This document shows, piece after piece, positions 1 through 64,000 of a stretch of DNA of 64,000 nt (position 1 is its first letter; the number at the start of each line of letters is the position of its first letter). Both the position numbers and the translations under genes were made by a program. Source of the stretch: a virus. The notes below the pieces were generated by a model, which ran no database searches, had not been told where the DNA came from, and saw nothing but the letters and a program-made list of their open reading frames with translations. Location of the stretch: positions 1 through 64,000 of the IMG/VR virus record IMGVR_UViG_3300045988_166195, one strand, 5' to 3'.

Positions 1-112
1 TATGGCGTTTTCCGGGTCAGGAAAAGCCTGGTAGATGATGGCACAATGGTGGCCATGAAAGCGCCAGGTGGTTGCCAGCATCAACTCAGCACTGCCAGCG
101 CTGAATGAAAAA

Positions 113-142
113 CCCCCGGACACAGAAGCCTGTGTCCGGGGG
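113..142 (+). terminator. GC-rich hairpin followed by T-run (cccccggacacag/ctgtgtccggggg + ttt); likely terminator of a gene ending upstream of the window start
   Basis: Perfect 13-bp inverted repeat with 4-nt loop followed by TTT, read directly. Confidence 0.5.
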
Positions 143-309
143 TTTGCGTGTTGCTGCTGTGGTCAACCTGTATGCGGTTTCTGCTTCGGTTGAGGGACGT
201 AATACGGTATAATGCTGTGGGCCTACGCACACTGACTACCTGTTCAGGTTTGACAGGTCAGTACGTAGAGACCGATGATCAACGACAATAACAAGACCGA
301 AAGAGAGGT

Positions 310-2019
310 GTGATCTCTATGAAGATCCCTCGCCAATCCAACAAGCCGTCTGGCTTGCGTCGGCTGCCTGTGATGGCAGCTTTGACTGTAGCGATGGGCG
401 CATCTGTTGCAGTGCTACCTACTTCTGCCGCAACTGCCGCGCCTGCCAGTGCAGAAAGCGCAGCTTCTTCCAGTGCTGCCGGGCTACCGGCAGCTGTAGC
501 GAGTGGCTACAAGATGACGTTCCATGATGAGTTCGACGGCGACAAGCTTGATACCTCTAAATGGGGCTATCAGTACGGCTGTTTCGATCCTGCGCAGCGA
601 TCGCAGGCGCAGTACACGGACTCTCCCGATAACGTCTCTGTGCGAGATGGCTATCTGAACCTGACTGCGCGGTACTCGCCTATGAAGACCAAGTGGGACG
701 GCTCGCAGATCGCTCGCACCTGCAAGGACGGCAGTACTACCTATGACGCGCCGTTCACGTCGGGCATGGTCACCACAAAAACAAAGGACGGCAAGGTGTT
801 GTACGCAGCGCCAGGAACCGGTTTCTATGCCGAGGCGCGCGTCAAGCTTCCAACCGCACGTTCGTCCTGGTCTGCCTTCTGGGGCACTGGTACCAAGGGC
901 GGCTGGCCCGGTAACGGTGAGATCGACGTGTTCGAGAGCAAGGGTTATGACCCGAGCTTCTTGATGAGTAACATCCACACACCCAGGGTCGGCAATCCCA
1001 AGAAGACCACCCAGCATCAGGGCATGATGAAGGGCGACACGGCTACGTCTCAGACTGAGTGGCATACCTACGGTGTCTTGAAGACTGCCGATGCCATCGA
1101 GTTCTACTTCGATGGGCAGATGACACACCGCGTGAAGATGCAGGATATGAAGGGCGCGAGCAACCCCTTCGCGGATCCAGAGAACAACCTGGTGCTGAAG
1201 CTCAACCAGATGGTGGGCGGCAGCTACTTGGCCAAGCACGACAATTGGGCTGATAAGACCTTTGTCGATGCAAGCAAGTACGCGGATGACTACAAGGGCA
1301 CCGGAGCGGAAGGCTTCGCAGCCTCGACCATGTATGTCGACTACGTGCGCGTGTACGAGCCGAAGACTCAGGCAGATGAGCCTGTTGAGCCCACGCCTGC
1401 GCCTGAGACTCCGACTCCTGCTCCCGAACAGCCTGCGCAGCCCGAGCCAACTCCAGCTCCTTCTGAGCCTACGCCTACCCCGGCACCGGAACAGCCTGCG
1501 CAGCCTACTCCTGCGCCCGATCAGCCGGTTCAGCCTGAGAACCCCGCGCCCGCGCCTGAGACTCCTGCCCAGCCTGAGCAACCGGCCCCTGCTCCGACTC
1601 CAGAGACTCCAGCTCAACCAGAGCAGCCTGCGCCTGTGCCTGAGCAGCCCGCTCCTGAGCAGCCAGCACCGGCCAAGCCTTCTCAGCCTGCGCCTGTGAC
1701 CCCGGCCCCTGCTAAGCCTGTTCCGGCTAAGCCGACCCCTGCACCGGCCAAGCCCACTCCGGCGCAGCCCCAACCAGCACAGCCTCAGCCAGCTCAGCCG
1801 TCTGATAACCAGGCAGACCAGAACAGCCAGCAGTCCGGTCAGGCAGATCAGAACAGCCAGTCTGAGCAGAGCAAGCAGACCAAGCCAGAGCAGCCCAAGA
1901 AGTCCAAGAAGCCCAGTGCCGATCGTTTGGCGAACACGGGTATGACCTCGTGGTATCGCCCGGTCGTTGTCATGTGGCGAAGCTTCTGTGGCTGGATCAC
2001 CAGCTGGTGGTTCTGGTGA
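310..2019 (+). CDS. Secreted glycoside hydrolase family 16 (beta-glucanase/laminarinase-like) with long Pro/Ala/Glu-rich stalk and C-terminal LANTG sortase-type motif; probable true start at M4 (nt 319) after GAGAGG
   Basis: N-terminal signal-peptide-like hydrophobic segment. GH16 catalytic signature E-I-D-V-F-E ('GEIDVFESKG'). PAPE/PTPAPEQPAQP repeats. 'LANTG' near C-terminus, but the tail after it is Trp-rich rather than the classic hydrophobic stretch plus basic residues. Confidence 0.75.
   Translation: MISMKIPRQSNKPSGLRRLPVMAALTVAMGASVAVLPTSAATAAPASAESAASSSAAGLPAAVASGYKMTFHDEFDGDKLDTSKWGYQYGCFDPAQRSQAQYTDSPDNVSVRDGYLNLTARYSPMKTKWDGSQIARTCKDGSTTYDAPFTSGMVTTKTKDGKVLYAAPGTGFYAEARVKLPTARSSWSAFWGTGTKGGWPGNGEIDVFESKGYDPSFLMSNIHTPRVGNPKKTTQHQGMMKGDTATSQTEWHTYGVLKTADAIEFYFDGQMTHRVKMQDMKGASNPFADPENNLVLKLNQMVGGSYLAKHDNWADKTFVDASKYADDYKGTGAEGFAASTMYVDYVRVYEPKTQADEPVEPTPAPETPTPAPEQPAQPEPTPAPSEPTPTPAPEQPAQPTPAPDQPVQPENPAPAPETPAQPEQPAPAPTPETPAQPEQPAPVPEQPAPEQPAPAKPSQPAPVTPAPAKPVPAKPTPAPAKPTPAQPQPAQPQPAQPSDNQADQNSQQSGQADQNSQSEQSKQTKPEQPKKSKKPSADRLANTGMTSWYRPVVVMWRSFCGWITSWWFW
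1375..1800 (+). repeat. In-frame tandem proline-rich coding repeats (PAPE / PTPAPEQPAQP units) forming a surface stalk
   Basis: Repeated cctgcgcc(t/c)gag and cagcc(t/g)gcgcagcc units visible in DNA and as PAPE/PTPAP repeats in translation. Confidence 0.6.
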
Positions 2020-2056
2020 TCGTGTGAACGCATGAGCTCAGTGCACTGAAAAAAAG

Positions 2057-2120
2057 AAAGCCCCTGCGGGCGTCAACGCTGCGTCATTAAGACTGAGCAG
2101 CGAAGACCCGCAGGGGCTTT
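2057..2120. terminator. Long inverted repeat (aaagcccctgcggg ... cccgcaggggcttt) downstream of the GH16 gene; probable bidirectional terminator/boundary structure
   Basis: 14-bp perfect inverted repeat flanked by A-run and T-run. Confidence 0.45.
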
Positions 2121-2234
2121 CAGGGTTTAGAGAGGATTAGGTGGAGGGGTTAGGAGAGAGGAAAGGGAAGAGTAGGCGAGATTAGAGAGGCTAGGTGTGT
2201 TTAGCTGCGCAGGTGAACACTCCTATCAGAGTGA

Positions 2235-2375
2235 TCAGCCCACGAAGTAAGCGATGGTGTTGGCGGTCAGGAAGATCGCAAACCACACGACGAGCGTGAC
2301 ACCGAACAACCTGAGGCCAGGGGTGGTGTCAGCGTAGATCCACTCATAGAGGTTGGTGAGCTTGTTCTTCAGCAT
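2235..2375 (-). CDS. Small hydrophobic membrane protein (about 46 aa; MLKNKLTNLYEW...)
   Basis: ORF-track frame 2235..2429. The internal ATG at 2375 is preceded by AAAGGA. The upstream annotated start overlaps the conserved intergenic element. One predicted TM helix. Confidence 0.4.
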   Translation of the reverse strand: MLKNKLTNLYEWIYADTTPGLRLFGVTLVVWFAIFLTANTIAYFVG

Positions 2376-2419
2376 GGTTCGGTTCCTTTGCAGATCAGGA
2401 GAGAGGTAGAGAGATAGAG

Positions 2420-2458
2420 TTTCTATCAATTCAGGATTCGGGACATCGATAGATGTCC
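2420..2458. promoter_or_regulatory. Copy 1 of a conserved ~40-bp element (tttctatcaattcaggattcggg) ending in the palindrome GGACATCGATAGATGTCC; divergent intergenic region
   Basis: Near-identical sequence recurs at 6053-6090 and 12848-12885. The palindrome read directly. Confidence 0.5.
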
Positions 2459-2548
2459 TGTTTCCAAGCGATCGAGGTCACAAGAGAGGTATTCTTATTG
2501 TGGTGTCAAGCCGAGCAACAAGAATCTGAGAATCAAGGAGGATCAAGC

Positions 2549-3400
2549 ATGAAGAAGCGAGAGATTATGGCGATTGCGAGGGCCCTGGGTGGAATCATGG
2601 AAGATAAGAGAAGCGCAAAGAGAAGCCCAGGGTATTCTGTCACGCAACGCATCAAGCAGATTAATCAACCAAGAGGTGGCTATATCAACCCGAGGACACT
2701 TGAAGTTGTCTCTTTGGGTGATGGTATTGATGCGTTGAACCCAGGAGAGACTGTTAGTCCTGGTTTGATCGGCTCAGCTGTTGACTATCTGACTCGCTTC
2801 ATGTTGGGAGATCCTGCGAAGGAGGCTTTCGTGATTTCGATGTTGGGAGCGCGACGCATCGGAAAGCGTTCCGAGGCATCGCGCCTTATGGCCGGTATCA
2901 AAGGTCTGGATGACAGATCCATTACCAATGCCGTGAAGTTGGCTGGGTTTGATGTGTGCTTCCGCTCCAATCCCGGAAATTATCGCCCAGTTGAGGGGAT
3001 CAACCCCGATGAGTCAACGATCCAGAACGTAAGGACGATGGTCGAACGTTCGCTTCGTTTCTTCGATGAGTATGGTCCTGTAGTGTTCGGTGGGTTTACG
3101 TTCGAGGGCGGATATACAAACACCGTCAGTTCCGGTGACGGGGACTTCATGACAGCCGATACACTCTGGGATTTCAAGGTATCGAAAGCGCGCCCAACGA
3201 AGAGCCATACGCTTCAGGTGCTCATGTATTGGCGCATGGGTCTTCGTTCGATTCACACAGAGTTCCAGAATGTCAAGTACCTGGGCATCTACAACCCGCG
3301 TCTGAATGAGGTCTATCGGATCAGCGTTGATGCCATCCCTCGGGATGTGATTGCCGAGGTCGATCGAGACGTGATCGGTTACCCTGTGCGTCGGTTGTGA
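2549..3400 (+). CDS. Hypothetical protein; possible PD-(D/E)xK nuclease fold (GDGDF...DFK)
   Basis: Start chosen at MKKREIM, preceded by AAGGAGG. The track start at 2453 lies inside the palindromic element. Weak motif D-x12-D-x-K only. Confidence 0.5.
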   Translation: MKKREIMAIARALGGIMEDKRSAKRSPGYSVTQRIKQINQPRGGYINPRTLEVVSLGDGIDALNPGETVSPGLIGSAVDYLTRFMLGDPAKEAFVISMLGARRIGKRSEASRLMAGIKGLDDRSITNAVKLAGFDVCFRSNPGNYRPVEGINPDESTIQNVRTMVERSLRFFDEYGPVVFGGFTFEGGYTNTVSSGDGDFMTADTLWDFKVSKARPTKSHTLQVLMYWRMGLRSIHTEFQNVKYLGIYNPRLNEVYRISVDAIPRDVIAEVDRDVIGYPVRRL

Positions 3401-3413
3401 CCAGACCCAAGAA

Positions 3414-3500
3414 AAAATAGCTCCCCCACCCCGCCTCGTTCTCTGTTGAACGTACGTCGCCGTACTGTTCTCGGAGAGGGTAGGGGTAGGGGAGCTATGT
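3414..3500. terminator. Extended GC-rich stem-loop (atagctcccc ... ggggagctat) between convergent genes; bidirectional terminator candidate
   Basis: Inverted repeat with A-run on the left, located between the stop of the plus gene (3400) and the stop of the minus gene (3515). Confidence 0.5.
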
Positions 3501-3514
3501 CAGCCGAGTCTTCT

Positions 3515-3937
3515 TTAGTGAAGCCACTCAATGTCAGGAGCTTTGTCTCCGAAGCATTCCTGCTCGTTTTCGTATAGGAAGATTTGGACAATCTTCCCAA
3601 AGGGAGCTCCGCTACCACGGATTTCAGAGAACTGCATGTACCGGTATGGTCCGATTCGGAAGTCAACGCGCCCATGCGTAACACTGCAATGATCCGCGTA
3701 GCTGTAATCGTTTCGGTACTCGGTCTCCAAATTCCAGTAGAACCAGCCTTCATCAACCACGTGGCCGATGTTGTAGTTCATGACACATCGATCAGAGTAC
3801 TTAGCGCTGTTCTTAATGTGAATGACCCTGTCATCCTTCAGCAGAATGTATGTATCTCGCCATTCACTGTAGATGCCTTTGGCTCCTACATCCGCCAGCG
3901 GCTTAAGGTCCTTGGTGCTGAATCGAAGTTCCTTCAT
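3515..3937 (-). CDS. Hypothetical protein (start at MKELRF)
   Basis: Six-frame ORF. Internal ATG chosen because the upstream part of the track ORF is low complexity. Confidence 0.5.
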   Translation of the reverse strand: MKELRFSTKDLKPLADVGAKGIYSEWRDTYILLKDDRVIHIKNSAKYSDRCVMNYNIGHVVDEGWFYWNLETEYRNDYSYADHCSVTHGRVDFRIGPYRYMQFSEIRGSGAPFGKIVQIFLYENEQECFGDKAPDIEWLH

Positions 3938-3975
3938 GTTTTTCTTTCTTGGTGTGTGTTTTGAAATGTTTTTTG

Positions 3976-4311
3976 TCAGGGCACGCTCACCAGCACGTAC
4001 TGGTGACCCCATCTGTCGTTGATGCGCTGTGCGTGGCGGTCCCACGTGTCCCACTTGATACGAGGCGTGCCTCGCCAGATCTTCAGGATCATCGTGATGA
4101 GCCGCTTTTCGTATGGTGACAATTCATCAGTGGTGGCGTACAGGATTCCGTTTGTATCCCAGGTACACACAACCTTGCCCGTGAGGCGGTTGCTCACGAA
4201 GTAACCTCGCATGCCCCGGCTCAGGATATACTTCGTCCCGAGCTGCCTGGTGCCCATGAACTGTAGATCAGGGTAGATTTCTGTGAGGGTGTCCCGAATA
4301 GTCATAGTCAT
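3976..4311 (-). CDS. Hypothetical protein
   Basis: ORF track. Compact spacing with neighbouring minus-strand genes. Confidence 0.5.
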   Translation of the reverse strand: MTMTIRDTLTEIYPDLQFMGTRQLGTKYILSRGMRGYFVSNRLTGKVVCTWDTNGILYATTDELSPYEKRLITMILKIWRGTPRIKWDTWDRHAQRINDRWGHQYVLVSVP

Positions 4312-4323
4312 GCGCTCAGTCTC

Positions 4324-4629
4324 TCAGTCTTCACCTTCGTAGGCCAGGTATTCCCTGTAGCTACGGCAGTTGTACTGACGCAGCGAACGCTTGAACTCCT
4401 GTCGCTTGCTGCGCTTCTTAGCGCGACGAGCAGCAGCTCGGGGCTTGCCCGGCGCGTCACCGCAACACGTGCAGTCACGGCCACCAGGGCCGGACGGACA
4501 CGTGCAACCAATCATGGTTGCGTGAGTGGGACTGCTCAGAGACAGAGCATCCAGAGCGAGAGCATCGAAGCCATCAGCGAAGCTATCGGGGTTGTAGTAA
4601 TCGTTGGAACGCTTGTTGCGACGGGGCAT
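4324..4629 (-). CDS. Small basic Cys-rich protein (CTCPSGPGGRDCTCCGD cluster)
   Basis: AAAGGAGG Shine-Dalgarno immediately upstream of the ATG. Seven Cys in about 25 aa followed by a Lys/Arg-rich tail. Confidence 0.55.
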   Translation of the reverse strand: MPRRNKRSNDYYNPDSFADGFDALALDALSLSSPTHATMIGCTCPSGPGGRDCTCCGDAPGKPRAAARRAKKRSKRQEFKRSLRQYNCRSYREYLAYEGED

Positions 4630-4687
4630 CGCAACCTCCTTTTATATATGTGGGGATGTGTGGGTTGTTGGGGTTGTGTGGTTGGAT

Positions 4688-5077
4688 TCAGAGCTCGATG
4701 GGATCGTCGCCCCAGTACGTAACGTTGGAGTCACGAAGATCCTTGATGGCCTCCGGGTTCGAACTATCGCATGCGGCGGCGTACAGCGCATTGACGAACT
4801 GACGCAGATGCTCAGAGGTCGCCGCATTGTGGTTGAAAGCGTCAGCCATGATGGAAACCATCGGAGCCCCACACGGCGTATCGCTGAAATTAAACGTGAA
4901 TCTCACCGCCGCCACATGGTGACGGTGAGAGAAAACCATGTAGTCGAGCGTCGTGGGTGTGAGGCGAGTCATCTGTACGATGGTGAAGTCCCCTGCGATC
5001 GGAATGATGATCGGCTGATCGCGCACGAGCTCCTGTGCTGCGGCGTTGATGTCGTTCATAATAGATGACTGATTCAT
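4688..5077 (-). CDS. Hypothetical protein, paralog family A (with 14260..14646)
   Basis: Shares 'DQPxxIIPxxGxFTIV' and 'xDAFxHxxxTSxHLxxFxxAL' blocks with the ORF at 14260..14646. Confidence 0.55.
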   Translation of the reverse strand: MNQSSIMNDINAAAQELVRDQPIIIPIAGDFTIVQMTRLTPTTLDYMVFSHRHHVAAVRFTFNFSDTPCGAPMVSIMADAFNHNAATSEHLRQFVNALYAAACDSSNPEAIKDLRDSNVTYWGDDPIEL

Positions 5078-5161
5078 TGTTCTGGGTCTTTCTGAGAGAT
5101 GGAGATGGGTGTTGACAGGACGGGTAGCAATGACGCTGCCCGTCCTGTCGCATCCTGTTGA

Positions 5162-6004
5162 TCAGATGTCTTCGGGGCTGTAGTTGTCTTCGATGACATG
5201 CTTCACGCACTGGTGAAGCGTACATTCATCGAAGTACTTCCAGTGCTTGAGATTGCTCTTCAGTTGGCAGATGGCACGCCATGTCTCCACATGCTCCACG
5301 GTGAAGCAGAAGTGGTTGCCGGTCAGGATGTCATTGATGTCATGATCAACATCAAGTGCATCCACAATGTCGAGAGCATAGGCGATGTCTCCACCAGATG
5401 CTCCGTAAAGCACATGAGCGTCGTATGCGTATCCCTCGACAATTGGGTCTTGGAAGACAAAATGAGTGATGTGGTAGCCGGGTTCGGCAACATAGCCCTC
5501 AGATTTCACCGCTTTGCGCTTGGCGTGCTTGTCCTTTGTCAGGCCGGGAAGCTTGAGATCCTTTGGCATGTGGACGTACATGCCAGGCATGACATCAACG
5601 GTGTTGAGCATCGGCTTGGTGTCCTTAATGGGCATCGGGCTGTAGTCGCTGCGCTCAATGATGCACTCGGCGGCCCACTGGGCGAGAGCATACGGAATTA
5701 TCACAGGGTAGCTGTGGTCGTTCTGCCAGAACAGCGCACCCTTGATGGTGTTGTCGCACCAGTCAGCACTTTGGTACGTGAGCTTGTCCTTCTTGCCCGG
5801 CAACAGGACGATACCCATAATGATGTCATCGTCGTAGGCGTCGATCGCCGTGACGAGAACACCCCCGTTGCCCAGTTCGGCAGTACGTCCATTCGAGTGG
5901 TAGTAACGCACAGCTTCAAGAGCCTGCACCAATTCTGCTCCCTCCTTCGTGCAGGAGAGGGCTGCGATGTAAGAATGGGCGAGTTCATGATTGACGTTCA
6001 TGAT
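5162..6004 (-). CDS. Hypothetical protein (start at MNVNHELAH)
   Basis: ORF track. Start trimmed to the first ATG after the conserved upstream element. Confidence 0.5.
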   Translation of the reverse strand: MMNVNHELAHSYIAALSCTKEGAELVQALEAVRYYHSNGRTAELGNGGVLVTAIDAYDDDIIMGIVLLPGKKDKLTYQSADWCDNTIKGALFWQNDHSYPVIIPYALAQWAAECIIERSDYSPMPIKDTKPMLNTVDVMPGMYVHMPKDLKLPGLTKDKHAKRKAVKSEGYVAEPGYHITHFVFQDPIVEGYAYDAHVLYGASGGDIAYALDIVDALDVDHDINDILTGNHFCFTVEHVETWRAICQLKSNLKHWKYFDECTLHQCVKHVIEDNYSPEDI

Positions 6005-6052
6005 TTTCCTTGGTTTTTGTGAGAGAAGAGAATGTGGGATAGAAATAGAGAG

Positions 6053-6090
6053 TTCTATCAGTTCAAGATTCGGGGCGTTGAACAACGCCC
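6053..6090. promoter_or_regulatory. Copy 2 of the conserved ~40-bp element (ttctatcagttcaagattcgggg) ending in the palindrome GGGCGTTGAACAACGCCC
   Basis: Aligned by eye to copies at 2420 and 12848. Sits just upstream, in gene orientation, of the 5162..6004 gene. Confidence 0.45.
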
Positions 6091-6204
6091 TGTCACAAGT
6101 ACACAGATGTGTGGACGAGAGACCAGAAAATCAACCCCTCTGAGACGCACCCGTGATCGTGCTGATCACATACTGTCTCTATCCCAGGGGGGGGGTGCTG
6201 TTAC

Positions 6205-6765
6205 TCAGATCGAGATCTTGTACCGATCGAAACGCGCCTCTCGGTTCGGGTAGAACCTGAGAGGCGTGATCGTCTCATTGGAGAAATTCCAATCCCACAG
6301 CACCCTGTTCAGTGCGTAGGTCGTGTTTCGTGCTTCCTGTCGAGTCTTGTGATCAAGCGATGTATCGTCCTTTATCTCATAACATTGATCAAGAAGTGCA
6401 TCGATTTGCTCTCGTGTAGGTTGTTTGCTGAGAGTCTCTCGGACAAGTCCAGAGAGCTTATTCCATGTAATGATGATCTGTTCGCAACGAATACGATCAT
6501 GCTTATCTGCGATTGCCATCGTGCGAACGTCCGGTTCCACCTTATTGATCATCTGCTCGAACTCAGCATCGCTATGAGCAATCTCGGCAACCTGAGGGTA
6601 GATGTGGCTGAGCATGATCACCTCAAAGCGATGCATTCGCTCCATCCAGTCAGACATCTCGTCGACGGCTTTGTGGTGGTAGACGAGACATGAGGTCCAG
6701 TCGTTCCACGGGGTGTTTGTTACAGAGAGGATCCTGTGAAGGAGTGGGTGATTGGGTGCAGTCAT
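6205..6765 (-). CDS. Hypothetical protein
   Basis: ORF with AGAAAGG Shine-Dalgarno. Confidence 0.55.
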   Translation of the reverse strand: MTAPNHPLLHRILSVTNTPWNDWTSCLVYHHKAVDEMSDWMERMHRFEVIMLSHIYPQVAEIAHSDAEFEQMINKVEPDVRTMAIADKHDRIRCEQIIITWNKLSGLVRETLSKQPTREQIDALLDQCYEIKDDTSLDHKTRQEARNTTYALNRVLWDWNFSNETITPLRFYPNREARFDRYKISI

Positions 6766-6852
6766 GGTTGAGTGACCTTTCTGGTGATAGAGCGTGAGAG
6801 CAGAGGGTGGAGAGAGGGTAGAGAGGGGTGCGGTAGTGAGTCAACGAGCCTG

Positions 6853-7077
6853 TTAATGGAGCATGTGCCATAGCACCAGGCTAACGCCTGCGATGAGCGC
6901 AACGCCGACCATACAGGCGATCGTAGCGAAGAGTGCCTTCACGTCATTCTCCGTGATCTGCATCTCGTCGGTATCGGACTCAGACTGATCAGTTAGCCCC
7001 TGTTCCTTCTTGAGTCGATTAAGTTCTTCCTCAAGTTCGTCTACTCGCTGGAGGGCGAGAAGGCCGAATACACCCAT
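6853..7077 (-). CDS. Small protein with C-terminal TM helix (start at MGVFGLLAL)
   Basis: ORF track, internal ATG chosen. Acidic coiled segment then a hydrophobic tail. Confidence 0.45.
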   Translation of the reverse strand: MGVFGLLALQRVDELEEELNRLKKEQGLTDQSESDTDEMQITENDVKALFATIACMVGVALIAGVSLVLWHMLH

Positions 7078-7105
7078 GATGTTGGCTTCCTTTCTGTGTT
7101 GTGAT

Positions 7106-7288
7106 TTAGATTGATAGCGACAAGCCGATGACAACCGGTGTCATGACGATCGCCATGATCGCGCTTGCGACAAGCACTGTCTTGGCGATGCAGATCATGT
7201 CCTGCTTTGTGATCGTAAGTGCGTATGCTTCAGCCGGATCGAGATGCTCGATGTCACCGAAGATCCAATGTGTGATCGTGTTGATCAT
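7106..7288 (-). CDS. Small membrane protein (60 aa, MINTITHW...)
   Basis: Only the last 60 codons of track ORF 7106..7777 look protein-like. The rest is antisense of gene 7314..8138. Confidence 0.4.
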   Translation of the reverse strand: MINTITHWIFGDIEHLDPAEAYALTITKQDMICIAKTVLVASAIMAIVMTPVVIGLSLSI

Positions 7289-7313
7289 GTTTCTTGTCCT
7301 GTCTGTCTTCTGG

Positions 7314-8138
7314 TCAGTATCCAATGCCAAGCATCTGCTCGACACGACGGTTGTTGCGTGGCATGCCGACGCCTCGCAGGTAGTCATCGACCATGTTCTT
7401 CGTCGCACGGGCACGGGAGAGTACATCGCGAGGAACATACGGGTTATTCTCAGAGCCGTACTCCGCCCAGGTCTTGCCTGTGCCTTCCTGCACGAGGTAG
7501 AGACTTGCGTTCTTCTGAAGAGTCGGGATGTCGTGGTATGTGTTGCAACGGGTGTAACCACCAGACATGCCCGCCCAGCCCGAGAAATGTGTGCCGTAAG
7601 GTTCTCCGGGGAAGAAATTCTCGAATCCAACGCATTCGAAGTAGTTATCGCACACACGGTATCCGGTGACACCCAAGACGATAGCGTCTTCTCGACGGAA
7701 CCTGTACTGGTCGTAGCCGTACGTGGGCTTACCCGTGAGCAGGACGCTGCCAACCTTGAGCTGCGACAGATCAGCAACAGGCTGCGTCTTCATGTCAGCA
7801 ATGATCTGCTTGATCTTTTCGCCGCGTCGCGCCTTCGTTGCTTCCCAATCAATCCAGTTGAGATTCTCAATGAATTCGGGGTTAAGTTCGTAACGAACAA
7901 GACCTTGAGGGATGCGCAGTTCTGCGTGGTCCTTGTAGACGAGTAGAGAGCCGCAACGGTCCTCGTAGTGCTGGTACTCGGTGTGATCAGAGTGCTTGAC
8001 CTTCGTGTGGAACATGGCGAAATCGATATGCGACCAATCCATCCAGTAACGTCTGCTCCGCTCGTCACGAGGCTTGTAGTCGGGAGACGGGGTGAATGTT
8101 GCTCCGGGGAACGGTTCTGGTTCTTGTACGATGAGCAT
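7314..8138 (-). CDS. Hypothetical protein (274 aa)
   Basis: Long ORF with balanced composition. Overlapping ORFs 7128..7946(+) and 7106..7777(-) are judged spurious. Confidence 0.55.
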   Translation of the reverse strand: MLIVQEPEPFPGATFTPSPDYKPRDERSRRYWMDWSHIDFAMFHTKVKHSDHTEYQHYEDRCGSLLVYKDHAELRIPQGLVRYELNPEFIENLNWIDWEATKARRGEKIKQIIADMKTQPVADLSQLKVGSVLLTGKPTYGYDQYRFRREDAIVLGVTGYRVCDNYFECVGFENFFPGEPYGTHFSGWAGMSGGYTRCNTYHDIPTLQKNASLYLVQEGTGKTWAEYGSENNPYVPRDVLSRARATKNMVDDYLRGVGMPRNNRRVEQMLGIGY

Positions 8139-8204
8139 GATGATTCTTTCTATTGTTGGGATTTGACTGTGGTGGCGATCAGTGTTGGCGCGCTACGTGT
8201 GCGC

Positions 8205-8510
8205 TTAGTTGCGATCACGGATACGCTTGCATATCGCCTCAGTGGCGATGTAGCCCATGATGGCTGATAGCGCGAATGTAGCAGCTGACATGGCGGTGTG
8301 GTGCCACGTGCGCGGCGCGACGGTGGGTGCGGGTGCATCCTCAACGTTGTTGTTGCTGTTGTTGGCGGCGGTAGGGGTGCCGTCGGTGACGGTCGGGCGG
8401 ATCTCGTCAATGACGGGTTTGTTCCCTGCGTTGCATCCGGTTGAAGACTGCTCTTCGAGTTCGTCATCGTCCAGCATGTGCATCCACATCATGGCAGGAA
8501 GCCAGCTCAT
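8205..8510 (-). CDS. Small membrane-anchored protein
   Basis: GAAAGGA Shine-Dalgarno. C-terminal hydrophobic helix. Confidence 0.45.
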   Translation of the reverse strand: MSWLPAMMWMHMLDDDELEEQSSTGCNAGNKPVIDEIRPTVTDGTPTAANNSNNNVEDAPAPTVAPRTWHHTAMSAATFALSAIMGYIATEAICKRIRDRN

Positions 8511-8536
8511 AATGTTGTGTCCTTTCTGTTCTGTTG

Positions 8537-9187
8537 TTACGCAGGAAGTTCGCCTTCGTAGAGATCGATGATCCGTGTCGATGACATGGCCCCGTTGTAT
8601 TCGACTGATGCCTTCGGGTGCTTCAACTGAGCGATACTGTACGTGATCTCCTTACACGTCACGATCTCATCGCTGGCGAAGTCGTAAGCCCTGAGCGAGC
8701 CCCAATCGCCTGCGAAGAACGTGAACAGATTGCTATCGAGATCCCACAAGTACGACACTGCGTCTTGGGCATGTCGGTGTTCCTTGACGAACTTTTCGGC
8801 AGAGCGCCGCGTATGGAACGTGTTCGCATTGTTTGTCAGTGCGAACGTACCGTCACTGTGTTCAAGACCTAGACGGTACTCCTTGTTGCTGTCCTCGTGG
8901 TTGTGAGCCACGATGCTGTAGCCGCCTTCCATGGGGCGAGAACGGTTGTAGAACCTGTAGTCTTCGTCCATGAGATCGAACGCACTGATATGCGTCATGT
9001 CCTGAACCGTCTTTTCGAGACAGTTGAGGAATTCAGTCTGGCTGTATCCGTCCTTGCCCGCGTGCTGCAACGCGAACTTGATGATCTCAGCGATGTGCAG
9101 ACTCCACTGGACAGTGGTGAGGTGGACGACGAAACGTCCTGTGGTTTCGTCTTTGTTGATCGTGGCGTGTACGCCGCGCTGGCCCAT
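8537..9187 (-). CDS. Hypothetical protein (216 aa)
   Basis: GAAGGAG Shine-Dalgarno 7 nt upstream. Confidence 0.55.
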   Translation of the reverse strand: MGQRGVHATINKDETTGRFVVHLTTVQWSLHIAEIIKFALQHAGKDGYSQTEFLNCLEKTVQDMTHISAFDLMDEDYRFYNRSRPMEGGYSIVAHNHEDSNKEYRLGLEHSDGTFALTNNANTFHTRRSAEKFVKEHRHAQDAVSYLWDLDSNLFTFFAGDWGSLRAYDFASDEIVTCKEITYSIAQLKHPKASVEYNGAMSSTRIIDLYEGELPA

Positions 9188-9227
9188 GTTGTGTACTCCT
9201 TCTTTTTCTTTCTGTGGTAAGAGTCAG

Positions 9228-9566
9228 TTACGCGAGTTCCCAGAAGATGATCTGGCTGGTCGATTGGATGTCTTCAGTGAACATAGCGTTGAGCACGACC
9301 TCCCAACCGAGGTTATCAAGGGCCTTCTGGAGTGCCTCGTTGAGGTTTGATACATCTGCGTCGGGTTTTTCCAGACCCCAGTAGTTGTCCTTACCTACCT
9401 TGACACAGATGCAGAAGTCTGTGCCTTCGTACAAGTAGGTTGCCACGTTGAAGCCCTGTTCAACGAGGTCTGTGACATCGTGCTGGGATACCACCTGGTG
9501 GATGGCTTCCTTGACAGCCTTGGCGCAAGCCTTTTGGTATTGGATAGTCATTTCTTCGAGGTTCAT
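9228..9566 (-). CDS. Hypothetical protein (112 aa)
   Basis: AGAAGGGA Shine-Dalgarno. Confidence 0.55.
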   Translation of the reverse strand: MNLEEMTIQYQKACAKAVKEAIHQVVSQHDVTDLVEQGFNVATYLYEGTDFCICVKVGKDNYWGLEKPDADVSNLNEALQKALDNLGWEVVLNAMFTEDIQSTSQIIFWELA

Positions 9567-9607
9567 TGATTTGTCCCTTCTTGTTTTGTCCTTGTGCTGT
9601 GTATATG

Positions 9608-9645
9608 AGAGAGGGAAGGGCGGTATTTATCCGCCCTTCCCTCTC
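9608..9645. terminator. Hairpin gagagggaagggcgg/ccgcccttccctctc; terminator of minus-strand gene 9675..10244
   Basis: 15-bp perfect inverted repeat. Confidence 0.55.
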
Positions 9646-9674
9646 TCCGGCTCTATGTTCCCCTTGATCAGTTC

Positions 9675-10244
9675 TCACCACATGAGGCGGAATGCGATCG
9701 GATCCGGGTACAAGCGATCGAGCCTGATGATCGGCTTCACCGCGTCGATTGTGCGATGCAGGAACATCTCGTAGCCAACGAAGTTAACCTGGTTCAGCAT
9801 TTCGTAGGGAACGGGTAGTTGCTGATTGATGGCTTCACGGATGACATACGCACTCCAGTCCTCGGGATCCATGTGTCGCTTCGACGAGTTCAGAACACCA
9901 AGCATCATGTGGCATCGGGAGGCAAGGTCATCGAGCTGACCGAAGTCATTGATGATGTAACCATCGTAGAAGTCGATCGAATCCGGGTCGTCGTCATATT
10001 CCTTGACGCTGCACTTGAAGAAGTCGTAGAGGATCTGGGCTTCCGCCTCGCTCCACTGCATGAGCAGTTCTTCGTAGGGGAACTGCGTAATGATGTCGCG
10101 CATGTCACCGAGCATCATGGACGCGGCAATATGAGCAGCCATTGACGGATACATGTGCTGAAGTGCGAAGCTGCGCAGTTCCATCTGCGTGTCGGGCGGG
10201 ACATCCGAAATGTCTCGGAGGTAAACGAGCTGTGCGCCATTCAT
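9675..10244 (-). CDS. Hypothetical protein, paralog family B (with 12331..12792 and 12976..13509)
   Basis: C-terminus '...LYPDPIxx..W' and N-terminus 'M.G.QLVYLRDI' shared with the other two. Start at MNGAQLV with GAAAGGAG Shine-Dalgarno. Confidence 0.55.
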   Translation of the reverse strand: MNGAQLVYLRDISDVPPDTQMELRSFALQHMYPSMAAHIAASMMLGDMRDIITQFPYEELLMQWSEAEAQILYDFFKCSVKEYDDDPDSIDFYDGYIINDFGQLDDLASRCHMMLGVLNSSKRHMDPEDWSAYVIREAINQQLPVPYEMLNQVNFVGYEMFLHRTIDAVKPIIRLDRLYPDPIAFRLMW

Positions 10245-10277
10245 GGGGCGCACTCCTTTCTGTGTGTGATGTGGGAA

Positions 10278-10910
10278 TTACAGCTGGATAATGAGCTGTG
10301 GACCCGCGTAGCTTGGGTCATAGGTCGGATAGATGACGTACTCGATAAGATGGATCAAGCCGAACTTAGTCCAGAGCTCTTCTTCCCATCGAGCTGAGTT
10401 CTTTTTGGTGTAGTCGTGGTACTCGGGGCGATAGCAACCCTTAGCTTTATCTGCGGCAATTTCGAGAGTAATCTTGTACTGCATGATCAACTGTCGAAGC
10501 ACGACTGCTGTGATGCCCCATGTGGGTTCGAAACTACGAATGAGGTGCCCACGGTGAATGATGTCGATGTTCCAGTTGGTGGGCACGTAGTGTACGTACT
10601 TCCGATGCTGATGGATGAGATCAACCGTGACTTCCACAGATGTCTTCTTGGCAAGCTGAACAAGAATGCTCAGCGTCGTGTACTCATCGCTGCCGTGCTT
10701 GTTGTTCGGGCTCGGCACGTATGTCGCAGTGATCGTATGCGTTGCATCCGTCCAGTCAAGCGACATTGCCTTGTAGAGAAGGTCGTGGATCCTCTGACCG
10801 TTGCGGGGGATGAGCTTTAATGCAGAGAAGATCATGTCCGACGTAGTTCGGTTGATGTTGTTGATGTCCTTTGCGAAATCGAGTCGCTCCGGGTTGGGTG
10901 CAAGTTCCAT
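10278..10910 (-). CDS. Hypothetical protein, paralog family C (with 10936..11571)
   Basis: Shared blocks 'DxDWxDxTHxxxxxxVP' and '..WN.xxI'. Confidence 0.55.
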   Translation of the reverse strand: MELAPNPERLDFAKDINNINRTTSDMIFSALKLIPRNGQRIHDLLYKAMSLDWTDATHTITATYVPSPNNKHGSDEYTTLSILVQLAKKTSVEVTVDLIHQHRKYVHYVPTNWNIDIIHRGHLIRSFEPTWGITAVVLRQLIMQYKITLEIAADKAKGCYRPEYHDYTKKNSARWEEELWTKFGLIHLIEYVIYPTYDPSYAGPQLIIQL

Positions 10911-10935
10911 ATAGGTAAACCTTCTTTCTTGTTAG

Positions 10936-11571
10936 TCAGTGATGTCGTTTGGGTTGCTTGGTTCGGCGTTCCTTGACCATCTCCACGAGGTGATCCAGAC
11001 CGAGACGCAGGAAGGACATTTCCTGGCTCTGTGGCATGCCGTAGGTATGCATCTCATCGATAACGCTCTTGTCGATGTACTTGTTCTCGATTGCGAGTGG
11101 GACACCGAGTTGGATGGTGAGCGCGCGTAGCGTAGCGATAGCAGCGCCACCCGTGAGGTGATACTCGCGCTGATCGTAGATCTTCGTTTTGATGAGATTG
11201 AGGTTCCATTCCAACGGAATGTACCGAGTGTGGTACTCGGTGTGGTAATGACCCAGGAGTACAGATACCGACAGCAGTGTTGATCTGCTCGGCCCCAGGT
11301 CCTCCTTGATGGTTTCCTTCGTGAGGATGGTCAGGAGCGTACGATCGAGGCCGCGTAGTCTATGTCTTGGAACGAACTCTGTGTGTACTTCGTGTGTGGT
11401 GTCATTCCAGTCCATATCGATGATACGTTTTACGTCGAAGTAAGGTTCATTGTCATTGTCACCGGCGACCACCTGGAGCGGTGACAGGAGCGTGTCGGCC
11501 GTGCTTCGCGTTAGTTCTTGCATTTGAGTTGGGAAATCAAGAGGGCGATCGTACATGTGGCAGAGTTGCAT
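10936..11571 (-). CDS. Hypothetical protein, paralog family C (start at MQLCHMYDRPLDF)
   Basis: Internal ATG chosen. The upstream part of the track ORF is Arg/His-rich low complexity. Confidence 0.5.
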   Translation of the reverse strand: MQLCHMYDRPLDFPTQMQELTRSTADTLLSPLQVVAGDNDNEPYFDVKRIIDMDWNDTTHEVHTEFVPRHRLRGLDRTLLTILTKETIKEDLGPSRSTLLSVSVLLGHYHTEYHTRYIPLEWNLNLIKTKIYDQREYHLTGGAAIATLRALTIQLGVPLAIENKYIDKSVIDEMHTYGMPQSQEMSFLRLGLDHLVEMVKERRTKQPKRHH

Positions 11572-11600
11572 GGTTGTATCTTTCTTTTTGTGCGTGTGTG

Positions 11601-11807
11601 TCAGGACGGTCGTCGAACGACTGTGATACGTGTGGCCCACACGCGGATCTGGTCTGCGTCGATGACAGCACCGTCTCCGTGACGGTGCCACCTCTTATCA
11701 AGCTTCTTGCCCAGCGTGACAATGTATGACCCGGTGTCATCGATGTGCATGACATCAATAACCGTGCCGATCGGTAGAGTGTGGAGGTTGATCTTTTGGT
11801 ATGCCAT
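11601..11807 (-). CDS. Small hypothetical protein (68 aa)
   Basis: ORF track. Confidence 0.4.
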   Translation of the reverse strand: MAYQKINLHTLPIGTVIDVMHIDDTGSYIVTLGKKLDKRWHRHGDGAVIDADQIRVWATRITVVRRPS

Positions 11808-11812
11808 GGTTC

Positions 11813-12175
11813 TTAGCTTTCAGGTACGTAGATGATTATGAGCTCAGATGCGTGCTCGAAGCCAGACCACTGGCTGGATACGCCTGAGCGATCAATGCGG
11901 GGGTATTCTTCACCCTCTCGATCCAGCTTGACCCACGGCTCGCCCGTGTTGCTGGGCTCCTTGCGGAAATACCATGGATTCAGGTCAAATGTCGCGCGTT
12001 TGACACGCAAGACTGTACCGTCAGGCAGTTCGTCGAGACCTTCTGGATCAATGTCGACATTCTCGAAGAGGGGCTTGCCGTCGTCCCAGAACTGACCGAG
12101 GTAAACAAACTGGGGCACAATCCCGGTTTCGGAGATTTCACGACCAATCTCGGTTTGCATTTTGATGGCGTGCAT
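11813..12175 (-). CDS. Hypothetical protein (120 aa)
   Basis: AGAAAGG Shine-Dalgarno. Confidence 0.5.
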   Translation of the reverse strand: MHAIKMQTEIGREISETGIVPQFVYLGQFWDDGKPLFENVDIDPEGLDELPDGTVLRVKRATFDLNPWYFRKEPSNTGEPWVKLDREGEEYPRIDRSGVSSQWSGFEHASELIIIYVPES

Positions 12176-12330
12176 GACGATGCACCTTTCTGTTTTTGGG
12201 AAAGTGGAGGGGAGAGGATTCTTCTCAGTGTGATTATCGGAGCATCATCAGATGCTCCAGATATATAAAAGAGAAACAACCCCTCCAATGCACAGGAATT
12301 CCATGCATTGGGGGGGGTTGTGCGTGGTTG

Positions 12331-12792
12331 TCACCACGTGCCTTCGTAGATTACCGGATCGGGGTAGAGCTCCGGGTTCTCAACAATAGGACTGAAGACC
12401 TCGACGATCTTCTCCCACTGTTCGATGAGCAGCTTCGGGTACGGGTAGTTAGCAGGGGTGATGCGGTACTTGCTGATGTACCGGCCCCTGATCACCAACC
12501 TCCTGATGAGATCGATAGGAATCTCGTAGTGACCAAAGTCAAAGTTGTCGACACTACCTGCGAGGTGCTTGATGAGATACTCATGGATCGCGTGGGCGTT
12601 ACGCAGGTAAAGAAGCTCTTCCTCGTAGGGTTCGCCGTTCTGGATCTTCTTGTCGACGATCGCATCGAGCTCGTCATCGGAGTACGCATGCGGGTATGCA
12701 TCGCGCATCGCCTGCTTGTGCATTGCGCGCTGAATGGACATCGGAACGCCGTTCAGGTTGCGACGGTAGTAGAACATCATGCTCAGACCCAT
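12331..12792 (-). CDS. Hypothetical protein, paralog family B
   Basis: Start MGLSMMFYYRRNL after AAAGGAGG. C-terminus 'PIVENPELYPDPVIYEGTW'. Confidence 0.6.
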   Translation of the reverse strand: MGLSMMFYYRRNLNGVPMSIQRAMHKQAMRDAYPHAYSDDELDAIVDKKIQNGEPYEEELLYLRNAHAIHEYLIKHLAGSVDNFDFGHYEIPIDLIRRLVIRGRYISKYRITPANYPYPKLLIEQWEKIVEVFSPIVENPELYPDPVIYEGTW

Positions 12793-12847
12793 GATCGGGC
12801 CTCCTTTTTGTGAAGGTGTTGGAGAGAGGATGGAAGATGAGAGAGAA

Positions 12848-12885
12848 TTTCTATCAATTCTGTGATCGGGACATCGAAGATGTCC
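12848..12885. promoter_or_regulatory. Copy 3 of the conserved ~40-bp element (tttctatcaattctgtgatcggg) ending in the palindrome GGACATCGAAGATGTCC
   Basis: Aligned to copies 1 and 2. Lies between the terminator hairpin of 12976..13509 and the start of 12331..12792. Confidence 0.5.
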
Positions 12886-12975
12886 TACATATACAGAAGA
12901 GACAGAGAAGAACAAACCCCTTCAACGCACAGTGTTTCTATGCGCTGAAGGGGCTGGTGTGAGATCAGACTGCGA

Positions 12976-13509
12976 TCACCACGATGCTTCGTAGATGATC
13001 GGGTCCGTGTAGAGCTCTGCGTGCTCAACGATAGGCTTGAGAGCCTTGACGGTCTCCTTGAGATCGTTGATGTACCAGTCATCGTAGTCGGTGGAACCGA
13101 AGAAGAAGCCTGACTGTGAGGGCAAGAGCTCCATTGCCGTCTTCGGGTCAATAAGCGCTCCGTTGTCGTCAACTTCTCCCTGAAGGATCGTCTCACAACG
13201 ATCAACGAGATCCTTGAGGACATCGATCGTGACTTGGACGAGCTCACAGTCATCAACACCGTGAGCAGCGTTGTCGACGAAGAACTTGTGAATTGCATTG
13301 GCCTTGCGCCAATACATGAGTTCTTCTTCGTAAGGCTCGTCGCGCTCGATGTGATGGTCGATGATGGTGTCGAGCTTACCTTCCTTATCGAAATGCTCGG
13401 CAAGGTACGGATACCTGTCGGTGTATGCCTGCTTGCGCATCGCGCGTTGGATAGTCTTGGGGATACCATCCAGGTTACGCCGGTAGCTCAGGTACATATC
13501 AAGTCCCAT
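12976..13509 (-). CDS. Hypothetical protein, paralog family B
   Basis: MGLDMYLSYRRNL... and 'PIVEHAELYTDPIIYEASW'. AAGGAGA Shine-Dalgarno. Confidence 0.6.
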   Translation of the reverse strand: MGLDMYLSYRRNLDGIPKTIQRAMRKQAYTDRYPYLAEHFDKEGKLDTIIDHHIERDEPYEEELMYWRKANAIHKFFVDNAAHGVDDCELVQVTIDVLKDLVDRCETILQGEVDDNGALIDPKTAMELLPSQSGFFFGSTDYDDWYINDLKETVKALKPIVEHAELYTDPIIYEASW

Positions 13510-13549
13510 GGTTGTTTCTCCTTTTTGTGTATAGGTGTGGGTGTGGTTG

Positions 13550-14113
13550 TCAGTTTTTCACCATCTCTTGCACCATCTTGGTCAGCTGGCGAGCGATGGC
13601 GCAGAGGCCGTTTCCATCGAGCGGGTAGACTTCGCCACGCGAACCTTCTCCTTCACCGAAGAAGTTGCTCTCGTAGAGGTAGATCTCACGGGCCGTGAGG
13701 TCGATGACCGGGAACTTCGGGTAGTTACTATCCGTCAGTACCGGTTTCACCTGCTCATCGTTCGTGAAGAGCGGTGCGTCGTGAGCAACGACGAACGACA
13801 CGGGCTTGATTCCCGAGCCGGTCTCTTCGTCGTCGCCTGCCGTGAACGCTCGCGCGAGGATGCGCACGAAATAAGACTCATGCGTGATACGGTTGAGGCC
13901 GTACTTGCAGCATGCGTGCAGCGCGTCGAGCACTGCGTTCATACCGCCCCAGTGGGAGTACATAACAACGCCGGTCACCAGATCAAGGCTGTGCGGCAGT
14001 AGCTGCTCATCGGGGGTGATCGGCTCGTCACGCTTCCACAGAGGCGTGTTGTTGATAACGTGTTCGATCTGAACACGATCGGTGATGATGACGATGTTGG
14101 AACGATTTCCCAT
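13550..14113 (-). CDS. Hypothetical protein (187 aa)
   Basis: AAGAAGGA Shine-Dalgarno. Confidence 0.55.
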   Translation of the reverse strand: MGNRSNIVIITDRVQIEHVINNTPLWKRDEPITPDEQLLPHSLDLVTGVVMYSHWGGMNAVLDALHACCKYGLNRITHESYFVRILARAFTAGDDEETGSGIKPVSFVVAHDAPLFTNDEQVKPVLTDSNYPKFPVIDLTAREIYLYESNFFGEGEGSRGEVYPLDGNGLCAIARQLTKMVQEMVKN

Positions 14114-14259
14114 GATGGGATCCTTCTTTCAGTGTTTGTGTGATTGTGAGGGAGGGTAGATGATGTATGTGACGGTGGCTGCGATGAGTGCTAGAGCAGA
14201 GATTGCTTCGATCACGTACCACGCAGCGACGAGGTAGAAAAAGACAGTATCGACGATCA

Positions 14260-14646
14260 TCAGATCACCGGAACAATGACTGTCGAGGTTTCGTCTGCCT
14301 TGCTCTCATCGCACAGCGTCTTGAGCTTGTCCCAGTCGACACGGCGATGTTCCATCAGCGCAGTGATGAACCGAGCCAGGTGACGCGACGTGGTGCGAGT
14401 GTGGTCGAATGCGTCGTTGCAGATGCGAATAACTGGACGTGCATAAGGGGCAGAGAACGAAACGTATGCGACGACAGTCCTGTAAGAGTAGACCTCGTAT
14501 TCGTATTTGCCACCCAGATGTAGATGTGTACAGCAGACGATGGTGAAGTTCCCTGAGACGGGGATGATGCCGTCAGGCTGATCGTCGAGCAGTTCTCGTG
14601 CAGCCTTGTCGATGCGGGCGAGAATGGGTTCCTTTTTCTCCATGGT
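14260..14646 (-). CDS. Hypothetical protein, paralog family A (start at MEKKEPILARI)
   Basis: Paralogous to 4688..5077. AGAAGGA Shine-Dalgarno. Confidence 0.55.
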   Translation of the reverse strand, partial: TMEKKEPILARIDKAARELLDDQPDGIIPVSGNFTIVCCTHLHLGGKYEYEVYSYRTVVAYVSFSAPYARPVIRICNDAFDHTRTTSRHLARFITALMEHRRVDWDKLKTLCDESKADETSTVIVPVI

Positions 14647-14650
14647 GTGT

Positions 14651-14851
14651 TCAGTCCTTCTTGTTCTTGTGAGATTGCGCTTCAAGGGGTGCAAGGATGG
14701 CAGCTGCGATAGCAACGGTGCTAACAAGAGCCAGCATGGTCGCAACGTAGTCATCATCGATGGTGGATCCTATCCAGAATCCAGCGACCATCGACATGAT
14801 GATCGCAAGCGTGAATCGGATGATGTGGTGGAGGTTGAATGAGATGTTCAT
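14651..14851 (-). CDS. Small two-TM membrane protein (start at MNISFNLHH)
   Basis: Hydrophobic 67-aa tail of track ORF 14651..15022. The upstream portion is Arg-rich low complexity. Confidence 0.4.
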   Translation of the reverse strand: MNISFNLHHIIRFTLAIIMSMVAGFWIGSTIDDDYVATMLALVSTVAIAAAILAPLEAQSHKNKKD

Positions 14852-14875
14852 GATGCCTCTGTTCAGGCTCAGTCG

Positions 14876-14992
14876 TTCATGCAGGCATCGCAGTACACGG
14901 CCTCGTCGAGGCCCAGGTACGCGATAGCCTTGTCGGTGATGTTGGCGAAGACGTGAGCGCCGCATTCCGTGCAGTCGACGAACATAGTAAGC
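14876..14992 (-). CDS. Unlisted 38-aa zinc-ribbon-like protein (MFVDCTECGAHVF...CDACMND)
   Basis: Found by translating the minus strand. Two CxxC pairs. TAGGAG Shine-Dalgarno about 7 nt upstream. Below the ORF-track size cutoff. Confidence 0.4.
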
Positions 14993-15362
14993 TCCTATAA
15001 GTTTCTGTTTCCAGCTGGTCACAATCTACGGCATGTCCCATAGAACCAGGGAAAGTGATCAATCTGTTTATCGGCGCTGCGAGCAGCGCCTTATTCAAAC
15101 CCTTCAAGAAAGAGTAAAAGAGACAGTAAAGAACCGTAGAGAGACGCACGATATACTGGTAATCGAGCCGATTTGTCGCGTTACTGCGTATATGTGTGCT
15201 ACTGTGGGTACTGCCTTCTCAGGCTCAGACTGTGCGATCGTCCTAGTCAACCGTGCATCATGCGTTGACCTGTTGCGAGAAGGCTGTAGTGACGCCTGTG
15301 GTCAGGCGTCGCTCAGCAGCAGGTCTGTTTTTTAGCTCAACAACAACAGAAAGCGAGGTACG

Positions 15363-17996
15363 ATGACTTCTCGTACGACTAAGCACAAGGGTCGCAAGGC
15401 TGTTGCTACTGCCGCGTTGATGGCGTTTGCTGGTGCTGCCCTCGTGGGTGCAAATCCCGCGTTCGCTGATAACGGCGGTTCCGGTGGTACCGCTGGTGGT
15501 GATCTCGGCGCGGCGGGCAACTTGGCCATCCGCTACGCGTTCTTCGATGACGCTGTTGCCAACCCGCAGGGTGGCCAGGCACTTGTTTCCCAGGGATGGG
15601 GACAAGACAGTATCAACTGGTTCATGGACAAGGCCGGTATCACTGGTACCTACATGGCCAACCAGTTCCAGACCTCGTGTGGTGAGGCTCTGAACGAGGC
15701 TATTTCTCGTGGCCAGGCTGCTGGCGGATCGAACGTCACGGCTCGTGTGGTTGGCATCATGTATGCCACCAACAACGACAACAACGGTGGCGCTGCTGCG
15801 CGCGCTTCTCAGTGGTTCTACGACAAGGCCGAGGAATGGCGCACGGACGGCTACCCCGGCATGTACAACCGTTCGGCTGAGATCGCAGGCTTTATCTACA
15901 ACCTCGCGCAGACCGGTGTCGGCAAGGCGTCTGGTTTGCCGAACGATGGCAACGCCTATGGTGGGCCGTATGTCTCGACGGCCTGTGTGGCCGTCAACAG
16001 CGAAGAGCCTGTGGGCATCTCCGCTCCGCCTCCGCCGCCTACCTACGACCTGACGGTCACGACCGATCATGCATCGACCGTGACCGAGGCTGGTAGCACT
16101 GTCCCGGTCTACGACACGATCCACGCCTCGCGTGGTGATAAGGGCGCAGATGAGAACGTCGACGCCGAGGTTGTTCTGACCTACGAAGGTCCCGAGGGCA
16201 ACAAGTCTGTCACCAAGACTGCGTCGATTGCCAACAACGGTGATACGAAGTCGCCTGAGTTCACTCCGGCTGACTTCGGCTGGACCTCGTGGCCCGCCAC
16301 CGGCGAGGGCAAGAGCTTCTGGTTCGACGTGAAGGTCGCCAAGCAGGGCAACATGAACGAAGCGGTGGACACCGCCGATCGTGAGCCGTCTGAGTCTTGG
16401 ACGGTCAAGCCCAAGAATCCTGTGAAGGTTCTGACCAACGGCGAGACCGGATCGGGTCTGACCGAGAAGGACGTGCTCGCCGCCAATATGTTCTATAACG
16501 CGAACATTACGGCGCATTCTAACGGCTATGCCTCTCAGCTCACCATCACGGACACGGTGAATACCGCTGATGTCACGATCGGTGATAAGGGGACCGACAA
16601 CCCGGATCGTGTTCAGATGCTTGGCCCGAATGGCCAGCGTGTGAAGGCCGATGTGACGATCGATCGTTCCGTCGAGGGCAAGGTTGTTATCTCCGGTACT
16701 GTCAAGGACATCGTGGACCAGGGTAACTACACCCTCATGGTTCCGACCTACACGAAGGCGACCGGCGCTGACTACCGTATCCCGGATGACTCCAAGGTGT
16801 GCTACACCGAGGCTCAGGATCACTGCCTCATCGGTAACTCTGCTGAGACCGGCAAGGTGACCCCGGATCCTGACAAGGTGTGGACTGCCGATGAGGCCGA
16901 GGCCCGTACGACCGCTGATCCCGAGCGCACGAACCAGAAGGGTGTGGACAACAAGACCTTCCTGCCCGGTGATAAGGTCAGCGCTGTTGTCAACGATCAC
17001 ATCGCTGCGTACCTCCAGTACGGCCTCGAAGAGTACAGCATCACTGATGACTGGTCGGATGGTCTGACTTACGTCACGATGGACGGTGCTCCGAAGGTCT
17101 ACTTCCAGGGCAACGATGTCACGGATCTGTTCGAGATCACCAACGACACTGCGAAGGGTGTGACCACCGCGAAGGCGAAGCCTGAGTTCTTGGCCAAGAC
17201 GGCGCGTCTGACTGAGTCCGGTGAGGTCAAGCTCGTGATCTCCGGTCAGTTCCGTCGTGACTACGATACGGACGGCGAGAACAAGCAGCTTATTAACAAG
17301 GGCTCCGTCACCTGGAACAATGAGTCTAAGGCCACCAATGAGCCGCCGATCTTCACGGTGACTCCCAAGCCCGCGATCGACGTGGAGAAGTTCACGCTGT
17401 CTGAGGGCCTTGAGGCCGGTGACCGTGACGAGGCCGATAACGCTCTGACTCTTCAGTCTGCGAAGGACGAGACTCAGATCGGTTTCCTGGTGAAGAACAC
17501 TGGTGAGGCTGACCTCGTGAACGTCTCGCTCACTGACCAGACCCATGAGGGCACCACCGGTAATGTCACCGGTATCGTCTGTGAGATCCCTGCTGAGCAG
17601 GCTGCTGCTGATCCGGCGAATGCCGGTGTGACCGGTGGCGCGACTGCGCAGACTGTCAAGGTTGCTGGCGACAAGATCGGTACCCTGAAGGTCGGTCAGT
17701 CTGTGTCTTGTGTTGGTACCCTGACCGGCGTTGAAGAGGGCACGCTGCACAGTGACACGGCTACCGTGGTTGGTGAGTCCATCCACAACGGCAAGAAGGT
17801 TACTGATTCCGATGATTGGCACGCGAAGGTCGATGCTCCTGAGGCTCCTGCTCCGAAGGGCGCTGTGACCGGTGAGGCCGCTGGTGCGAACACCGGCCTG
17901 ATGGCTGCTCTGGGCGGTCTCATGGCTGCGATCGGTCTGGGTGGCGGTGCTACCTGGTTCGCTCGTCGGAAGGCCCATGTTGCTGCCAAGCACTGA
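15363..17996 (+). CDS. Large secreted cell-surface protein (877 aa) with signal peptide, Thr/Asp/Gly-rich beta-type repeats and a C-terminal sorting-signal-like segment (GANTG, hydrophobic stretch, RRK)
   Basis: N-terminal hydrophobic signal region. C-terminal hydrophobic stretch plus a basic tail. Candidate conjugative adhesin or sortase substrate. Confidence 0.65.
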   Translation: MTSRTTKHKGRKAVATAALMAFAGAALVGANPAFADNGGSGGTAGGDLGAAGNLAIRYAFFDDAVANPQGGQALVSQGWGQDSINWFMDKAGITGTYMANQFQTSCGEALNEAISRGQAAGGSNVTARVVGIMYATNNDNNGGAAARASQWFYDKAEEWRTDGYPGMYNRSAEIAGFIYNLAQTGVGKASGLPNDGNAYGGPYVSTACVAVNSEEPVGISAPPPPPTYDLTVTTDHASTVTEAGSTVPVYDTIHASRGDKGADENVDAEVVLTYEGPEGNKSVTKTASIANNGDTKSPEFTPADFGWTSWPATGEGKSFWFDVKVAKQGNMNEAVDTADREPSESWTVKPKNPVKVLTNGETGSGLTEKDVLAANMFYNANITAHSNGYASQLTITDTVNTADVTIGDKGTDNPDRVQMLGPNGQRVKADVTIDRSVEGKVVISGTVKDIVDQGNYTLMVPTYTKATGADYRIPDDSKVCYTEAQDHCLIGNSAETGKVTPDPDKVWTADEAEARTTADPERTNQKGVDNKTFLPGDKVSAVVNDHIAAYLQYGLEEYSITDDWSDGLTYVTMDGAPKVYFQGNDVTDLFEITNDTAKGVTTAKAKPEFLAKTARLTESGEVKLVISGQFRRDYDTDGENKQLINKGSVTWNNESKATNEPPIFTVTPKPAIDVEKFTLSEGLEAGDRDEADNALTLQSAKDETQIGFLVKNTGEADLVNVSLTDQTHEGTTGNVTGIVCEIPAEQAAADPANAGVTGGATAQTVKVAGDKIGTLKVGQSVSCVGTLTGVEEGTLHSDTATVVGESIHNGKKVTDSDDWHAKVDAPEAPAPKGAVTGEAAGANTGLMAALGGLMAAIGLGGGATWFARRKAHVAAKH

Positions 17997-18155
17997 TGTG
18001 CTAGTATGATCACTGATCCTAGTAGAGGGTTGGTTCAGTACGTGGCCCCCGTGGTAGCTTGATGCTGCTGCGGGGGTTACGCATATCCACAGCATTCGCG
18101 CTGTGATAGAATGGCTCGTGTACCAGTAGAATCGACCAAGAAAGAGGTCCCACTT

Positions 18156-18869
18156 ATGACTGCCCCTGTGATTATGATGCCCGATGTTGACGCTGTTCCT
18201 GCCCTGATCGATCGCCGCGATGTGCCCACGTCGTTGGTTGGTTTCGTCGGTCTGAAACGATCGGGCAAAGACACTGCTGCGCAGGGTCTTATCGACCATG
18301 GCTGGAAGCGCATGGCGTTTGCTGATCCGCTTAAAGAGATGAGCATGAACCTGCGTGGCGTCTGGGTTGAGGTGCCAGAAGGTATCCATCTCGCTCATGC
18401 GGTTGGTGGCACGCCGCGCTATGGTGGCGGTTTCGCTAAGTACCATGAGGTAGTCGACGCTCTGGGTATGGAGAAGGCGAAGGATCTCGTGCCCGATGTG
18501 CGTACTGTTCTCCAAACGCTCGGCACAGACTGCGTGCGCGGCACACTAGGCGAGCGAACGTGGACGGACCTGACCGGCCAGCGTGTTCAGGAAGAGCTCG
18601 CGCGCGGTGAAGCCGTGGCGCTTACTGATGTCCGTTTCGATGAAGAGTTCACCCTCGTGCATGATCTCGGAGGTATCGTCATCGGCGTGTGGCGAGGGGA
18701 TCAGGATTCCCTCGATCGAGCACTGGTTGATGCGTCCGTTGGGGCGCTGGGTGCTGATCACGTGTCGGAAACCAACGCATACAGCCTGTTGCAGCGCGCT
18801 GATGTCGTGATCTGTAACTGCGGCTTTGTCAGCGACCTGCAACGTGCTGTCTGGGATATTGTTGGCTAA
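18156..18869 (+). CDS. Deoxynucleoside monophosphate kinase-like P-loop protein (T4 gp1-type)
   Basis: 'VGLKRSGKDT' P-loop and 'FADPLKE', as in phage dNMP kinases. GAAAGAGG Shine-Dalgarno before the ATG at 18156. Confidence 0.55.
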   Translation: MTAPVIMMPDVDAVPALIDRRDVPTSLVGFVGLKRSGKDTAAQGLIDHGWKRMAFADPLKEMSMNLRGVWVEVPEGIHLAHAVGGTPRYGGGFAKYHEVVDALGMEKAKDLVPDVRTVLQTLGTDCVRGTLGERTWTDLTGQRVQEELARGEAVALTDVRFDEEFTLVHDLGGIVIGVWRGDQDSLDRALVDASVGALGADHVSETNAYSLLQRADVVICNCGFVSDLQRAVWDIVG

Positions 18870-18894
18870 TAGCTGGCCCCAGTACTGCATATGT

Positions 18895-19040
18895 GGCGCT
18901 TATCTGGTCATAACGTGACCGGGTAAGCGCCGTTTTGCTTGATGTATGAGGCGAATGGGTGTATGATGGCCTATAGATGACCAGATAAGAACCATTCATC
19001 ATCTGGTTATGTGGTCCACTATTAGTCCAGATAAGAGAGG
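18895..19040. repeat. Iteron cluster: at least four copies of CCAGATAAG / CTTATCTGG in both orientations upstream of the parR-like gene; centromere (parC)-like site
   Basis: Read directly at cttatctgg 18899-18907, ccagataag 18981-18989, atctggtta 19001-19009 and ccagataag 19027-19035. Confidence 0.5.
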
Positions 19041-19049
19041 AACCTGTTT

Positions 19050-19487
19050 ATGCCACGACGTTTTACCGGCACTGTTCCCAGGCCCCAGTCTCGTCGTTTT
19101 CGTGTCTCGGTGCCTGAGGCCGATGAGTCGGTCCTCGCATGGATCGGTGCGCAGTCTGATCTCAGTGTATCCGTGCGCAGTCTGATCCGAGAGGCGATCG
19201 AGCGGCACGGGTATCGTGACGCGACGTGTTATCCGGTCCAGCAGCAACCGCGTCGAGGCCGTCCGCCGAAGTCAACAGAACAGGCAGAACAGCTTGAGAC
19301 TATTGACGGTCATCCGATCCCTGAGCAAATCGCTGCACTGGAACCAGACCGAGAACCGGAGCAGGAGCTTCTGATGGTTCCTGTCTCGCATGAGGATGTC
19401 ACCGATGAGCCTGACGAGTCTGCCGGTTTCGATGAGGCTGTCAATCCCCTTAACGATATGGAAGATATGCTTGGCGCACTGCGTTGA
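19050..19487 (+). CDS. Ribbon-helix-helix DNA-binding protein with acidic C-terminal tail (ParR/centromere-binding adaptor-like)
   Basis: 'RFRVSVPEADESVLAWIGAQSDLSVSVRSLIREAIERH' fits an RHH fold. Directly downstream of the iterons and upstream of the actin-like ATPase. Confidence 0.5.
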   Translation: MPRRFTGTVPRPQSRRFRVSVPEADESVLAWIGAQSDLSVSVRSLIREAIERHGYRDATCYPVQQQPRRGRPPKSTEQAEQLETIDGHPIPEQIAALEPDREPEQELLMVPVSHEDVTDEPDESAGFDEAVNPLNDMEDMLGALR

Positions 19488-19516
19488 GCCCAGACAAAAG
19501 AGAAAGTGAGTAACCT

Positions 19517-20839
19517 ATGACTTCTGCAATCCCTGCCTCTCTGAACACGATGTCGCTTCTTGGCGGTATCGATGTCGGTAACGGCTACGTCAAGGGTTTG
19601 GTGCGTGGTGAGCGTACCGACAAGGCTGGTAAGCCTGTCATCGACACGATCGATCTGCCCAGTGGCGTGGCTCTGATGACCAGGCCGAACTCGTTGCCGA
19701 AGCCTGATGTCGAGGCGACGGAGGTGTGTGCCGATGACTTCTACAACGACCTCGATGTGTCGTTCTCGTCCCCGATGGTGAGCAACACGTATCGCCACCT
19801 GTTCGGCAAGCGATCGCTTACTGCCAATGGCGCGTTCGATGAGTTTAACGTCGTGGGCCGACGCTCGAAGGCTGAGCAGGAGCTGTCCAAGGTGCTGATC
19901 CTTGGGTGCTTTGCCGCGAAGGCGCTACGTGACTACGTGGCTGTTGCGAAGGCTCTGCCCGCATCGGAGCTCATCGTCGACGCGCGTGTGGCTGTCGCTC
20001 TTCCGATCGATGAGTATATGCGTCATCGCACCAGCTACAGTGCTGAGTTCATGGGTGCAACGCACCTGGTGACCGTGCACAATTTCGAGACGCCCGTTGT
20101 GGTGCGCATTACGTTCCGTGATGTGGTGGTGATGGCCGAAGGTGCATCCGCGCAGTGGGCCATCACGGAGAAGGGCGTGCCACTCATGCAGGCGATGCTT
20201 GCTGACGTGCGTTCTCGTGGTCTCGCACTGGAAGGTGTCACGGCGGAAGATGTTCTCGCAGCCCGTAATACGATCGGTATCGACATCGGTGAGGGAACGA
20301 TTAACTTCCCGGTGTTCACCAACGGTAAGTTCAACGCAGACGCCTCTGTGACGTTCGGTGAAGGATACGGCACTGTGCTGACCCGTGCGTTGGAGTCCAT
20401 GGACGCGGAAGGCTTCCACACTGGTTTCACCAGCCGGAAGCAGCTGGCGGATTTCCTCCAGCGTGAGCCCTCGCCGTTGAAGCGCAACTTCTACAACAAG
20501 GTGCGTGCCTACGTCGATCGTGAGATCGAGTTCTTTGCACGAGCTGCATCTGACCAGTTCGGTCGCGTGCTCAGCGTCGTTGGTGCCACAACAGAAGTCG
20601 TGTTCGTGTTCGGCGGTGGCTCTGGCCCCGTCAAGAACGCGCTGTACCCGCTCTTGCTGAGCAAGGTGGCGGAGATGAACACCGAGGACGCAATGCCGGT
20701 TCTCTACCTGGATGCGTCGTACTCGCGGTCTCTGAACCGCGAGGGTCTGTACTCGATCGCTCAGGCGTCTGCTGCCAAGTCCAGCAAGCCTGCGAAGCGC
20801 TCTGCTGGTAAGAACAACAGCAAGAAGAACGGAGAGTGA
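19517..20839 (+). CDS. Actin-like segregation ATPase (ParM/Alp/StbA superfamily)
   Basis: Phosphate-1 'GIDVGNGYVKG', phosphate-2 'GIDIGEGTINF' and adenosine 'VFVFGGGSG' motifs of the actin/Hsp70 fold. Confidence 0.75.
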   Translation: MTSAIPASLNTMSLLGGIDVGNGYVKGLVRGERTDKAGKPVIDTIDLPSGVALMTRPNSLPKPDVEATEVCADDFYNDLDVSFSSPMVSNTYRHLFGKRSLTANGAFDEFNVVGRRSKAEQELSKVLILGCFAAKALRDYVAVAKALPASELIVDARVAVALPIDEYMRHRTSYSAEFMGATHLVTVHNFETPVVVRITFRDVVVMAEGASAQWAITEKGVPLMQAMLADVRSRGLALEGVTAEDVLAARNTIGIDIGEGTINFPVFTNGKFNADASVTFGEGYGTVLTRALESMDAEGFHTGFTSRKQLADFLQREPSPLKRNFYNKVRAYVDREIEFFARAASDQFGRVLSVVGATTEVVFVFGGGSGPVKNALYPLLLSKVAEMNTEDAMPVLYLDASYSRSLNREGLYSIAQASAAKSSKPAKRSAGKNNSKKNGE

Positions 20840-20843
20840 CCGG

Positions 20844-22052
20844 ATGTCTACGTCTACGAGTCCATGGGATGATGCTTTGCGCCGTTACAGCGCGCGCGAG
20901 CACACGCATGATGACATCGTGACTGAGTCTGGTGTGGCGGCAGCTGATGTGACAGCTGCCGCCACCGGCGCTGCTCTGCCTAGTTTCGATGACATTGTGA
21001 ATGGCGATGGGACTAGCCCTGACAAGACTCAGTCTAAGGCCGGGTCTTTGGTCGTTCCGTCGAGTCTCGATGAGGTGCTGCATGATGCTGGGGTTGCCCA
21101 CGGTAAGCAAGGCACGCAGAACCCGAAGAACAAGCGGAGCAAATGGCGCGCTGCTCTGACAGCGATCGTGTGGCTTATCGTCATGAGTCTCATCTGTGGT
21201 GGTCTCTACCTGATCTATCGCGCACATGATGAGGCTCAGGTCGAGGAAGAGCTTCCGGTGCCTGCTCAGACGTATCAGGATGAGGAAGTCTCTACTGTGC
21301 CTGTCGAGGCTACTGATGATGTGCTCACCCACGAGTGGGATGTTGTCAACGCGGATTCGGACCAAGGGTCGAACACGTGGGAGGTGAACACCGAGGATTA
21401 CAGGATTGACACGATGTCGGTTGCTCGTATGGCTCCTGGATCTGTGTTCATCCCGGAGTCCGGCATCTACATGGAGCTTCAGGGGTCTGATTCGTTCGAG
21501 GCGTCGAACTATGGCGATCTTCAGACGATTCATGTGCCGACCAACGTGCACCGAGGTGTGTGGTATTCAGCTGGAGCACCTCTCACTGCATCTGATACTG
21601 GAGTTCTCACCGGCGTTCGTCCGGGGTTTGATACACCACAGTCTTCTGCTCTGCCTTCTTCTACCTCTTCTTCCGATACCGTGCAGTCTGGAACACAAAC
21701 AAGCTCAGCACACGCAGTGAGTATGACGGGTGGTGAGGGAACGACGTTCATCGCATCCCATGTGGCGTGGACAAAGCGTCATCGTGGGGCTCTGTACACC
21801 ATGGCGACGGATGTCTCTCAGAATGAGTTGATCTGGGTGAAAGGCTTTGATGGATCGCTGTCCACGTGGCGCGTGAGCGGCATGTGGGTGGCTGAGCATC
21901 AGGCGTTCCCGGAGGACTATTTCAGCGCCACTGGGCCGCGTCGGTTGGTGCTTACCACGTGTGGTGGCCGTGTGAACAGCTACGGTTACTACCAGCAGAA
22001 CGTGTTTCTGGTGGCAGAACCTGTGGCTCTGGAATCAGCGATGCAGCAGTGA
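20844..22052 (+). CDS. Membrane-anchored sortase-like transpeptidase (likely class E, specific for LAxTG)
   Basis: N-terminal TM helix. His in 'IASHVAW'. 'LVLTTCGG' resembles the sortase TLxTC active-site motif. Neighbouring genes carry LAxTG motifs. Confidence 0.5.
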   Translation: MSTSTSPWDDALRRYSAREHTHDDIVTESGVAAADVTAAATGAALPSFDDIVNGDGTSPDKTQSKAGSLVVPSSLDEVLHDAGVAHGKQGTQNPKNKRSKWRAALTAIVWLIVMSLICGGLYLIYRAHDEAQVEEELPVPAQTYQDEEVSTVPVEATDDVLTHEWDVVNADSDQGSNTWEVNTEDYRIDTMSVARMAPGSVFIPESGIYMELQGSDSFEASNYGDLQTIHVPTNVHRGVWYSAGAPLTASDTGVLTGVRPGFDTPQSSALPSSTSSSDTVQSGTQTSSAHAVSMTGGEGTTFIASHVAWTKRHRGALYTMATDVSQNELIWVKGFDGSLSTWRVSGMWVAEHQAFPEDYFSATGPRRLVLTTCGGRVNSYGYYQQNVFLVAEPVALESAMQQ

Positions 22053-22084
22053 TGCAGTGATCGCTGCGTAAAGCAATGCCCCGT

Positions 22085-22121
22085 AGCAGCGTGATGCTGC
22101 TACGGGGCATTGGTGTTGTTT
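22085..22121. terminator. Hairpin aatgccccgtagcagc/gctgctacggggcatt between convergent sortase and ssb genes
   Basis: 16-bp inverted repeat followed by a T-rich stretch. Confidence 0.55.
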
Positions 22122-22179
22122 GTGTATTCTGTTGTGCGATTCAGTTGTGATTGTTGATCAGAATCTTACCCTGTTCTTT

Positions 22180-22755
22180 TCAGAAGGGCATGTCCTGATC
22201 GAACCCGTCACCGAACGGATCAGACGCATTGAGTGCGTCGTCCGCGAAGACGGGAGCCTGGGAAATAGGAGCGGCCTGAGAAACAGGTGCAGGAGCAGCA
22301 ACCTGCTGGACGGGCGCAGCAACAGGGGCTGCAACAGGCTGAGAAGCCTGAGCAGCGCGGTTCTTCGCATCCTGCTCGGCGGCACGTCGGGCGAGACGTG
22401 CAGTGGTCACCTCGCGCTTTTCATCCATCTGAACGTCATCGACGATGTTCTTTGGGATGTAGTGGGTTTCTCCGGTATCGGGATCCGTGTACACATCGGT
22501 AGTCGGGTGGTGCATGACGGTCACCAGGTCGCCCTGGTGAATCATGTCAAAGACACCGTTTCCACGGTCGTTGGGGATGAAGCGCTCGACAGACACCGCA
22601 TCGGTGCCGCGCTCGCCGTTTCGCTTGGTGAAGTTCTGGTCGGCCAGAATGGTGAAGCGAACCGTACGCGAACCGTCCTTGTTGGTGAAGAAACGCGGAT
22701 CAGAGGCCAGGCGACCCTTGATAACACCGAAGTTCTTGGGGTTAATGTTTGCCAT
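22180..22755 (-). CDS. ssb: Single-stranded DNA-binding protein
   Basis: OB-fold N-terminal region (MANINPKNFGVIKGRLASDP...), Pro/Gln/Ala-rich linker and acidic C-terminal 'DGFDQDMPF' tail. Confidence 0.85.
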   Translation of the reverse strand: MANINPKNFGVIKGRLASDPRFFTNKDGSRTVRFTILADQNFTKRNGERGTDAVSVERFIPNDRGNGVFDMIHQGDLVTVMHHPTTDVYTDPDTGETHYIPKNIVDDVQMDEKREVTTARLARRAAEQDAKNRAAQASQPVAAPVAAPVQQVAAPAPVSQAAPISQAPVFADDALNASDPFGDGFDQDMPF

Positions 22756-22814
22756 TTGTGTATCTCCTTCGTATGGCGAGTGGTGGATCTTATGATCCTC
22801 TATCAATAATTATC

Positions 22815-23132
22815 CTAGTACATCTGCGATGTACGAAAGGGATTCTTAGTCTTCCTTGAAGAAGACTTTTTGTGATCACTGCTGATCTCGATCAGCAGCT
22901 CCATGGTTGGTCGATAGACGCTATCGACAATCACAACGGGTGCGTCATATGCCTGTAGGAGCTTGAAAAGCACGCCGTTTGGGATGATGTCACCACTGTT
23001 GCTATTGACCCACTGACTATGCCCAATAGACATGAACGTGGGGTCGTGATAACCGTTGGTATCAATGACAGTACCGGGTTTGAAGTATTCCAGGTCATAG
23101 GGCTCTGTGATGGTGATGAGTTCACGATTCAT
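22815..23132 (-). CDS. Hypothetical protein (105 aa)
   Basis: ORF track. Its 3' end overlaps the operator palindrome at 22818-22834. Confidence 0.45.
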   Translation of the reverse strand: MNRELITITEPYDLEYFKPGTVIDTNGYHDPTFMSIGHSQWVNSNSGDIIPNGVLFKLLQAYDAPVVIVDSVYRPTMELLIEISSDHKKSSSRKTKNPFRTSQMY

Positions 23133-23147
23133 GGTTCTACTCGTTTC

Positions 23148-23519
23148 TCAGAACTGGGTGAATTTGAATTCACCAGTCAGTTCGTCGGTGATGAACTCGA
23201 CCATCTCTTCCATGTCCTTCTTGACACCGGAGTCGCCAACCCAGTGGTTCGGTTTGCCGTTCTTGTGGACACTGTAAGAGACAGATTCTTCATCGGTCCA
23301 CGTTCCTTCAAGATCCATCATTCCGAAAGGGCAGCTATAAAAGTAAGTGTGGTTGTTAAACCTTACGACGGTGCCAGCATCAAGAAGCTCACCGTAAGGA
23401 CGGTTTGAGAGGGCAGTGGTGTCCTTGTTTTTGACAGGAATTTCAACATCGCGCATCTTCCACGTTAGTGCACAGTACAGTTCGTTCAGTTCATTGAGCG
23501 GGTTTGTGTTTGTAGTCAT
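23148..23519 (-). CDS. Hypothetical protein (123 aa)
   Basis: ORF track. Confidence 0.5.
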   Translation of the reverse strand: MTTNTNPLNELNELYCALTWKMRDVEIPVKNKDTTALSNRPYGELLDAGTVVRFNNHTYFYSCPFGMMDLEGTWTDEESVSYSVHKNGKPNHWVGDSGVKKDMEEMVEFITDELTGEFKFTQF

Positions 23520-23742
23520 TTTTCAAAGCCTCTAATTTTTACTTGTTTTCCTTCATGCTGGAATTCATGATCTCTTCAGCGACGCACGTACTGCAACAAT
23601 TATTGTCGCCCATGCCCTTTTCGAAGGCCGTTTCCAGTGCGTCTGCGAGCCAAGCTTTAGAGACGGTGAATGTTCCATCGTCATTACGCTTGATGCCGTT
23701 AGCCGTTGATCTATCTTTCTATTTTTTGTTTGTAGTGTGTAT

Positions 23743-23789
23743 AAAGAAAGCGCCGGAATCATTACGAATTCGAAACCGGCGCTTTCTTT
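23743..23789. terminator. Hairpin aaagaaagcgccgg/ccggcgctttcttt; bidirectional rho-independent terminator
   Basis: 14-bp perfect inverted repeat with flanking A/T runs. Confidence 0.6.
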
Positions 23790-23791
23790 AG

Positions 23792-24118
23792 TCAGTTGGT
23801 CTCGTACATGATGTCGACTCCGAAAGCGAGCGCGGCCTGGTGCTCCAGGGTGCATCCTCGCGTAGTGTCCCATCCGTCGCACATGTAGATCACGTGTGCC
23901 TGTGAGAGGCGTGCCAGCGCGAGACCCATGTGCCACAGTGCAGGATTGACGATATTGTCGCTGTCGACATCGTACGTGAAGTCCTCCTTGTAGACAGTAT
24001 CAATAGGCTCATAGCCAGCAGCTCGAACAGCGGCCTCGGCCTTCTCTCGCTGCAACTTGACCTTATCGGGATCGACATTCTTCATGGGCTGGGAAATGAC
24101 TGCGTACTTGGTGGACAT
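23792..24118 (-). CDS. DUF4406-like (nucleoside 2-deoxyribosyltransferase-like) small protein (start at MSTKYAVISQP)
   Basis: 'YMCDGWDTTRGCTLEHQAALAFGVDI' resembles the DUF4406 family. AAAGGAGA Shine-Dalgarno. Confidence 0.4.
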   Translation of the reverse strand: MSTKYAVISQPMKNVDPDKVKLQREKAEAAVRAAGYEPIDTVYKEDFTYDVDSDNIVNPALWHMGLALARLSQAHVIYMCDGWDTTRGCTLEHQAALAFGVDIMYETN

Positions 24119-24183
24119 TGTGGTCTCCTTTTTTTGGGGGGTATGCGTTGTTTTTACGCATGTCACGGGTGTGTGATGCGTAG

Positions 24184-24270
24184 TGGGCCAGGTAGGACTC
24201 GAACCTACGGTGTGTCGTTAACTGTGGCCGATTTACAGTCGGCTCCCTTCGCCGCTCGGGGCACTGACCC
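24184..24270 (-). tRNA. tRNA-Tyr (anticodon GUA), class II long variable arm, CCA not encoded
   Basis: Manual fold with acceptor GGGTCAG/CTGGCCC, anticodon loop CTGTAAA and T-loop GGTTCGAGTCC. Confidence 0.8.
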
Positions 24271-24412
24271 TTTTATCCCCCTTTTTTTGGGAGGGGGATA
24301 TAGACTATGGCCACCATATGGGTTTCTCATCAGACGTATGGTGGCCTTTGGCTGAAGTCAATAATCAGCCGCGAGTAGTCACCCGCAATACAAGTGTCTC
24401 GCACTTGTATCG

Positions 24413-24486
24413 TCGGAATGGCGGGATTCGAACCCGCGACCCCCTGCTCCCAAAGCAGGTGCGCTACCAAGCTGCGCCACATTCCG
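24413..24486 (-). tRNA. tRNA-Pro (anticodon UGG)
   Basis: CGGAATGTGGCGCAGCTTGGTAGCGCACCTGCTTTGGGAGCAGG...GGTTCGAATCCCGCCATTCCGA. Anticodon loop TTTGGGA. Confidence 0.85.
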
Positions 24487-24845
24487 TGCTGTTGTATGTT
24501 GTGTTGCAGGTTTGCTCTCCAGGCTCCAGATCACCTCTGTTAGTAGATAGGCCCGAAGAGCAAACCAGATGCGGTAAGTTATTAGAAAGGTGATTTCCAA
24601 CGGTTCCGCTACCGTCCTCAAGATTATCTCCCTGGACGGGGTTATGTGGGGGATGCTGTTCTGCTATCTATCATCGTAGTAGAACTTGACCAACAGAAAT
24701 TCACACACAAACGCCCAATGGCGCAATTGTTGGTCCTCGGAGTGCTACCCCGTACGTGATCCCCGATCACGGTGTCCGGCGCATCCGCTTGATCAGAGCG
24801 GCGAGAAACTATGTCTCAATCATCCAGCATTGCCCGGACACATGG

Positions 24846-24932
24846 TGGTCCCCTCGGTGGGATTCGAACCCACACGCTCTTCTGAGCACTTGATTTTGAA
24901 TCAAGCGTGTCTGCCAGTTTCACCACAAGGGG
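24846..24932 (-). tRNA. tRNA-Leu (anticodon CAA), long variable arm, CCA encoded
   Basis: Anticodon stem-loop CTTGA-TTCAAAA-TCAAG. T-loop GGTTCGAATCC. 3' end ACCA. Confidence 0.8.
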
Positions 24933-24981
24933 TTAGTGGTTGGAAAGTTAAGTACAGTACCAGTGTACATTACCTCCCCCG

Positions 24982-24998
24982 GTACATCTGTGATGTAC
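24982..24998. promoter_or_regulatory. Operator-like palindrome GTACATCTGTGATGTAC
   Basis: Near-identical to the palindrome at 22818-22834 (GTACATCTGCGATGTAC). Confidence 0.45.
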
Positions 24999-25066
24999 AA
25001 GGGGTACACACAAATATACACAGGGGAGGCAACATGAATTGGCTGACTGACTGTCTGGGCTGTCAG

Positions 25067-25330
25067 TTATCGGTGAGCAGGGTAAATGGGGATGTACGTA
25101 GCGATAGCCCGACGCCCCATTTCGATTTGCTCACCTAGATCTTCAGCGAGAGATTCATCATCCCAGTGACCACCGTCAGGGCTGATCCAGAGACGCTGAC
25201 ACTTCATGTACTGACGGTCCTCATGAGTCATCTGTTCAGTTGGGCCGACAGTGATGATCAGCGTTCCTACTGGGAGAGAACTCAGATCGGTTTCACCGTT
25301 TCTATCGAGAAACGCAACAGTAGTAGACAT
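25067..25330 (-). CDS. Hypothetical protein (87 aa)
   Basis: ORF track. Confidence 0.45.
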   Translation of the reverse strand: MSTTVAFLDRNGETDLSSLPVGTLIITVGPTEQMTHEDRQYMKCQRLWISPDGGHWDDESLAEDLGEQIEMGRRAIATYIPIYPAHR

Positions 25331-25342
25331 GTGTCGTTCCTA

Positions 25343-25729
25343 TCAGTTCTCGGAGTTCTCAGCAGCGTTCTCGGCAGTGGGTGCAGCGTGCGCAGCCTCG
25401 TAGGCAGCGATGGTGTCCTGACCCAGCTGGCCTCGCTTGGAGACGGTCACACTGTTCTCCAGAGCCCAGGCACGGATCTGGGCGTTCTTTTGCCGCTTGG
25501 CGCGAGCAGCTTCGCTGGAGCTGCGCGGCTTGCGCTTGTTGGCCGGTCCACGGCGAGCACGACGAGCATGCTCAATGTAAGGCGCGAGTGCTGCATTGAA
25601 TGCAGTCGCGTTGGCCTCAGAAAGATCGATGATGTAGTTCTTACCGCCCACGTTGAACTCAATGGTGGTGGTAGCAGGCGAACCGTCGATGTCATCGACG
25701 AGCTGAACGTCCGTAATTTCCTTGCGCAT
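25343..25729 (-). CDS. lsr2: Lsr2-like nucleoid-associated protein (H-NS analogue of Actinobacteria); start at MRKEITDVQL
   Basis: N-terminal 'TIEFNVGGKNYIIDLSEANATAFNAALAPYIEHAR' and C-terminal 'RAWALENSVTVSKRGQLGQDTIAAYEAAH' match the Lsr2 domain architecture. Confidence 0.7.
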   Translation of the reverse strand: MRKEITDVQLVDDIDGSPATTTIEFNVGGKNYIIDLSEANATAFNAALAPYIEHARRARRGPANKRKPRSSSEAARAKRQKNAQIRAWALENSVTVSKRGQLGQDTIAAYEAAHAAPTAENAAENSEN

Positions 25730-25776
25730 TGTTTTCTCCTGTTTCTCTTTCTGTTGTTCTTGAAAAGAGAGAGGCT

Positions 25777-25808
25777 CCAGAGAGTATTGCATCTCCAGAG
25801 CCTCTCTC
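25777..25808. terminator. Hairpin agagaggctc/gagcctctct downstream of the surface-protein gene
   Basis: 10-bp inverted repeat read directly. Confidence 0.5.
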
Positions 25809-25846
25809 CTTGTTCCTATGTCACAGCTACTGACTCACGTCAGTCG

Positions 25847-27502
25847 TCAGTTGTTGTTCTGACGACGACGCAGCAGAAGCGCAATGCCACCAGCCGTAAC
25901 GAGTGCAGTTGCACCCGCAATCATCAGGCCAGTGTCGCTGGCACCGGTCTGAGCCAGACCCGTGACAGCACCCTTGTGCTCAGTCGTGCTATTACCCGGC
26001 TTGTCCGGGGTAGACGGAGCAGGTGGGGTCTGCTTAGAGGGCTGAGAGGGGGTCTCCTTGGGCTCAGGCTTCTCAGGCGTGGCAGGCGGAGTCACGCTGG
26101 GCTCCGAAGGCTTGGGATCCGGCGTAGGAGCAGGGTCCGTAGGCTCCGAGGGCTTCGAAGGTTCCGGCTTGGGCTTCTCAGGCGTGGACGGCTGAGACGG
26201 CTCAGGCTCAGGAGTGGGCGCAGGCGGCGTCACCGGGGGAACGCTGGGCTCCGGCGTGGGCTTCGGATCAGGGTTAGGAGTCGGCTGCTCCGGGGTCGGC
26301 TTGGGATCCGGCTTCGGGGTGTCCGGGGTCGGATCTGGCGTAGGAGCAGGCTTCTCGGGTTCCGGGGTGACAGGAGGCGTAGACGGCTTGGGGTCCGGCT
26401 TCGGCTCAGGGGTCGGAGCGGGAGTCGGCGTGACCGGCTTCTCGTTCTCGCCCGTCTCAGCACCAGACGAGCCCTTGGCTCGCCAGGTCACCGTGGTGCT
26501 GACTTCCTTGTTGTTGACCGTCGCCTTGTTCGTCATCTCCTTCTCGGAGGTGACAACCTCAACGCGGATGCGAGCCATGTGGTCACCCGACAGCTCGCTG
26601 GGGAGCGTGAAGGTAGCAGACTTGCCGTCTGCGCTCTTCGTGACCTTAGGCTTGGTGACTCCAATGTTGTTCCAGTCGATGGGGTTGGCCCAGTCGCCGT
26701 GATCAACAGGCGTGACGTGGATACCGCCCTGGAACGTGGCATCATCACGGGTTTCCGTGATGGTGATGGTCTGGCCAGGCTGGCCCTGGGCCTGAATCCA
26801 GCAGCCGAACTTGTTGAGGCCCTCGGCAGTACGACCGTCCGCCCAGCAGAACTTGTTGTCGCCAGGGGTGACAGGCTCACCGACGACACCCTTGCCCAAG
26901 CCGACGGTGTACTTCGTACCGTCGACGACGACGTTGGTCGTGGTCTTGCCGATGCTGGACTTGTTCAGCGTGGCTTCGAGCTTGACGAAGCCATTCTTGA
27001 GCGACCCATTACCGCCCAGAGTTGCAGCGATGTCCTCGGTGACGACACAGTTGAATGCGCCGTTCTCGGCGGTACACTTACCGATCTTCTTCTCAGAGCC
27101 ATCCAAGGCGGTGGCCTTGAGATCGACACTGTTGAATCCGTTGGGCACCTGGAGGCCGTCCCCGAGGCCCACCGAGAAGGTGGCGCCCTTCTCGACCTTG
27201 TCACCCGCGTAATCAACGCGGATGTCCAAGGTGGCGTTCACGGAGTACTTGTCTCCGTAACGGCCCTTAACATCAGTCTTGACGATCTTGATGCCGCCCG
27301 TGGCGGTGGACGCACCGGGCTCGGTGCCGACGATGCCGTTGTTACCATCGGCAGATGCCGAGTTGGTGTCAGTGTTGTTGGCTGCGCCGTTGGTGTTCGT
27401 GGTAGCGGCCTGAGCAGCCATAGGGGCTGCAAACAGAAGCGTGGTGGCGACCACAAGGGTCAGCCCGGACTTTCGCTTCTTGAAAATCTTGTTGAGATTC
27501 AT
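25847..27502 (-). CDS. Cell-wall-anchored surface protein with LAQTG sorting signal and long Pro-rich (PTPEPKPDP) stalk
   Basis: N-terminal signal peptide. C-terminal 'LAQTG', hydrophobic segment and 'RRRQNNN' tail. PTPxP repeats. Confidence 0.75.
   Translation of the reverse strand: MNLNKIFKKRKSGLTLVVATTLLFAAPMAAQAATTNTNGAANNTDTNSASADGNNGIVGTEPGASTATGGIKIVKTDVKGRYGDKYSVNATLDIRVDYAGDKVEKGATFSVGLGDGLQVPNGFNSVDLKATALDGSEKKIGKCTAENGAFNCVVTEDIAATLGGNGSLKNGFVKLEATLNKSSIGKTTTNVVVDGTKYTVGLGKGVVGEPVTPGDNKFCWADGRTAEGLNKFGCWIQAQGQPGQTITITETRDDATFQGGIHVTPVDHGDWANPIDWNNIGVTKPKVTKSADGKSATFTLPSELSGDHMARIRVEVVTSEKEMTNKATVNNKEVSTTVTWRAKGSSGAETGENEKPVTPTPAPTPEPKPDPKPSTPPVTPEPEKPAPTPDPTPDTPKPDPKPTPEQPTPNPDPKPTPEPSVPPVTPPAPTPEPEPSQPSTPEKPKPEPSKPSEPTDPAPTPDPKPSEPSVTPPATPEKPEPKETPSQPSKQTPPAPSTPDKPGNSTTEHKGAVTGLAQTGASDTGLMIAGATALVTAGGIALLLRRRQNNN
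25990..26460 (-). repeat. In-frame proline-rich coding repeats (PTPEP/PKPDP units) within the surface-protein gene
   Basis: Repeated ggcttcgg/gggtccgg units, giving PEPKPxP in translation. Confidence 0.55.
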
Positions 27503-27568
27503 TGGGTAACTCTTCCTTTCGTGAAGGGTGTGCTGGGGATGATGGGTTCATCCCCAGAGAAGATCTCT

Positions 27569-27585
27569 GCGCATCTGCGATGTGC
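27569..27585. promoter_or_regulatory. Operator-like palindrome GCGCATCTGCGATGTGC upstream of the surface-protein gene
   Basis: Core CATCTGCGATG shared with the sites at 22818 and 24982. Confidence 0.45.
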
Positions 27586-27642
27586 AGGAGAGCATTCTGA
27601 CTTCAGTTTACTTGATAACTGAGGATATTGGGTGATGTACGG

Positions 27643-28014
27643 CTAGACAAAGAACGTGCAATTTCCCTTGAATGTTTGTACGAGAACGTCGCGGATGTGT
27701 TCCATTGGTGCATCTTCTGGTATTTCGCCCTTGATGACGATCGTGCGTTCGTATCGTAACGAGGCATCAAAGACGTACGAGATGGTCCCGCGTAGTCGCT
27801 TGGGCGTGACGTTACAGTTCTTGGTGAGCACCGAGTACACAGCGAGAGCCTTACTTTCGATCTCGTCGCTGGACATGCGTGAGAGGTCCTTGTCTGAGTA
27901 CTCGTCAGGGGAGAAATCAGGTGGAATTGGGGCGGGGAATTCAATGCGTATTCTGATGTAGCGACGCGGTTTGAGGCGTTTGATAAATGTGGTGAGAACG
28001 GAGATGAGAGACAT
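27643..28014 (-). CDS. Hypothetical protein (start at MSLISVLTTF)
   Basis: ORF track, internal start. Confidence 0.45.
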   Translation of the reverse strand: MSLISVLTTFIKRLKPRRYIRIRIEFPAPIPPDFSPDEYSDKDLSRMSSDEIESKALAVYSVLTKNCNVTPKRLRGTISYVFDASLRYERTIVIKGEIPEDAPMEHIRDVLVQTFKGNCTFFV

Positions 28015-28046
28015 GTTGGTCCTGTCTGTTGTATCTGCTGTTTTGT

Positions 28047-28502
28047 TTAAGAGGATAGCCCAAGAAGGATACACATCAATAGAGGAATGCCGATTATTGC
28101 ACCGATGATGCCGATGAAAATGAAGAGACTCTTTTCATCATCGGTAGCTTTAAATTTTCCGTGACGGCGCAGAAGGTAGATATATTCATTTTTGCGCTGT
28201 TTGTATGCGCTGTATGCTCTGGTATATGGGTCAAAGTCACTTTTACTCGACCAGTTGGCTGCGCCCATGTATCGCCAATAGCGCATACGTTCTTCGTTTT
28301 CGTATGTGGGATTGGCGCGGTATTCCATTTCGTATGCATTTGCCAGATCGTATGAAATACCTTCAAGTTCGTCGATGGCAGGAATTGTCCGGTTGATGTA
28401 GACCTCTCGCTGCTGACGTTCATACGCTTCGAGCAAATCGTCGATATTGTTAGTGTCTGGTGACGGGTGTCCACAGATTTCACACATTAGTTTCTCCTTC
28501 AT
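28047..28502 (-). CDS. Hypothetical protein with N-terminal CxxC and C-terminal TM anchor
   Basis: 'MCEICGH' and a hydrophobic tail 'LFIFIGIIGAIIGIPLLMCILLGL'. Confidence 0.5.
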   Translation of the reverse strand: MKEKLMCEICGHPSPDTNNIDDLLEAYERQQREVYINRTIPAIDELEGISYDLANAYEMEYRANPTYENEERMRYWRYMGAANWSSKSDFDPYTRAYSAYKQRKNEYIYLLRRHGKFKATDDEKSLFIFIGIIGAIIGIPLLMCILLGLSS

Positions 28503-28587
28503 TGATACCGCATAGCAAAGTCCGCCCCTACCAATAGCAAGCGTATGAGCTACGGGTAGAGGCGGACTGTTGTCAAGAGATTAGCGA

Positions 28588-28887
28588 TCAGATCTCATCA
28601 AGCGAGTATTCTCGACCAGCGCGGATGCGCATGATTTCGAAATCAGCCACGTCACTGACAGTGCGGCAACTGGCTTTGTGCAGACGGTTGTAGCGATCGA
28701 TGTAGCTGTTGACCAGCTCAACAGTGGCGGTGAAGCCGACAGGCTCAGCGTCGGGGTTGCGAAGCTCAAGGATGTCGGTGAGGATCTTCGCCTCAAGCAG
28801 ATCCTTCATGATGGTTGTGTCGGTGATTTCGTAACAATCGTATCCGAGGAAGTTGTTGAATTCGATGTTGTTGTGTCGGAAAGTCAT
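28588..28887 (-). CDS. Hypothetical protein (99 aa)
   Basis: ORF track. Confidence 0.5.
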   Translation of the reverse strand: MTFRHNNIEFNNFLGYDCYEITDTTIMKDLLEAKILTDILELRNPDAEPVGFTATVELVNSYIDRYNRLHKASCRTVSDVADFEIMRIRAGREYSLDEI

Positions 28888-28930
28888 GTGGGTTCCTTCT
28901 TTTGTTGGTTGTTGTTGTTGTTATGGGGTG

Positions 28931-29437
28931 TTACTTCTTTTTGCGTGAGTTCTTTTTGGTTGTGCGCGATGTTGCCTCAACTTGCTTCTTTTGTTCTAGT
29001 AGATATAGAACGACTTCAAGTGTCGATGTTGGCTTGAAATTATGTGCAAGATTGAGGAAAATGTCCCCATGTTTGATGAAAGGTGTAGTTGGGATACGCA
29101 CCAGGTCTTTTGCACTATTGAGACGTTTGAGAATCTTATTGTATTCGTCGATGTTGTCATCAATTGTTTGGGGTGCTGTAATCTCTGCTCGCGATGCCTT
29201 CTTCTCATAGGGGTTGTGACCATTGATGAAAGCGATGACATCCCGCTTCGCATAGGGCGGGATGTGATCATCGATGTTGATATAGAATAGCTCGTCGTTT
29301 GTTTTGAGGAAAGCATATTCTGTATCGGCTACATCAACATGAAGGATGTGACCAGGCTGCATCTTTGTGAGAACAACATCAAGGAGTTCTGCGTGTTCGA
29401 CAAAATTGACAGCGTTAACGTCGATCGTCATATCCAT
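28931..29437 (-). CDS. Hypothetical protein, paralog family D (with 32593..33081); start MDMTIDVNAVNF
   Basis: AGAAAGGAG Shine-Dalgarno. N-terminal 'M.M.IDxxxIDxVH' shared with 32593..33081. Confidence 0.55.
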   Translation of the reverse strand: MDMTIDVNAVNFVEHAELLDVVLTKMQPGHILHVDVADTEYAFLKTNDELFYINIDDHIPPYAKRDVIAFINGHNPYEKKASRAEITAPQTIDDNIDEYNKILKRLNSAKDLVRIPTTPFIKHGDIFLNLAHNFKPTSTLEVVLYLLEQKKQVEATSRTTKKNSRKKK

Positions 29438-29453
29438 GCTCTGCTCCTTTCTT

Positions 29454-29627
29454 TTAGTTTGCCATTGATAACATGAAGAACATAACCATCGCCATTGCAC
29501 TAAAAATAGCACCTGCGATGCTGAATGCAGCAGATGTGTATTTTCCTTCTGCAATTTCTCCAGGGATCATTACCAAGTCAACAATGAGTATGATAAGCAT
29601 CGCGATTCCCCATAACGTGTTGCTCAT
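29454..29627 (-). CDS. Unlisted 57-aa two-TM membrane protein (MSNTLWGIAMLIILIVDL...)
   Basis: Found by translating the minus strand. AAAGG 7 nt upstream. Below the ORF-track cutoff. Confidence 0.4.
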   Translation of the reverse strand: MSNTLWGIAMLIILIVDLVMIPGEIAEGKYTSAAFSIAGAIFSAMAMVMFFMLSMAN

Positions 29628-29652
29628 GTTGTAACCTTTCTGTTTTTCTTTG

Positions 29653-29859
29653 TTAGATCAATGCCGCAATGTCAATCATGATGATGACGAGGAAGAAACT
29701 CATGAGAACAGAGCTGCTGATGAGAAATGCGATATGGCGTTTGCGGTGTGTGGGTTGCGTTGTTGACATGCTGCGTGGCATTGCTATAAGAGTGACAAAT
29801 AGCAACACGGTGAGTACAAATCCTGCGACGTGAGCAGGGGTGATGGATGCGATGTTCAT
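29653..29859 (-). CDS. Small membrane protein (start MNIASITPAHVAGF)
   Basis: Two hydrophobic helices. Confidence 0.45.
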   Translation of the reverse strand: MNIASITPAHVAGFVLTVLLFVTLIAMPRSMSTTQPTHRKRHIAFLISSSVLMSFFLVIIMIDIAALI

Positions 29860-29860
29860 G

Positions 29861-30085
29861 TCAGGACCACACGAGCCATGCTTCTGGTTTTGCATTGATG
29901 CGCTTCAGCATCCATGCGTCATCGTGCGCGCATTCGATGTTGTTGCTATCGATCCAGAGGTTGAATCCGTCACAATATGTCTTCATGTATCGATTACCCT
30001 CGCTGTCTTCGACAACGGCACCGATCGAAAGACGGTTAAACGGCGTGATGAGCGTACTGAAGATAACAGGTGGGTGAATAGACAT
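29861..30085 (-). CDS. Hypothetical protein (start MSIHPPVIF)
   Basis: AGAAAGGA Shine-Dalgarno. Confidence 0.45.
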   Translation of the reverse strand: MSIHPPVIFSTLITPFNRLSIGAVVEDSEGNRYMKTYCDGFNLWIDSNNIECAHDDAWMLKRINAKPEAWLVWS

Positions 30086-30121
30086 GTGTGTCCTTTCTTG
30101 TGAGTTGTTGATGCGATGTGT

Positions 30122-30197
<76 letters not shown>

Positions 30198-30201
30198 TGC
30201 G

Positions 30202-30287
30202 TCCCCTCGGTGGGATTCGAACCCACACGTCCTGTTTTGAACACTGGAACCTAAATCCAGCGCGTCTACCTGTTTCGCCACGAGGGG
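30202..30287 (-). tRNA. tRNA-Leu (anticodon UAG), long variable arm, no encoded CCA
   Basis: Anticodon stem-loop CTGGA-TTTAGGT-TCCAG. T-loop GGTTCGAATCC. Acceptor CCCCTCG/CGAGGGG. Confidence 0.8.
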
Positions 30288-30357
30288 TGGGCTCTCTGAT
30301 TAGCGGTGTTGATGCTTGTACGTATCAGAGAGCTTTGTGATGATGGGTGAGAACTGT

Positions 30358-30555
30358 TCACCACTCGTCTGTTAGGGTGAAGATAAAGCCCTCGAATTCA
30401 ACGCGTTTGATGAGATCATCGAGCATCCTGATGTTCTCGTTCAGAATGTCAGTCAGGATCGGTTGATCGTCGGCTCTCTTCTCACCTTCCAGCTGATCAC
30501 GCAGCAACTTCATGCTGCGCGTGATGAGGGATTGCGCCTTGTCATTGAGTTCCAT
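30358..30555 (-). CDS. Small hypothetical protein (65 aa)
   Basis: AAGAAAGGAGAAC Shine-Dalgarno. Confidence 0.45.
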   Translation of the reverse strand: MELNDKAQSLITRSMKLLRDQLEGEKRADDQPILTDILNENIRMLDDLIKRVEFEGFIFTLTDEW

Positions 30556-30598
30556 GGTGTTCTCCTTTCTTATTGGTCATCAGTTTTTGGCTGTGTTG

Positions 30599-31171
30599 TT
30601 ACCACACAAAGCGCAAGCTTGTCCTAATACTGCCGTGGATGATCTTGGTGGTATCAGGGTTATGTGCGGCATTACAACGTCGAACGATTTCTGCGAGCTC
30701 ATCATTAGTGTAATAATTGTTCCATGGGTCCACCCACACGCAAAAAGGTTCATTGGGGTTGTGTGGTCGATGGACGTGATAGAATGTATTACACCCCGGT
30801 GGATCAATGATCGTACCTGCGGAGAAGTCACTCGCCTTGAAGACATGGCGAGTGCCATCAGGGCCTTCGGCTTCGAACATGTCGCCAGTGAGCTCTTCTG
30901 GCTCATCCCTATCTTCTGTCATTGCCTTTTCAGTCTTTTCGGAGGTATCAATGGGATTATCCCCATTGTCCCTATCGGTGATAAGAGACTTATCAATGTT
31001 GACGTTGAAGGTGTCGCAGAAATAATCAAGAGCGCGATCGAGATCGGCCTTGACATCGAAGTCGGATTCATTTTCTTCAGAGATTTCATCGAGAAAAGCC
31101 TCGTTGAGCATGTCGTTGAGCAATTCAACGAATGCCTCTGCGTTACCTATGAACTCTTGATGGTTAGGCAT
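30599..31171 (-). CDS. Hypothetical acidic protein, paralog family E (with 31205..31702)
   Basis: Matching N-termini (M..H.EF.N.EEF..FL.ElL.) and central 'D.F.A..P.G'. C-terminal HxH-containing segments. Confidence 0.55.
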   Translation of the reverse strand: MPNHQEFIGNAEAFVELLNDMLNEAFLDEISEENESDFDVKADLDRALDYFCDTFNVNIDKSLITDRDNGDNPIDTSEKTEKAMTEDRDEPEELTGDMFEAEGPDGTRHVFKASDFSAGTIIDPPGCNTFYHVHRPHNPNEPFCVWVDPWNNYYTNDELAEIVRRCNAAHNPDTTKIIHGSIRTSLRFVW

Positions 31172-31204
31172 ATGTATTCCTCTGTTGATGCAAGATGTCG
31201 CGGA

Positions 31205-31702
31205 TCAGCCGAAGTGGATGATCGTGACGTTGCCGTTGGCACTGCGAGCGAGTTCAGCCACAGCGTTATCATCGAGTAGCTCAGTCATGGTATTGACCCA
31301 CGCACTGTGACCGTGGTCGCCATGGTCGATGAGAGTGTGGAGGAACTCGTCACCCTCAATGGTGATGACGGTTCCGAAGGGGAGTTCGATTGCCTTGTAG
31401 GTACTCTGGAGTCCGTTGGGATCCTGAGCGGTGAACAGGTCTTCTGCGAGCACAGACGCAGGCTCTTCTTGTTCAGACTGCTCGTTCTTTTCGGTCGTAT
31501 CAAACATCTCTTCGGGAGAGAAGACAATCTGACCACCGTTAATGAGCTTTTCCACCTTGTCCAGGTCGATACCGATGATCTCGGAGAGAGCCTGTCGGGC
31601 GTTGGTCTGCTGAGTCTGTTTGCCAAGCACTTTGCCCACCAGTTCATCAAGGAACGCCTTGAACTCTTCTTCGGTATTCGGGAATTCGTGTTCGTCAGCC
31701 AT
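31205..31702 (-). CDS. Hypothetical acidic protein, paralog family E
   Basis: See 30599..31171. Confidence 0.55.
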   Translation of the reverse strand: MADEHEFPNTEEEFKAFLDELVGKVLGKQTQQTNARQALSEIIGIDLDKVEKLINGGQIVFSPEEMFDTTEKNEQSEQEEPASVLAEDLFTAQDPNGLQSTYKAIELPFGTVITIEGDEFLHTLIDHGDHGHSAWVNTMTELLDDNAVAELARSANGNVTIIHFG

Positions 31703-31924
31703 GTTTCTGTCCTTTCTAGTGACATGAAGTATGTAGGGTGGGTGTCAATCACCCACCGTATAGAGTACACACAGGTGTGTGTCAAGAGTGCGGTTTCTTT
31801 ACTGCTACCGATGCAATTTCATTGCATGAAAACAGCACATAAACCAGAGAGAGAGCCCCGTTACCGACTGCTGTACTGGGTACTGATCAATGTGGTAACG
31901 GGGCGTGTGTTCAGCGTCTTGCGC

Positions 31925-32293
31925 TTAGCTGTTGTCGTAACGGCTGTATGGGTGATGTTTCACGTAGTCGTGGAAGTTGCTCAGAACGCTGTTCCACGAT
32001 CGGCGCGAGCCGAACAAGCGATCGAGCTCAGACCAGTACTCGGGATTACCGGAATCACCGATAGCACGAGAGGTCTGCTTGTATGGGCTGTCGCCCATTT
32101 TTTCGACGCGGGTGACGATTAGTGAGGCGGGATCTTCGTTGTCGTTGAAGTTCTCCCACAACGCAACATGGTAGACGTAGTTCCAGTCATCGAACCATGT
32201 CTGGCGATGCATGTAGGAGTCTTCAAAGAGGCCGACATCGGGGCCGGTCTTTTCCCATTGTCGCCAATCGATGTCGAGAGGTACGTGAGGCAT
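31925..32293 (-). CDS. Hypothetical protein (122 aa)
   Basis: ORF track. Confidence 0.5.
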   Translation of the reverse strand: MPHVPLDIDWRQWEKTGPDVGLFEDSYMHRQTWFDDWNYVYHVALWENFNDNEDPASLIVTRVEKMGDSPYKQTSRAIGDSGNPEYWSELDRLFGSRRSWNSVLSNFHDYVKHHPYSRYDNS

Positions 32294-32310
32294 GAGTGTG
32301 CTCCTTCTTT

Positions 32311-32562
32311 TCAGTTGGCGGTGTCGATGACAACCACGACAAATTCCATCTCAAACTTGTCATAGAATTCCTGGACAGTCAGCTGAGTCTGCTCACCCGG
32401 CATCAGCCAGAAACCGTCCCTGGTGTTGTCGCTCGACAGGAACATGAACCGCTGGCCGGAGACAAGGACGACGGTCCCAGGGACGGTAATTTTCCAGTAC
32501 CCTTCCGTCCTGATCTCACCGTTACGGATGACGAGAAGAGGCTTGTCGTAGATAGTTACCAT
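32311..32562 (-). CDS. Hypothetical protein (83 aa)
   Basis: ORF track. Confidence 0.5.
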   Translation of the reverse strand: MVTIYDKPLLVIRNGEIRTEGYWKITVPGTVVLVSGQRFMFLSSDNTRDGFWLMPGEQTQLTVQEFYDKFEMEFVVVVIDTAN

Positions 32563-32592
32563 TGTTTTTCTTCTTTCTTCTGAAATTCTTTG

Positions 32593-33081
32593 CTATGAGA
32601 AGAGCTTTTTGAGATTGGTTGACGGTGTGTCATTGAGGAACAACATAGTTGCGATCTGAGATCGCGATAGTTGCTGTAGCTCGTTGTCCAGATCAATGAA
32701 GAAACCATCGCAAGCGATAATACGTCTATTTGCGATATGTAGTAGTTCGCCGGGCTTAGCATGCATCGCCCTATTGAGTGAGATGTCTTGACTCTTGATA
32801 TTCTGCTCAGGGGATGGTTGGCTGAAATCGATATAGCATGCGTCTTCGTATTTGGGATTCTTACCTTGGACGAAGCTGGTGAATTCTGATGGGTTCAACT
32901 CCCCAATAGTTTCGTTGGTGCAGATGAGGGTATCGCGAATCGTTGTGACGAATTCGTAAGTATCACCGTCGAAAAATTCAACGTGGACAATGTGAGCCTT
33001 GGGGAGACTCTTGAGCACTAGCGCCAGAATATCTGGATTGTGGACGAGATCGATGTTACTCGTGTCAATGTTGATGTTCAT
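32593..33081 (-). CDS. Hypothetical protein, paralog family D (start MNINIDTSNIDLVH)
   Basis: AAAAGGAG Shine-Dalgarno. Similar to 28931..29437. Confidence 0.55.
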   Translation of the reverse strand: MNINIDTSNIDLVHNPDILALVLKSLPKAHIVHVEFFDGDTYEFVTTIRDTLICTNETIGELNPSEFTSFVQGKNPKYEDACYIDFSQPSPEQNIKSQDISLNRAMHAKPGELLHIANRRIIACDGFFIDLDNELQQLSRSQIATMLFLNDTPSTNLKKLFS

Positions 33082-33111
33082 CGGGCTCCTTTTGGGTGTT
33101 GTCAATGTGGG

Positions 33112-33243
33112 TTAGTAAGACCAATATCCTTCATCCCCATGACAGTAGAAGCAATCGCAATCATCGAAACCGTTGCAATCCGTACAGTCACATGGGAATT
33201 GATCGCTGTAGTCGCAGCAGAGACATGTGTGCTTTGTCATTTC
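33112..33243 (-). CDS. Unlisted 43-aa Cys-rich protein (MTKHTCLCCDYSDQFPCDCTDCNGFDDCDCFYCHGDEGYWSY)
   Basis: Found by translating the minus strand. 11 Cys in 43 aa. GAAGG upstream. Confidence 0.35.
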   Translation of the reverse strand, partial: EMTKHTCLCCDYSDQFPCDCTDCNGFDDCDCFYCHGDEGYWSY

Positions 33244-33274
33244 GAAATCGCCTTCTTTCGGTTGTTGTTTGTTG

Positions 33275-33505
33275 TTACCAGATCGCTGGAATGAGCCAGT
33301 AGTAAATGACGTTGATCATGCCCCACAAGGCGATTACACTGGACAAGGCGCTTGGCACTCCAAAAATCATAATGATAGCGAAGCGATCTTCTTCACCCTT
33401 GCTGCCAAGAATAAAGTAGCAAGCTGCAACGAACATGGCTATCGCGGCAGCACCTGTCATTACAATAAAAATAAGTGCCTTCATGATAGCGTTAAAGGTT
33501 TCCAT
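33275..33505 (-). CDS. Small two-TM membrane protein (76 aa)
   Basis: Hydrophobic throughout. Confidence 0.45.
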   Translation of the reverse strand: METFNAIMKALIFIVMTGAAAIAMFVAACYFILGSKGEEDRFAIIMIFGVPSALSSVIALWGMINVIYYWLIPAIW

Positions 33506-33520
33506 TTTTCCTCCTGGGAT

Positions 33521-34315
33521 CTATTGAAGCTCTTCTTTCAAACCACCATCGTGGATTTCCCCATTGTGGTAGTTAATATCCCAATGGTTAGCGGTATTGA
33601 ACACTGTAATGTGCTCGGAAATGGACTGGTCGCACGATTCCATGTCGATGGTGACGGTGCGAGGGATTAGTTCGCTGTTGATGTAGTTGGGTGTCACAGC
33701 ATAGTAGAGCGGACATTGTGCGTTGGCTGGGTTATCCAGATAGTCACGCGCCTTGGTCTCTGCGTACGCCATACCGCCAGTGTGGTTGTTATCGATGCCG
33801 ACGTTCTGAGTACGTGTTCCGGTGACAAGGTTTTCTTTCACGGGATCTCCACCGAGCGAATCAGCGATCATGTGTGAGCGGTTCCAGAACCATCCGTAAT
33901 AGGGTTTGTCGTCTCTGCCATAGGTGGCACTATAGATGGTGGCCTTTCGGTTCTTTTTGGGCCATCCGGTAGGGTTGATATTGATGTCTTGCCTGCCGCG
34001 CTCTTTGGCTTGGAGCCTACTCTCGGTGGTGAGTACGCCATACGCGCACGTCGGGCGACTCAGCTCGTCGAGAGGGCAGTACGCGATGGTACCATCAGAG
34101 GATGCGTCAGTCTGGTACGGATGCTGCGCCGGGCCTCCGATGCTGTAGTAATTGCTGGTGACACCGGATTGATTGGGCTGGGGGAGGTTATTAAAGAATC
34201 CAAATAAATACCCTATCAGCGTAATAGTCAGTACCATTGCGACGATAAGGAAGATGGTTTTTCTAATCAATTCATCAGGTGAAATGTTTGGTTTAGCAAA
34301 ATAATGATTGAGCAT
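33521..34315 (-). CDS. Membrane-anchored extracytoplasmic nuclease-like protein, paralog 1 (His-Me finger / non-specific endonuclease-like)
   Basis: N-terminal TM helix. 'GWFWNRSHMIADSLGG' resembles the DRGH-type ββα-Me motif with a downstream Asn. Conserved Cys pairs. Confidence 0.55.
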   Translation of the reverse strand: MLNHYFAKPNISPDELIRKTIFLIVAMVLTITLIGYLFGFFNNLPQPNQSGVTSNYYSIGGPAQHPYQTDASSDGTIAYCPLDELSRPTCAYGVLTTESRLQAKERGRQDININPTGWPKKNRKATIYSATYGRDDKPYYGWFWNRSHMIADSLGGDPVKENLVTGTRTQNVGIDNNHTGGMAYAETKARDYLDNPANAQCPLYYAVTPNYINSELIPRTVTIDMESCDQSISEHITVFNTANHWDINYHNGEIHDGGLKEELQ

Positions 34316-34329
34316 GTTTACGTCCTTTA

Positions 34330-35121
34330 CTATCTGCGAGTTTCGCCCGTGTGGTAATTGATGTCGTAGGTGGTTTCAACGTTGTAGATTGTCATTCGCT
34401 TAGAGAGCGACTGATCACACGCTTCAATATCAACTGTCAGGCTTCGTGGAATAAGCTCATCTGCCTCGTAATTAGCCGTCACCGCGTAGTACAATGGACA
34501 CTGCGCGTTGTACTGGTCATCAAGATACTGTGCGGCAAGATACTCGGGGTATTGAAGGCCGTTCTTGAAATAGCTATTACCCTTATGCCCAGAGTTATTC
34601 AGGTGTTCGGTACCTGTGATGGTGTTATTGGGAACGAAGTCACCACCTAGTTGCGTTCCGAGCATAGGGGTCTTGACCCAGAGTGGTCCGAAGTATTCAA
34701 CATAAGTATTGGTTTCGGGCCAGCCGCTGGGGTTGAAATCAACGTCGTGACGTTGGTAATTCTTACCCTTTTCACGGTTCTCTGGAGTCAGGAGACCGTA
34801 AGCGCATGTGGGACGACCGTGATCGTCAGGATCGCAGTAGGTGATGGTGCCTTCGCTTGGCTGATACGTACGTTGTGCAGGACCGTCGAATGCGATGTAT
34901 TTCTCGGATGATGAGAGCACACCAGGGCCTGAGACGAATGGGTCAGGCTGTGTAAACTTCTTATGCAGTTCGATGCCGCTATTAACCACGAGGAAGGCAA
35001 TGAAGATTGCGCCTATGAATGCGATGATTCGAGCGACGTTTTCTGGAATTCGGATTGTGCCGAAGAGGTAAAGGTCGGTTGTGGCAGGTTCTAGGTTTCG
35101 ATGCTCTCGTTCTGGGTACAT
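34330..35121 (-). CDS. Membrane-anchored nuclease-like paralog 2 (NRSH motif replaced)
   Basis: Shares 'GPAQxxYQ...TCAYGLLT' and 'AQCPLYYAVT...ELIPR..TVDIE(S/A)CDQS' with paralog 1. The catalytic-like 'NRSH' position reads 'KTPM'. Confidence 0.5.
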   Translation of the reverse strand: MYPEREHRNLEPATTDLYLFGTIRIPENVARIIAFIGAIFIAFLVVNSGIELHKKFTQPDPFVSGPGVLSSSEKYIAFDGPAQRTYQPSEGTITYCDPDDHGRPTCAYGLLTPENREKGKNYQRHDVDFNPSGWPETNTYVEYFGPLWVKTPMLGTQLGGDFVPNNTITGTEHLNNSGHKGNSYFKNGLQYPEYLAAQYLDDQYNAQCPLYYAVTANYEADELIPRSLTVDIEACDQSLSKRMTIYNVETTYDINYHTGETRR

Positions 35122-35138
35122 GTGTTTCCTTTTCAGTT

Positions 35139-35321
35139 TTAATTCAGATGGTCTAAGAAGATTAAGCCAAGTGCAATCATTAGGAGAATGATAGCTACTG
35201 ATCCGCAGAATACGAATAGTTTCGGGATAATGAATGATCCGATGTGAATCTTCGCATTATCGGGTATTCGTGCAATGAGGGATCCATCTTCGTTCTCGAT
35301 GATTTCAATCATGGGATTCAT
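35139..35321 (-). CDS. Small membrane protein (60 aa)
   Basis: ORF track. C-terminal TM helix. Confidence 0.4.
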   Translation of the reverse strand: MNPMIEIIENEDGSLIARIPDNAKIHIGSFIIPKLFVFCGSVAIILLMIALGLIFLDHLN

Positions 35322-35345
35322 AGGTATGGGGTGTCTTTTTTCTGC

Positions 35346-35582
35346 TTAGAGGGAGATAGATGGGCACCAGCCATGGCCGCTGAGCAACCACGGCACGTCG
35401 ACACGCAGCATGTCTGCGAGCATGTCGAGATCTCCAAACGTGAGATCCAGCAGCTGACCCGTCACCGATCGAATGACGTTGTGGTCAGTGTTTGGATAGA
35501 TCTGGTCACTGCGGGAGATAACCCGATCGATGAAAGCCTTCTGAGCGCTTTCACCTGTGATGTTACGGATGTTAACAGCCAT
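35346..35582 (-). CDS. Hypothetical protein (78 aa, start MAVNIRNITGE)
   Basis: AAGGAAAG Shine-Dalgarno. Internal start of track ORF 35346..35735. Confidence 0.45.
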   Translation of the reverse strand: MAVNIRNITGESAQKAFIDRVISRSDQIYPNTDHNVIRSVTGQLLDLTFGDLDMLADMLRVDVPWLLSGHGWCPSISL

Positions 35583-35598
35583 GGTATGAGGTCTTTCC

Positions 35599-35883
35599 TT
35601 AGTTGGTGTGCACAGATGCAAGAGTATCGAGCGTCTGTGTAACTGTGTCGAAGTGAGTGCCGCCAACGATGTAATCGGTGGCGGTGACCACGATAACGAT
35701 CGGATCGGCGTTGTTTTGAGCGCCGAGGTGCGCATGGAGAGTGATGGTACCGTCGTGACGGGACACTACATCGAAGGTGATGTCTCGGGCTTCGCTCATG
35801 AGATCGAAGGCAAGCTCGTCTGCGCGATGATCGTGTACGTTGTAAGAACGGTCGGAGCGAGCGTTCTTCTGCTTCTTGGTCAT
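35599..35883 (-). CDS. Hypothetical protein (94 aa, start MTKKQKNARSD)
   Basis: Only the C-terminal 94 codons of track ORF 35599..36411 look protein-like. The upstream part is antisense of the SLOG gene. Confidence 0.45.
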   Translation of the reverse strand: MTKKQKNARSDRSYNVHDHRADELAFDLMSEARDITFDVVSRHDGTITLHAHLGAQNNADPIVIVVTATDYIVGGTHFDTVTQTLDTLASVHTN

Positions 35884-35911
35884 GATGATATGGGTCTTTC
35901 TGGTAGTTGTA

Positions 35912-36394
35912 TTAGTGGGTGTATGGATCAAGGACGCGATACGTTCCATGGGTGGGATGATTGGGGTTATATACCCACAAACGCTGACCCCACACAACAA
36001 GGACGGGGATTCCGGCCTGCTGCGCGAGGTCGATGCAGTTCCATGTGCCTCGGGATCCGTGGCCCCCTTGATTCTTGGGGTGATCGGGGAACGCAAGGCA
36101 AAGATCTGCTCCCAGCTCAACCATCTGCTTATTGCGGATGGGACCAGCGGCCCTGCCGTACTTCTTCCAGTCGGCTCGATGCACTTCAGTCTGGAGGTTG
36201 AACAGGCGTTGTCCGTGGAGAGCCGCTTCGGTGTCGGCTCCGGTCGCACCGCCATGGACGATGATGGGGTTCTTCTGGGTCTTGTTGAAGATGTCCTGTA
36301 CAGCGAGGCGTAGAGCGTCGGAATCGTATGGTGTCCACTGGTGTGTGCGGGAACCGGTGATGAGCAAGCGGGGCAAACGTGTTGTCTCAGACAT
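35912..36394 (-). CDS. SLOG-domain protein (DUF2493-like)
   Basis: 'LLITGSR...IIVHGGATGADTEA' matches the DUF2493/SLOG family common on actinobacterial plasmids and phages. Start at MSETTRLPRLLITG. Confidence 0.5.
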   Translation of the reverse strand: MSETTRLPRLLITGSRTHQWTPYDSDALRLAVQDIFNKTQKNPIIVHGGATGADTEAALHGQRLFNLQTEVHRADWKKYGRAAGPIRNKQMVELGADLCLAFPDHPKNQGGHGSRGTWNCIDLAQQAGIPVLVVWGQRLWVYNPNHPTHGTYRVLDPYTH

Positions 36395-36479
36395 GCGGTT
36401 ACTCCAAGCAAAAAGAGAGAGGTGGGGGGGAATCAATACGATTCCCGGCACACGGTAGTGTGCTGAGATGGTTAATGCA

Positions 36480-36977
36480 TCAACGAACGATGGGGTGCTC
36501 GCTGTAGTAGTCGCGCATTGCGTCTTGAGTGATGATCTCATCAGTGGTGACGATGGGGAGGTGTACCAGATGAGAGAGCGATGATGATGTGTGTCGTGCG
36601 TAAGCATCTGCCCATGGAAGTTCGCGATACGTTCTTTTGCTCAGTGCGGCGTGGGTCATGCTGCCTATAGCAGCACAGACACGATCGATGAGAGCTCGCT
36701 CTCTGCACAGGGTTGGGTGCGTGAGAGCCGAGGGGTTACCGGAGGGCAGTTCTCCTGGTCGAATCAAGAGCTTGCCCCGATGAAGGTGGTAGAGCTCTGG
36801 GTTCACAGGGCCGACTACCCATGCATGAAAATCCTCTGGAAACAGAGGGGATGCGTGGCGAACAAGATGTGCAGCCTGTGCGTAAAACGCAAGCTTATGG
36901 AGCTTCAGTGTCACCATTGTGCTCTCACGAGCGAGGATGTATGCAGCGACATCCACGATGGATACAGATACAGCCAT
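36480..36977 (-). CDS. Panacea-domain (DUF4065, SocA/GepA-like) putative antitoxin
   Basis: 'KLHKLAFYAQAAHLVRHASPLFPEDFHAWVVGPVNPELY' matches the DUF4065 core. Start at MAVSVSIVDV. Confidence 0.55.
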   Translation of the reverse strand: MAVSVSIVDVAAYILARESTMVTLKLHKLAFYAQAAHLVRHASPLFPEDFHAWVVGPVNPELYHLHRGKLLIRPGELPSGNPSALTHPTLCRERALIDRVCAAIGSMTHAALSKRTYRELPWADAYARHTSSSLSHLVHLPIVTTDEIITQDAMRDYYSEHPIVR

Positions 36978-37150
36978 GGTGTACCTCTTCTTTCTGTTGT
37001 CTGGTGAGGGGGAGGGCCGGTACCAACAGTACCGACGGATCATGATGATGCTCGGCACACGGGAGTGTGCCAAGGCTCTGTGTTATACTTAGTTATCAGG
37101 AAAAACAAAGAGCCACAACACGGATACAACAAGTAAGACAGGAGGTTGTA

Positions 37151-45080: not shown

Positions 45081-47207
45081 GTGGTATCTATGGCCAAAAA
45101 TGAGAGTGTCACGAATGCGATGACGGATGAGTCATCGCCGTGGGGTATGGCGACCTCTCGCGTTCGCGAAGCGAGTGCCTCGATGGCTGCTGATGAGGCG
45201 CGCGATCGTGCTGCGTCGCAACAGCGAAGCTTGAAGGGTATGTCTCGTAAGGAGCGCAAGGCGTTGTTTGCTAAGACCAACGGTGCAACGTTTAAGGAGT
45301 ATGCACATCTCTTGGCAGTGAAGCCTCGTCAGGGCTATGTGTTCCACTCGGACTACTTCGAGATTGATGGGAACGTCGGGTGTATCCTGGGCTACTTCCA
45401 CGACGAGAGCGCCCGTGATGAGCTCCCTCCGTTCTGGGGTGTGAACCTCATTCCGTATCTGCCTCAGAACGTGACGGCTGTTCTGCTCCAGCAGGTCTCG
45501 CGCGTGACTGAGTCCTGGCTCAAGGACAAGATCAAGGCGTCTGAGCGCCTCGATCGTCTCGACGAGCAGGAGCAGAGCGAGAACGGCACGAAGTCGTCCC
45601 GTCGCAAGGCATCGAAGGTGTCTGCTGAGGTTGAGCAGGCGATCGCTGAAATCCAGGACGGCGCTGCCTACCTGTCTGTGCACTACCGCATTCTCTTGAA
45701 GGCTCCCTTGTTGGAGATCCTCGATGATGTCATCGATGATCTGCGTCATCGGTACATCGATAGCGTTGGCAACCTGTCGATCGCTGCACATCCTGGTCTT
45801 CAGCGCCAGGAGTTGGCGACGCTGTTTGCCCCTAACGCCTCGAAGAAAGGCAAGGGTTTCCACTTCACCTCGACTGAGCTGGCGGGTGCGTTCAACCTTG
45901 TCACCAACGGTCTCAATGACCGTGGTGGTGAGTTCGTCGGCTACATGGTCGGTGACGTGAACAACTCGGGCGTCCTCATGGACGTTGATCAGTACAGTCA
46001 TCACGTGGTGGTTGCCGATGATGAGAAGTCTCGCGCTGAGATCATGAACAAGGCTCAGGTTGCCGATATGTGGGCATCGAAGATCTCACAGGCGGCTCTG
46101 ATCAACAACAAGCGCGTTGTGCACATCATTCTCGATGGCGCTGATCTGACGGGTGTTCTCGGTCCTCGTATGGACACGATCACTGCGCGCATCGACATGT
46201 CGCAAGGTGATGTCAACCCCTTTGAGGTCTTCGGTGATCGCAAGGATCAGCTCTCACTGTTTTCGACTCACCTGGAAAAGATGGTGCTTCTGACCGAGCA
46301 GGTGTATCAGCCTACTGATGACGATCGGACGATCATCCAAGGTCAGCTGAAGGACACTCTGGAACAGTTCTATGTGGATCAGAACATGTGGGCGCGTAAC
46401 GCGAAGGACAATCAGGATCGTTTGCGTCTTGTGGGCGTGCCTCACGATCAGGTACCGCAGCTGAAGCTGTTTGTCACGTATCTCGATCAGCGCTATAAGG
46501 CGCTGACCGGCAGGGCTAACCGTGACGATGAGATGGTGCACGCATACTCTGTGCTGTCTTCTGTCTTTAAGTCCATGCTGAGTGCAAACGGTGACTTGTT
46601 CAACGTCATCACGAACGATGTCATTGATGGAACCCAAAAGGCTCGTCGCGTCATCTATGACTTTTCGGCTCTGGTGGATCGTGGGAAGGGTGTTGCGATG
46701 GCACAGCTCGTCAATGTGCTGGCGTTCGCGGCTTCGGCCTTGGGCGAAGGTGACACACTGATCATCCACGGTGCTGAGTTGATCGATAAGGGTGTGAAGC
46801 CGTACATGACTGAGCAGTTCCAGCGCCTCTTCCGTCGCAATGGCCGTGTCGCCCTGTGCTACAACGGCGTGAAGGCGATGCTGTATGACTCGGAGTTCAA
46901 CCACTTCGATGAGGCTGATTGGACGGCGCTCGGTGCGATGAGCGATGCTCTCGTGCCTGTGTATGAGAAGAAGCTGGCCAAGCAGATTCCTGTCGACATG
47001 ACGAAGGTCATCACTCAACGAGGTGAGGGGCTCACATTCTTGCGACGAGGGACGGTCAACGTTGTCTTCAAGCGTGACCTTGCGCTCGGTCTCCATGCTC
47101 ACGTGCGCGACATTACCTACGATGGAAGTGTTGCTCCCGGTCGACACAGAGGATCTGTGATGGCCCGGCAGAAAGCCCGCAAAAACGCTGAAAGGAAGAA
47201 CAAGTGA
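45081..47207 (+). CDS. Large conjugation protein, tentatively VirB4/TraE-like but without a recognisable Walker A
   Basis: Size and position (after VirB3-like, before VirB6-like) and 'HFTSTELAGAFNL'. At the expected P-loop position the sequence reads 'HHVVVADDEKS'. Likely start ATG at 45090. Confidence 0.35.
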   Translation: MVSMAKNESVTNAMTDESSPWGMATSRVREASASMAADEARDRAASQQRSLKGMSRKERKALFAKTNGATFKEYAHLLAVKPRQGYVFHSDYFEIDGNVGCILGYFHDESARDELPPFWGVNLIPYLPQNVTAVLLQQVSRVTESWLKDKIKASERLDRLDEQEQSENGTKSSRRKASKVSAEVEQAIAEIQDGAAYLSVHYRILLKAPLLEILDDVIDDLRHRYIDSVGNLSIAAHPGLQRQELATLFAPNASKKGKGFHFTSTELAGAFNLVTNGLNDRGGEFVGYMVGDVNNSGVLMDVDQYSHHVVVADDEKSRAEIMNKAQVADMWASKISQAALINNKRVVHIILDGADLTGVLGPRMDTITARIDMSQGDVNPFEVFGDRKDQLSLFSTHLEKMVLLTEQVYQPTDDDRTIIQGQLKDTLEQFYVDQNMWARNAKDNQDRLRLVGVPHDQVPQLKLFVTYLDQRYKALTGRANRDDEMVHAYSVLSSVFKSMLSANGDLFNVITNDVIDGTQKARRVIYDFSALVDRGKGVAMAQLVNVLAFAASALGEGDTLIIHGAELIDKGVKPYMTEQFQRLFRRNGRVALCYNGVKAMLYDSEFNHFDEADWTALGAMSDALVPVYEKKLAKQIPVDMTKVITQRGEGLTFLRRGTVNVVFKRDLALGLHAHVRDITYDGSVAPGRHRGSVMARQKARKNAERKNK

Positions 47208-47239
47208 ACAAGAACCATGAAAAGAAAGGAGAGAGTTTG

Positions 47240-50200
47240 ATGCTCACAAGCCGTGTTCGAGCAGTTCGGGGCTTCACCCGTGCGATGTCGTTTGTCGCAG
47301 CTGTGCTCATTGCCGTCTTTGGTCTCACCATGATCGGCGGAAGTGCGTACGCTGACAAGGACAAGGCTGAGAAGTATGACTTCTACACGCTCTCGTCTAA
47401 CGTCACTGCCTACTTCTCCGATGCGACTAAGCCTGGTGAAGGCGATGGTCTCTCGGCGGATGAGGGCTGGACGACGATCGCTCAGAATGCCAGTGAGGGT
47501 GGAAACTTGCTGGGTTACGGAGACGATGATGTGTCGAGCTTCTCCGGCTGGCTCGTTTCTAAGGCCACGGGTTCATCGAACACGGTGGGTTATGACTCGT
47601 TGAAAGTTCGCGACAACGATTCGAGCAGTGCAAACTCCGCGTATAGCGGCGTTCTCGCATATGCGCAGTATGGCTCGCTGTTGAACGCGTTGGGTCTTGA
47701 TTCCACGTCGACGGGTCTGGGGCTTCACTTCCAGAACATGGCGTTTGGTTCCATCATGGCCCTGCTGTATCTGCTCGCTGGTGGTATCGATACGATCTTC
47801 TCGGCTGTGATCTGGCTGCTGGAGACGCTTAACCCGTTCAAGCTCTTCTTCTCTGCGATCTCTGCATCGAGCACGGCAATGGCCAACGGTATGACCGGTG
47901 GACAGGGTGTGCCGGTGTGGATGCAGAGCCTCGATACCTGGTTCAGCGGCTGGTATCAGGCGCTTGTGAACCTGTCATGGACTGTGCTCATTCCGCTCTT
48001 CCTCTTTGTGTTCATCATCTCGTCTCTCATGTGGAAGAAGGGCAATGCTCTCGGTGGCTTGAAGAAGCTTGTCATCCGCGTGCTCTTCCTCGGTGTGGGT
48101 CTGCCTCTTATCGGTTCGATGTACACGGCATCGTTGGGTGTCATGAAGGACGCGACAGCGGGTGCTGGTATGGGTGCGACGCGCGTTGTGATCTCCACGT
48201 TTGTCGACTTCGAGAACTGGGCGAAGAAGGACCGCCTTGCTGTGCCGGACAATGCCACGCTTCAGTGGGATTCGTCTAAGCAGGCTCCGACCGGCGCATC
48301 TGTGAACAAGCTGCGTCAGACGACTGTGGCGATCAACAAGCTTGCGAACTCGGGTGCATTCTCGTCTGTGTCGGATATTGATGTGTCTGGCCTTGGCTCT
48401 ATCTCCACGGAGGCTGCGAAGGCAGATACGACATCGAGCGGCGGTCTGAAGGATTTCACCTATGTCGCTGCCATGGAGATGCTTCTGCGCTACACGACTG
48501 CTCAGTCGTACCAGGCATCTGACTTTGATACGGCCATTAAGGGTCGTATCAGCCAGCAAGCATCGAGCGGCCAGGAGCAGGTCAAGAGCTGTGCGACGAC
48601 CTGGTTCAATGTCCAGGCCGATGGTTCGACCAAGGCTGATGGCAAGGGTTGTTCTGCGACCAAGGCATCGGATAATCCGGTGCTGAAGGTTCGTGAGGGA
48701 TCTGGTCTCCAGGCGTCCGGTGAAAGCGGCACCATTACGTTCACGACGAGCGGCGATAAGTACGCTGGTGACTGGGTGATGCTCGGTGAGAACTTCAACG
48801 GTGCGAACTTGTCTGCGCTGTCCATGTATAACTACTTGAACACGACGTTCGACAAGAACTCGGCAACCACCTACTCGTCGAGCAACGCGGTGTCGTCTGC
48901 TACTCGTGAGTACCACAACTCTGTGAACCTGGTTGGTTCTGCTGGCGTGAGCTGGTTGTACTGGGTGAACGGCGCTGTGACGCTGCTGTGCTTCATCGTG
49001 CTTGGCCTTGGTTACGCATTCGGTATGTTCACCGGTGCGATCAAGAACTCGATGCACATCATCACGGCGGTTCCGTTCGCAACGCTGGGTTCTATGGCAG
49101 GTATCGCGAAGGTGGTTATCTACACCTTTACGATGATTACCGAGATCATCGCAACCATGTTCATCTACCGTCTCGTCCAGGAGATCATTCTGTCGATTCC
49201 GAGCATCTTCGAGGGCGGCTTGGAACATATGTTCAACTCGATGGGTGGTTTCGGTGTCTACCTGAAGAACAGTGGTAACGTCACGCTCTTTACGTCGCTG
49301 GTGTCCACTGTGCTGTTGATTCTTCTGACGTGGAAGATGATGCACTTCCGTGGTGCCTTCGTGAAGGGTCTCAATGAGGCTGTCACGAAGATTGTCGATA
49401 AGTTCCTGGACACGAATGTCGCGCCTCCCGCTGGTGGCGGCAAGCTGATGCCAGCTCTGGCCGGTGGTGTTGGCGCAGGCGTTGGCTCTGCTGCTGCTAA
49501 CCGTCTGATGAGCGGTCGTGGTGGTCTGGGCTCTGGCTCGGGACGCGGCGGTGCATCGAGCGGTCTCATGGCTGGCTCTGGCGGTATTCAGGATGGAAAC
49601 GGCGGTGTCTCGGGTATGGGCGGTGGATCGATGCTATCCATCAACGGTACCGATGGCCCTGGCCCGGATGAGATCGGTCCCGGTGCATCCGGTGGTGATC
49701 CCAACGCTCCTGGTGGCAGTGGCGGCGGTTTGCTGCTCAGCGACGGGTCGGGCGGTGTGAACGTCGACAACAGCACAAGCAACGACAACTCCAGCGCACT
49801 GATGACATCCGAGTCGGATCGTCAGCTCGCAAGTGAAGTTGATGCTCGTGGTGGTTTGTCTGAGCCAGCTCAGCTTGAGGCTGGTCCGCAGGCTGATGCA
49901 GCTGCATCAAGCAAGGTCGCCAACAACGCCGATGACGCTATGAGTGAGACGGCAGGGTCGATTCAGTCGACGATGGACGCTCATAACAAGGCTGATAAGG
50001 CGCGTGTTGACCAGGCAACGTCCGGTGTGAAGGCTGTGTGGCACGGTGGTAAGGCCGCTGCTAAGGCTTACTCCGGTGATGTCGCAGGTGCTGCTCAGGA
50101 TGGCCAGAAGGCCCTGGGTGATGTCCAGAGCGCTCAGACCAAGGGTCAGGAGGCGAAGGCTCACCGTCAGTCGGCTGAGGCACCGCGTCCTGTTCAGCCA

Positions 50201-50512
50201 GCGCGTACAAGCCAGCCACAGTCTCAGCCTCAGCGTGGTGCTGTGGGTGCTCAGCGTCAGCAGGTTCGTCAGCCTCAGGCGCAGCCTCAGCAGCAGGCAC
50301 CGACGCAGACGCAGGCTCCAGCACAGACTCCTGCGCCGTCTCGACCGGCACCGTCCCGTGGTGGTAGTTCTCGCTCGCTGAGTGCGCCTCGTCAGGGCGC
50401 GTCGCAGATGCCTGTGAAGGGTAGCTCTCAGGGTGCATCGGGTAAGGCGGGCAAGGGCCTGAAAGGCGTGAAGCCTTCGGGTGGTTCTTCGATGCCGCCG
50501 ATGCCCTCGTGA
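47240..50512 (+). CDS. Polytopic membrane protein, VirB6/TcpH/ConG-like, with Gly/Gln/Ala/Pro-rich disordered C-terminus
   Basis: Signal peptide, six or more hydrophobic helices, large extracytoplasmic loops. Strong Shine-Dalgarno GAAAGGAGAG before the ATG at 47240. Confidence 0.5.
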   Translation: MLTSRVRAVRGFTRAMSFVAAVLIAVFGLTMIGGSAYADKDKAEKYDFYTLSSNVTAYFSDATKPGEGDGLSADEGWTTIAQNASEGGNLLGYGDDDVSSFSGWLVSKATGSSNTVGYDSLKVRDNDSSSANSAYSGVLAYAQYGSLLNALGLDSTSTGLGLHFQNMAFGSIMALLYLLAGGIDTIFSAVIWLLETLNPFKLFFSAISASSTAMANGMTGGQGVPVWMQSLDTWFSGWYQALVNLSWTVLIPLFLFVFIISSLMWKKGNALGGLKKLVIRVLFLGVGLPLIGSMYTASLGVMKDATAGAGMGATRVVISTFVDFENWAKKDRLAVPDNATLQWDSSKQAPTGASVNKLRQTTVAINKLANSGAFSSVSDIDVSGLGSISTEAAKADTTSSGGLKDFTYVAAMEMLLRYTTAQSYQASDFDTAIKGRISQQASSGQEQVKSCATTWFNVQADGSTKADGKGCSATKASDNPVLKVREGSGLQASGESGTITFTTSGDKYAGDWVMLGENFNGANLSALSMYNYLNTTFDKNSATTYSSSNAVSSATREYHNSVNLVGSAGVSWLYWVNGAVTLLCFIVLGLGYAFGMFTGAIKNSMHIITAVPFATLGSMAGIAKVVIYTFTMITEIIATMFIYRLVQEIILSIPSIFEGGLEHMFNSMGGFGVYLKNSGNVTLFTSLVSTVLLILLTWKMMHFRGAFVKGLNEAVTKIVDKFLDTNVAPPAGGGKLMPALAGGVGAGVGSAAANRLMSGRGGLGSGSGRGGASSGLMAGSGGIQDGNGGVSGMGGGSMLSINGTDGPGPDEIGPGASGGDPNAPGGSGGGLLLSDGSGGVNVDNSTSNDNSSALMTSESDRQLASEVDARGGLSEPAQLEAGPQADAAASSKVANNADDAMSETAGSIQSTMDAHNKADKARVDQATSGVKAVWHGGKAAAKAYSGDVAGAAQDGQKALGDVQSAQTKGQEAKAHRQSAEAPRPVQPARTSQPQSQPQRGAVGAQRQQVRQPQAQPQQQAPTQTQAPAQTPAPSRPAPSRGGSSRSLSAPRQGASQMPVKGSSQGASGKAGKGLKGVKPSGGSSMPPMPS

Positions 50513-50718
50513 GCCCATGGTGACTGTGTGAGAGTGTTCATGTGACACTCATGACGCCCTCGATTATGCTGGATCTCCAGTGTGATCGAGGGCGTTTCAC
50601 TTGCTCGATGCACGTGGGTTGTGTAGTATGTATCTAGGTCATGAGTGTAGGCATCTGACAACCCGCCGGGCTCTGGCCAGATGCACATGTCAGCTATTTT
50701 CAAACGAAAGGAGAGATC

Positions 50719-51123
50719 ATGTCTCTCGATATTCTCGCTACTCAGACGATCGATGTCCTCAACGCCCAGGCGAATCGTGCACTCTTCGCGATCGCGGATA
50801 ACCCGCTTGTTGCGGACTGGGATCTGAAGAGCTTCCTCGTCAATGCGACGACCTACATCAAGTTCATTGGTGGTCTGGTCATCGTGCTGCTCGGTACGGC
50901 TGCGGTCGTGTGGGGCGCTTACAAGTTCTTCAGCAAGTTGTTTGGTGGCCAGTCGGCCGCTCAGACTTCTTGGGTGACTGTCGCGCTGCTCATCATTATC
51001 GGTGGTGCAGCGATGGCCGGTGGTGGCTCTCTCGTCTTCGGTATTGCCGAGGGTGGTAAGACCACGATTGAGGATCTCGGCGGAGGCACGATTCTGCCGT
51101 ATCTTCTGACCATGTGGCCGTGA
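50719..51123 (+). CDS. Small membrane protein (134 aa, two TM), possible T4SS pilin-like/VirB2-class component
   Basis: GAAAGGAGAG Shine-Dalgarno. Two long hydrophobic helices. Confidence 0.45.
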   Translation: MSLDILATQTIDVLNAQANRALFAIADNPLVADWDLKSFLVNATTYIKFIGGLVIVLLGTAAVVWGAYKFFSKLFGGQSAAQTSWVTVALLIIIGGAAMAGGGSLVFGIAEGGKTTIEDLGGGTILPYLLTMWP

Positions 51124-51253
51124 TAGGTTAACAGCGCAACGATGGTCAAAAGGTCACTGTGACAGCCGGGGCCGGTTCATCCGGCTCCGGCTGTTGCTAT
51201 CCACACGCACTCCCAGATTAAAAACATAGAACACGAATCGAAAGGATCACAAT

Positions 51254-52702
51254 ATGGCATGGGGTAAAGGTAAAAAGAACGGTGAGAATCAGAATGTATC
51301 TGTGGATGACGTTCGTGATGATGCCGCTGTAGACACTGTAGTGGCTGACGATACCTCGTCTAGTTTCGCTGCGAAGTTTAAGGCATTCCAGACCCGCTTC
51401 AAGTTTGATTCGCACCACGCGATGGAGCGATTTGGTGTCGCTGTGGCTGTTTTCAGTCTGACGGGCGCAGCACTGTTGACTGGTGCAGGTGTGTCGTCGT
51501 ACACGAATGCCCAGGAACAGCTCAGCGCGACGGCGATGTACACGCAGAGTTTTACGACCTCTCGCACGCAGGCAACCGGTCGCGTGATGGGTGTGTACAC
51601 GGATCCGTCTAAGACTCGCACAATGGTGCTTCTCAATGCTCGTGACGAGGCACGTCTTCCCGCGAACGCGGATGACTACCAGGTGTTCCTGACGGGCACC
51701 GATCGCGAGCTCCATCAGCACTCGTTGAAGGGTAAGTCGATCACGGCTCGTTACGTGACGTTCGGTAACAACGCCAAGTACATGGCGGTTGTCCTGGATA
51801 ATCCGAACGGCTTCGATCTTCAGATCCTTGATATGACGATCCGTATCAACCGAGAGATCTCCTACAAGGAGGGCGAGGGTGCTGCCAGTGAGCCCCAGTC
51901 CGGTGGATCGTCTTCGTCGAAGACTGACCCTAACGCAGGCGATAAGTCTTTCCAGCAGTACGATCAGATGCGTATTGCTTTCAACCCTGTGGCATCGGGA
52001 TCTGTCAGCATGAACCTTGGAACGGCTGGCACTGAGTTCAACGCAGGCGATGTCTACCACGAGGCTGTGACTCGTGATGCCGAGCAGAAGTTGCGTGATC
52101 AGATGGATGGCCAGTTGCTTCAGATGAAGGCCGATTTGGCGAAGATCGACCAGTACACCTCGCAGATTTCTACAACCTCTGTGAACGATCGTGGCACGAT
52201 GCTTCAGCTCAATGAGCCTGTCGTTCCCGATGTCATCGCAGGCGATCAGGTGACCGGTCAGGATGCGAAGAGCAGCAAGACCGGTGAGTCGACGCTGTTC
52301 CTGTCGTCCAAGACTGTGGTACCTGGTGGTTACGACTTCGATTGGCGACACGGCACCGTGAACGAGGGTTACCTCGATCAGGTTGTGCCTAAGGGCATGA
52401 GCTACGTGGACTTCATGAAGTCTCAGGCTGCGTTGTCGACTGGTTCGCCGGATTGGCAGAAGGTTGAGTTCACTCTGACCAACGGTACGCCGTTGACTGC
52501 GTACACGAACCGTGACACGTTCGTGAAGCCGTTGCTGGATCTGCGTAGCAACCTCATCACGTCGTGGCAGACCTATTACGACCACAAGAAGGCGTACCAG
52601 GTCACGTCCTACAACGATCTGCTTAATCTGGAGATCGAGCTGCGTAATGTGCGAACGAACACAGTGCAGAATACAAATGCCAATGTGTTGACGTTGTACT
52701 GA
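51254..52702 (+). CDS. Membrane-anchored extracytoplasmic protein (single N-terminal TM helix), possible VirB8/TcpC-like T4SS component
   Basis: One TM helix at about aa 60-80 and a large soluble domain. Context only. Confidence 0.4.
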   Translation: MAWGKGKKNGENQNVSVDDVRDDAAVDTVVADDTSSSFAAKFKAFQTRFKFDSHHAMERFGVAVAVFSLTGAALLTGAGVSSYTNAQEQLSATAMYTQSFTTSRTQATGRVMGVYTDPSKTRTMVLLNARDEARLPANADDYQVFLTGTDRELHQHSLKGKSITARYVTFGNNAKYMAVVLDNPNGFDLQILDMTIRINREISYKEGEGAASEPQSGGSSSSKTDPNAGDKSFQQYDQMRIAFNPVASGSVSMNLGTAGTEFNAGDVYHEAVTRDAEQKLRDQMDGQLLQMKADLAKIDQYTSQISTTSVNDRGTMLQLNEPVVPDVIAGDQVTGQDAKSSKTGESTLFLSSKTVVPGGYDFDWRHGTVNEGYLDQVVPKGMSYVDFMKSQAALSTGSPDWQKVEFTLTNGTPLTAYTNRDTFVKPLLDLRSNLITSWQTYYDHKKAYQVTSYNDLLNLEIELRNVRTNTVQNTNANVLTLY

Positions 52703-52759
52703 GTGTGGGACGGGACGAAAGAACGGATAAGAGCTCGAATGAACGAAAAGGAGATAGGT

Positions 52760-54640
52760 ATGAAACCAGAGGGGATTGAAAAGCTCCCTCAGAGTCAAGA
52801 TGCCGGTATTGAACCGTCTGCTCAGCCCAATGAGCCTGTGGACACGGGAACTGACACAGGAGCGAACGGCACCGATGTGATGGGTTCTGGTGGCGCTGAG
52901 CCCGGTGGCGGCGGTTTGCTGGGTGACGGTATCCAGGGAGGCCAGAACAAGAGTGGCGCGAGTAAGGCTGCGACCGGAGCTGCTGCTGGAGCAGCGGCTC
53001 CTGCTGCGGCGCAAGCCGCTGCGCTGACTGTGTTTCTCAATTGGCTCAAGACGGTGATGATGTCGATCATGGCAGCGGCTCAGTCACTGTGGTCTGCGAT
53101 CACAGGTGCTGTTGTTGCAGCAGCAAAGGCTGTCGTTGGTTTCTTCACAGGAGCCGGTGCAGCTGTTGCCAGCGCACTAGGTGGAGCTGTGTCGGCGGCG
53201 ACCGCGACTGTTGCAACGGTTGTGGCAACGGCTGTTGGCGCGGGTGCTGTTATTGCTGGTGGCGCGGTTGCGTTGCGTGATGGCGACATGGCTGCTCGCA
53301 GCGATGGGTTGCTAGAGCCATGCACTGTGGCTGTTGAAAACGCAGCAAAGGCAGCAGACGGCGCTGTTGGTGATGTATCTGCCAAGACCGAAGAGAATGC
53401 CAAGACTGTGTACTCTGTGCTCTCTGCCTGGGGTATGTCGGATGAGAACATTGCTGGTGTTCTGGGCAACTGGTCGCACGAGTCGGGTATCGATCCAACC
53501 AGTGTGGAGACGATCTTTGACGAGAAGTTCACGATTGGTCCTCGTAAGCAAGACGCTGAGGCCAAGGGCTTCAAGATTGCACAGGTGGATCCTGCGTATT
53601 CGGCACGTTTCCCTGCGATCGATCTCATGGGTATTGGTCTGGGTCAGTGGACAAACGGTCGTAACGCGCTGCTCACCGAGTACGCACAATCGATCGGTAA
53701 GCCGTGGTCGACGCTGGAAACCCAGCTCGGCTTCATGATTTCAAAGGACGATCCGGCTCGCGTGGCTCAGGTGAAGGCTCTGATCGACAACTCCGAGGGT
53801 GGTAGTGTCTCTGCGTCGACCTCGTACTTCCTCACCAAGTGGGAGGGCATCAACGATGGTACGCTCGGCTCTCGCGAGAGCGCTGCTGGTACCTGGTTTG
53901 CCAAGATGGGCGGCTGGGAGAAGAACAAGTCTCTCGCTGATTCGATTTTGGCTCAGTCGGGTAGTGCTGTGACTGGTGCGAACAGTAGCTCCGTGGCTGC
54001 TGCTGCCAGCAAGTGCAAGTCGCACGGTGGCAAGGTGGATAACTCCACGATGGTCAAGGCTGCGATCTCTTACGCATGGCCGTACAACGACGATGGTAAG
54101 GGTAACGACGGTACTGACATCTACAAGTACCTCCACAAGGAGGTGCTCGGTGAGTCGGATAACTACTTCGCCTCGTGCGACCGTACTGTTGCCACCGCTG
54201 TTCGCTGGTCTGGTACTGACGATACGTATCCTGCTGGTGGCGTGTCCAACCAGCTAGAGTATCTTCAGGGCCAGGGTGGCTCGAAGTGGACCAAGATCGA
54301 TTACAACGGCGATAAGTCCAAGCTTCAGCCCGGTGACATCCTCCTGCGTACGACCGGCGGTGTGTCGCACACGGTCATGTATGTGGGCGAAGACTCTGTG
54401 AAGGAGGTCTGGGGCGAGGGTAACTACGAGCCTCAGGGTGAGATTGTCTCGGGTTCGCTCAACGATCGTGCTCCGACAGTGGGCCAGTTCTACACCGGTT
54501 CGACCGGTCTCGATACGGACTATGTCGCGTATCGAAACACCACGAAGGAGTCTTCCTCGAAGTTTGCATCGGTGACGGTTCCGTCCACGATGCAAAAGGG
54601 TCAGGGCGATAAGAACTCTCGTCTGACCCCTGGTCCGTGA
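52760..54640 (+). CDS. CwlT-like bifunctional cell-wall hydrolase: TM/Ala-Gly-rich anchor, lysozyme-like domain and C-terminal NlpC/P60 peptidase
   Basis: 'GNWSHESGIDP' lysozyme-like block. NlpC/P60 Cys 'FASCDRTV' and His 'GVSHTVMYVG'. AAAAGGAGA Shine-Dalgarno before the ATG at 52760. Confidence 0.7.
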   Translation: MKPEGIEKLPQSQDAGIEPSAQPNEPVDTGTDTGANGTDVMGSGGAEPGGGGLLGDGIQGGQNKSGASKAATGAAAGAAAPAAAQAAALTVFLNWLKTVMMSIMAAAQSLWSAITGAVVAAAKAVVGFFTGAGAAVASALGGAVSAATATVATVVATAVGAGAVIAGGAVALRDGDMAARSDGLLEPCTVAVENAAKAADGAVGDVSAKTEENAKTVYSVLSAWGMSDENIAGVLGNWSHESGIDPTSVETIFDEKFTIGPRKQDAEAKGFKIAQVDPAYSARFPAIDLMGIGLGQWTNGRNALLTEYAQSIGKPWSTLETQLGFMISKDDPARVAQVKALIDNSEGGSVSASTSYFLTKWEGINDGTLGSRESAAGTWFAKMGGWEKNKSLADSILAQSGSAVTGANSSSVAAAASKCKSHGGKVDNSTMVKAAISYAWPYNDDGKGNDGTDIYKYLHKEVLGESDNYFASCDRTVATAVRWSGTDDTYPAGGVSNQLEYLQGQGGSKWTKIDYNGDKSKLQPGDILLRTTGGVSHTVMYVGEDSVKEVWGEGNYEPQGEIVSGSLNDRAPTVGQFYTGSTGLDTDYVAYRNTTKESSSKFASVTVPSTMQKGQGDKNSRLTPGP

Positions 54641-54768
54641 TCATGTAGCATCACTCATGGCACCCCGTACTGGATGATTGCATCTGGTACGGGGTGTTGT
54701 GGTATGATTGATTATGTTGATACACGAGTGAAATCACGTCAGTGGAAAAGAGATAGAGAAAGGGAGTG

Positions 54769-55545
54769 ATGACCATGGCAGATCGAATGAGCAAGCTCAG
54801 TGAATGGGCGAAGACACCAACGCCGAAAACGCATTGGAAGAGTGGTCAGGAATTGGCCGATGAGCTCGAACGTAAGAGGGCTCAGCGCGCCGAGAAGAAG
54901 GCTCACGACGACGGTGACGGTAAGAAGCGTCGTATCGATCTGAAGATCGCAGCAGGTCTGGGCCTGGCTGCAATGGGAATCGGCATTGCGATTGTTGGTA
55001 CTCAGAGTGCTCCGATCGATCGAAGCGCTGAGATCCAAACGTTGACTGCGCAGGTTGCCCAAGCTCAGCAGGCATCCGAGGTTGTGCCCGATGTCGAGGG
55101 TGCGAAGGCGGCTGTGAATTCTCTCCAGGAGAAGAGCCAGCAGGTGGCTGATCTCCAGAACGAATACCGTGGATGGTCGACGAGCACCTCGGACGCAGAT
55201 GCGCAGCGTGTGGCTGATCTACATGCTCGGCTTGCCGAGTTTGTACCTGATGGTGCTGCTGTGCGTTGGTACGCGCCACTGGCAAAAGACGCCTCGGGTC
55301 AGACGAGTGCCTTGCCCGCTGATCAGTACGAATGGGAATCGGTTGTCACGTACGGCGTGACAGACACGTCGGCACTGCCGATTGCATGGCTGTGCAAGAG
55401 TTCTGACGGCACGCTGTTGGCGTGGACGACGGCTACGTATGATGCTGCCTCGGGTACGTTCTCCGGTGTCCACACCGGAGTGACGACCGCTGGTGCGCGT
55501 TTGCTTGTCAGCGATGACACTGCTCATGAGAACGGAGTTGGTTGA
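54769..55545 (+). CDS. Membrane-anchored protein (N-terminal TM helix, basic N-terminus)
   Basis: ORF track. GAAAGGGAG Shine-Dalgarno. Confidence 0.45.
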   Translation: MTMADRMSKLSEWAKTPTPKTHWKSGQELADELERKRAQRAEKKAHDDGDGKKRRIDLKIAAGLGLAAMGIGIAIVGTQSAPIDRSAEIQTLTAQVAQAQQASEVVPDVEGAKAAVNSLQEKSQQVADLQNEYRGWSTSTSDADAQRVADLHARLAEFVPDGAAVRWYAPLAKDASGQTSALPADQYEWESVVTYGVTDTSALPIAWLCKSSDGTLLAWTTATYDAASGTFSGVHTGVTTAGARLLVSDDTAHENGVG

Positions 55546-55546
55546 G

Positions 55547-56212
55547 ATGCAAGAGAACAAGAAGACGCCTGTTATTGCACGGTTCGGTGCGCTGATCGCA
55601 GGAAGCGCGATCCTCCTGGGTGGTGTCGGTGTTGCGGCAACGCACAGTGACCATGTGGCCGATGAGAATGCTCGCAACGAGGCTCAGGTGCAGCAGCTGC
55701 AATCGCAGCTCTCGTCGCTGGAAACGTCGACGACGAACAACCAAGAGGTTGTTTCGTCTGAGGCAACGGGTATGTCCCCGGCGCGTAAGCACAGCGATGA
55801 CGAGAATATGAAGGCGATCATGAAGCAGGCGCTGACGTGGTCGAATGGCAACGAGTACATCTCTGCGCGACAGGCTCTCATTGATCGTTGGCATCTGGAT
55901 GAGACCTCTCAGTTCCTCACGGTGTTCATGCCGGGGGAAGACGCTGGTGCATGGCGTACAGACTCGTCTGGAAAGACGTACTTCGCCTATGAGGGCGCAA
56001 ACTCGTCTCTCGACAGTTTCACGACCTCTGTGACAGACGTTGACGGCACGAAGTATACGTACTTTGCTGTCGTCGGTATCACGACCACAAGCACCGATGG
56101 CAAGGCGACGAGCACGTCGTACTCCACGATGCGTTACACGCTTGATAGCGATGGTTCGATCTCGGACATCACCGGTTGGGCCGGTGCTCCGGGACGCGAT
56201 CGAACCTACTGA
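55547..56212 (+). CDS. Membrane-anchored protein (start MQENKKTPVIARFG)
   Basis: Translationally coupled to the upstream gene (GGAG ... ATG). One TM helix. Confidence 0.45.
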   Translation: MQENKKTPVIARFGALIAGSAILLGGVGVAATHSDHVADENARNEAQVQQLQSQLSSLETSTTNNQEVVSSEATGMSPARKHSDDENMKAIMKQALTWSNGNEYISARQALIDRWHLDETSQFLTVFMPGEDAGAWRTDSSGKTYFAYEGANSSLDSFTTSVTDVDGTKYTYFAVVGITTTSTDGKATSTSYSTMRYTLDSDGSISDITGWAGAPGRDRTY

Positions 56213-56277
56213 GCGATGATGGGTGCGGTCCCACTCGTTCTTCCATTTTTTCACCAATAACCTGAAAGGAATCTGTT

Positions 56278-56757
56278 ATGAATCTGTCTTCTCTCATTAA
56301 CACTGCTCGCACGCCTATGACCCTTGATGAGAAGGGCTCGATTAAGCGCAGTGCTCGCATGGGCGTCTATGTTGTGGCGCGCGTTATCGGCTTTGTTTCG
56401 TGGGTTCTTGTGAGCCTATGGGTCATGCTGTGGGGTGCCCTGAAGGTCATCCCGAACATGGGTCGTCTTGTTCAAGATGGTCTTGGCGTGACGAGCGCGA
56501 ATGCCCCGAGTACGGAAGCTTTCATCGCGTACTGGGTTGCTCCTATGCTGCTCATTACGATCGTGATCTCGGCTGGTGTGATCTGGTTGTGCGCACTTGG
56601 CCATCGTGGCATGAACAAGGTGTTTGCAGCGATGCGCCGTTGGGTTGATCGCGCTGAGTTCGACACGAGCGCCAAGGCGCTTGACAAGATGTCTGAGAAG
56701 TTGTCTGAGACGTTGGAGCTGGCGAAGAAGGCAGAGAAGAAGTCGCGCCAGCGCTGA
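56278..56757 (+). CDS. Integral membrane protein (three hydrophobic helices)
   Basis: ORF track. GAAAGGAAT Shine-Dalgarno. Confidence 0.5.
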   Translation: MNLSSLINTARTPMTLDEKGSIKRSARMGVYVVARVIGFVSWVLVSLWVMLWGALKVIPNMGRLVQDGLGVTSANAPSTEAFIAYWVAPMLLITIVISAGVIWLCALGHRGMNKVFAAMRRWVDRAEFDTSAKALDKMSEKLSETLELAKKAEKKSRQR

Positions 56758-56796
56758 TCGCGTTGGGGTATCCACCAAACAACAGAAAGAAGGAAC

Positions 56797-57945
56797 ATGA
56801 GTACAGTAACAGGCATGAAGCGCTCCAACCGTTGGGCGCGACATGCGCTATCGATGCGAGGCGTTGAGTCTCGCGAGGTCAAGGGTGAAGCTGACATCAA
56901 GGTGCTCGTTGACACCTTGTACTTCACCAACCACGGGGCCAGGTCGAACTACCGACCTGTCCTCCACGTCCGAGGTCGTCTTGTGGGACTTGTCCCCTAC
57001 GGATCGCCTGAGATCGCCTATGGCGTGACAGAGGTGGATTTCGATCAGATGGACGGCGGTGCGACAACCGTCGATGCATTCTACGAGTTCACCGACGAGC
57101 AGCTCGTGTCGCTGGTCGAAAAGGGTTTCTTCAACGAGGGCTTTGAGCCACCCAGCGATCTGCTCAACCAGGTGTGGATGCTTCCGGCTCACTATGAAGG
57201 TGTTGTTATCGCACCTCGTAACGAGAACGAAGCACCCCTGGCATTCCTCGATGTCGTCGATCGGGATGGCCTGGTTGTCGACGCTGTGACATCGGGTCTG
57301 GATCTGTCCGACTACTTCCCGGATTACCTCGCTCAGATCCGTGCTCGTGATCATGAGAACGAGAAGTCTGTCGATCATGCGCTGGAGCGCACGGATCACG
57401 TGAATGACATCTTCGCTGGGATGGAGTCTCAGTTCGATGACGAGGGTACCGATGGTCGCACCAACGAGGCCGAGGGCGCATCGATCGCTCAGGCTCTCAG
57501 CGGTGAGTCGACCGTGCTACCCGTCATGGACTCGCCTCTCTTCGATGCGCTCATGCGCAACGCTCAGGCCGCTCAGCAGGCGCAGGAGACTGAGCCGGAG
57601 ATTGAGGCTGAATCCGAGATCCAGTCCGCGCCTGATGTCGAGGCTCAGCCTGAGGTCGTTGACGACGTTGAGAGCCAGCGTGCAACCCTGACGACCGATG
57701 CTCTGGCGTCGACCTTCCGTGAGGTCGTGGCCGATGTCATCAACACCTCTGTGGCTCAGAACGCGCCTGAGATTCTGGCTCAGCCCGAGGTTGATTCGAT
57801 CGAGGATCTGCACGAGGCTGTCGCTGATGCTGAACGAGACACGGAGCGCAAGCGTCTGTCGGCTCGTGAGGCTGTGGAGGCGGCGGCACCGGTCGCAACG
57901 GCGGACGAGATTGATGCTGCTGATCTCGATGATCCAGAATTCTGA
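56797..57945 (+). CDS. Acidic hypothetical protein (382 aa)
   Basis: ORF track. Followed by a terminator hairpin at 57967-58001. Confidence 0.5.
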   Translation: MSTVTGMKRSNRWARHALSMRGVESREVKGEADIKVLVDTLYFTNHGARSNYRPVLHVRGRLVGLVPYGSPEIAYGVTEVDFDQMDGGATTVDAFYEFTDEQLVSLVEKGFFNEGFEPPSDLLNQVWMLPAHYEGVVIAPRNENEAPLAFLDVVDRDGLVVDAVTSGLDLSDYFPDYLAQIRARDHENEKSVDHALERTDHVNDIFAGMESQFDDEGTDGRTNEAEGASIAQALSGESTVLPVMDSPLFDALMRNAQAAQQAQETEPEIEAESEIQSAPDVEAQPEVVDDVESQRATLTTDALASTFREVVADVINTSVAQNAPEILAQPEVDSIEDLHEAVADAERDTERKRLSAREAVEAAAPVATADEIDAADLDDPEF

Positions 57946-58074
57946 CATCATGAGCAGCAAGTAATGACAGGGGCGGTGGGGCATACCTGCCGCCCCTGTC
58001 GGCACTGCACTGTATGTATTCAACGATCTTTATTTAAAAAATAGATGCGATTTGAAGTAACTTGAAAGAAAGGT

Positions 58075-60414
58075 GTGTCGATACCGATGAGCTTGAAGCA
58101 GAGCATTGTTGTTGTCAACGAGTTCAGTGTGCCAACCCCAGGCTCGGGCAAGCATGGTGGTTCTCGTGGTGGCACACCCGGTGCTTACGTGATGCGCTAT
58201 ATGGCTCGTAAAGGCGCAACTGAGCCTGTGACGCCTATTCGTCGACGCAACACCGAGGATTTCATCCTGCGTTACATGGCACGAGAGAGCGCCACAGAAA
58301 AAGCCGTGTCGAGGCATCAGCTCAAAGACAACGTGCTGCATGTGTCCGGTCAAGGCGGCGTTGCATTCGGTTATGGTCAGCCGTCGTTGTCTGATGAAGG
58401 CGTGCGCCGTGCCAGTGCTGACATTCAGCGTTTGTTCGACAAGGGGCACACGGTGATGAAAACCGTGCTGTCTTTCAGCCCTGAGTATCTTCAGGAGACG
58501 GGCGTCGTCCCCAAGGGCTTCGTCGCACAGAACAAGGGCGATTACCGAGGTCATATCGACCAGATGCGTCTGCGTATGGCAATCATGCATGGTTTGGAGC
58601 GTATGGGGCATCGTTTTGATGACCTGCGCTACGTGGGCGTTATTCAGGTTGATACGTTGCATGTTCACTGCCACCTTGCCATGGTTGATGCTGGGCTCGG
58701 TCGACGTGTGCGTACAGAGAAGGGCATGCAACAGAAGGGTAAGCTCACCAGCACGGATATATCGCTCTTGCGACGCGGTGTTGACTCGTGGCTTGATGAG
58801 AACCAGCATGTGGCACACATGTCCAGTGCCGTGGGCTATGAGCGCATGAACGTTGCTGCGTTCGTGAAGCGTTGGGCTCATGAGAAGGTGCTCGATGAGT
58901 CACTACCCCAGTTGTTGTTGGCGTGTCTGCCTGCTGACAAGACGCTGTGGCGTTACGGGTCTCATCGACCGGAGATGCGACGTGCGAACAGTGTTGCGAC
59001 AGAGCTCGTCACTGAGTTGCTCGATCGCCTTGGTTCCCCCATGGGATCAGCCATGATCGCTGTGGAGACATATGCGAACCGTCGTGCTCATCGCGAAGGT
59101 CTGAGCGATCAGGAGAAACGAGCGTTGATTCGTCGTGGCCATGAGACGATTATGGAGCGCAGCGTCAATGGTCTGTACCAAGTGTTGCAATCTCTTCCAC
59201 CTGAGGCTCTTTCCGTGCGTACGCCGATGCTCACTGTGATGAGCCAGGATGTGGAGACGCTCATGGCAACGCAATCTCAGCGCATGAAGACCCAGGCTCA
59301 GGGTATGAGCGTTGATGATGATCTAGTGGGATTCTCACTGCGCCTTCGATCGTATGGAGCTCGTCTACGGGAACATGATACACAGCGTGAGTATTGGCGT
59401 ATGCGTGCTGCTGACTGGGAAGCCGGTCTTCAGGCAGGCGCAGTGTCCCCACAGTCCGAGGTGATGCACAAGCTGTATCTGGAGGAAGAGGAATACCACG
59501 CTCGTTGCGTCAGTAAGTACCGATCGTTGCTCGGGCCACTAGCGGTAGGTGTTGACGGGCAGCGTCAGGATGACGACTCGTGGAAAGACGTGTTGGAGTC
59601 GGTGGATAAGCGACGCGAAGCAGTCGTTGGTCTCGAAGCTCTGCTGGCAGATCGCTCGATTCCGAAGATGAAGGATGCTGATGAAGCTGAAAAGCTTGGT
59701 GTTGCTGCTCACGGCGTGAGCGGTGGACGCTTGCTGGTAGCTGGTGGGAAAGCTGGACGGACCACTTTGAAGCAACGCTTGGAGCGTGCTCGCGCATCGC
59801 TGGCTTCCCGAACAGCCGATCTTGTGTCGATGCTGTCCGGGAAAGGACTTGTATTGCAAGCGATACAAGACGATGCGCGCGAGGATGATCAAGGTAAGCA
59901 AAGCGATGCTGTCACCGTGGTTCCAGGGGAGCGATGGGCGTTGTCTCAGACGAAGGGTATGGATCTGCACGACGTGCGTTCCGATACTGTTGTCGACATG
60001 GCGCTTGGTCGCCATGTTGCCGATCGGTTCGTTACCTGGGCGCGCAGAAGGCGACAGCTTGTTGATGACGCTCAGGCGTATCTGCATGAGTCTGGTCAGG
60101 AAGACATTGTCGAGATGGTTCTTCCCCTCGATGATGTACGGCGTATGAATCGTGTTGCTGATGATCTGGAACGCCAGATGTCAGCGAAGAAGACCGGGGA
60201 TCTCATTCTCACGAGTGCTCTTAGTGATGTGGTGCCAGTAGCGAAACGTATTCGCCGTAGCGCAACAGTGACGTTTGATGAGGGTCTTGCCGGTATTGTT
60301 CGTGAGAACACATGGCGCGAGACTGAGCGTTTGGTGCCTCAACTGGAACAGGTGTTGGAAGAGAGCGACACGCAGTCTTCTGATGCCTCGATGGATTCCA
60401 TGGAATTGGGATGA
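58075..60414 (+). CDS. Conjugative relaxase (MOB-type HUH endonuclease, PF03432-like N-terminal domain)
   Basis: His triad 'VDTLHVHCHLAMVD' and N-terminal Tyr-containing 'GAYVMRYMARKG'. Long helical C-terminal extension. Confidence 0.6.
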   Translation: MSIPMSLKQSIVVVNEFSVPTPGSGKHGGSRGGTPGAYVMRYMARKGATEPVTPIRRRNTEDFILRYMARESATEKAVSRHQLKDNVLHVSGQGGVAFGYGQPSLSDEGVRRASADIQRLFDKGHTVMKTVLSFSPEYLQETGVVPKGFVAQNKGDYRGHIDQMRLRMAIMHGLERMGHRFDDLRYVGVIQVDTLHVHCHLAMVDAGLGRRVRTEKGMQQKGKLTSTDISLLRRGVDSWLDENQHVAHMSSAVGYERMNVAAFVKRWAHEKVLDESLPQLLLACLPADKTLWRYGSHRPEMRRANSVATELVTELLDRLGSPMGSAMIAVETYANRRAHREGLSDQEKRALIRRGHETIMERSVNGLYQVLQSLPPEALSVRTPMLTVMSQDVETLMATQSQRMKTQAQGMSVDDDLVGFSLRLRSYGARLREHDTQREYWRMRAADWEAGLQAGAVSPQSEVMHKLYLEEEEYHARCVSKYRSLLGPLAVGVDGQRQDDDSWKDVLESVDKRREAVVGLEALLADRSIPKMKDADEAEKLGVAAHGVSGGRLLVAGGKAGRTTLKQRLERARASLASRTADLVSMLSGKGLVLQAIQDDAREDDQGKQSDAVTVVPGERWALSQTKGMDLHDVRSDTVVDMALGRHVADRFVTWARRRRQLVDDAQAYLHESGQEDIVEMVLPLDDVRRMNRVADDLERQMSAKKTGDLILTSALSDVVPVAKRIRRSATVTFDEGLAGIVRENTWRETERLVPQLEQVLEESDTQSSDASMDSMELG

Positions 60415-60550
60415 GATTCGCCTTGACATCCAGAGTTTCTCTCGTTTATGATGAGAGAGCGCTACACGGGACAAGCCCGTGTATGTGAGAGGGCTGATTA
60501 ACCCTCGACCGACATCCTGCGGGATGAGATAAGAAAGGAGGGTGGTCATT

Positions 60551-61114
60551 ATGGCTACTCTACGTGGTAAGGGTTCGATGAAGTCGGTGGAACTGGTCGT
60601 TGTGGAGTATCCCAACGCTCATTCCAAGGATGGCAAGCGTGCCTTCCTCGACGTGATGGTTCGACCTGTTGAGGGTGCTGCCCCTCAGCGAGTTCCTCAC
60701 CTGGTTTCGACCAAGAAGGAACTCGACGGTAAGACCGTCTACGATCATCAGGCTGGCTACAGCGCTTCTCAGCGCGATGCGTTCGTTGCAGCTGCGGGCG
60801 ATAACATCGTCCAGATGCCGGAGCGCAACGGTCGACCTGGTCCGACTGTTTACGCCATTCAGGCGGATGTCATGTCCGCTTCTGGCAAGCAGACCGGCTT
60901 GGTCATCAACTCTAAGACGGTGAAGCCGTCCGAGTTGGAGCCGATCGACGAGAACATTCTCGATACGATCTACGCCGCTTCCAAGGCTGCTGCTGAGGCC
61001 GACAAGGCCCGCAAGGCTGCTGAGAAGGAGGCGCAGAACGAGGCTGCCGCCGAGGCCCAGGTTTCCGAGCCTGAGGTCGAAGAGGTTGCCGAGATCGACG
61101 AGCCTGAGTTCTGA
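60551..61114 (+). CDS. Hypothetical protein with Lys/Ala/Glu-rich acidic C-terminus
   Basis: GAAAGGAGG Shine-Dalgarno before the ATG at 60551. Confidence 0.5.
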   Translation: MATLRGKGSMKSVELVVVEYPNAHSKDGKRAFLDVMVRPVEGAAPQRVPHLVSTKKELDGKTVYDHQAGYSASQRDAFVAAAGDNIVQMPERNGRPGPTVYAIQADVMSASGKQTGLVINSKTVKPSELEPIDENILDTIYAASKAAAEADKARKAAEKEAQNEAAAEAQVSEPEVEEVAEIDEPEF

Positions 61115-61134
61115 TCGAACCTGATCTTTCACGG

Positions 61135-61168
61135 TGCCGCCCCTGCTGGTTTTTCCAGTGGGGGCGGT
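61135..61168 (+). terminator. Hairpin ccgcccctgctgg/ccagtgggggcgg with flanking T-runs
   Basis: Inverted repeat read directly. Confidence 0.55.
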
Positions 61169-61259
61169 TTCCTGTTTCTGCTCTGTTTCTATAGAAGTCA
61201 CTAACTATGCTAGAATGACTGGTACACCAGCCTAATCGATTGAAAGATGGAGGAAAGAT

Positions 61260-64000
61260 TTGTTTGATGATGAGCGTTTGAACGATAAGTACCCGATGCT
61301 GCGAGACTTTGCGGCTAAGCTTGCGCCGCCTGCTCGTGACATTGTGGGGCGAGAGAGCGAGAAGATCTCGCTCATGAGCTCCCTGGCTCGTCCTGAGATG
61401 TGTAACGTGATCTTGCTGGCCCCGCCTGGCACCGGTAAAGCTCACCCGAATGATGAGTTGATCCCTGTTGCCGATGAGCGTGGATATGTCCGTGTTGGTT
61501 TGCTCAAGGTGGGCGATCGTGTCTTTGATGAGCACGGTGAGCCTGTGACCGTGACGGGTGTGTTTCCTCAGGGGATCAAGCGTGAGTACGTCGTGGTGAC
61601 GAACCATGGCGACCGTGTGCGCTGCAACGATGAGCACCTGTGGACGGTGCGATCGGTTGGTGATGCAGAAGGTGTGCAGCAAACGATGTCACTGCGTGAG
61701 ATCATGGACGCGGGACTTATTGGTTCCGATGGCGCACCCATCTGGCAGCTTCCTGCTTCTGGTGCGCTTGTGCGACAGAGCCGTCTTCTCCCGGTTGACC
61801 CTTATGTGTGTGGTGCGCTGCTGGGCTGGGGCGTTCGCATCGATGAGCGTGGGTACGTGACCATTCCTCATGAGATGCCCGATGAAGTTTTTGTTGCTAT
61901 CGAGGACCACATGGGGTGGGAGCGTGTGTATGGCAGTGGTGACAGTGTTGAGCGTTCGACGTTTATCAACCGTGCGACAGGTAAGCGTCTGACACCTGAT
62001 GAGGTGATGACTCATCCGGTGATGACGAGTGTCATCGTTAAGCCGGAGGATCAGCGTCATATTCCGTACACGTACATCACCAGCTCGGTGAAGGATCGAG
62101 AGACTGTGCTACGAGCGCTGCGAGACAGTGAGTCGTACCGTTTGTCCCAAGGGACTGCATGGGTTGTTGATGCTGATATGCATGAGCTAGAGCGTTCTCT
62201 CGATGTGACTGGCGATATGATCGCTGAGGTGATCGACACCGATCGCGAGATTGAGATGACGTGCATCATGGTCGACTCTGAGACACACCTGTATCAGGTG
62301 GGTCGAGGCCATGTTGTCACGCACAACACGGTGCTCGTGCAGTCCTGTATGCAAGATGATCCAGAGCGTATTTACCTGGAAGTCGACATGGCAAAGATGA
62401 TCGCTGACTTGTCGAACCCTGAAGAGATGGCTGCGCGCTTGAAGGCTCTGTTTGATGAGGCTGAGAGTTTTTCTAGGTCCGAAGGTCGAGAGATCGTGCT
62501 GTTCATCGACGAGTTCCACCAGGTGGTGCAGCTGTCTGCTGCTGCCGTGGAAGCGTTGAAGCCGTTGCTTGCTGCTTCTGGATCTCGGGGTATTAAGGTT
62601 ATCGCTGCGACCACGTATGACGAGTTCAACGCTCATATCGCATCGAATCTGCCGCTTGTTGAGCGTCTCGCGCGCATTAACATTCCTCAGACGAATCGTG
62701 AGGTGACGATCGCCATCCTGAAGGGTATGGCGAAGAAGTACGGTGTCGATGAGGGGATCTTTGATGATGCTCTGTATGAGCAGATCTTTGAGTACACGAA
62801 CAGGTACGTTCCTGCCTCTGTGCAGCCTCGTAAGTCGATCCGTGTGCTCGATGCCATGGTTGGTCGTCATCGGTATCTGGGCGAGCGTATGGACAAGACG
62901 CTGTTGGCAACCGTGCTGAAGATTGAGTTCGGTGTTGAAGTGGAGATCGATGTCAATGCTGCTGAGATCAAGGCTGAGCTGGATAAGCGAGTGTTTAGTC
63001 AGGACTTTGCCACCACGTCGATTGCTCGTCGACTCCAGTTGTGCGTCGCTGGTCTGAATGACCAGAGCAAGCCTATGTCATCGCTGTTGTTCACCGGAGC
63101 GACAGGTGTGGGCAAAGCCACCACAGATTCTACTCGTGTACCAGTCTTTTCTGAGGACGGTTCTGTGGCATGGAAACTTGCTGGTGACCTTGTTGCCGGT
63201 GACTACGTGTTTGCTCGCGATGGCTCTCCGACGAAGGTACTCGGGGTGTTCCCTCAGGGGGAACGCGACGTGTATCGAGTGACAATGGGGGATGGGCGCA
63301 TTCTTGATGTGTCTGACAATCATCTGTGGGCGGTTTACCCAAATCGGCAATCGCGTGAGCAAGGTCCAACAATCTATTCGACCGAAACTCTGATGAACAA
63401 GGGTATCGTGTCGAAGTTGAACAATGGTCGTCAGGGGATGAAGTATGTTGTTCCAATGAATAAGCCAGTTCAGTGGCCTACGGTTGATCTCCCTGTGGAT
63501 CCTTACGCACTTGGAGCTTTGATTGCCAATGGTTCGCTCACTGAGAAGGCGCTTGCCATCTCTTCGGATGATGAGGAAACGGTTGCTCGCGTTGGTCAAG
63601 CTATTGGTGCTGCGTCATGGGATCAGAATGGTAACAATTACTCTTGGTACTTCGGTACAGGAGAGGTATGGGGCGATGACATGAAGCGACGGATTCAGCT
63701 CGCGGATGTGTTTGTCGGTTCGCTTTCTGAACTGATTGGTGTGAAGTCGCCTCAGCGATTTATCCCTGAGCAGTATCTACATTCGTCAATCGAGCAGCGA
63801 TGGGCGTTGGTTCAAGGGTTGTTCGATTGCGATGGCTCGATTGGTGCGCGTGATGGTGGTCGTTACAACGTTTCGTATGCTACGGCTTCGAAGCGTTTGG
63901 CCGAGGATGTTCGCATTCTTCTGTTCTCCCTTGGGGTGCCGTGTTCCGTTAACCAGCATGTGCGCGAAAGGAACGGTAATACCCAGGTTGAGTATGAGGT
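61260..64000 (+). CDS. ClpB/ClpA-like two-NBD AAA+ ATPase lacking the N-domain, interrupted by two inteins (3' partial; runs off the window)
   Basis: Translated by hand since it is absent from the ORF track for lack of a stop. TTG start after GGAGGAAAG. Exteins give 'RDIVGRESE...LLAPPGTGK|TVLVQS', 'IVLFIDEFH', 'VIAATTYDEF', 'LVERLARINIPQTN' and NBD2 'LLFTGATGVGK|...'. Confidence 0.65.
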   Translation, partial: MFDDERLNDKYPMLRDFAAKLAPPARDIVGRESEKISLMSSLARPEMCNVILLAPPGTGKAHPNDELIPVADERGYVRVGLLKVGDRVFDEHGEPVTVTGVFPQGIKREYVVVTNHGDRVRCNDEHLWTVRSVGDAEGVQQTMSLREIMDAGLIGSDGAPIWQLPASGALVRQSRLLPVDPYVCGALLGWGVRIDERGYVTIPHEMPDEVFVAIEDHMGWERVYGSGDSVERSTFINRATGKRLTPDEVMTHPVMTSVIVKPEDQRHIPYTYITSSVKDRETVLRALRDSESYRLSQGTAWVVDADMHELERSLDVTGDMIAEVIDTDREIEMTCIMVDSETHLYQVGRGHVVTHNTVLVQSCMQDDPERIYLEVDMAKMIADLSNPEEMAARLKALFDEAESFSRSEGREIVLFIDEFHQVVQLSAAAVEALKPLLAASGSRGIKVIAATTYDEFNAHIASNLPLVERLARINIPQTNREVTIAILKGMAKKYGVDEGIFDDALYEQIFEYTNRYVPASVQPRKSIRVLDAMVGRHRYLGERMDKTLLATVLKIEFGVEVEIDVNAAEIKAELDKRVFSQDFATTSIARRLQLCVAGLNDQSKPMSSLLFTGATGVGKATTDSTRVPVFSEDGSVAWKLAGDLVAGDYVFARDGSPTKVLGVFPQGERDVYRVTMGDGRILDVSDNHLWAVYPNRQSREQGPTIYSTETLMNKGIVSKLNNGRQGMKYVVPMNKPVQWPTVDLPVDPYALGALIANGSLTEKALAISSDDEETVARVGQAIGAASWDQNGNNYSWYFGTGEVWGDDMKRRIQLADVFVGSLSELIGVKSPQRFIPEQYLHSSIEQRWALVQGLFDCDGSIGARDGGRYNVSYATASKRLAEDVRILLFSLGVPCSVNQHVRERNGNTQVEYE
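61440..62327 (+). mobile_element. Intein 1 (296 aa) inserted in the NBD1 Walker A between GTGK and T; begins with Ala, ends ...VVTHN; degenerate LAGLIDADG-like motifs; Trp/Cys/Thr pattern as in class 3 inteins
   Basis: Removing 61440-62327 restores 'APPGTGKTVLVQ'. Block B 'NDEHLW', block F 'EMTCIMVD', block G 'GHVVTHN|T', and 'YVCGALLGWGVRI'. Confidence 0.6.
63117..64000 (+). mobile_element. Intein 2 (partial; end beyond window) inserted in the NBD2 Walker A after GVGK; contains LAGLIDADG homing-endonuclease motifs
   Basis: 'GATGVGK|ATTDSTRVPV...', block B 'SDNHLW', 'LGALIANGSL' and 'LVQGLFDCDGSI'. Confidence 0.55.

Follow-up and report, generated by a model that had tools for sequence, protein, structure and literature searches.

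The closest described systems come from conjugative plasmids and from bacteriophage N4. In the EGeRS2/Reg576 system of Bacillus p576, which is conjugative and belongs with pLS20 to a family whose relaxase is MobL-type, a fixed heptamer (TTATCCC) recurs as direct-repeat pairs, upstream of the −35 or near the ribosome-binding site, at the promoters of several small, mostly unknown establishment-gene operons; these lie opposite the conjugation genes and encode the RHH protein that has been proven to bind the heptamer (PMC6294495, PMC8708921). On pLS20, repeated structure-prone sequences (EGeRS1; 420–750 bp, GC-rich, multi-branched and with no constitutive promoter) stand immediately upstream of several establishment operons and may act structure-dependently (PMC8708921). 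N4 early promoters carry a hairpin (5–7-bp stem, 3-nt loop) upstream of the start, centred at ~−11/−12, in which a dedicated virion RNA polymerase recognises invariant bases and the non-conserved stem bases are free provided they pair; a C–G closing pair and G..A loops favour its extrusion, and SSB is involved (PMC4496689). Frpo/ssi elements of F-like and IncI plasmids are co-oriented, occur in several copies, need intrastrand pairing and drive ssb and neighbouring early genes; in Frpo, an imperfect stem of ~300 nt restores a double-stranded −35/−10 (PMC11541004, PMC9849209).

Here we analysed a window of 64,000 nucleotides (positions 1–64,000 of IMG/VR record IMGVR_UViG_3300045988_166195) from an Actinomyces-associated, ~119-kb conjugative plasmid with a MobL relaxase that is labelled viral in IMG/VR. 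As on p576, copies of a short motif stand on the strand that does not carry the conjugation genes, at cassettes predicted to drive transcription of ssb, tRNAs and numerous small genes of unknown function, with an RHH gene among them; unlike on p576, the motif is a perfect spacer palindrome that is free in sequence. The cassettes share with EGeRS1 their repetition, their structure-prone character and their position immediately upstream of operons, whereas the conserved unit here spans ~45–80 bp and combines a single 7-bp stem with a discernible −10-like box. Stem length, the 3-nt loop, freely exchangeable but pairing stem bases, C–G closure with G..A loops and the presence of ssb among the driven genes recall N4, in contrast to which the hairpin here would be centred at ~−22, invariance is confined to the outer G–C pair and no polymerase of this kind was found. 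Co-orientation, several copies, retained pairing and linkage to ssb recall Frpo/ssi.

Architecture of the promoter cassette

At least nine (probably 11) leftward, minus-strand transcription units begin with copies of a promoter cassette in which the palindrome is one module. An optional −35-like hexamer is followed by the palindrome, 0–1 nt, a −10-like GAnnAT, 6–7 nt and an invariant GA; downstream of this GA, the predicted start, come a small 5′ stem-loop, a CT-rich leader, a ribosome-binding site and ATG. Perfect and 17–18 bp long, with 7-bp arms and a 3–4-nt centre, the palindrome fills the spacer from ~−13/−14 to −29/−31; it is separated from the start codon by 62–89 nt at eight sites and, at one candidate site, by 108 nt. 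This layout is constant across the tabulated sites and the alignments: MAFFT, unprompted, shifted the GC-type sites by 1 nt and so aligned both the −10-like GA and the downstream GA, and the −10-like hexamer, with a 0–1-nt offset allowed, has A at position 2 in 22 and T at position 6 in 13 of 24 representative sequences. Among all family loci, TGA stands at +13..15 from 21 of 299 perfect 7-bp hairpins read leftward versus 6 of 298 read rightward (4.7 expected by chance; P ~ 3 × 10⁻⁸). The −10/start register is predicted from reading alignments, and an alternative (for example, TGnTAGAAA as an extended −10) may apply. Where a −35 is visible (6073 and site 1), the −35-like/−10-like spacer is over-long at 18–19 bp and filled by the dyad, as in MerR-type promoters, in which a dyad-symmetric element occupies an over-long spacer; MerR operators are sequence-specific, and no MerR-family gene was detected here.

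An earlier note had described five of the palindromes as operator-like sites, all of which are present exactly: GGACATCGATAGATGTCC (site 1, 2441–2458), GGACATCGAAGATGTCC (site 2, 12869–12885), GTACATCTGCGATGTAC (site 3, 22818–22834), GTACATCTGTGATGTAC (site 4, 24982–24998) and GCGCATCTGCGATGTGC (site 5, 27569–27585), the last with one non-complementary pair (G·T on the + strand, A·C on the − strand). They are a subset of the larger cassette family. CATC-N2-5-GATG occurs 22 times, compared with 9.8 ± 3.1 in shuffles, and perfect CATC-core palindromes with 7-bp arms and a 3–4-nt centre occur five times, whereas 200 first-order Markov runs averaged 0.105 and never gave more than 2 (Poisson P ~ 10⁻⁷); the fifth, absent from the note's list, has arms GAGCATC and GATGCTC around ATCA at 12240–12257. 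A similar frequency in coding regions, which the note had named as refuting its proposal, is not seen: none of these palindromes falls within DNA that is confidently coding. The initial ATG of the ORF at 2453–3400(+) overlaps site 1, but this gene probably starts at ~2549, behind an AAGGAGG ribosome-binding site. The composite ACATC-N3/4-GATGT-N13-TTGATAGA (18 specified bases) was found in 22 DNA stretches in IMG/VR, all in relatives of the element barring three likely chance hits (L176, L179 and L194) on contigs judged unrelated, of which L176 and L194 are AT-rich.

The placement proposed for the five sites was borne out: they are promoter-proximal to minus-strand units, 62–76 nt ahead of a start codon (or, for site 4, ~50 nt ahead of tRNA-Leu). 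Together they identify transcription units that form a co-ordinated set, and several of the sites come after a true terminator of the gene before. Sites 6073, 12240 and 12869 each lie 20–40 nt past a separate GC-rich, T-tailed terminator, and the palindrome is therefore not the terminator.

Members of the cassette family

All members described here are on the − strand. In cassette 1 (2422..2458), the site 1 palindrome (GGACATC and GATGTCC around tatc) is followed by c, the −10-like GAATCC, 6 nt, and TGATAGA (2428–2422; predicted start, its GA); GATAG-aaact-CTATC forms a 5′ stem-loop, and ATG is at 2375; its L187 orthologue has GGGCATC/GATGCCC and GACAGA/TCTGTC. The cassette at 6054..6090, which the earlier note missed (palindrome 6073–6090, GGGCGTT and AACGCCC around gttc; ATG 6001), has nearly the same core (cGAATCT..TGATAGAACTCT), with a −35-like GTGACA immediately upstream. 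Also missed was 12221..12257 (palindrome 12240–12257, centre tgat as read leftward; ATG 12175), ~22 nt past a GC-hairpin/T-tail terminator and continuing with c, GATAAT, 6 nt and TGAGAAG. Cassette 2 (12850..12885; GGACATC and GATGTCC around ttc; ATG 12792), ~31 nt past the terminator at 12955–12915, continues with c, GATCAC, 6 nt and TGATAGA (12856–12850). The leftward block from 15 kb to 2 kb is headed by a GC-type cassette at 15059..15090 (palindrome 15073–15090, GGCGCTG and CAGCGCC around ctcg; then GATAAA, 6 nt and GA), upstream of a small Zn-ribbon-like ORF (ATG 14985). Cassette 3 (22799..22834), that of ssb (ATG 22755), has GTACATC and GATGTAC around gca, TAGGAT, 7 nt, TGATAGA (22805–22799) and a GGATC-ataa-GATCC stem-loop. 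A second GC-type cassette (37040..37071; palindrome 37054–37071, GGCACAC and GTGTGCC around tccc; then GAGCAT, 6 nt and GA) is predicted to drive a SocA/Panacea-domain gene (36480–36977); in the rightward direction, 12 nt separate the same palindrome from an extended −10 (TGTTATACT) that serves an RHH gene.

Other members are less typical. Site 4 (24969..24998; GTACATC and GATGTAC around aca), upstream of tRNA-Leu (24846–24932), is extendable to ~12–13 bp with flanking CCCC/GGGG and has GGTAAT 7 nt downstream, without the TGA motif. The degenerate site 5 (GCACATC and GATGCGC around gca) is imperfect in most relatives and lies 66 nt upstream of an LPXTG-protein ATG (27502), with a second 10-bp hairpin in between and no convincing −10 on either side. 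Two further loci are candidates: 25297..25314 (CGTTTCT and AGAAACG around cgat, then gtgaaa CCGATC TGAG), conserved in six related loci, and 31811..31827 (ATGCAAT and ATTGCAT around gaa, then cggtag CAGTAA aga), the L023 orthologue of which (ATGCAAC-att-GTTGCAT) shows a compensatory change of the closing pair.

Pairing is conserved while arms and centres vary

Across the family, comparison of sequences shows that self-complementarity and position are conserved in the palindrome, and the sequence itself is not. The same slot holds at least seven arm sequences in the window and ~15 in the family, including GGACATC, GTACATC, GAGCATC, GGGCGTT, GGCGCTG and GGCACAC. Compensatory double changes occur among paralogues and orthologues at every arm position but the outermost G–C pair, and all four Watson–Crick types occur at stem pair 2. 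On a near-identical core, site 1 runs from GGACATC through GGGCATC (L187) to the paralogous GGGCGTT; in a near-identical relative, GGCACAC/GTGTGCC at 37054 becomes GACACAC/GTGTGTC. Among 42 unique variants upstream of ssb, anchored on the ssb gene only (SSB identity, 59–97%), arms read GTACATC, GTGCATC, GCATATC or GTGCATT, and the right arm matches each time. The palindrome is perfect in every orthologue variant of sites 1, 2, 3, 12240 and 15073, retrieved via flanking similarity alone; the 99.5% pairing in alignment A1 is partly built in, because selection admitted at most one mismatch. Centres vary freely (CTCG/CAAG/TTCG/CACA, TGAT/TAAT/TACT, GCA/ACA and TTC/GTC); 6 of 11, mostly C–G closed, are of the G(N)NA type on one strand (1.4 expected; P = 0.001). 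All five transition-type single mismatches in relatives are G·T on the + strand (sign test, 0.03).

The co-ordinated, promoter-proximal set stands, but the single dimeric regulator of (A/C)CATC half-sites that the earlier note proposed is not supported: the same cassette carries unrelated arms (6073–6090, 15073–15090 and 37054–37071), close relatives differ in their arms by compensatory pairs, and a centre of 3 or 4 nt would be intolerable to a rigid dimer. Of the two RHH proteins suggested for this role, the Arc-like one (37193..37501, + strand; Pfam Arc, 1.5 × 10⁻⁴), divergent from the 37054 palindrome, neighbours a GC-type rather than a CATC palindrome and is a candidate binder of the GC type. 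The second, RHH-like one (19050..19487, + strand) is preceded (18870–19049) by CCAGATAAG repeats of its own, without any CATC palindrome. Pfam scans of the remaining small ORFs yielded no further recognisable sequence-specific DNA-binding protein in the window, where the only other DNA-binding protein seen was the nucleoid-associated Lsr2.

Alternative explanations

A serious rival, which we consider appreciable if rather doubtful, extends the earlier note's idea to several regulators: the palindromes would be duplex sites for plasmid-encoded dimeric repressors that block RNA polymerase in the spacer, so that promoters would fire after transfer until repressor accumulates (zygotic induction, as in Reg576/p576 or IncP kor). 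The palindromes do sit in the −35/−10 spacer of several co-oriented promoters, their arms are well conserved among close orthologues, and 37054 lies between back-to-back promoters, one for the Arc-like RHH gene, in a typical autoregulatory layout, with a second GC-type copy heading another operon at 15073. The IncP kor regulon likewise has perfect palindromes at many conjugative-plasmid promoters and co-ordinates several operons; each operator class (KorA, KorB or KorC) is nearly invariant in sequence across sites, whereas the arms here diverge yet stay complementary. Such complementarity at varying positions would be unenforced by a protein that ignores them and untolerated by one that reads them. 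The variety of arms also faces only two RHH proteins and Lsr2 recognisable among the scanned ORFs, no regulator gene adjoins any CATC-type site, and the centre length of 3 or 4 nt is awkward for operators. In the plasmid family of the same relaxase type, one RHH repressor does control four establishment promoters (PMC6294495), but through heptamers that are near-identical direct repeats. It is scarcely credible, at the other extreme, that the palindromes are functionless chance or mutational by-products riding on duplicated cassettes: the cassettes are clearly paralogous and some similarity is therefore inherited, but palindrome counts far exceed simulation, unrelated arms fill an identical slot, and pairing stays perfect over the range of SSB divergence while centres and flanks change.

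Two further explanations also draw on conserved pairing. Hairpins on the transferred strand could mark RNA synthesis starts in the recipient, for early transcription of ssb and its neighbours or for complementary-strand primers (Frpo/ssi-like function). The cassettes are all on one strand, ssb is driven as it is by Frpo in F-like plasmids (PMC11541004), and the G·T mismatches fall on the + strand, the template of leftward genes, which is rich in G and T throughout the window. We nonetheless regard this as unlikely: folding of 150-nt single-stranded DNA gave only the 7-bp hairpin and no long imperfect stem making a −35/−10 duplex, which is what defines Frpo; the −10 recognised by sigma factors is the non-template one, missing from a bare template strand; the window yielded no RNA polymerase or primase encoded by the plasmid; the transferred strand would, by analogy, be the coding strand of leftward genes; the G·T bias may be mutational; and cassettes are missing from the 37–61-kb block. 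That the hairpin acts in the transcript, whether by weak termination or insulation, by marking a site for processing or by stabilising the 5′ end, seems very unlikely. Compensatory changes are the classic signature of an RNA stem, read-through RNA would include cassettes that lie between same-orientation genes, and downstream of the predicted start there is another stem-loop that the transcript clearly includes. However, neither strand has a U tract after the hairpin, three sites come after distinct strong terminators, and no consistent promoter lies upstream of the palindrome; the ssb palindrome is only 8–13 nt from the preceding hairpin, a distance that varies via a 5-nt indel, whereas the fixed 0–1-nt spacing is toward the downstream −10-like box. 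Single mismatches are A·C on the sense strand, and an Rfam search gave no family match.

A possible structure-dependent gate

Because pairing is kept while sequence changes freely, it is probably the shape of the palindrome that matters, rather than the binding of one repressor to it. We tentatively favour, at somewhat under an even chance, a structure-dependent gate in the promoter spacer, worked by the palindrome's ability to fold into a hairpin or cruciform; a symmetric protein recognising structure rather than bases would also fit these data. Several points count against the gate. Promoter-spacer palindromes are usually operators, and 37054 is in a classic divergent arrangement with the RHH gene. 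Symmetric double changes could arise mutationally, by template switching in the palindrome, with no selection for a hairpin. The stems are weak as single-stranded DNA (predicted, −4.3 to −8.8 kcal/mol), G..A loops occur in only about half of the centres and are lost in some orthologues, and site 5 is imperfect in most relatives. The cassette −10, −35 and start site are themselves predicted, which limits this reading. A tet promoter variant with a dyad in an over-long −35/−10 spacer, as here, was reportedly cruciform-regulated, dyad extrusion repressing transcription, in a laboratory construct of Horwitz and Loeb (1988). Counting for the gate, the G(N)NA loop type is reported to be necessary for extrusion and stability of small N4 promoter hairpins, and a 5–7-bp N4 hairpin placed between the rrnB −35 and −10 abolished promoter activity in vivo, although short cruciforms are generally predicted to require supercoiling above physiological levels (PMC4496689, review), which counts against the gate.

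Under the gate reading, the spacer of newly arrived, newly double-stranded and relaxed DNA would be ordinary duplex and the promoter usable. Negative supercoiling would later extrude the small hairpins, destroying the −35/−10 geometry and turning the promoter off, and the plasmid SSB, with its gene under one of the cassettes, might stabilise them. The physical state of the plasmid DNA would in this way switch host sigma-A transcription of establishment-type genes.

Palindromic sites and their positions

The five palindromes described in an earlier note (2441–2458, 12869–12885, 22818–22834 ahead of ssb, 24982–24998 ahead of a tRNA-Leu gene and 27569–27585 ahead of an LPXTG-protein gene; hereafter sites 1–5) are present in the sequence at exactly those positions. 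The exact motif ACATC-N3/4-GATGT has four copies in the window, with 27569 as an additional site carrying one mismatch, and the looser CATC-N2–5-GATG occurs 22 times, where dinucleotide shuffles give 9.8 ± 3.1. A count limited to perfect palindromes (7-bp arms, 3–4-nt centre, CATC core) gave five, compared with 0.105 expected from 200 Markov simulations (Poisson P ~1e-7); the fifth, at 12240–12257, had been missed. Enrichment of the motif outside genes, which the earlier note had set as its test, was borne out, as none of these palindromes lies within sequence that is confidently coding. Site 1 includes the ATG at 2453, but the (real) gene 2453–3400 (+) more probably starts at ~2549.

A promoter-like cassette heading leftward units

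On the − strand, ATTGATAGA, a 9-mer with no other exact copy in the window, lies at a constant distance downstream of sites 1–3. Comparing the flanks of the 32 perfect 7-bp hairpins listed for the whole window revealed that palindromes of very different sequence, likewise on the − strand, share the same core downstream: one at 6073–6090 (GGGCGTT-gttc-AACGCCC; core cgaatc TTGAAC TGATAGAACTCT, near-identical to that of site 1), others at 15073–15090 (GGCGCTG-ctcg-CAGCGCC) and 37054–37071 (GGCACAC-tccc-GTGTGCC), and plausible further members at 25297 and 31811. In a second plasmid lineage, GC-type arms (GGCACAC, GGCGCAC and GGCGCGA) precede GAAAAT/GATAAT...GAC. When 24 representatives were placed side by side and aligned, a common layout emerged, consisting of the palindrome, 0–1 nt, a GAnnAT-like hexamer (variants include GATAAT, GATCAT, GAAAAT, GAGCAT, TAGGAT and TAAGAT; A at position 2 in 22/24, T at position 6 in 13/24), 6–7 nt and an invariant GA. 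MAFFT moved the GC-type sites by one column unprompted, bringing hexamer and GA into register. A second small stem-loop follows 0–6 nt past the predicted start and co-varies (GATAG/CTATC at site 1 and GACAGA/TCTGTC in its L187 orthologue; AGATCGT/ACGATCT, GGATC/GATCC or AGATCA/TGATCT at the ssb site), which fits a 5′-terminal mRNA hairpin. Downstream of it come a CT-rich leader and a ribosome-binding site, and the palindrome lies 62–89 nt from the ATG at eight sites; at 31811 the distance is 108 nt. The palindrome, fixed in position and conserved in its pairing, is an integral part of this promoter-like cassette that heads leftward units.

The window contains 9–11 cassettes, every one of them leftward, in intergenic regions of 60–160 bp, with a conserved unit of ~45–80 bp. 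Across all related loci, a TGA at +13 to +15 accompanies 21 of 299 leftward perfect unique hairpins compared with 6 of 298 rightward ones (4.7 expected by chance). Genes on the + strand have ordinary, palindrome-free extended −10 promoters (TGTAGAAT, TGTAGTAT, TGGTATGAT and TGATAGAAT). Two of the sites fit less well. Site 4 is a loose fit that has GGTAAT 7 nt away and lacks the TGA; site 5 is a degenerate member. Read on the + strand, site 5 has TGACTTCAG at a suitable distance, and read on the − strand it lies 66 nt from the LPXTG gene; each reading fits in part, and the overlapping ORFs that neighbour it were not separable by codon-phase analysis.

With −10 and +1 assigned from the alignments, the cassettes are probably sigma-A-type promoters that start at the GA, predicted at 2427, 6059, 12226, 12855, 15060, 22804 and 37041. 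If the hexamer is the −10 box and GA is +1/+2, the palindrome would fill the whole spacer, from approximately −13/−14 to −29/−31. A −35-like box can be seen at 6073 (GTGACA) and at site 1 (GAAACA), where it directly adjoins the palindrome and leaves a spacer of ~19 bp; most sites have no clear −35. The GAnnAT register was preferred because it fits 22/24 sequences and accounts for the 1-nt offset of the GC-type sites. Two other registers, an extended −10 (TGnTAGAAA) 15 nt past the palindrome and a hexamer 6 nt past it (CAGAAT and similar), each fail at some sites. Also rejected was a reading in which the promoter precedes the palindrome and the mRNA begins with the hairpin, given the lack of a consistent −10 there and a 5-nt indel at the ssb site.

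Conservation of pairing

Within IMG/VR, an 18-base composite pattern is restricted to this plasmid family (matches in L176, L179 and L194 were set aside as chance); a looser scan of the collection with 15 specified bases gave chance matches only, leaving the 18-base pattern as the specific one. Orthologue sets were retrieved through flank similarity only or anchored on the ssb gene, the latter comprising 48 metagenome loci with 42 unique upstream sequences and SSB identities of 59–97%. Every variant in these sets has a perfect palindrome at sites 1, 2 and 3 and at 12240 and 15073, with a centre that varies freely. Changes in one arm (GGACATC to GGGCATC; GTACATC to GTGCATC, GCATATC or GTGCATT; GGCACAC to GACACAC; ATGCAAT to ATGCAAC) are matched by the complement in the other. 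Among 30 aligned sites, the second stem pair takes all four Watson–Crick types and the third is A–T or G–C; these sites were chosen for at most one mismatch, so that the diversity of pair types alone counts as evidence and the 99.5% pairing does not. The slot accommodates at least seven arm sequences in the window and ~15 across the family, with the outer G–C pair as the only constant. Single mismatches are rare, and all five of the transition type are G·T on the window + strand (sign test, 0.03), a bias that we treat as only a hint because one of the five comes from a contig of 1.9× coverage and G and T are enriched along the whole + strand. In one relative (L029, ~20090–20127), the site 2 orthologue is directly preceded by a long (CT)n microsatellite, in place of the TGTATATGTA stretch of other relatives.

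Candidate regulators

The earlier note had proposed a single dimeric regulator that reads an (A/C)CATC half-site at several cargo operons, with two ribbon-helix-helix (RHH) proteins as candidates. One dimer reading a CATC half-site does not agree with arms that differ across sites and change as complementary pairs, nor with a centre of either 3 or 4 nt. As to a repressor gene with the motif at its own promoter, the signs are mixed: the promoter of the RHH gene at 37193–37501 (+) is abutted by the GC-type palindrome at 37054, and the RHH gene at 19050–19487 (+) has different upstream repeats. No regulator gene is adjacent to any of the CATC-type sites. The 37054 palindrome is common to two divergent genes, the Arc-like RHH gene and a SocA/Panacea-domain gene at 36480–36977 (−); this RHH protein is also a weak match to a NikA-like relaxosome accessory protein. 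Upstream of the other RHH gene, at 18870–19049, CCAGATAAG occurs twice as direct copies and an inverted CTTATCTGG lies within a long terminator-like hairpin (18893–18933), beside an TGTATGAT extended −10. These repeats are probably the operator set of that RHH protein itself and unrelated to the CATC palindromes.

Possible functions of the hairpin

Because pairing alone is conserved, G(N)NA centres are enriched and a phage N4 hairpin provides a precedent at rrnB, we tentatively read the palindrome as a structural gate that would act by hairpin extrusion. Extrusion in the spacer under negative supercoiling, possibly aided by SSB, would destroy the promoter geometry and so largely limit expression of the leftward genes to the period in which an incoming plasmid is a relaxed duplex. 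Centres of the G(N)NA type, mostly with a C–G closing pair, were found in 6 of 11 cases compared with 1.4 expected (P = 0.001); such a loop has been reported to be necessary for extrusion of the N4 promoter hairpin, and an N4 hairpin placed between the −35 and −10 of rrnB abolished promoter activity in vivo (PMC4496689). Against the gate, the stems are weak (−4.3 to −8.8 kcal/mol as single-stranded DNA), cruciforms this short are generally expected to require high superhelical density (PMC4496689) and the loops vary inconsistently between orthologues. The main rival, which we consider somewhat less likely than the gate, is that the palindromes are ordinary operators for several dimeric repressors. 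Operators would be in keeping with the recurrence of one motif at the promoters of multiple operons (all 9–11 cassettes of the window), with a GC-type copy at the head of the leftward block that runs from 15 kb to 2 kb and with the 37054 palindrome, which lies between back-to-back promoters, 12 nt from the TGTTATACT that drives the Arc-like RHH gene; Reg576 is a close precedent (PMC6294495). However, no single recognition sequence is common to all sites, and repressors leave unexplained why arm types are so numerous, why the arms drift in complementary steps and why the centre is 3 or 4 nt.

A function of the hairpins at the single-strand stage is in line with the strand bias of the cassettes, their link to ssb and, weakly, the base skew of the + strand, which would favour the transferred strand as template, but it lacks a duplex −10 and a plasmid polymerase (among the large ORFs of the window) and is at odds with which strand is nicked in pLS20 (PMC5313138), and we judge it improbable; on the identity of the transferred strand, the pLS20 analogy (PMC5313138) and the window base skew indicate opposite strands. 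We give still less credence to a role at the RNA level: Rfam matches were tRNAs only, and the palindromes match no known RNA family. Intrinsic termination was rejected, as the flanks at all sites are devoid of a T run and a terminator scan of 10000–29000, covering five of the nine main sites, called no palindrome; those at 6073, 12240 and 12869 are located 20–40 nt past distinct GC-rich, T-tailed terminators, and such separate upstream terminators argue that the palindrome itself is not one. That the palindromes, with their conserved pairing, have no function at all is scarcely credible. Returning to the structural gate, a more far-reaching and speculative extension, which we regard as unlikely, is that natural hairpin-gated promoters could give repressor-free zygotic induction: they would let host RNA polymerase fire only on freshly transferred relaxed duplex, after which supercoiling by gyrase would silence the whole establishment regulon by hairpin extrusion, and the plasmid SSB, itself expressed from such a promoter, may stabilize template-strand hairpins and close a feedback loop.

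A family of apparent conjugative plasmids

The predicted gene content of the window is that of a Gram-positive conjugative plasmid. It includes a MobL relaxase (58075–60414; Pfam 1e-62), a type IA topoisomerase with DUF3945 (41750–43963), a lysozyme-domain protein (52703–54640), a sortase, an LPXTG protein, an antigen I/II-domain protein, an actin-like segregation protein, SSB (22180–22755), a dNMP kinase and Lsr2. A 708-aa protein is common to Gordonia, Rhodococcus and Streptomyces megaplasmids (NC_018580, NZ_CP140265, NZ_CP109461) and to staphylococcal/enterococcal MobL plasmids, and its homologue adjoins the relaxase in the Gordonia and Rhodococcus megaplasmids; it is part of a conserved conjugation module of MobL plasmids. 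A polytopic membrane protein of 1102 aa, whose tail is of low complexity, matches the three actinobacterial megaplasmids only, and for two window proteins no identical protein is on record. Directly upstream of the topoisomerase gene, a 719-aa ORF (39533–41692) shows homing-endonuclease/HNH-like and DUF7487 similarity and weakly matches methyltransferases.

In a gene map based on codon usage, + strand genes occupy 15.4–22 kb and 37–61 kb, the latter being the conjugation block, and − strand blocks occupy 2.2–14.8 kb and 22.2–35.1 kb. The − strand blocks contain ssb, five tRNAs and ~30 small ORFs, hardly any of which matches a known family. In pLS20-family plasmids, establishment genes likewise lie opposite the conjugation operon (PMC6294495, PMC8708921). 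Two tandem paralogues with an Endonuclea_NS_2 (non-specific DNA/RNA endonuclease) domain are found at 33521–35121, at the head of the 22–35-kb leftward block. The tRNA genes of this plasmid-like element (Tyr, Pro, Leu-CAA, Lys and Leu-TAG) lie at 24183–24932 and 30122–30287. Between tRNA-Pro and tRNA-Leu, a conserved, structure-rich stretch (24700–24800) contains CGTGATC-N3/4-GATCACG, with a centre of variable length among relatives. Neither ARAGORN nor Rfam, at its gathering score, called this stretch, which may represent a degenerate tRNA or small RNA. On the + strand, G exceeds C in every 2-kb bin except the first and T exceeds A in most bins, regardless of gene orientation, and the cumulative GC skew rises monotonically past the first bin. 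This skew points to strand-asymmetric mutation; possible causes are a more frequent single-stranded state of one strand or unidirectional replication.

Relatives of the element are IMG/VR contigs of 105–126 kb, several of 118–120 kb, and ERZ773054 NODE-19 and IMGVR_UViG_3300045988_168934 are examples of complete genomes of the family in the latter size range. Those represented by L001–L025 and L196–L211 share with the window the MobL relaxase, type IA topoisomerase, conjugation module, sortase with LPXTG adhesins, actin-like partition protein and Lsr2. One relative (L207, 13066–15867) encodes a 933-aa ClpB-like AAA+ ATPase downstream of the relaxase, where the window has small − strand ORFs; the cargo at this position is mosaic. 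As regards a phage identity, PHROGs and Pfam returned relaxase, topoisomerase and secretion-type proteins, and no capsid or terminase was recognized in the 64 kb of this element scanned or in its ‘viral’ relatives. A search of the first 25 kb of the window against GenBank phages gave no close relative, the sole match being the tRNA-Pro gene (85% identical to a Pseudomonas jumbo phage tRNA-Pro). The element and its relatives look like conjugative plasmids misfiled as viruses. The host is apparently Actinomyces, on the basis of two relatives binned in an uncultured Actinomyces MAG, Lsr2 and the actinobacterial homologues.

Comparison with known systems

Like the establishment gene regulatory sequences (EGeRS) of MobL plasmids, the repeated upstream modules delimit a regulon, but the cassette belongs to neither described type: EGeRS2/Reg576 has fixed heptamers and a proven repressor, both absent from the cassettes, and EGeRS1 of pLS20 has, for each establishment operon, a GC-rich, multi-branched, multi-hairpin region of 420–750 bp that the cassettes lack. 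With the N4 promoters, which have a 5–7-bp stem and a 3-nt loop upstream of +1, the cassettes (7-bp stem, 3–4-nt loop) share the loop chemistry and the logic of required pairing with freely variable bases. Unlike the cassettes, in which loops are unconserved and the centre lies at approximately −22 relative to the GA, N4 promoters have invariant loop and stem bases and a hairpin centred near −11. They are also served by a dedicated single-subunit RNA polymerase, whereas a plasmid RNA polymerase or primase was sought among the large window ORFs (including the 1102-aa and 708-aa proteins) and no PDB or Pfam polymerase match was obtained. The long imperfect stem-loop that recreates a duplex −35/−10 in Frpo/ssi was not found here; six 150-nt regions folded as single-stranded DNA gave only the small 7-bp hairpin (z-scores −0.1 to −5.4). 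MerR-type promoters hold a dyad operator in a 19–20-bp spacer, comparable to the ~19-bp palindrome-filled spacer at 6073 and site 1, but most sites here have no clear −35, and none of the window ORFs scanned gave a MerR/HTH Pfam match.

Implications for plasmid establishment

The brief early switch-on of establishment genes (ssb, anti-defence and the like) after plasmid entry is understood for only a few models, namely the Frpo single-strand promoters of enterobacterial plasmids and one RHH repressor of a Bacillus plasmid, and the mechanism in pLS20 is still unknown. These 105–126-kb ‘viral’ contigs of IMG/VR, from a widespread uncultured plasmid family in human-associated metagenomes, are shown here to hold hallmark genes of conjugative plasmids, and their cassette is compact, sequence-defined and experimentally tractable. 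As judged from the alignments, it is a regulatory module defined through pairing rather than sequence. If several repressors act on the palindromes instead of a structural gate, the cassettes would still delimit the establishment regulon and flag ~30 unknown genes as anti-defence or establishment candidates. If the structural reading is true, they would extend natural promoter control by extrusion of a small hairpin beyond phage N4 and add a third answer to the question of how establishment genes are timed.

Follow-up and report, generated by a model that had tools for sequence, protein, structure and literature searches.

Organization of the locus

The gene under study lies at the end of a 64,000-nucleotide stretch of DNA that was analysed as a whole and is called the window below; all features described are on the plus strand. 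Upstream of it are a gene for a MobL-family relaxase of a conjugative module (58075..60414; Pfam MobL, 1e-62) and a small conserved ORF of the ORF list (190 aa; 60542..61114), which had no Pfam match and has a 187-aa counterpart in contig L004. The relaxase-ATPase synteny recurs in a Streptomyces plasmid and in L004, and a coupling protein (T4CP) is encoded downstream of the ATPase in related contigs and plasmids. The window also encodes an actin-like segregation protein, a sortase, an adhesin and a topoisomerase. The relaxase in the window and the T4CP of the relatives bear out the preliminary description, which had placed the gene on a conjugative element, and the element is conjugative and plasmid-like. 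A phage origin, taken from one nr label, was rejected on this gene content. A DNA similarity search of the region against a phage collection gave no match, and the search against plasmids gave only three weak extein matches, which led to the intein-free alleles used below.

The host ATPase

The ORF 61260..64000 is partial; its 913 codons contain no stop or frameshift and the frame is open to the window end. It is predicted to encode the precursor of a two-ring Clp/Hsp100-like AAA+ ATPase with two inteins. The TTG start at 61260 is preceded by an in-frame TAA (61233-61235) and by a GGAGG Shine-Dalgarno sequence about 8 nt 5' of the TTG, and the same start position is common to the homologues (MFDDDRLN). 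The homologue search returned 1797 homologues; full-length ones have about 1240-1290 aa, and the product after splicing would have about 591 aa.

The N-extein (aa 1-60; 61260..61439) ends with the NBD1 Walker A motif APPGTGK (61419-61439), as placed by alignment to GEPGVGK of ClpB and by the intein-free alleles. The last nucleotide of this Walker A-1 (LLAPPGTGK) is 61439, and insert 1 and then TVLVQS follow. The middle extein (263 aa; 62328..63116) comprises Walker B-1 (VLFIDEFH, 62496-62519), the AAA lid, the linker and the NBD2 Walker A (GATGVGK, 63096-63116); its first residue, Thr+1 (62328-62330), completes Walker A-1. The second motif, LLFTGATGVGK, ends at 63116 and is followed directly by ATTDS, the start of insert 2.

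The double-NBD, ClpB/ClpA-like nature first proposed for this reading frame was confirmed by profile and structure-derived sequences. NCBIfam ClpA and ClpB matched the precursor at 3e-33 and 1e-28, with scores far under the NCBIfam cut-offs, and two AAA+ modules with a D2-small domain were recognized (NCBIfam ClpA/ClpB; Pfam AAA, AAA_lid_9, AAA_2 and ClpB_D2-small). The Pfam AAA match improved from 4e-4 to 2.5e-11 once insert 1 was deleted, and without this insert NBD1 matched PDB ClpB 6dju at 9e-27, with GTGK↓T (the arrow marks an intein junction) aligned to GVGKT; NBD2 matched PDB ClpB at 1.4e-27. Intein-free alleles on Rhodococcus and Gordonia plasmids aligned without gaps over both junctions. 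In the ClpB alignment and in these alleles, removal of the inserts leaves contiguous Walker A motifs, and the cuts fall at the homologous Lys↓Thr junction of NBD1 and NBD2, as read at the outset.

The exteins keep the Walker A and B residues. On the other hand, the pore-loop aromatics with which polypeptides are threaded (NBD1 KYRG, NBD2 GYVG) were absent in the alignment to ClpB: SNPEE replaces KYRG, and the GAPPGYVGYEEGG segment falls in a gap and is deleted. Because these aromatics are missing and the NCBIfam scores lie far under the cut-offs, we describe the ATPase, as judged from its alignments, as Clp-like by fold and do not count it among the ClpA/B/C orthologues. The view that the host gene is itself unusual did not hold, since Clp-like ATPases that have no N-domain and a length of about 590 aa occur commonly on conjugative plasmids of Gram-positive bacteria.

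The two inserts

Insert 1 (intein 1, class 3 type; 61440..62327) follows GTGK of Walker A-1. Its extent as originally read was exact: 296 aa, beginning with Ala, ending in VVTHN and followed by TVLVQS. Block B is VRCNDEHLWTV (61617-61649; His66 at 61635-61637, Trp68 at 61641-61643), block F is IEMTCIMVD (Cys275 at 62262-62264) and block G is VVTHN (Thr294-His295-Asn296 at 62319-62327), followed by Thr+1 (VVTHN↓T). The block-F Cys and the T-H-N end named earlier for this insert are thus in place. Of the LAGLIDADG motifs only remnants were recognized, GALLGWG for motif 1 (61788-61835) and ALRDSES for motif 2 (62106-62135), and intein 1 is about 75 aa shorter, by deletion, than its 371-375-aa relatives. 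The remnants GWG and RDSES and the loss of about 75 aa mark the endonuclease of intein 1 as decayed.

When insert 1 alone was compared with Pfam nothing significant was found, so the evidence for its homology came from PDB sequences, from insert 2 and from a search by fold. In phmmer searches against PDB it matched the class 3 inteins Msm and Mch DnaB-1 and the WCT-engineered gp41-1 at 2.6e-5 to 2e-4, with the N- and C-terminal splicing blocks aligned. The best 50 Foldseek matches of an AF2 model, itself of low confidence (pLDDT 63, termini <50), were all inteins or HINT domains. The His, Trp, Cys and Asn of intein 1 align to the catalytic His65, Trp67, Cys118 and Asn139 of Msm DnaB-i1 (numbering of PMC5222942). 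A redox switch like Cys48-Cys118 of Msm DnaB-i1 was considered and rejected for intein 1, which has no Cys at the aligned position. Elsewhere in block B, intein 1 has an invariant Cys62.

Insert 2 (intein 2, class 3 type, Ala1; 63117..64000) follows GVGK of Walker A-2. The window holds the N-terminal 294 aa of about 370, and the insert extends past the window end. Block B is LDVSDNHLWAV (63303-63335; His at 63321-63323, Trp at 63327-63329), so that the form (D/N)(E/N)HLW ascribed to both inserts is found as NDEHLW in insert 1 and SDNHLW in insert 2. Two LAGLIDADG motifs are present, as reported for this insert: GALIANGS (motif 1, 63489-63536), with Asn at the catalytic position (ANG), and GLFDCDGS (motif 2, 63801-63839), with DCDG intact. 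Insert 2 matched Pfam LAGLIDADG_3 at 1.7e-11 and NCBIfam GyrA_w_intein at 4.5e-14, and phmmer against PDB gave 3e-7 to 5e-7 to the same class 3 structures (Msm and Mch DnaB-1 and the WCT-engineered gp41-1) with both terminal splicing blocks aligned. The Trp of intein 2 lies in the window, and its block-F Cys, its Thr and its IVTHN↓T end were read in homologues; from homologues 85-90% identical, its C-terminus would be ...MTCIYVDNDEHLYQAGDFIVTHN↓TEITKQLA.

The class 3 signature among homologues

Class 3 inteins carry the WCT triplet and Thr or Ser at +1 and lie mostly in ATPase P-loops; the class is defined by a non-nucleophilic residue 1, Trp B:12, Cys F:4, Thr G:5 and Thr/Ser +1 (PMC2807308). 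The W-C-T signature of intein 1 and the Ala first in both inserts, which had pointed to this class from the beginning, agree with that definition, and the assignment holds across the homologues examined. The HxW motif was present in 131/131 site-1 and 147/147 site-2 copies, and the terminal His-Asn in 131/131 site-1 copies and in 146/146 complete site-2 copies. T-H-N together with the block-F Cys was found in all 131 site-1 copies and in 144 of the 146 complete site-2 copies. The two exceptions are duplicate loci of a Lachnospiraceae MAG (L068/L072) that end in SHN and keep the Cys (MVCFYVD), which the search pattern had missed.

Residue 1 was A or L in 131/131 copies at site 1 and more variable in the 147 copies at site 2 (A58 C27 S25 F17 L13 G5 Q2), where it toggles between A, S and C inside one cluster of at least 75% identity. 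A nucleophile in this position would not tolerate such toggling. The Cys1 and Ser1 alleles of site 2 are comparable to a minority of WCT inteins in which residue 1 is still a nucleophile. Taken together, these data support the assignment of both inserts to the class 3 inteins, on the Trp, Cys and Thr present in intein 1 and, for the Cys and Thr of intein 2, on its homologues.

Occupancy, exchange and selection

All four occupancy states exist among the relatives. Among 83 loci, 53 had no intein, 19 had site 2 only, 3 had site 1 only and 7 had both. Pairs of genes with exteins at least 90% identical had site-2 inteins less than 65% identical in 1009 of 3375 cases, and in 0 cases at site 1. DNA homology of 92% links the window to L048 and breaks off exactly at 63117, the first position of intein 2. 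These comparisons indicate that site-2 inteins have been swapped between near-identical host genes. Because Asn occupies the catalytic position of LAGLIDADG motif 1 in 130/147 site-2 inteins, the exchange could have occurred by ordinary homologous recombination between plasmids and not by homing.

In two pairwise comparisons only, dN/dS was 0.07-0.19 for intein 1 (0.07-0.12 for its splicing blocks), 0.08 for intein 2 and 0.05-0.06 for the exteins. These ratios point to strong purifying selection on the exteins and to constraint on the inteins as well.

Relation between the two inteins

The preliminary description had suggested duplication or homing between the paralogous P-loops. A recent intragenic duplication was ruled out, because inteins 1 and 2 are only 27% identical and form site-specific clades; what stands, with moderate support, is that any transfer between the two P-loops would be an ancient event. 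A DNA target shared by the two homing sites was also rejected, since only about 21/48 nt around the junctions are common, mostly in the GGn...GGnAAr↓ACn codons.

The two inteins may instead have arrived separately from a pool of P-loop-targeting class 3 inteins, such as those of phage terminases and DnaB, with no transfer between paralogues. This is a serious possibility, which we nevertheless hold to be somewhat doubtful. It agrees with the low identity of the two inteins and the divergent DNA flanks of their sites, and with GK↓T/S being the generic insertion point of this class 3 family in many unrelated ATPases; both inteins match intein-bearing terminase, primase and helicase-loader PHROGs. 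In addition, site 1 of Streptomyces alleles holds an independent 462-aa DnaB-i1-like intein (LLPLGTPIPTPSGW...ADHQW...), and because this lineage occupies the site there, site 1 has been invaded at least twice. Against separate arrival, the Clp site-1 and site-2 inteins group apart from other-host inteins in neighbour-joining trees, with an F1 of 0.94 for all columns, 0.87 for HINT only and 0.82 for HEN only against a null of 0.68. The grouping came back in 90-94% of bootstraps at F1 >= 0.8-0.85, a moderate support obtained with a distance-based method on a sample ascertained by similarity to intein 1.

Proposed splicing pathway and its alternatives

The gene very probably encodes a precursor with two class 3 inteins of one family, which separate the invariant Lys from the Thr in the Walker A motifs of NBD1 and NBD2, respectively. 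From their homology to the Msm DnaB-i1 and MP-Be DnaB inteins, the block-F Cys (Cys275 in intein 1) would attack the peptide bond before residue 1 and form a block-F thioester branch, the N-extein would then be transferred to the +1 Thr, and cyclization of the terminal Asn would release the intein, an O-N shift restoring ...GxGK-T.... Both splicings would have to be completed before the ATPase of about 591 aa had two intact P-loops, and in the precursor neither ATP binding nor hydrolysis would be expected at an interrupted site. We infer from this homology that splicing takes place, that its steps follow this order and that the precursor is inactive. At the DNA level the inteins would behave as mobile cassettes, the site-2 intein with its LAGLIDADG endonuclease being exchanged among near-identical genes. 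The site-1 intein of the window has lost its endonuclease and persists, probably because only its precise deletion would do no harm.

A different reading is that these are dead inteins derived from class 1 ancestors that lost Cys1 or Ser1, leaving an ATP-binding-deficient protein, either a pseudogene product or one of altered function. In its favour are the Ala at position 1 of the two inteins and the decayed endonuclease of intein 1; the site-2 alleles with an initial Cys or Ser could also be taken to show the ancestral class 1 state. However, the WCT, His-Asn and Thr+1 signature is invariant or nearly so across hundreds of diverged copies, and the splicing blocks have a dN/dS of about 0.1 in the two pairwise comparisons. 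The low dN/dS of the exteins and their conserved Walker A and B residues would be unexpected with permanently disrupted P-loops, and inteins of the same signature splice experimentally (PMC2807308, PMC5222942), which makes dead inteins very unlikely. A class 2 (KlbA-like) route, in which the +1 Thr attacks the N-terminal junction directly with no block-F branch, would fit Ala1 and a hydroxyl +1 nucleophile too, but it is scarcely credible here, as class 2 inteins by definition have no WCT triplet while T-H-N is kept in nearly every copy counted above (131/131 and 144/146), the block-F Cys is obligatory in tested WCT inteins with no substitution by the +1 residue, and the best sequence matches are class 3 structures.

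Implications

With both inserts taken as class 3 inteins, no new mechanism is revealed. The locus would add a widespread protein to the hosts known for class 3 inteins, namely a Clp-like ATPase, abundant in metagenomes, from the relaxase/coupling-protein module of Gram-positive conjugative elements. It also provides a natural data set, with two related class 3 inteins at equivalent Lys↓Thr positions and four occupancy states, in which an intein with a live-looking endonuclease cassette that has been swapped stands beside one with a decayed endonuclease. Natural variation at residue 1 (A/S/C/L/G/Q/F) acts as a mutational scan and speaks for the class 3 mechanism. The inteins distort gene length and domain calls of these conjugation ATPases, and their homology to intein-bearing phage terminases explains misannotations such as 'DNA packaging protein' and 'Herelleviridae'.

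A more far-reaching proposal joins an ancient jump between the paralogous Walker A sites to a two-key post-translational lock, in which each ring would become ATP-competent after its own splicing and internal Cys residues would allow redox or metal gating, as shown for Msm DnaB-i1. We consider this combination unlikely. If it were true, the inteins would be more than selfish passengers, redox state or metal ions could control plasmid transfer through splicing, and an ancient intein jump within a tandem-AAA+ protein would be recorded, with four natural occupancy alleles on offer.

Comparison with known systems

The exteins align to the Hsp100 unfoldases ClpB, ClpC and ClpA across NBD1, the lid, NBD2 and the D2-small domain. 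In contrast to these proteins, the window ATPase has no N-domain, no M-domain and neither pore-loop Tyr motif, and genes of its type are flanked by those of a relaxase and a coupling protein.

Insertion of class 3 inteins at GK↓T/S of P-loops is already well described, and no report of a Clp-like conjugation host was found. The papers searched on inteins and class 3 described neither a Clp/Hsp100-type host nor a polypeptide with class 3 inteins in two paralogous P-loops; absence from the literature searched is no proof of novelty.

Close counterparts are the DnaB-1 inteins of M. smegmatis, M. leprae and M. chimaera (DnaB-i1; PDB 6bs8, 6rix), which also lie between the Walker A Lys and Ser/Thr (FGVGK↓ST) and share Ala1, the His-x-Trp block B, the catalytic block-F Cys and T-H-N followed by Ser/Thr, with matches covering both halves of the splicing domain. 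The 462-aa intein at site 1 of the Streptomyces alleles visibly belongs to this lineage. DnaB-1 differs in being a mini-intein with no endonuclease, in a RecA-fold replicative helicase with a single P-loop, and the redox-sensing Cys48 of Msm DnaB-i1 has no aligned counterpart in intein 1 of the window. The inteins of mycobacteriophage Bethlehem DnaB and other class 3 (WCT) inteins (Tori et al. 2010, PMC2807308) agree with the window inteins in every sequence criterion of the class and likewise favour ATPase P-loops.

The Bvi IcmO class 3 intein of Burkholderia vietnamiensis (PMC5222942) is likewise found in an ATPase of a plasmid transfer/secretion module, a plasmid-borne protein like type IV coupling proteins. 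However, its host and site (ARSLGF↓C) are different, it is a mini-intein, and it is followed by Cys+1 whereas Thr+1 is found here.

Several inteins per ATPase, each independently present or absent, are known from Msm DnaB (i1 and i2) and haloarchaeal MCM (PMC6195587, PMC10643990). Their insertion sites are non-homologous and the two DnaB inteins belong to different classes, whereas in the window ATPase both inteins appear to be of class 3, are related to each other and occupy the same residue pair of two paralogous domains.

Two in-frame inserts in a Clp-like ATPase

Translation of the frame starting at TTG 61260 (61260-64000, plus strand) gave 913 codons, all open up to the window end. An in-frame TAA lies upstream (61233-61235), GGAGG is found about 8 nt 5' of the TTG, and the start residue is common to the homologues (MFDDDRLN). 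All the strings quoted in the preliminary description were found. Insert 1 (nt 61440-62327, plus strand; 296 aa, A...VVTHN) lies between LLAPPGTGK and TVLVQS in the NBD1 Walker A motif, and insert 2 (plus strand) begins with ATTDS... at nt 63117, after LLFTGATGVGK of NBD2, carries a pair of LAGLIDADG motifs and is cut off by the window end. Block B reads NDEHLW in insert 1 and SDNHLW in insert 2, and the C-terminal part of insert 1 (...EMTCIMVD...VVTHN) contains the block-F Cys and the terminal THN.

The NCBIfam ClpA and ClpB models matched the whole ORF at 3e-33 and 1e-28, far below their curated cut-offs, the match being confined to the stretch between the inserts. When insert 1 was deleted in silico, the AAA+ module became contiguous and its Pfam AAA match improved from 4e-4 to 2.5e-11; the resulting sequence aligned with ClpB (PDB 6dju, E = 9e-27) with PGTGK|T on PGVGKT and GATGVGK on the NBD2 P-loop. 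Intein-free AAA family ATPases of plasmids pGS01 of Rhodococcus fascians (590 aa) and pGKT2 of Gordonia sp. KTR9 share 53% identity with the deduced product of splicing and align with zero gaps over both GK|T junctions. Both comparisons confirm that removing the inserts restores contiguous Walker A motifs, and at the sequence level the natural intein-free alleles provide the decisive control, indicating that the inserts are discrete.

The host gene had been described as unusual. This view was not upheld: plasmids of staphylococcal, lactococcal and Ligilactobacillus origin carry intein-free relatives of the ATPase (about 33% identity), indicating that the host protein is common. Public records name such proteins 'AAA family ATPase', 'ClpA' or 'DNA packaging protein'. 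Because some PHROG 'terminase large subunit' families contain terminases that carry inteins, the two inteins match these families (phrog_19299 at 5e-16 and 1e-39), whereas the exteins match an 'ATP-dependent protease' PHROG rather than terminase. Intein similarity probably accounts for the nr label of one homologous protein, P0050, 'MAG TPA: DNA packaging protein [Herellevi...]', which would then be a mis-annotation.

The host exteins (61260-64000; NBD1 at about 61560-61600, NBD2 from the homologue P0001) are without both canonical pore-loop motifs: KYRGEFE of ClpB NBD1 lies opposite SNPEEMA, and GAPPGYVGYEEGG of NBD2 opposite an alignment gap. The N-domain and M-domain are absent from the Clp-like host and an IGF/IGL ClpP-docking loop is not obvious. 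The protein may not thread polypeptides at all.

Assignment to class 3 inteins

Insert 2 matched Pfam LAGLIDADG_3 (1.7e-11) and NCBIfam 'intein-containing GyrA' (4.5e-14); insert 1 by itself had zero Pfam matches. Homology links insert 1 to insert 2 (27% identity, E = 1e-15), and insert 1 matched solved structures of the WCT-engineered gp41-1 intein (6riz, 2.6e-5) and the Mch and Msm DnaB-1 class 3 inteins (6rix and 6bs8, about 2e-4), in alignments spanning the N-terminal and C-terminal splicing blocks alike. Its AF2 model, of modest quality (pLDDT 63), retrieved inteins or HINT splicing domains as all of its best 50 Foldseek matches in PDB. Together these results indicate that insert 1 is an intein. 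Insert 2, completed from P0001, matched the same three structures at 3e-7 to 5e-7.

Class 3 inteins have a non-nucleophilic residue 1 co-varying with Trp (B:12), Cys (F:4) and Thr (G:5), are followed by Thr or Ser at +1, and reside mostly in ATPase P-loops (PMC2807308). Intein 1 shows the full set inside the window, its His66/Trp68/Cys275/Asn296 aligning with His65/Trp67/Cys118/Asn139 of Msm DnaB-i1, which were defined experimentally. Intein 2 shows it when the C-terminus is taken from 85-90% identical homologues (...MTCIYVDNDEHLYQAGDFIVTHN|TEITKQLA). The class 3 reading of the preliminary description is supported, and from sequence we infer with high confidence that class 3 splicing would restore both P-loops.

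Intein 1 has a second Cys, Cys62 (61623-61625; RCNDEHLW), four residues ahead of the block-B His. It is invariant among the window-type site-1 inteins and is not positioned at the redox-active Cys48 of Msm DnaB-i1.

Conservation, occupancy and allele exchange

The survey of intein copies covered 120 close homologues together with 83 loci from genomes or plasmids. HxW was present in 131/131 site-1 and 147/147 site-2 copies, and the terminal His-Asn in 131/131 and in all 146 complete site-2 copies. The T-H-N plus block-F Cys pattern was found in 131/131 site-1 copies and, at site 2, in 144 of the 146 complete ones; duplicate Lachnospiraceae-MAG loci (L068/L072) account for the other two, which end in SHN and keep a block-F Cys (MVCFYVD) outside the search pattern used. 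At site 1, residue 1 is either A or L, and at site 2 it is distributed as A58/C27/S25/F17/L13/G5/Q2. It toggles between A, S and C inside one cluster of at least 75% identity, a pattern that would be expected if residue 1 is non-nucleophilic. In two pairwise comparisons, of the window with two related loci, dN/dS in intein 1 was 0.11-0.12 for Hint-N, 0.07-0.09 for Hint-C and 0.19 for the endonuclease remnant, against 0.08 for intein 2 and 0.05-0.06 for the exteins.

All four occupancy states occur among the 83 loci: no intein in 53 (Nocardiopsis, Arthrobacter, Kribbella, Streptomyces and others), site 2 only in 19 (mostly Streptomyces, with Amycolatopsis and a Parvibacter MAG), site 1 only in three (Streptomyces) and both sites in seven. 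Site-1 inteins form three lineages: the window type (291-309 aa), with decayed LAGLIDADG motifs (GALLGWG, ALRDSES) and about 75 aa deleted; an intact type (371-375 aa; GALIGDG, GLMDTDG); and a DnaB-i1-like type from Streptomyces (462 aa). Site-2 inteins measure 358-387 aa, apart from a 299-aa copy in a Parvibacter MAG.

Among homologue pairs with exteins at least 90% identical, the site-2 inteins were less than 65% identical in 1009/3375, the site-1 inteins in none; identity between exteins correlated with that between copies of intein 1 (r = 0.63) but not of intein 2 (r = -0.24). Homology of the window DNA to the closest genome-derived locus (L048, 92%), binned to an uncultured Actinomyces MAG, stops exactly where intein 2 begins (63117), and this locus carries a different site-2 allele starting GTLVNE. 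The divergent alleles in near-identical host genes and this homology break indicate that site 2 is an exchangeable cassette.

In LAGLIDADG motif 1 of intein 2 (63489-63536) Asn replaces the catalytic acidic residue. The same position is Asn (ANG or GNG) in 130/147 site-2 copies, motif 2 retaining Asp (DCDG or DTDG), and yet it is these inteins that are swapped among host genes of near-identical sequence. Possible readings are that they act as natural nickases, that they are inactive and spread by recombination, or that their active site is non-canonical.

Relation between the two inteins

A profile-free search of a 50%-identity representative library with intein 1 yielded 8826 related proteins (E <= 1e-3). 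From the best 150, 218 intein copies were taken, a sample ascertained by intein-1 similarity. Nearly all lie at ...GK|X...THN|T/S, across many unrelated ATPases, with dozens of distinct Clp-like-host clusters having both sites filled; the intein-bearing PHROGs matched by both inteins are terminase, primase and helicase-loader families. Independent invasions of both sites from this P-loop intein pool are a serious alternative to transfer between the paralogous P-loops, and the DnaB-like site-1 inteins do fall outside the Clp group. On the other hand, neighbour-joining trees, in which inteins cluster mostly by site (F1 = 0.89 for each), united the Clp inteins of both sites, separately from those of other hosts, with F1 = 0.94 on all columns (at least 0.85 in 94/100 bootstraps), 0.87 on HINT columns only and 0.82 on endonuclease (HEN) columns only, compared with 0.68 for a random set of the same size.

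The duplication or homing between P-loops suggested in the preliminary description therefore stands only in part. A recent duplication is not supported, given the 27% identity of the two inteins and the DNA flanking the junctions, which has only about 21/48 nt in common. With these values and the intein-1-biased sample, any transfer from one paralogous site to the other, after which each site evolved on its own, would be at most ancient, a reading moderately supported by the Clp clade.

Canonical ClpB/C-type NBD1 sites are also occupied (GEPGVGK|...|T.VVEGLA) in two proteins of the representative library, P0184 (1376 aa) and P0224 (1252 aa). Their P-loops, NPVIVGEPGVGK|...THN|T(S/A)(V/I)(V/I)EGLA, bear class 3 inteins of the same family as those of the window; therefore bona fide Hsp100 chaperones can be hosts too.

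Conjugative context

The ATPase gene is preceded by a MobL relaxase gene (58075-60414, 1e-62) and a conserved ORF of 190 aa. In a related 119-kb contig (L004, 88-91% nt identity) a 761-aa ORF and then a 1348-aa TraG/VirD4-type coupling protein follow downstream, and the relaxase/ATPase/coupling-protein order recurs on Streptomyces, Rhodococcus and Gordonia plasmids. These results agree with the earlier claim of a conjugative element and indicate that it is plasmid-like. Its source is probably an actinobacterium living in the human mouth or gut, the host assignment by MAG binning being weak.

The rest of the window has plasmid-type cargo and maintenance genes, at 19517-22052, 15363-17996, 41750-43963, 52703-54640 and 310-2019. 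Among their products are a sortase, an actin-like ALP_N segregation protein, an adhesin of antigen I/II type (C2-domain surface protein), a GH16 glycosidase, a topoisomerase of type IA that has Toprim_Crpt/DUF3945 repeats, and a protein with a Phage_lysozyme2 domain, likely a cell-wall hydrolase for mating. The large ORFs at 45081-47207 and 47204-50512 had zero Pfam matches. Outside the window, downstream of the coupling-protein gene in the 119-kb contig (21396-23813), a long ORF (at least 1816 aa) shows faint precomputed matches to RNA_pol_Rpb2_6 and RNA_pol_Rpb1_2 and could be a plasmid-borne, single-chain two-barrel RNA polymerase-like gene.

Comparison with known systems

The searchable literature yielded no account of a Clp/Hsp100-type ATPase with a class 3 intein, nor of a tandem AAA+ protein in which both paralogous P-loops bear related ones. 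Multi-intein proteins are already known (PMC6195587, PMC10643990). The system offers a neat natural case for intein evolution, and possibly one for conditional control of conjugation. The Walker A Lys|Thr/Ser junction is a 'classic' P-loop intein site (PMC5050341) and is favoured by class 3 inteins (PMC2807308). The GK|T sites of the window inteins resemble that of the Msm and Mle DnaB-1 inteins (FGVGK|ST), and Bvi IcmO is a known class 3 intein in a plasmid-borne coupling-protein-like ATPase.
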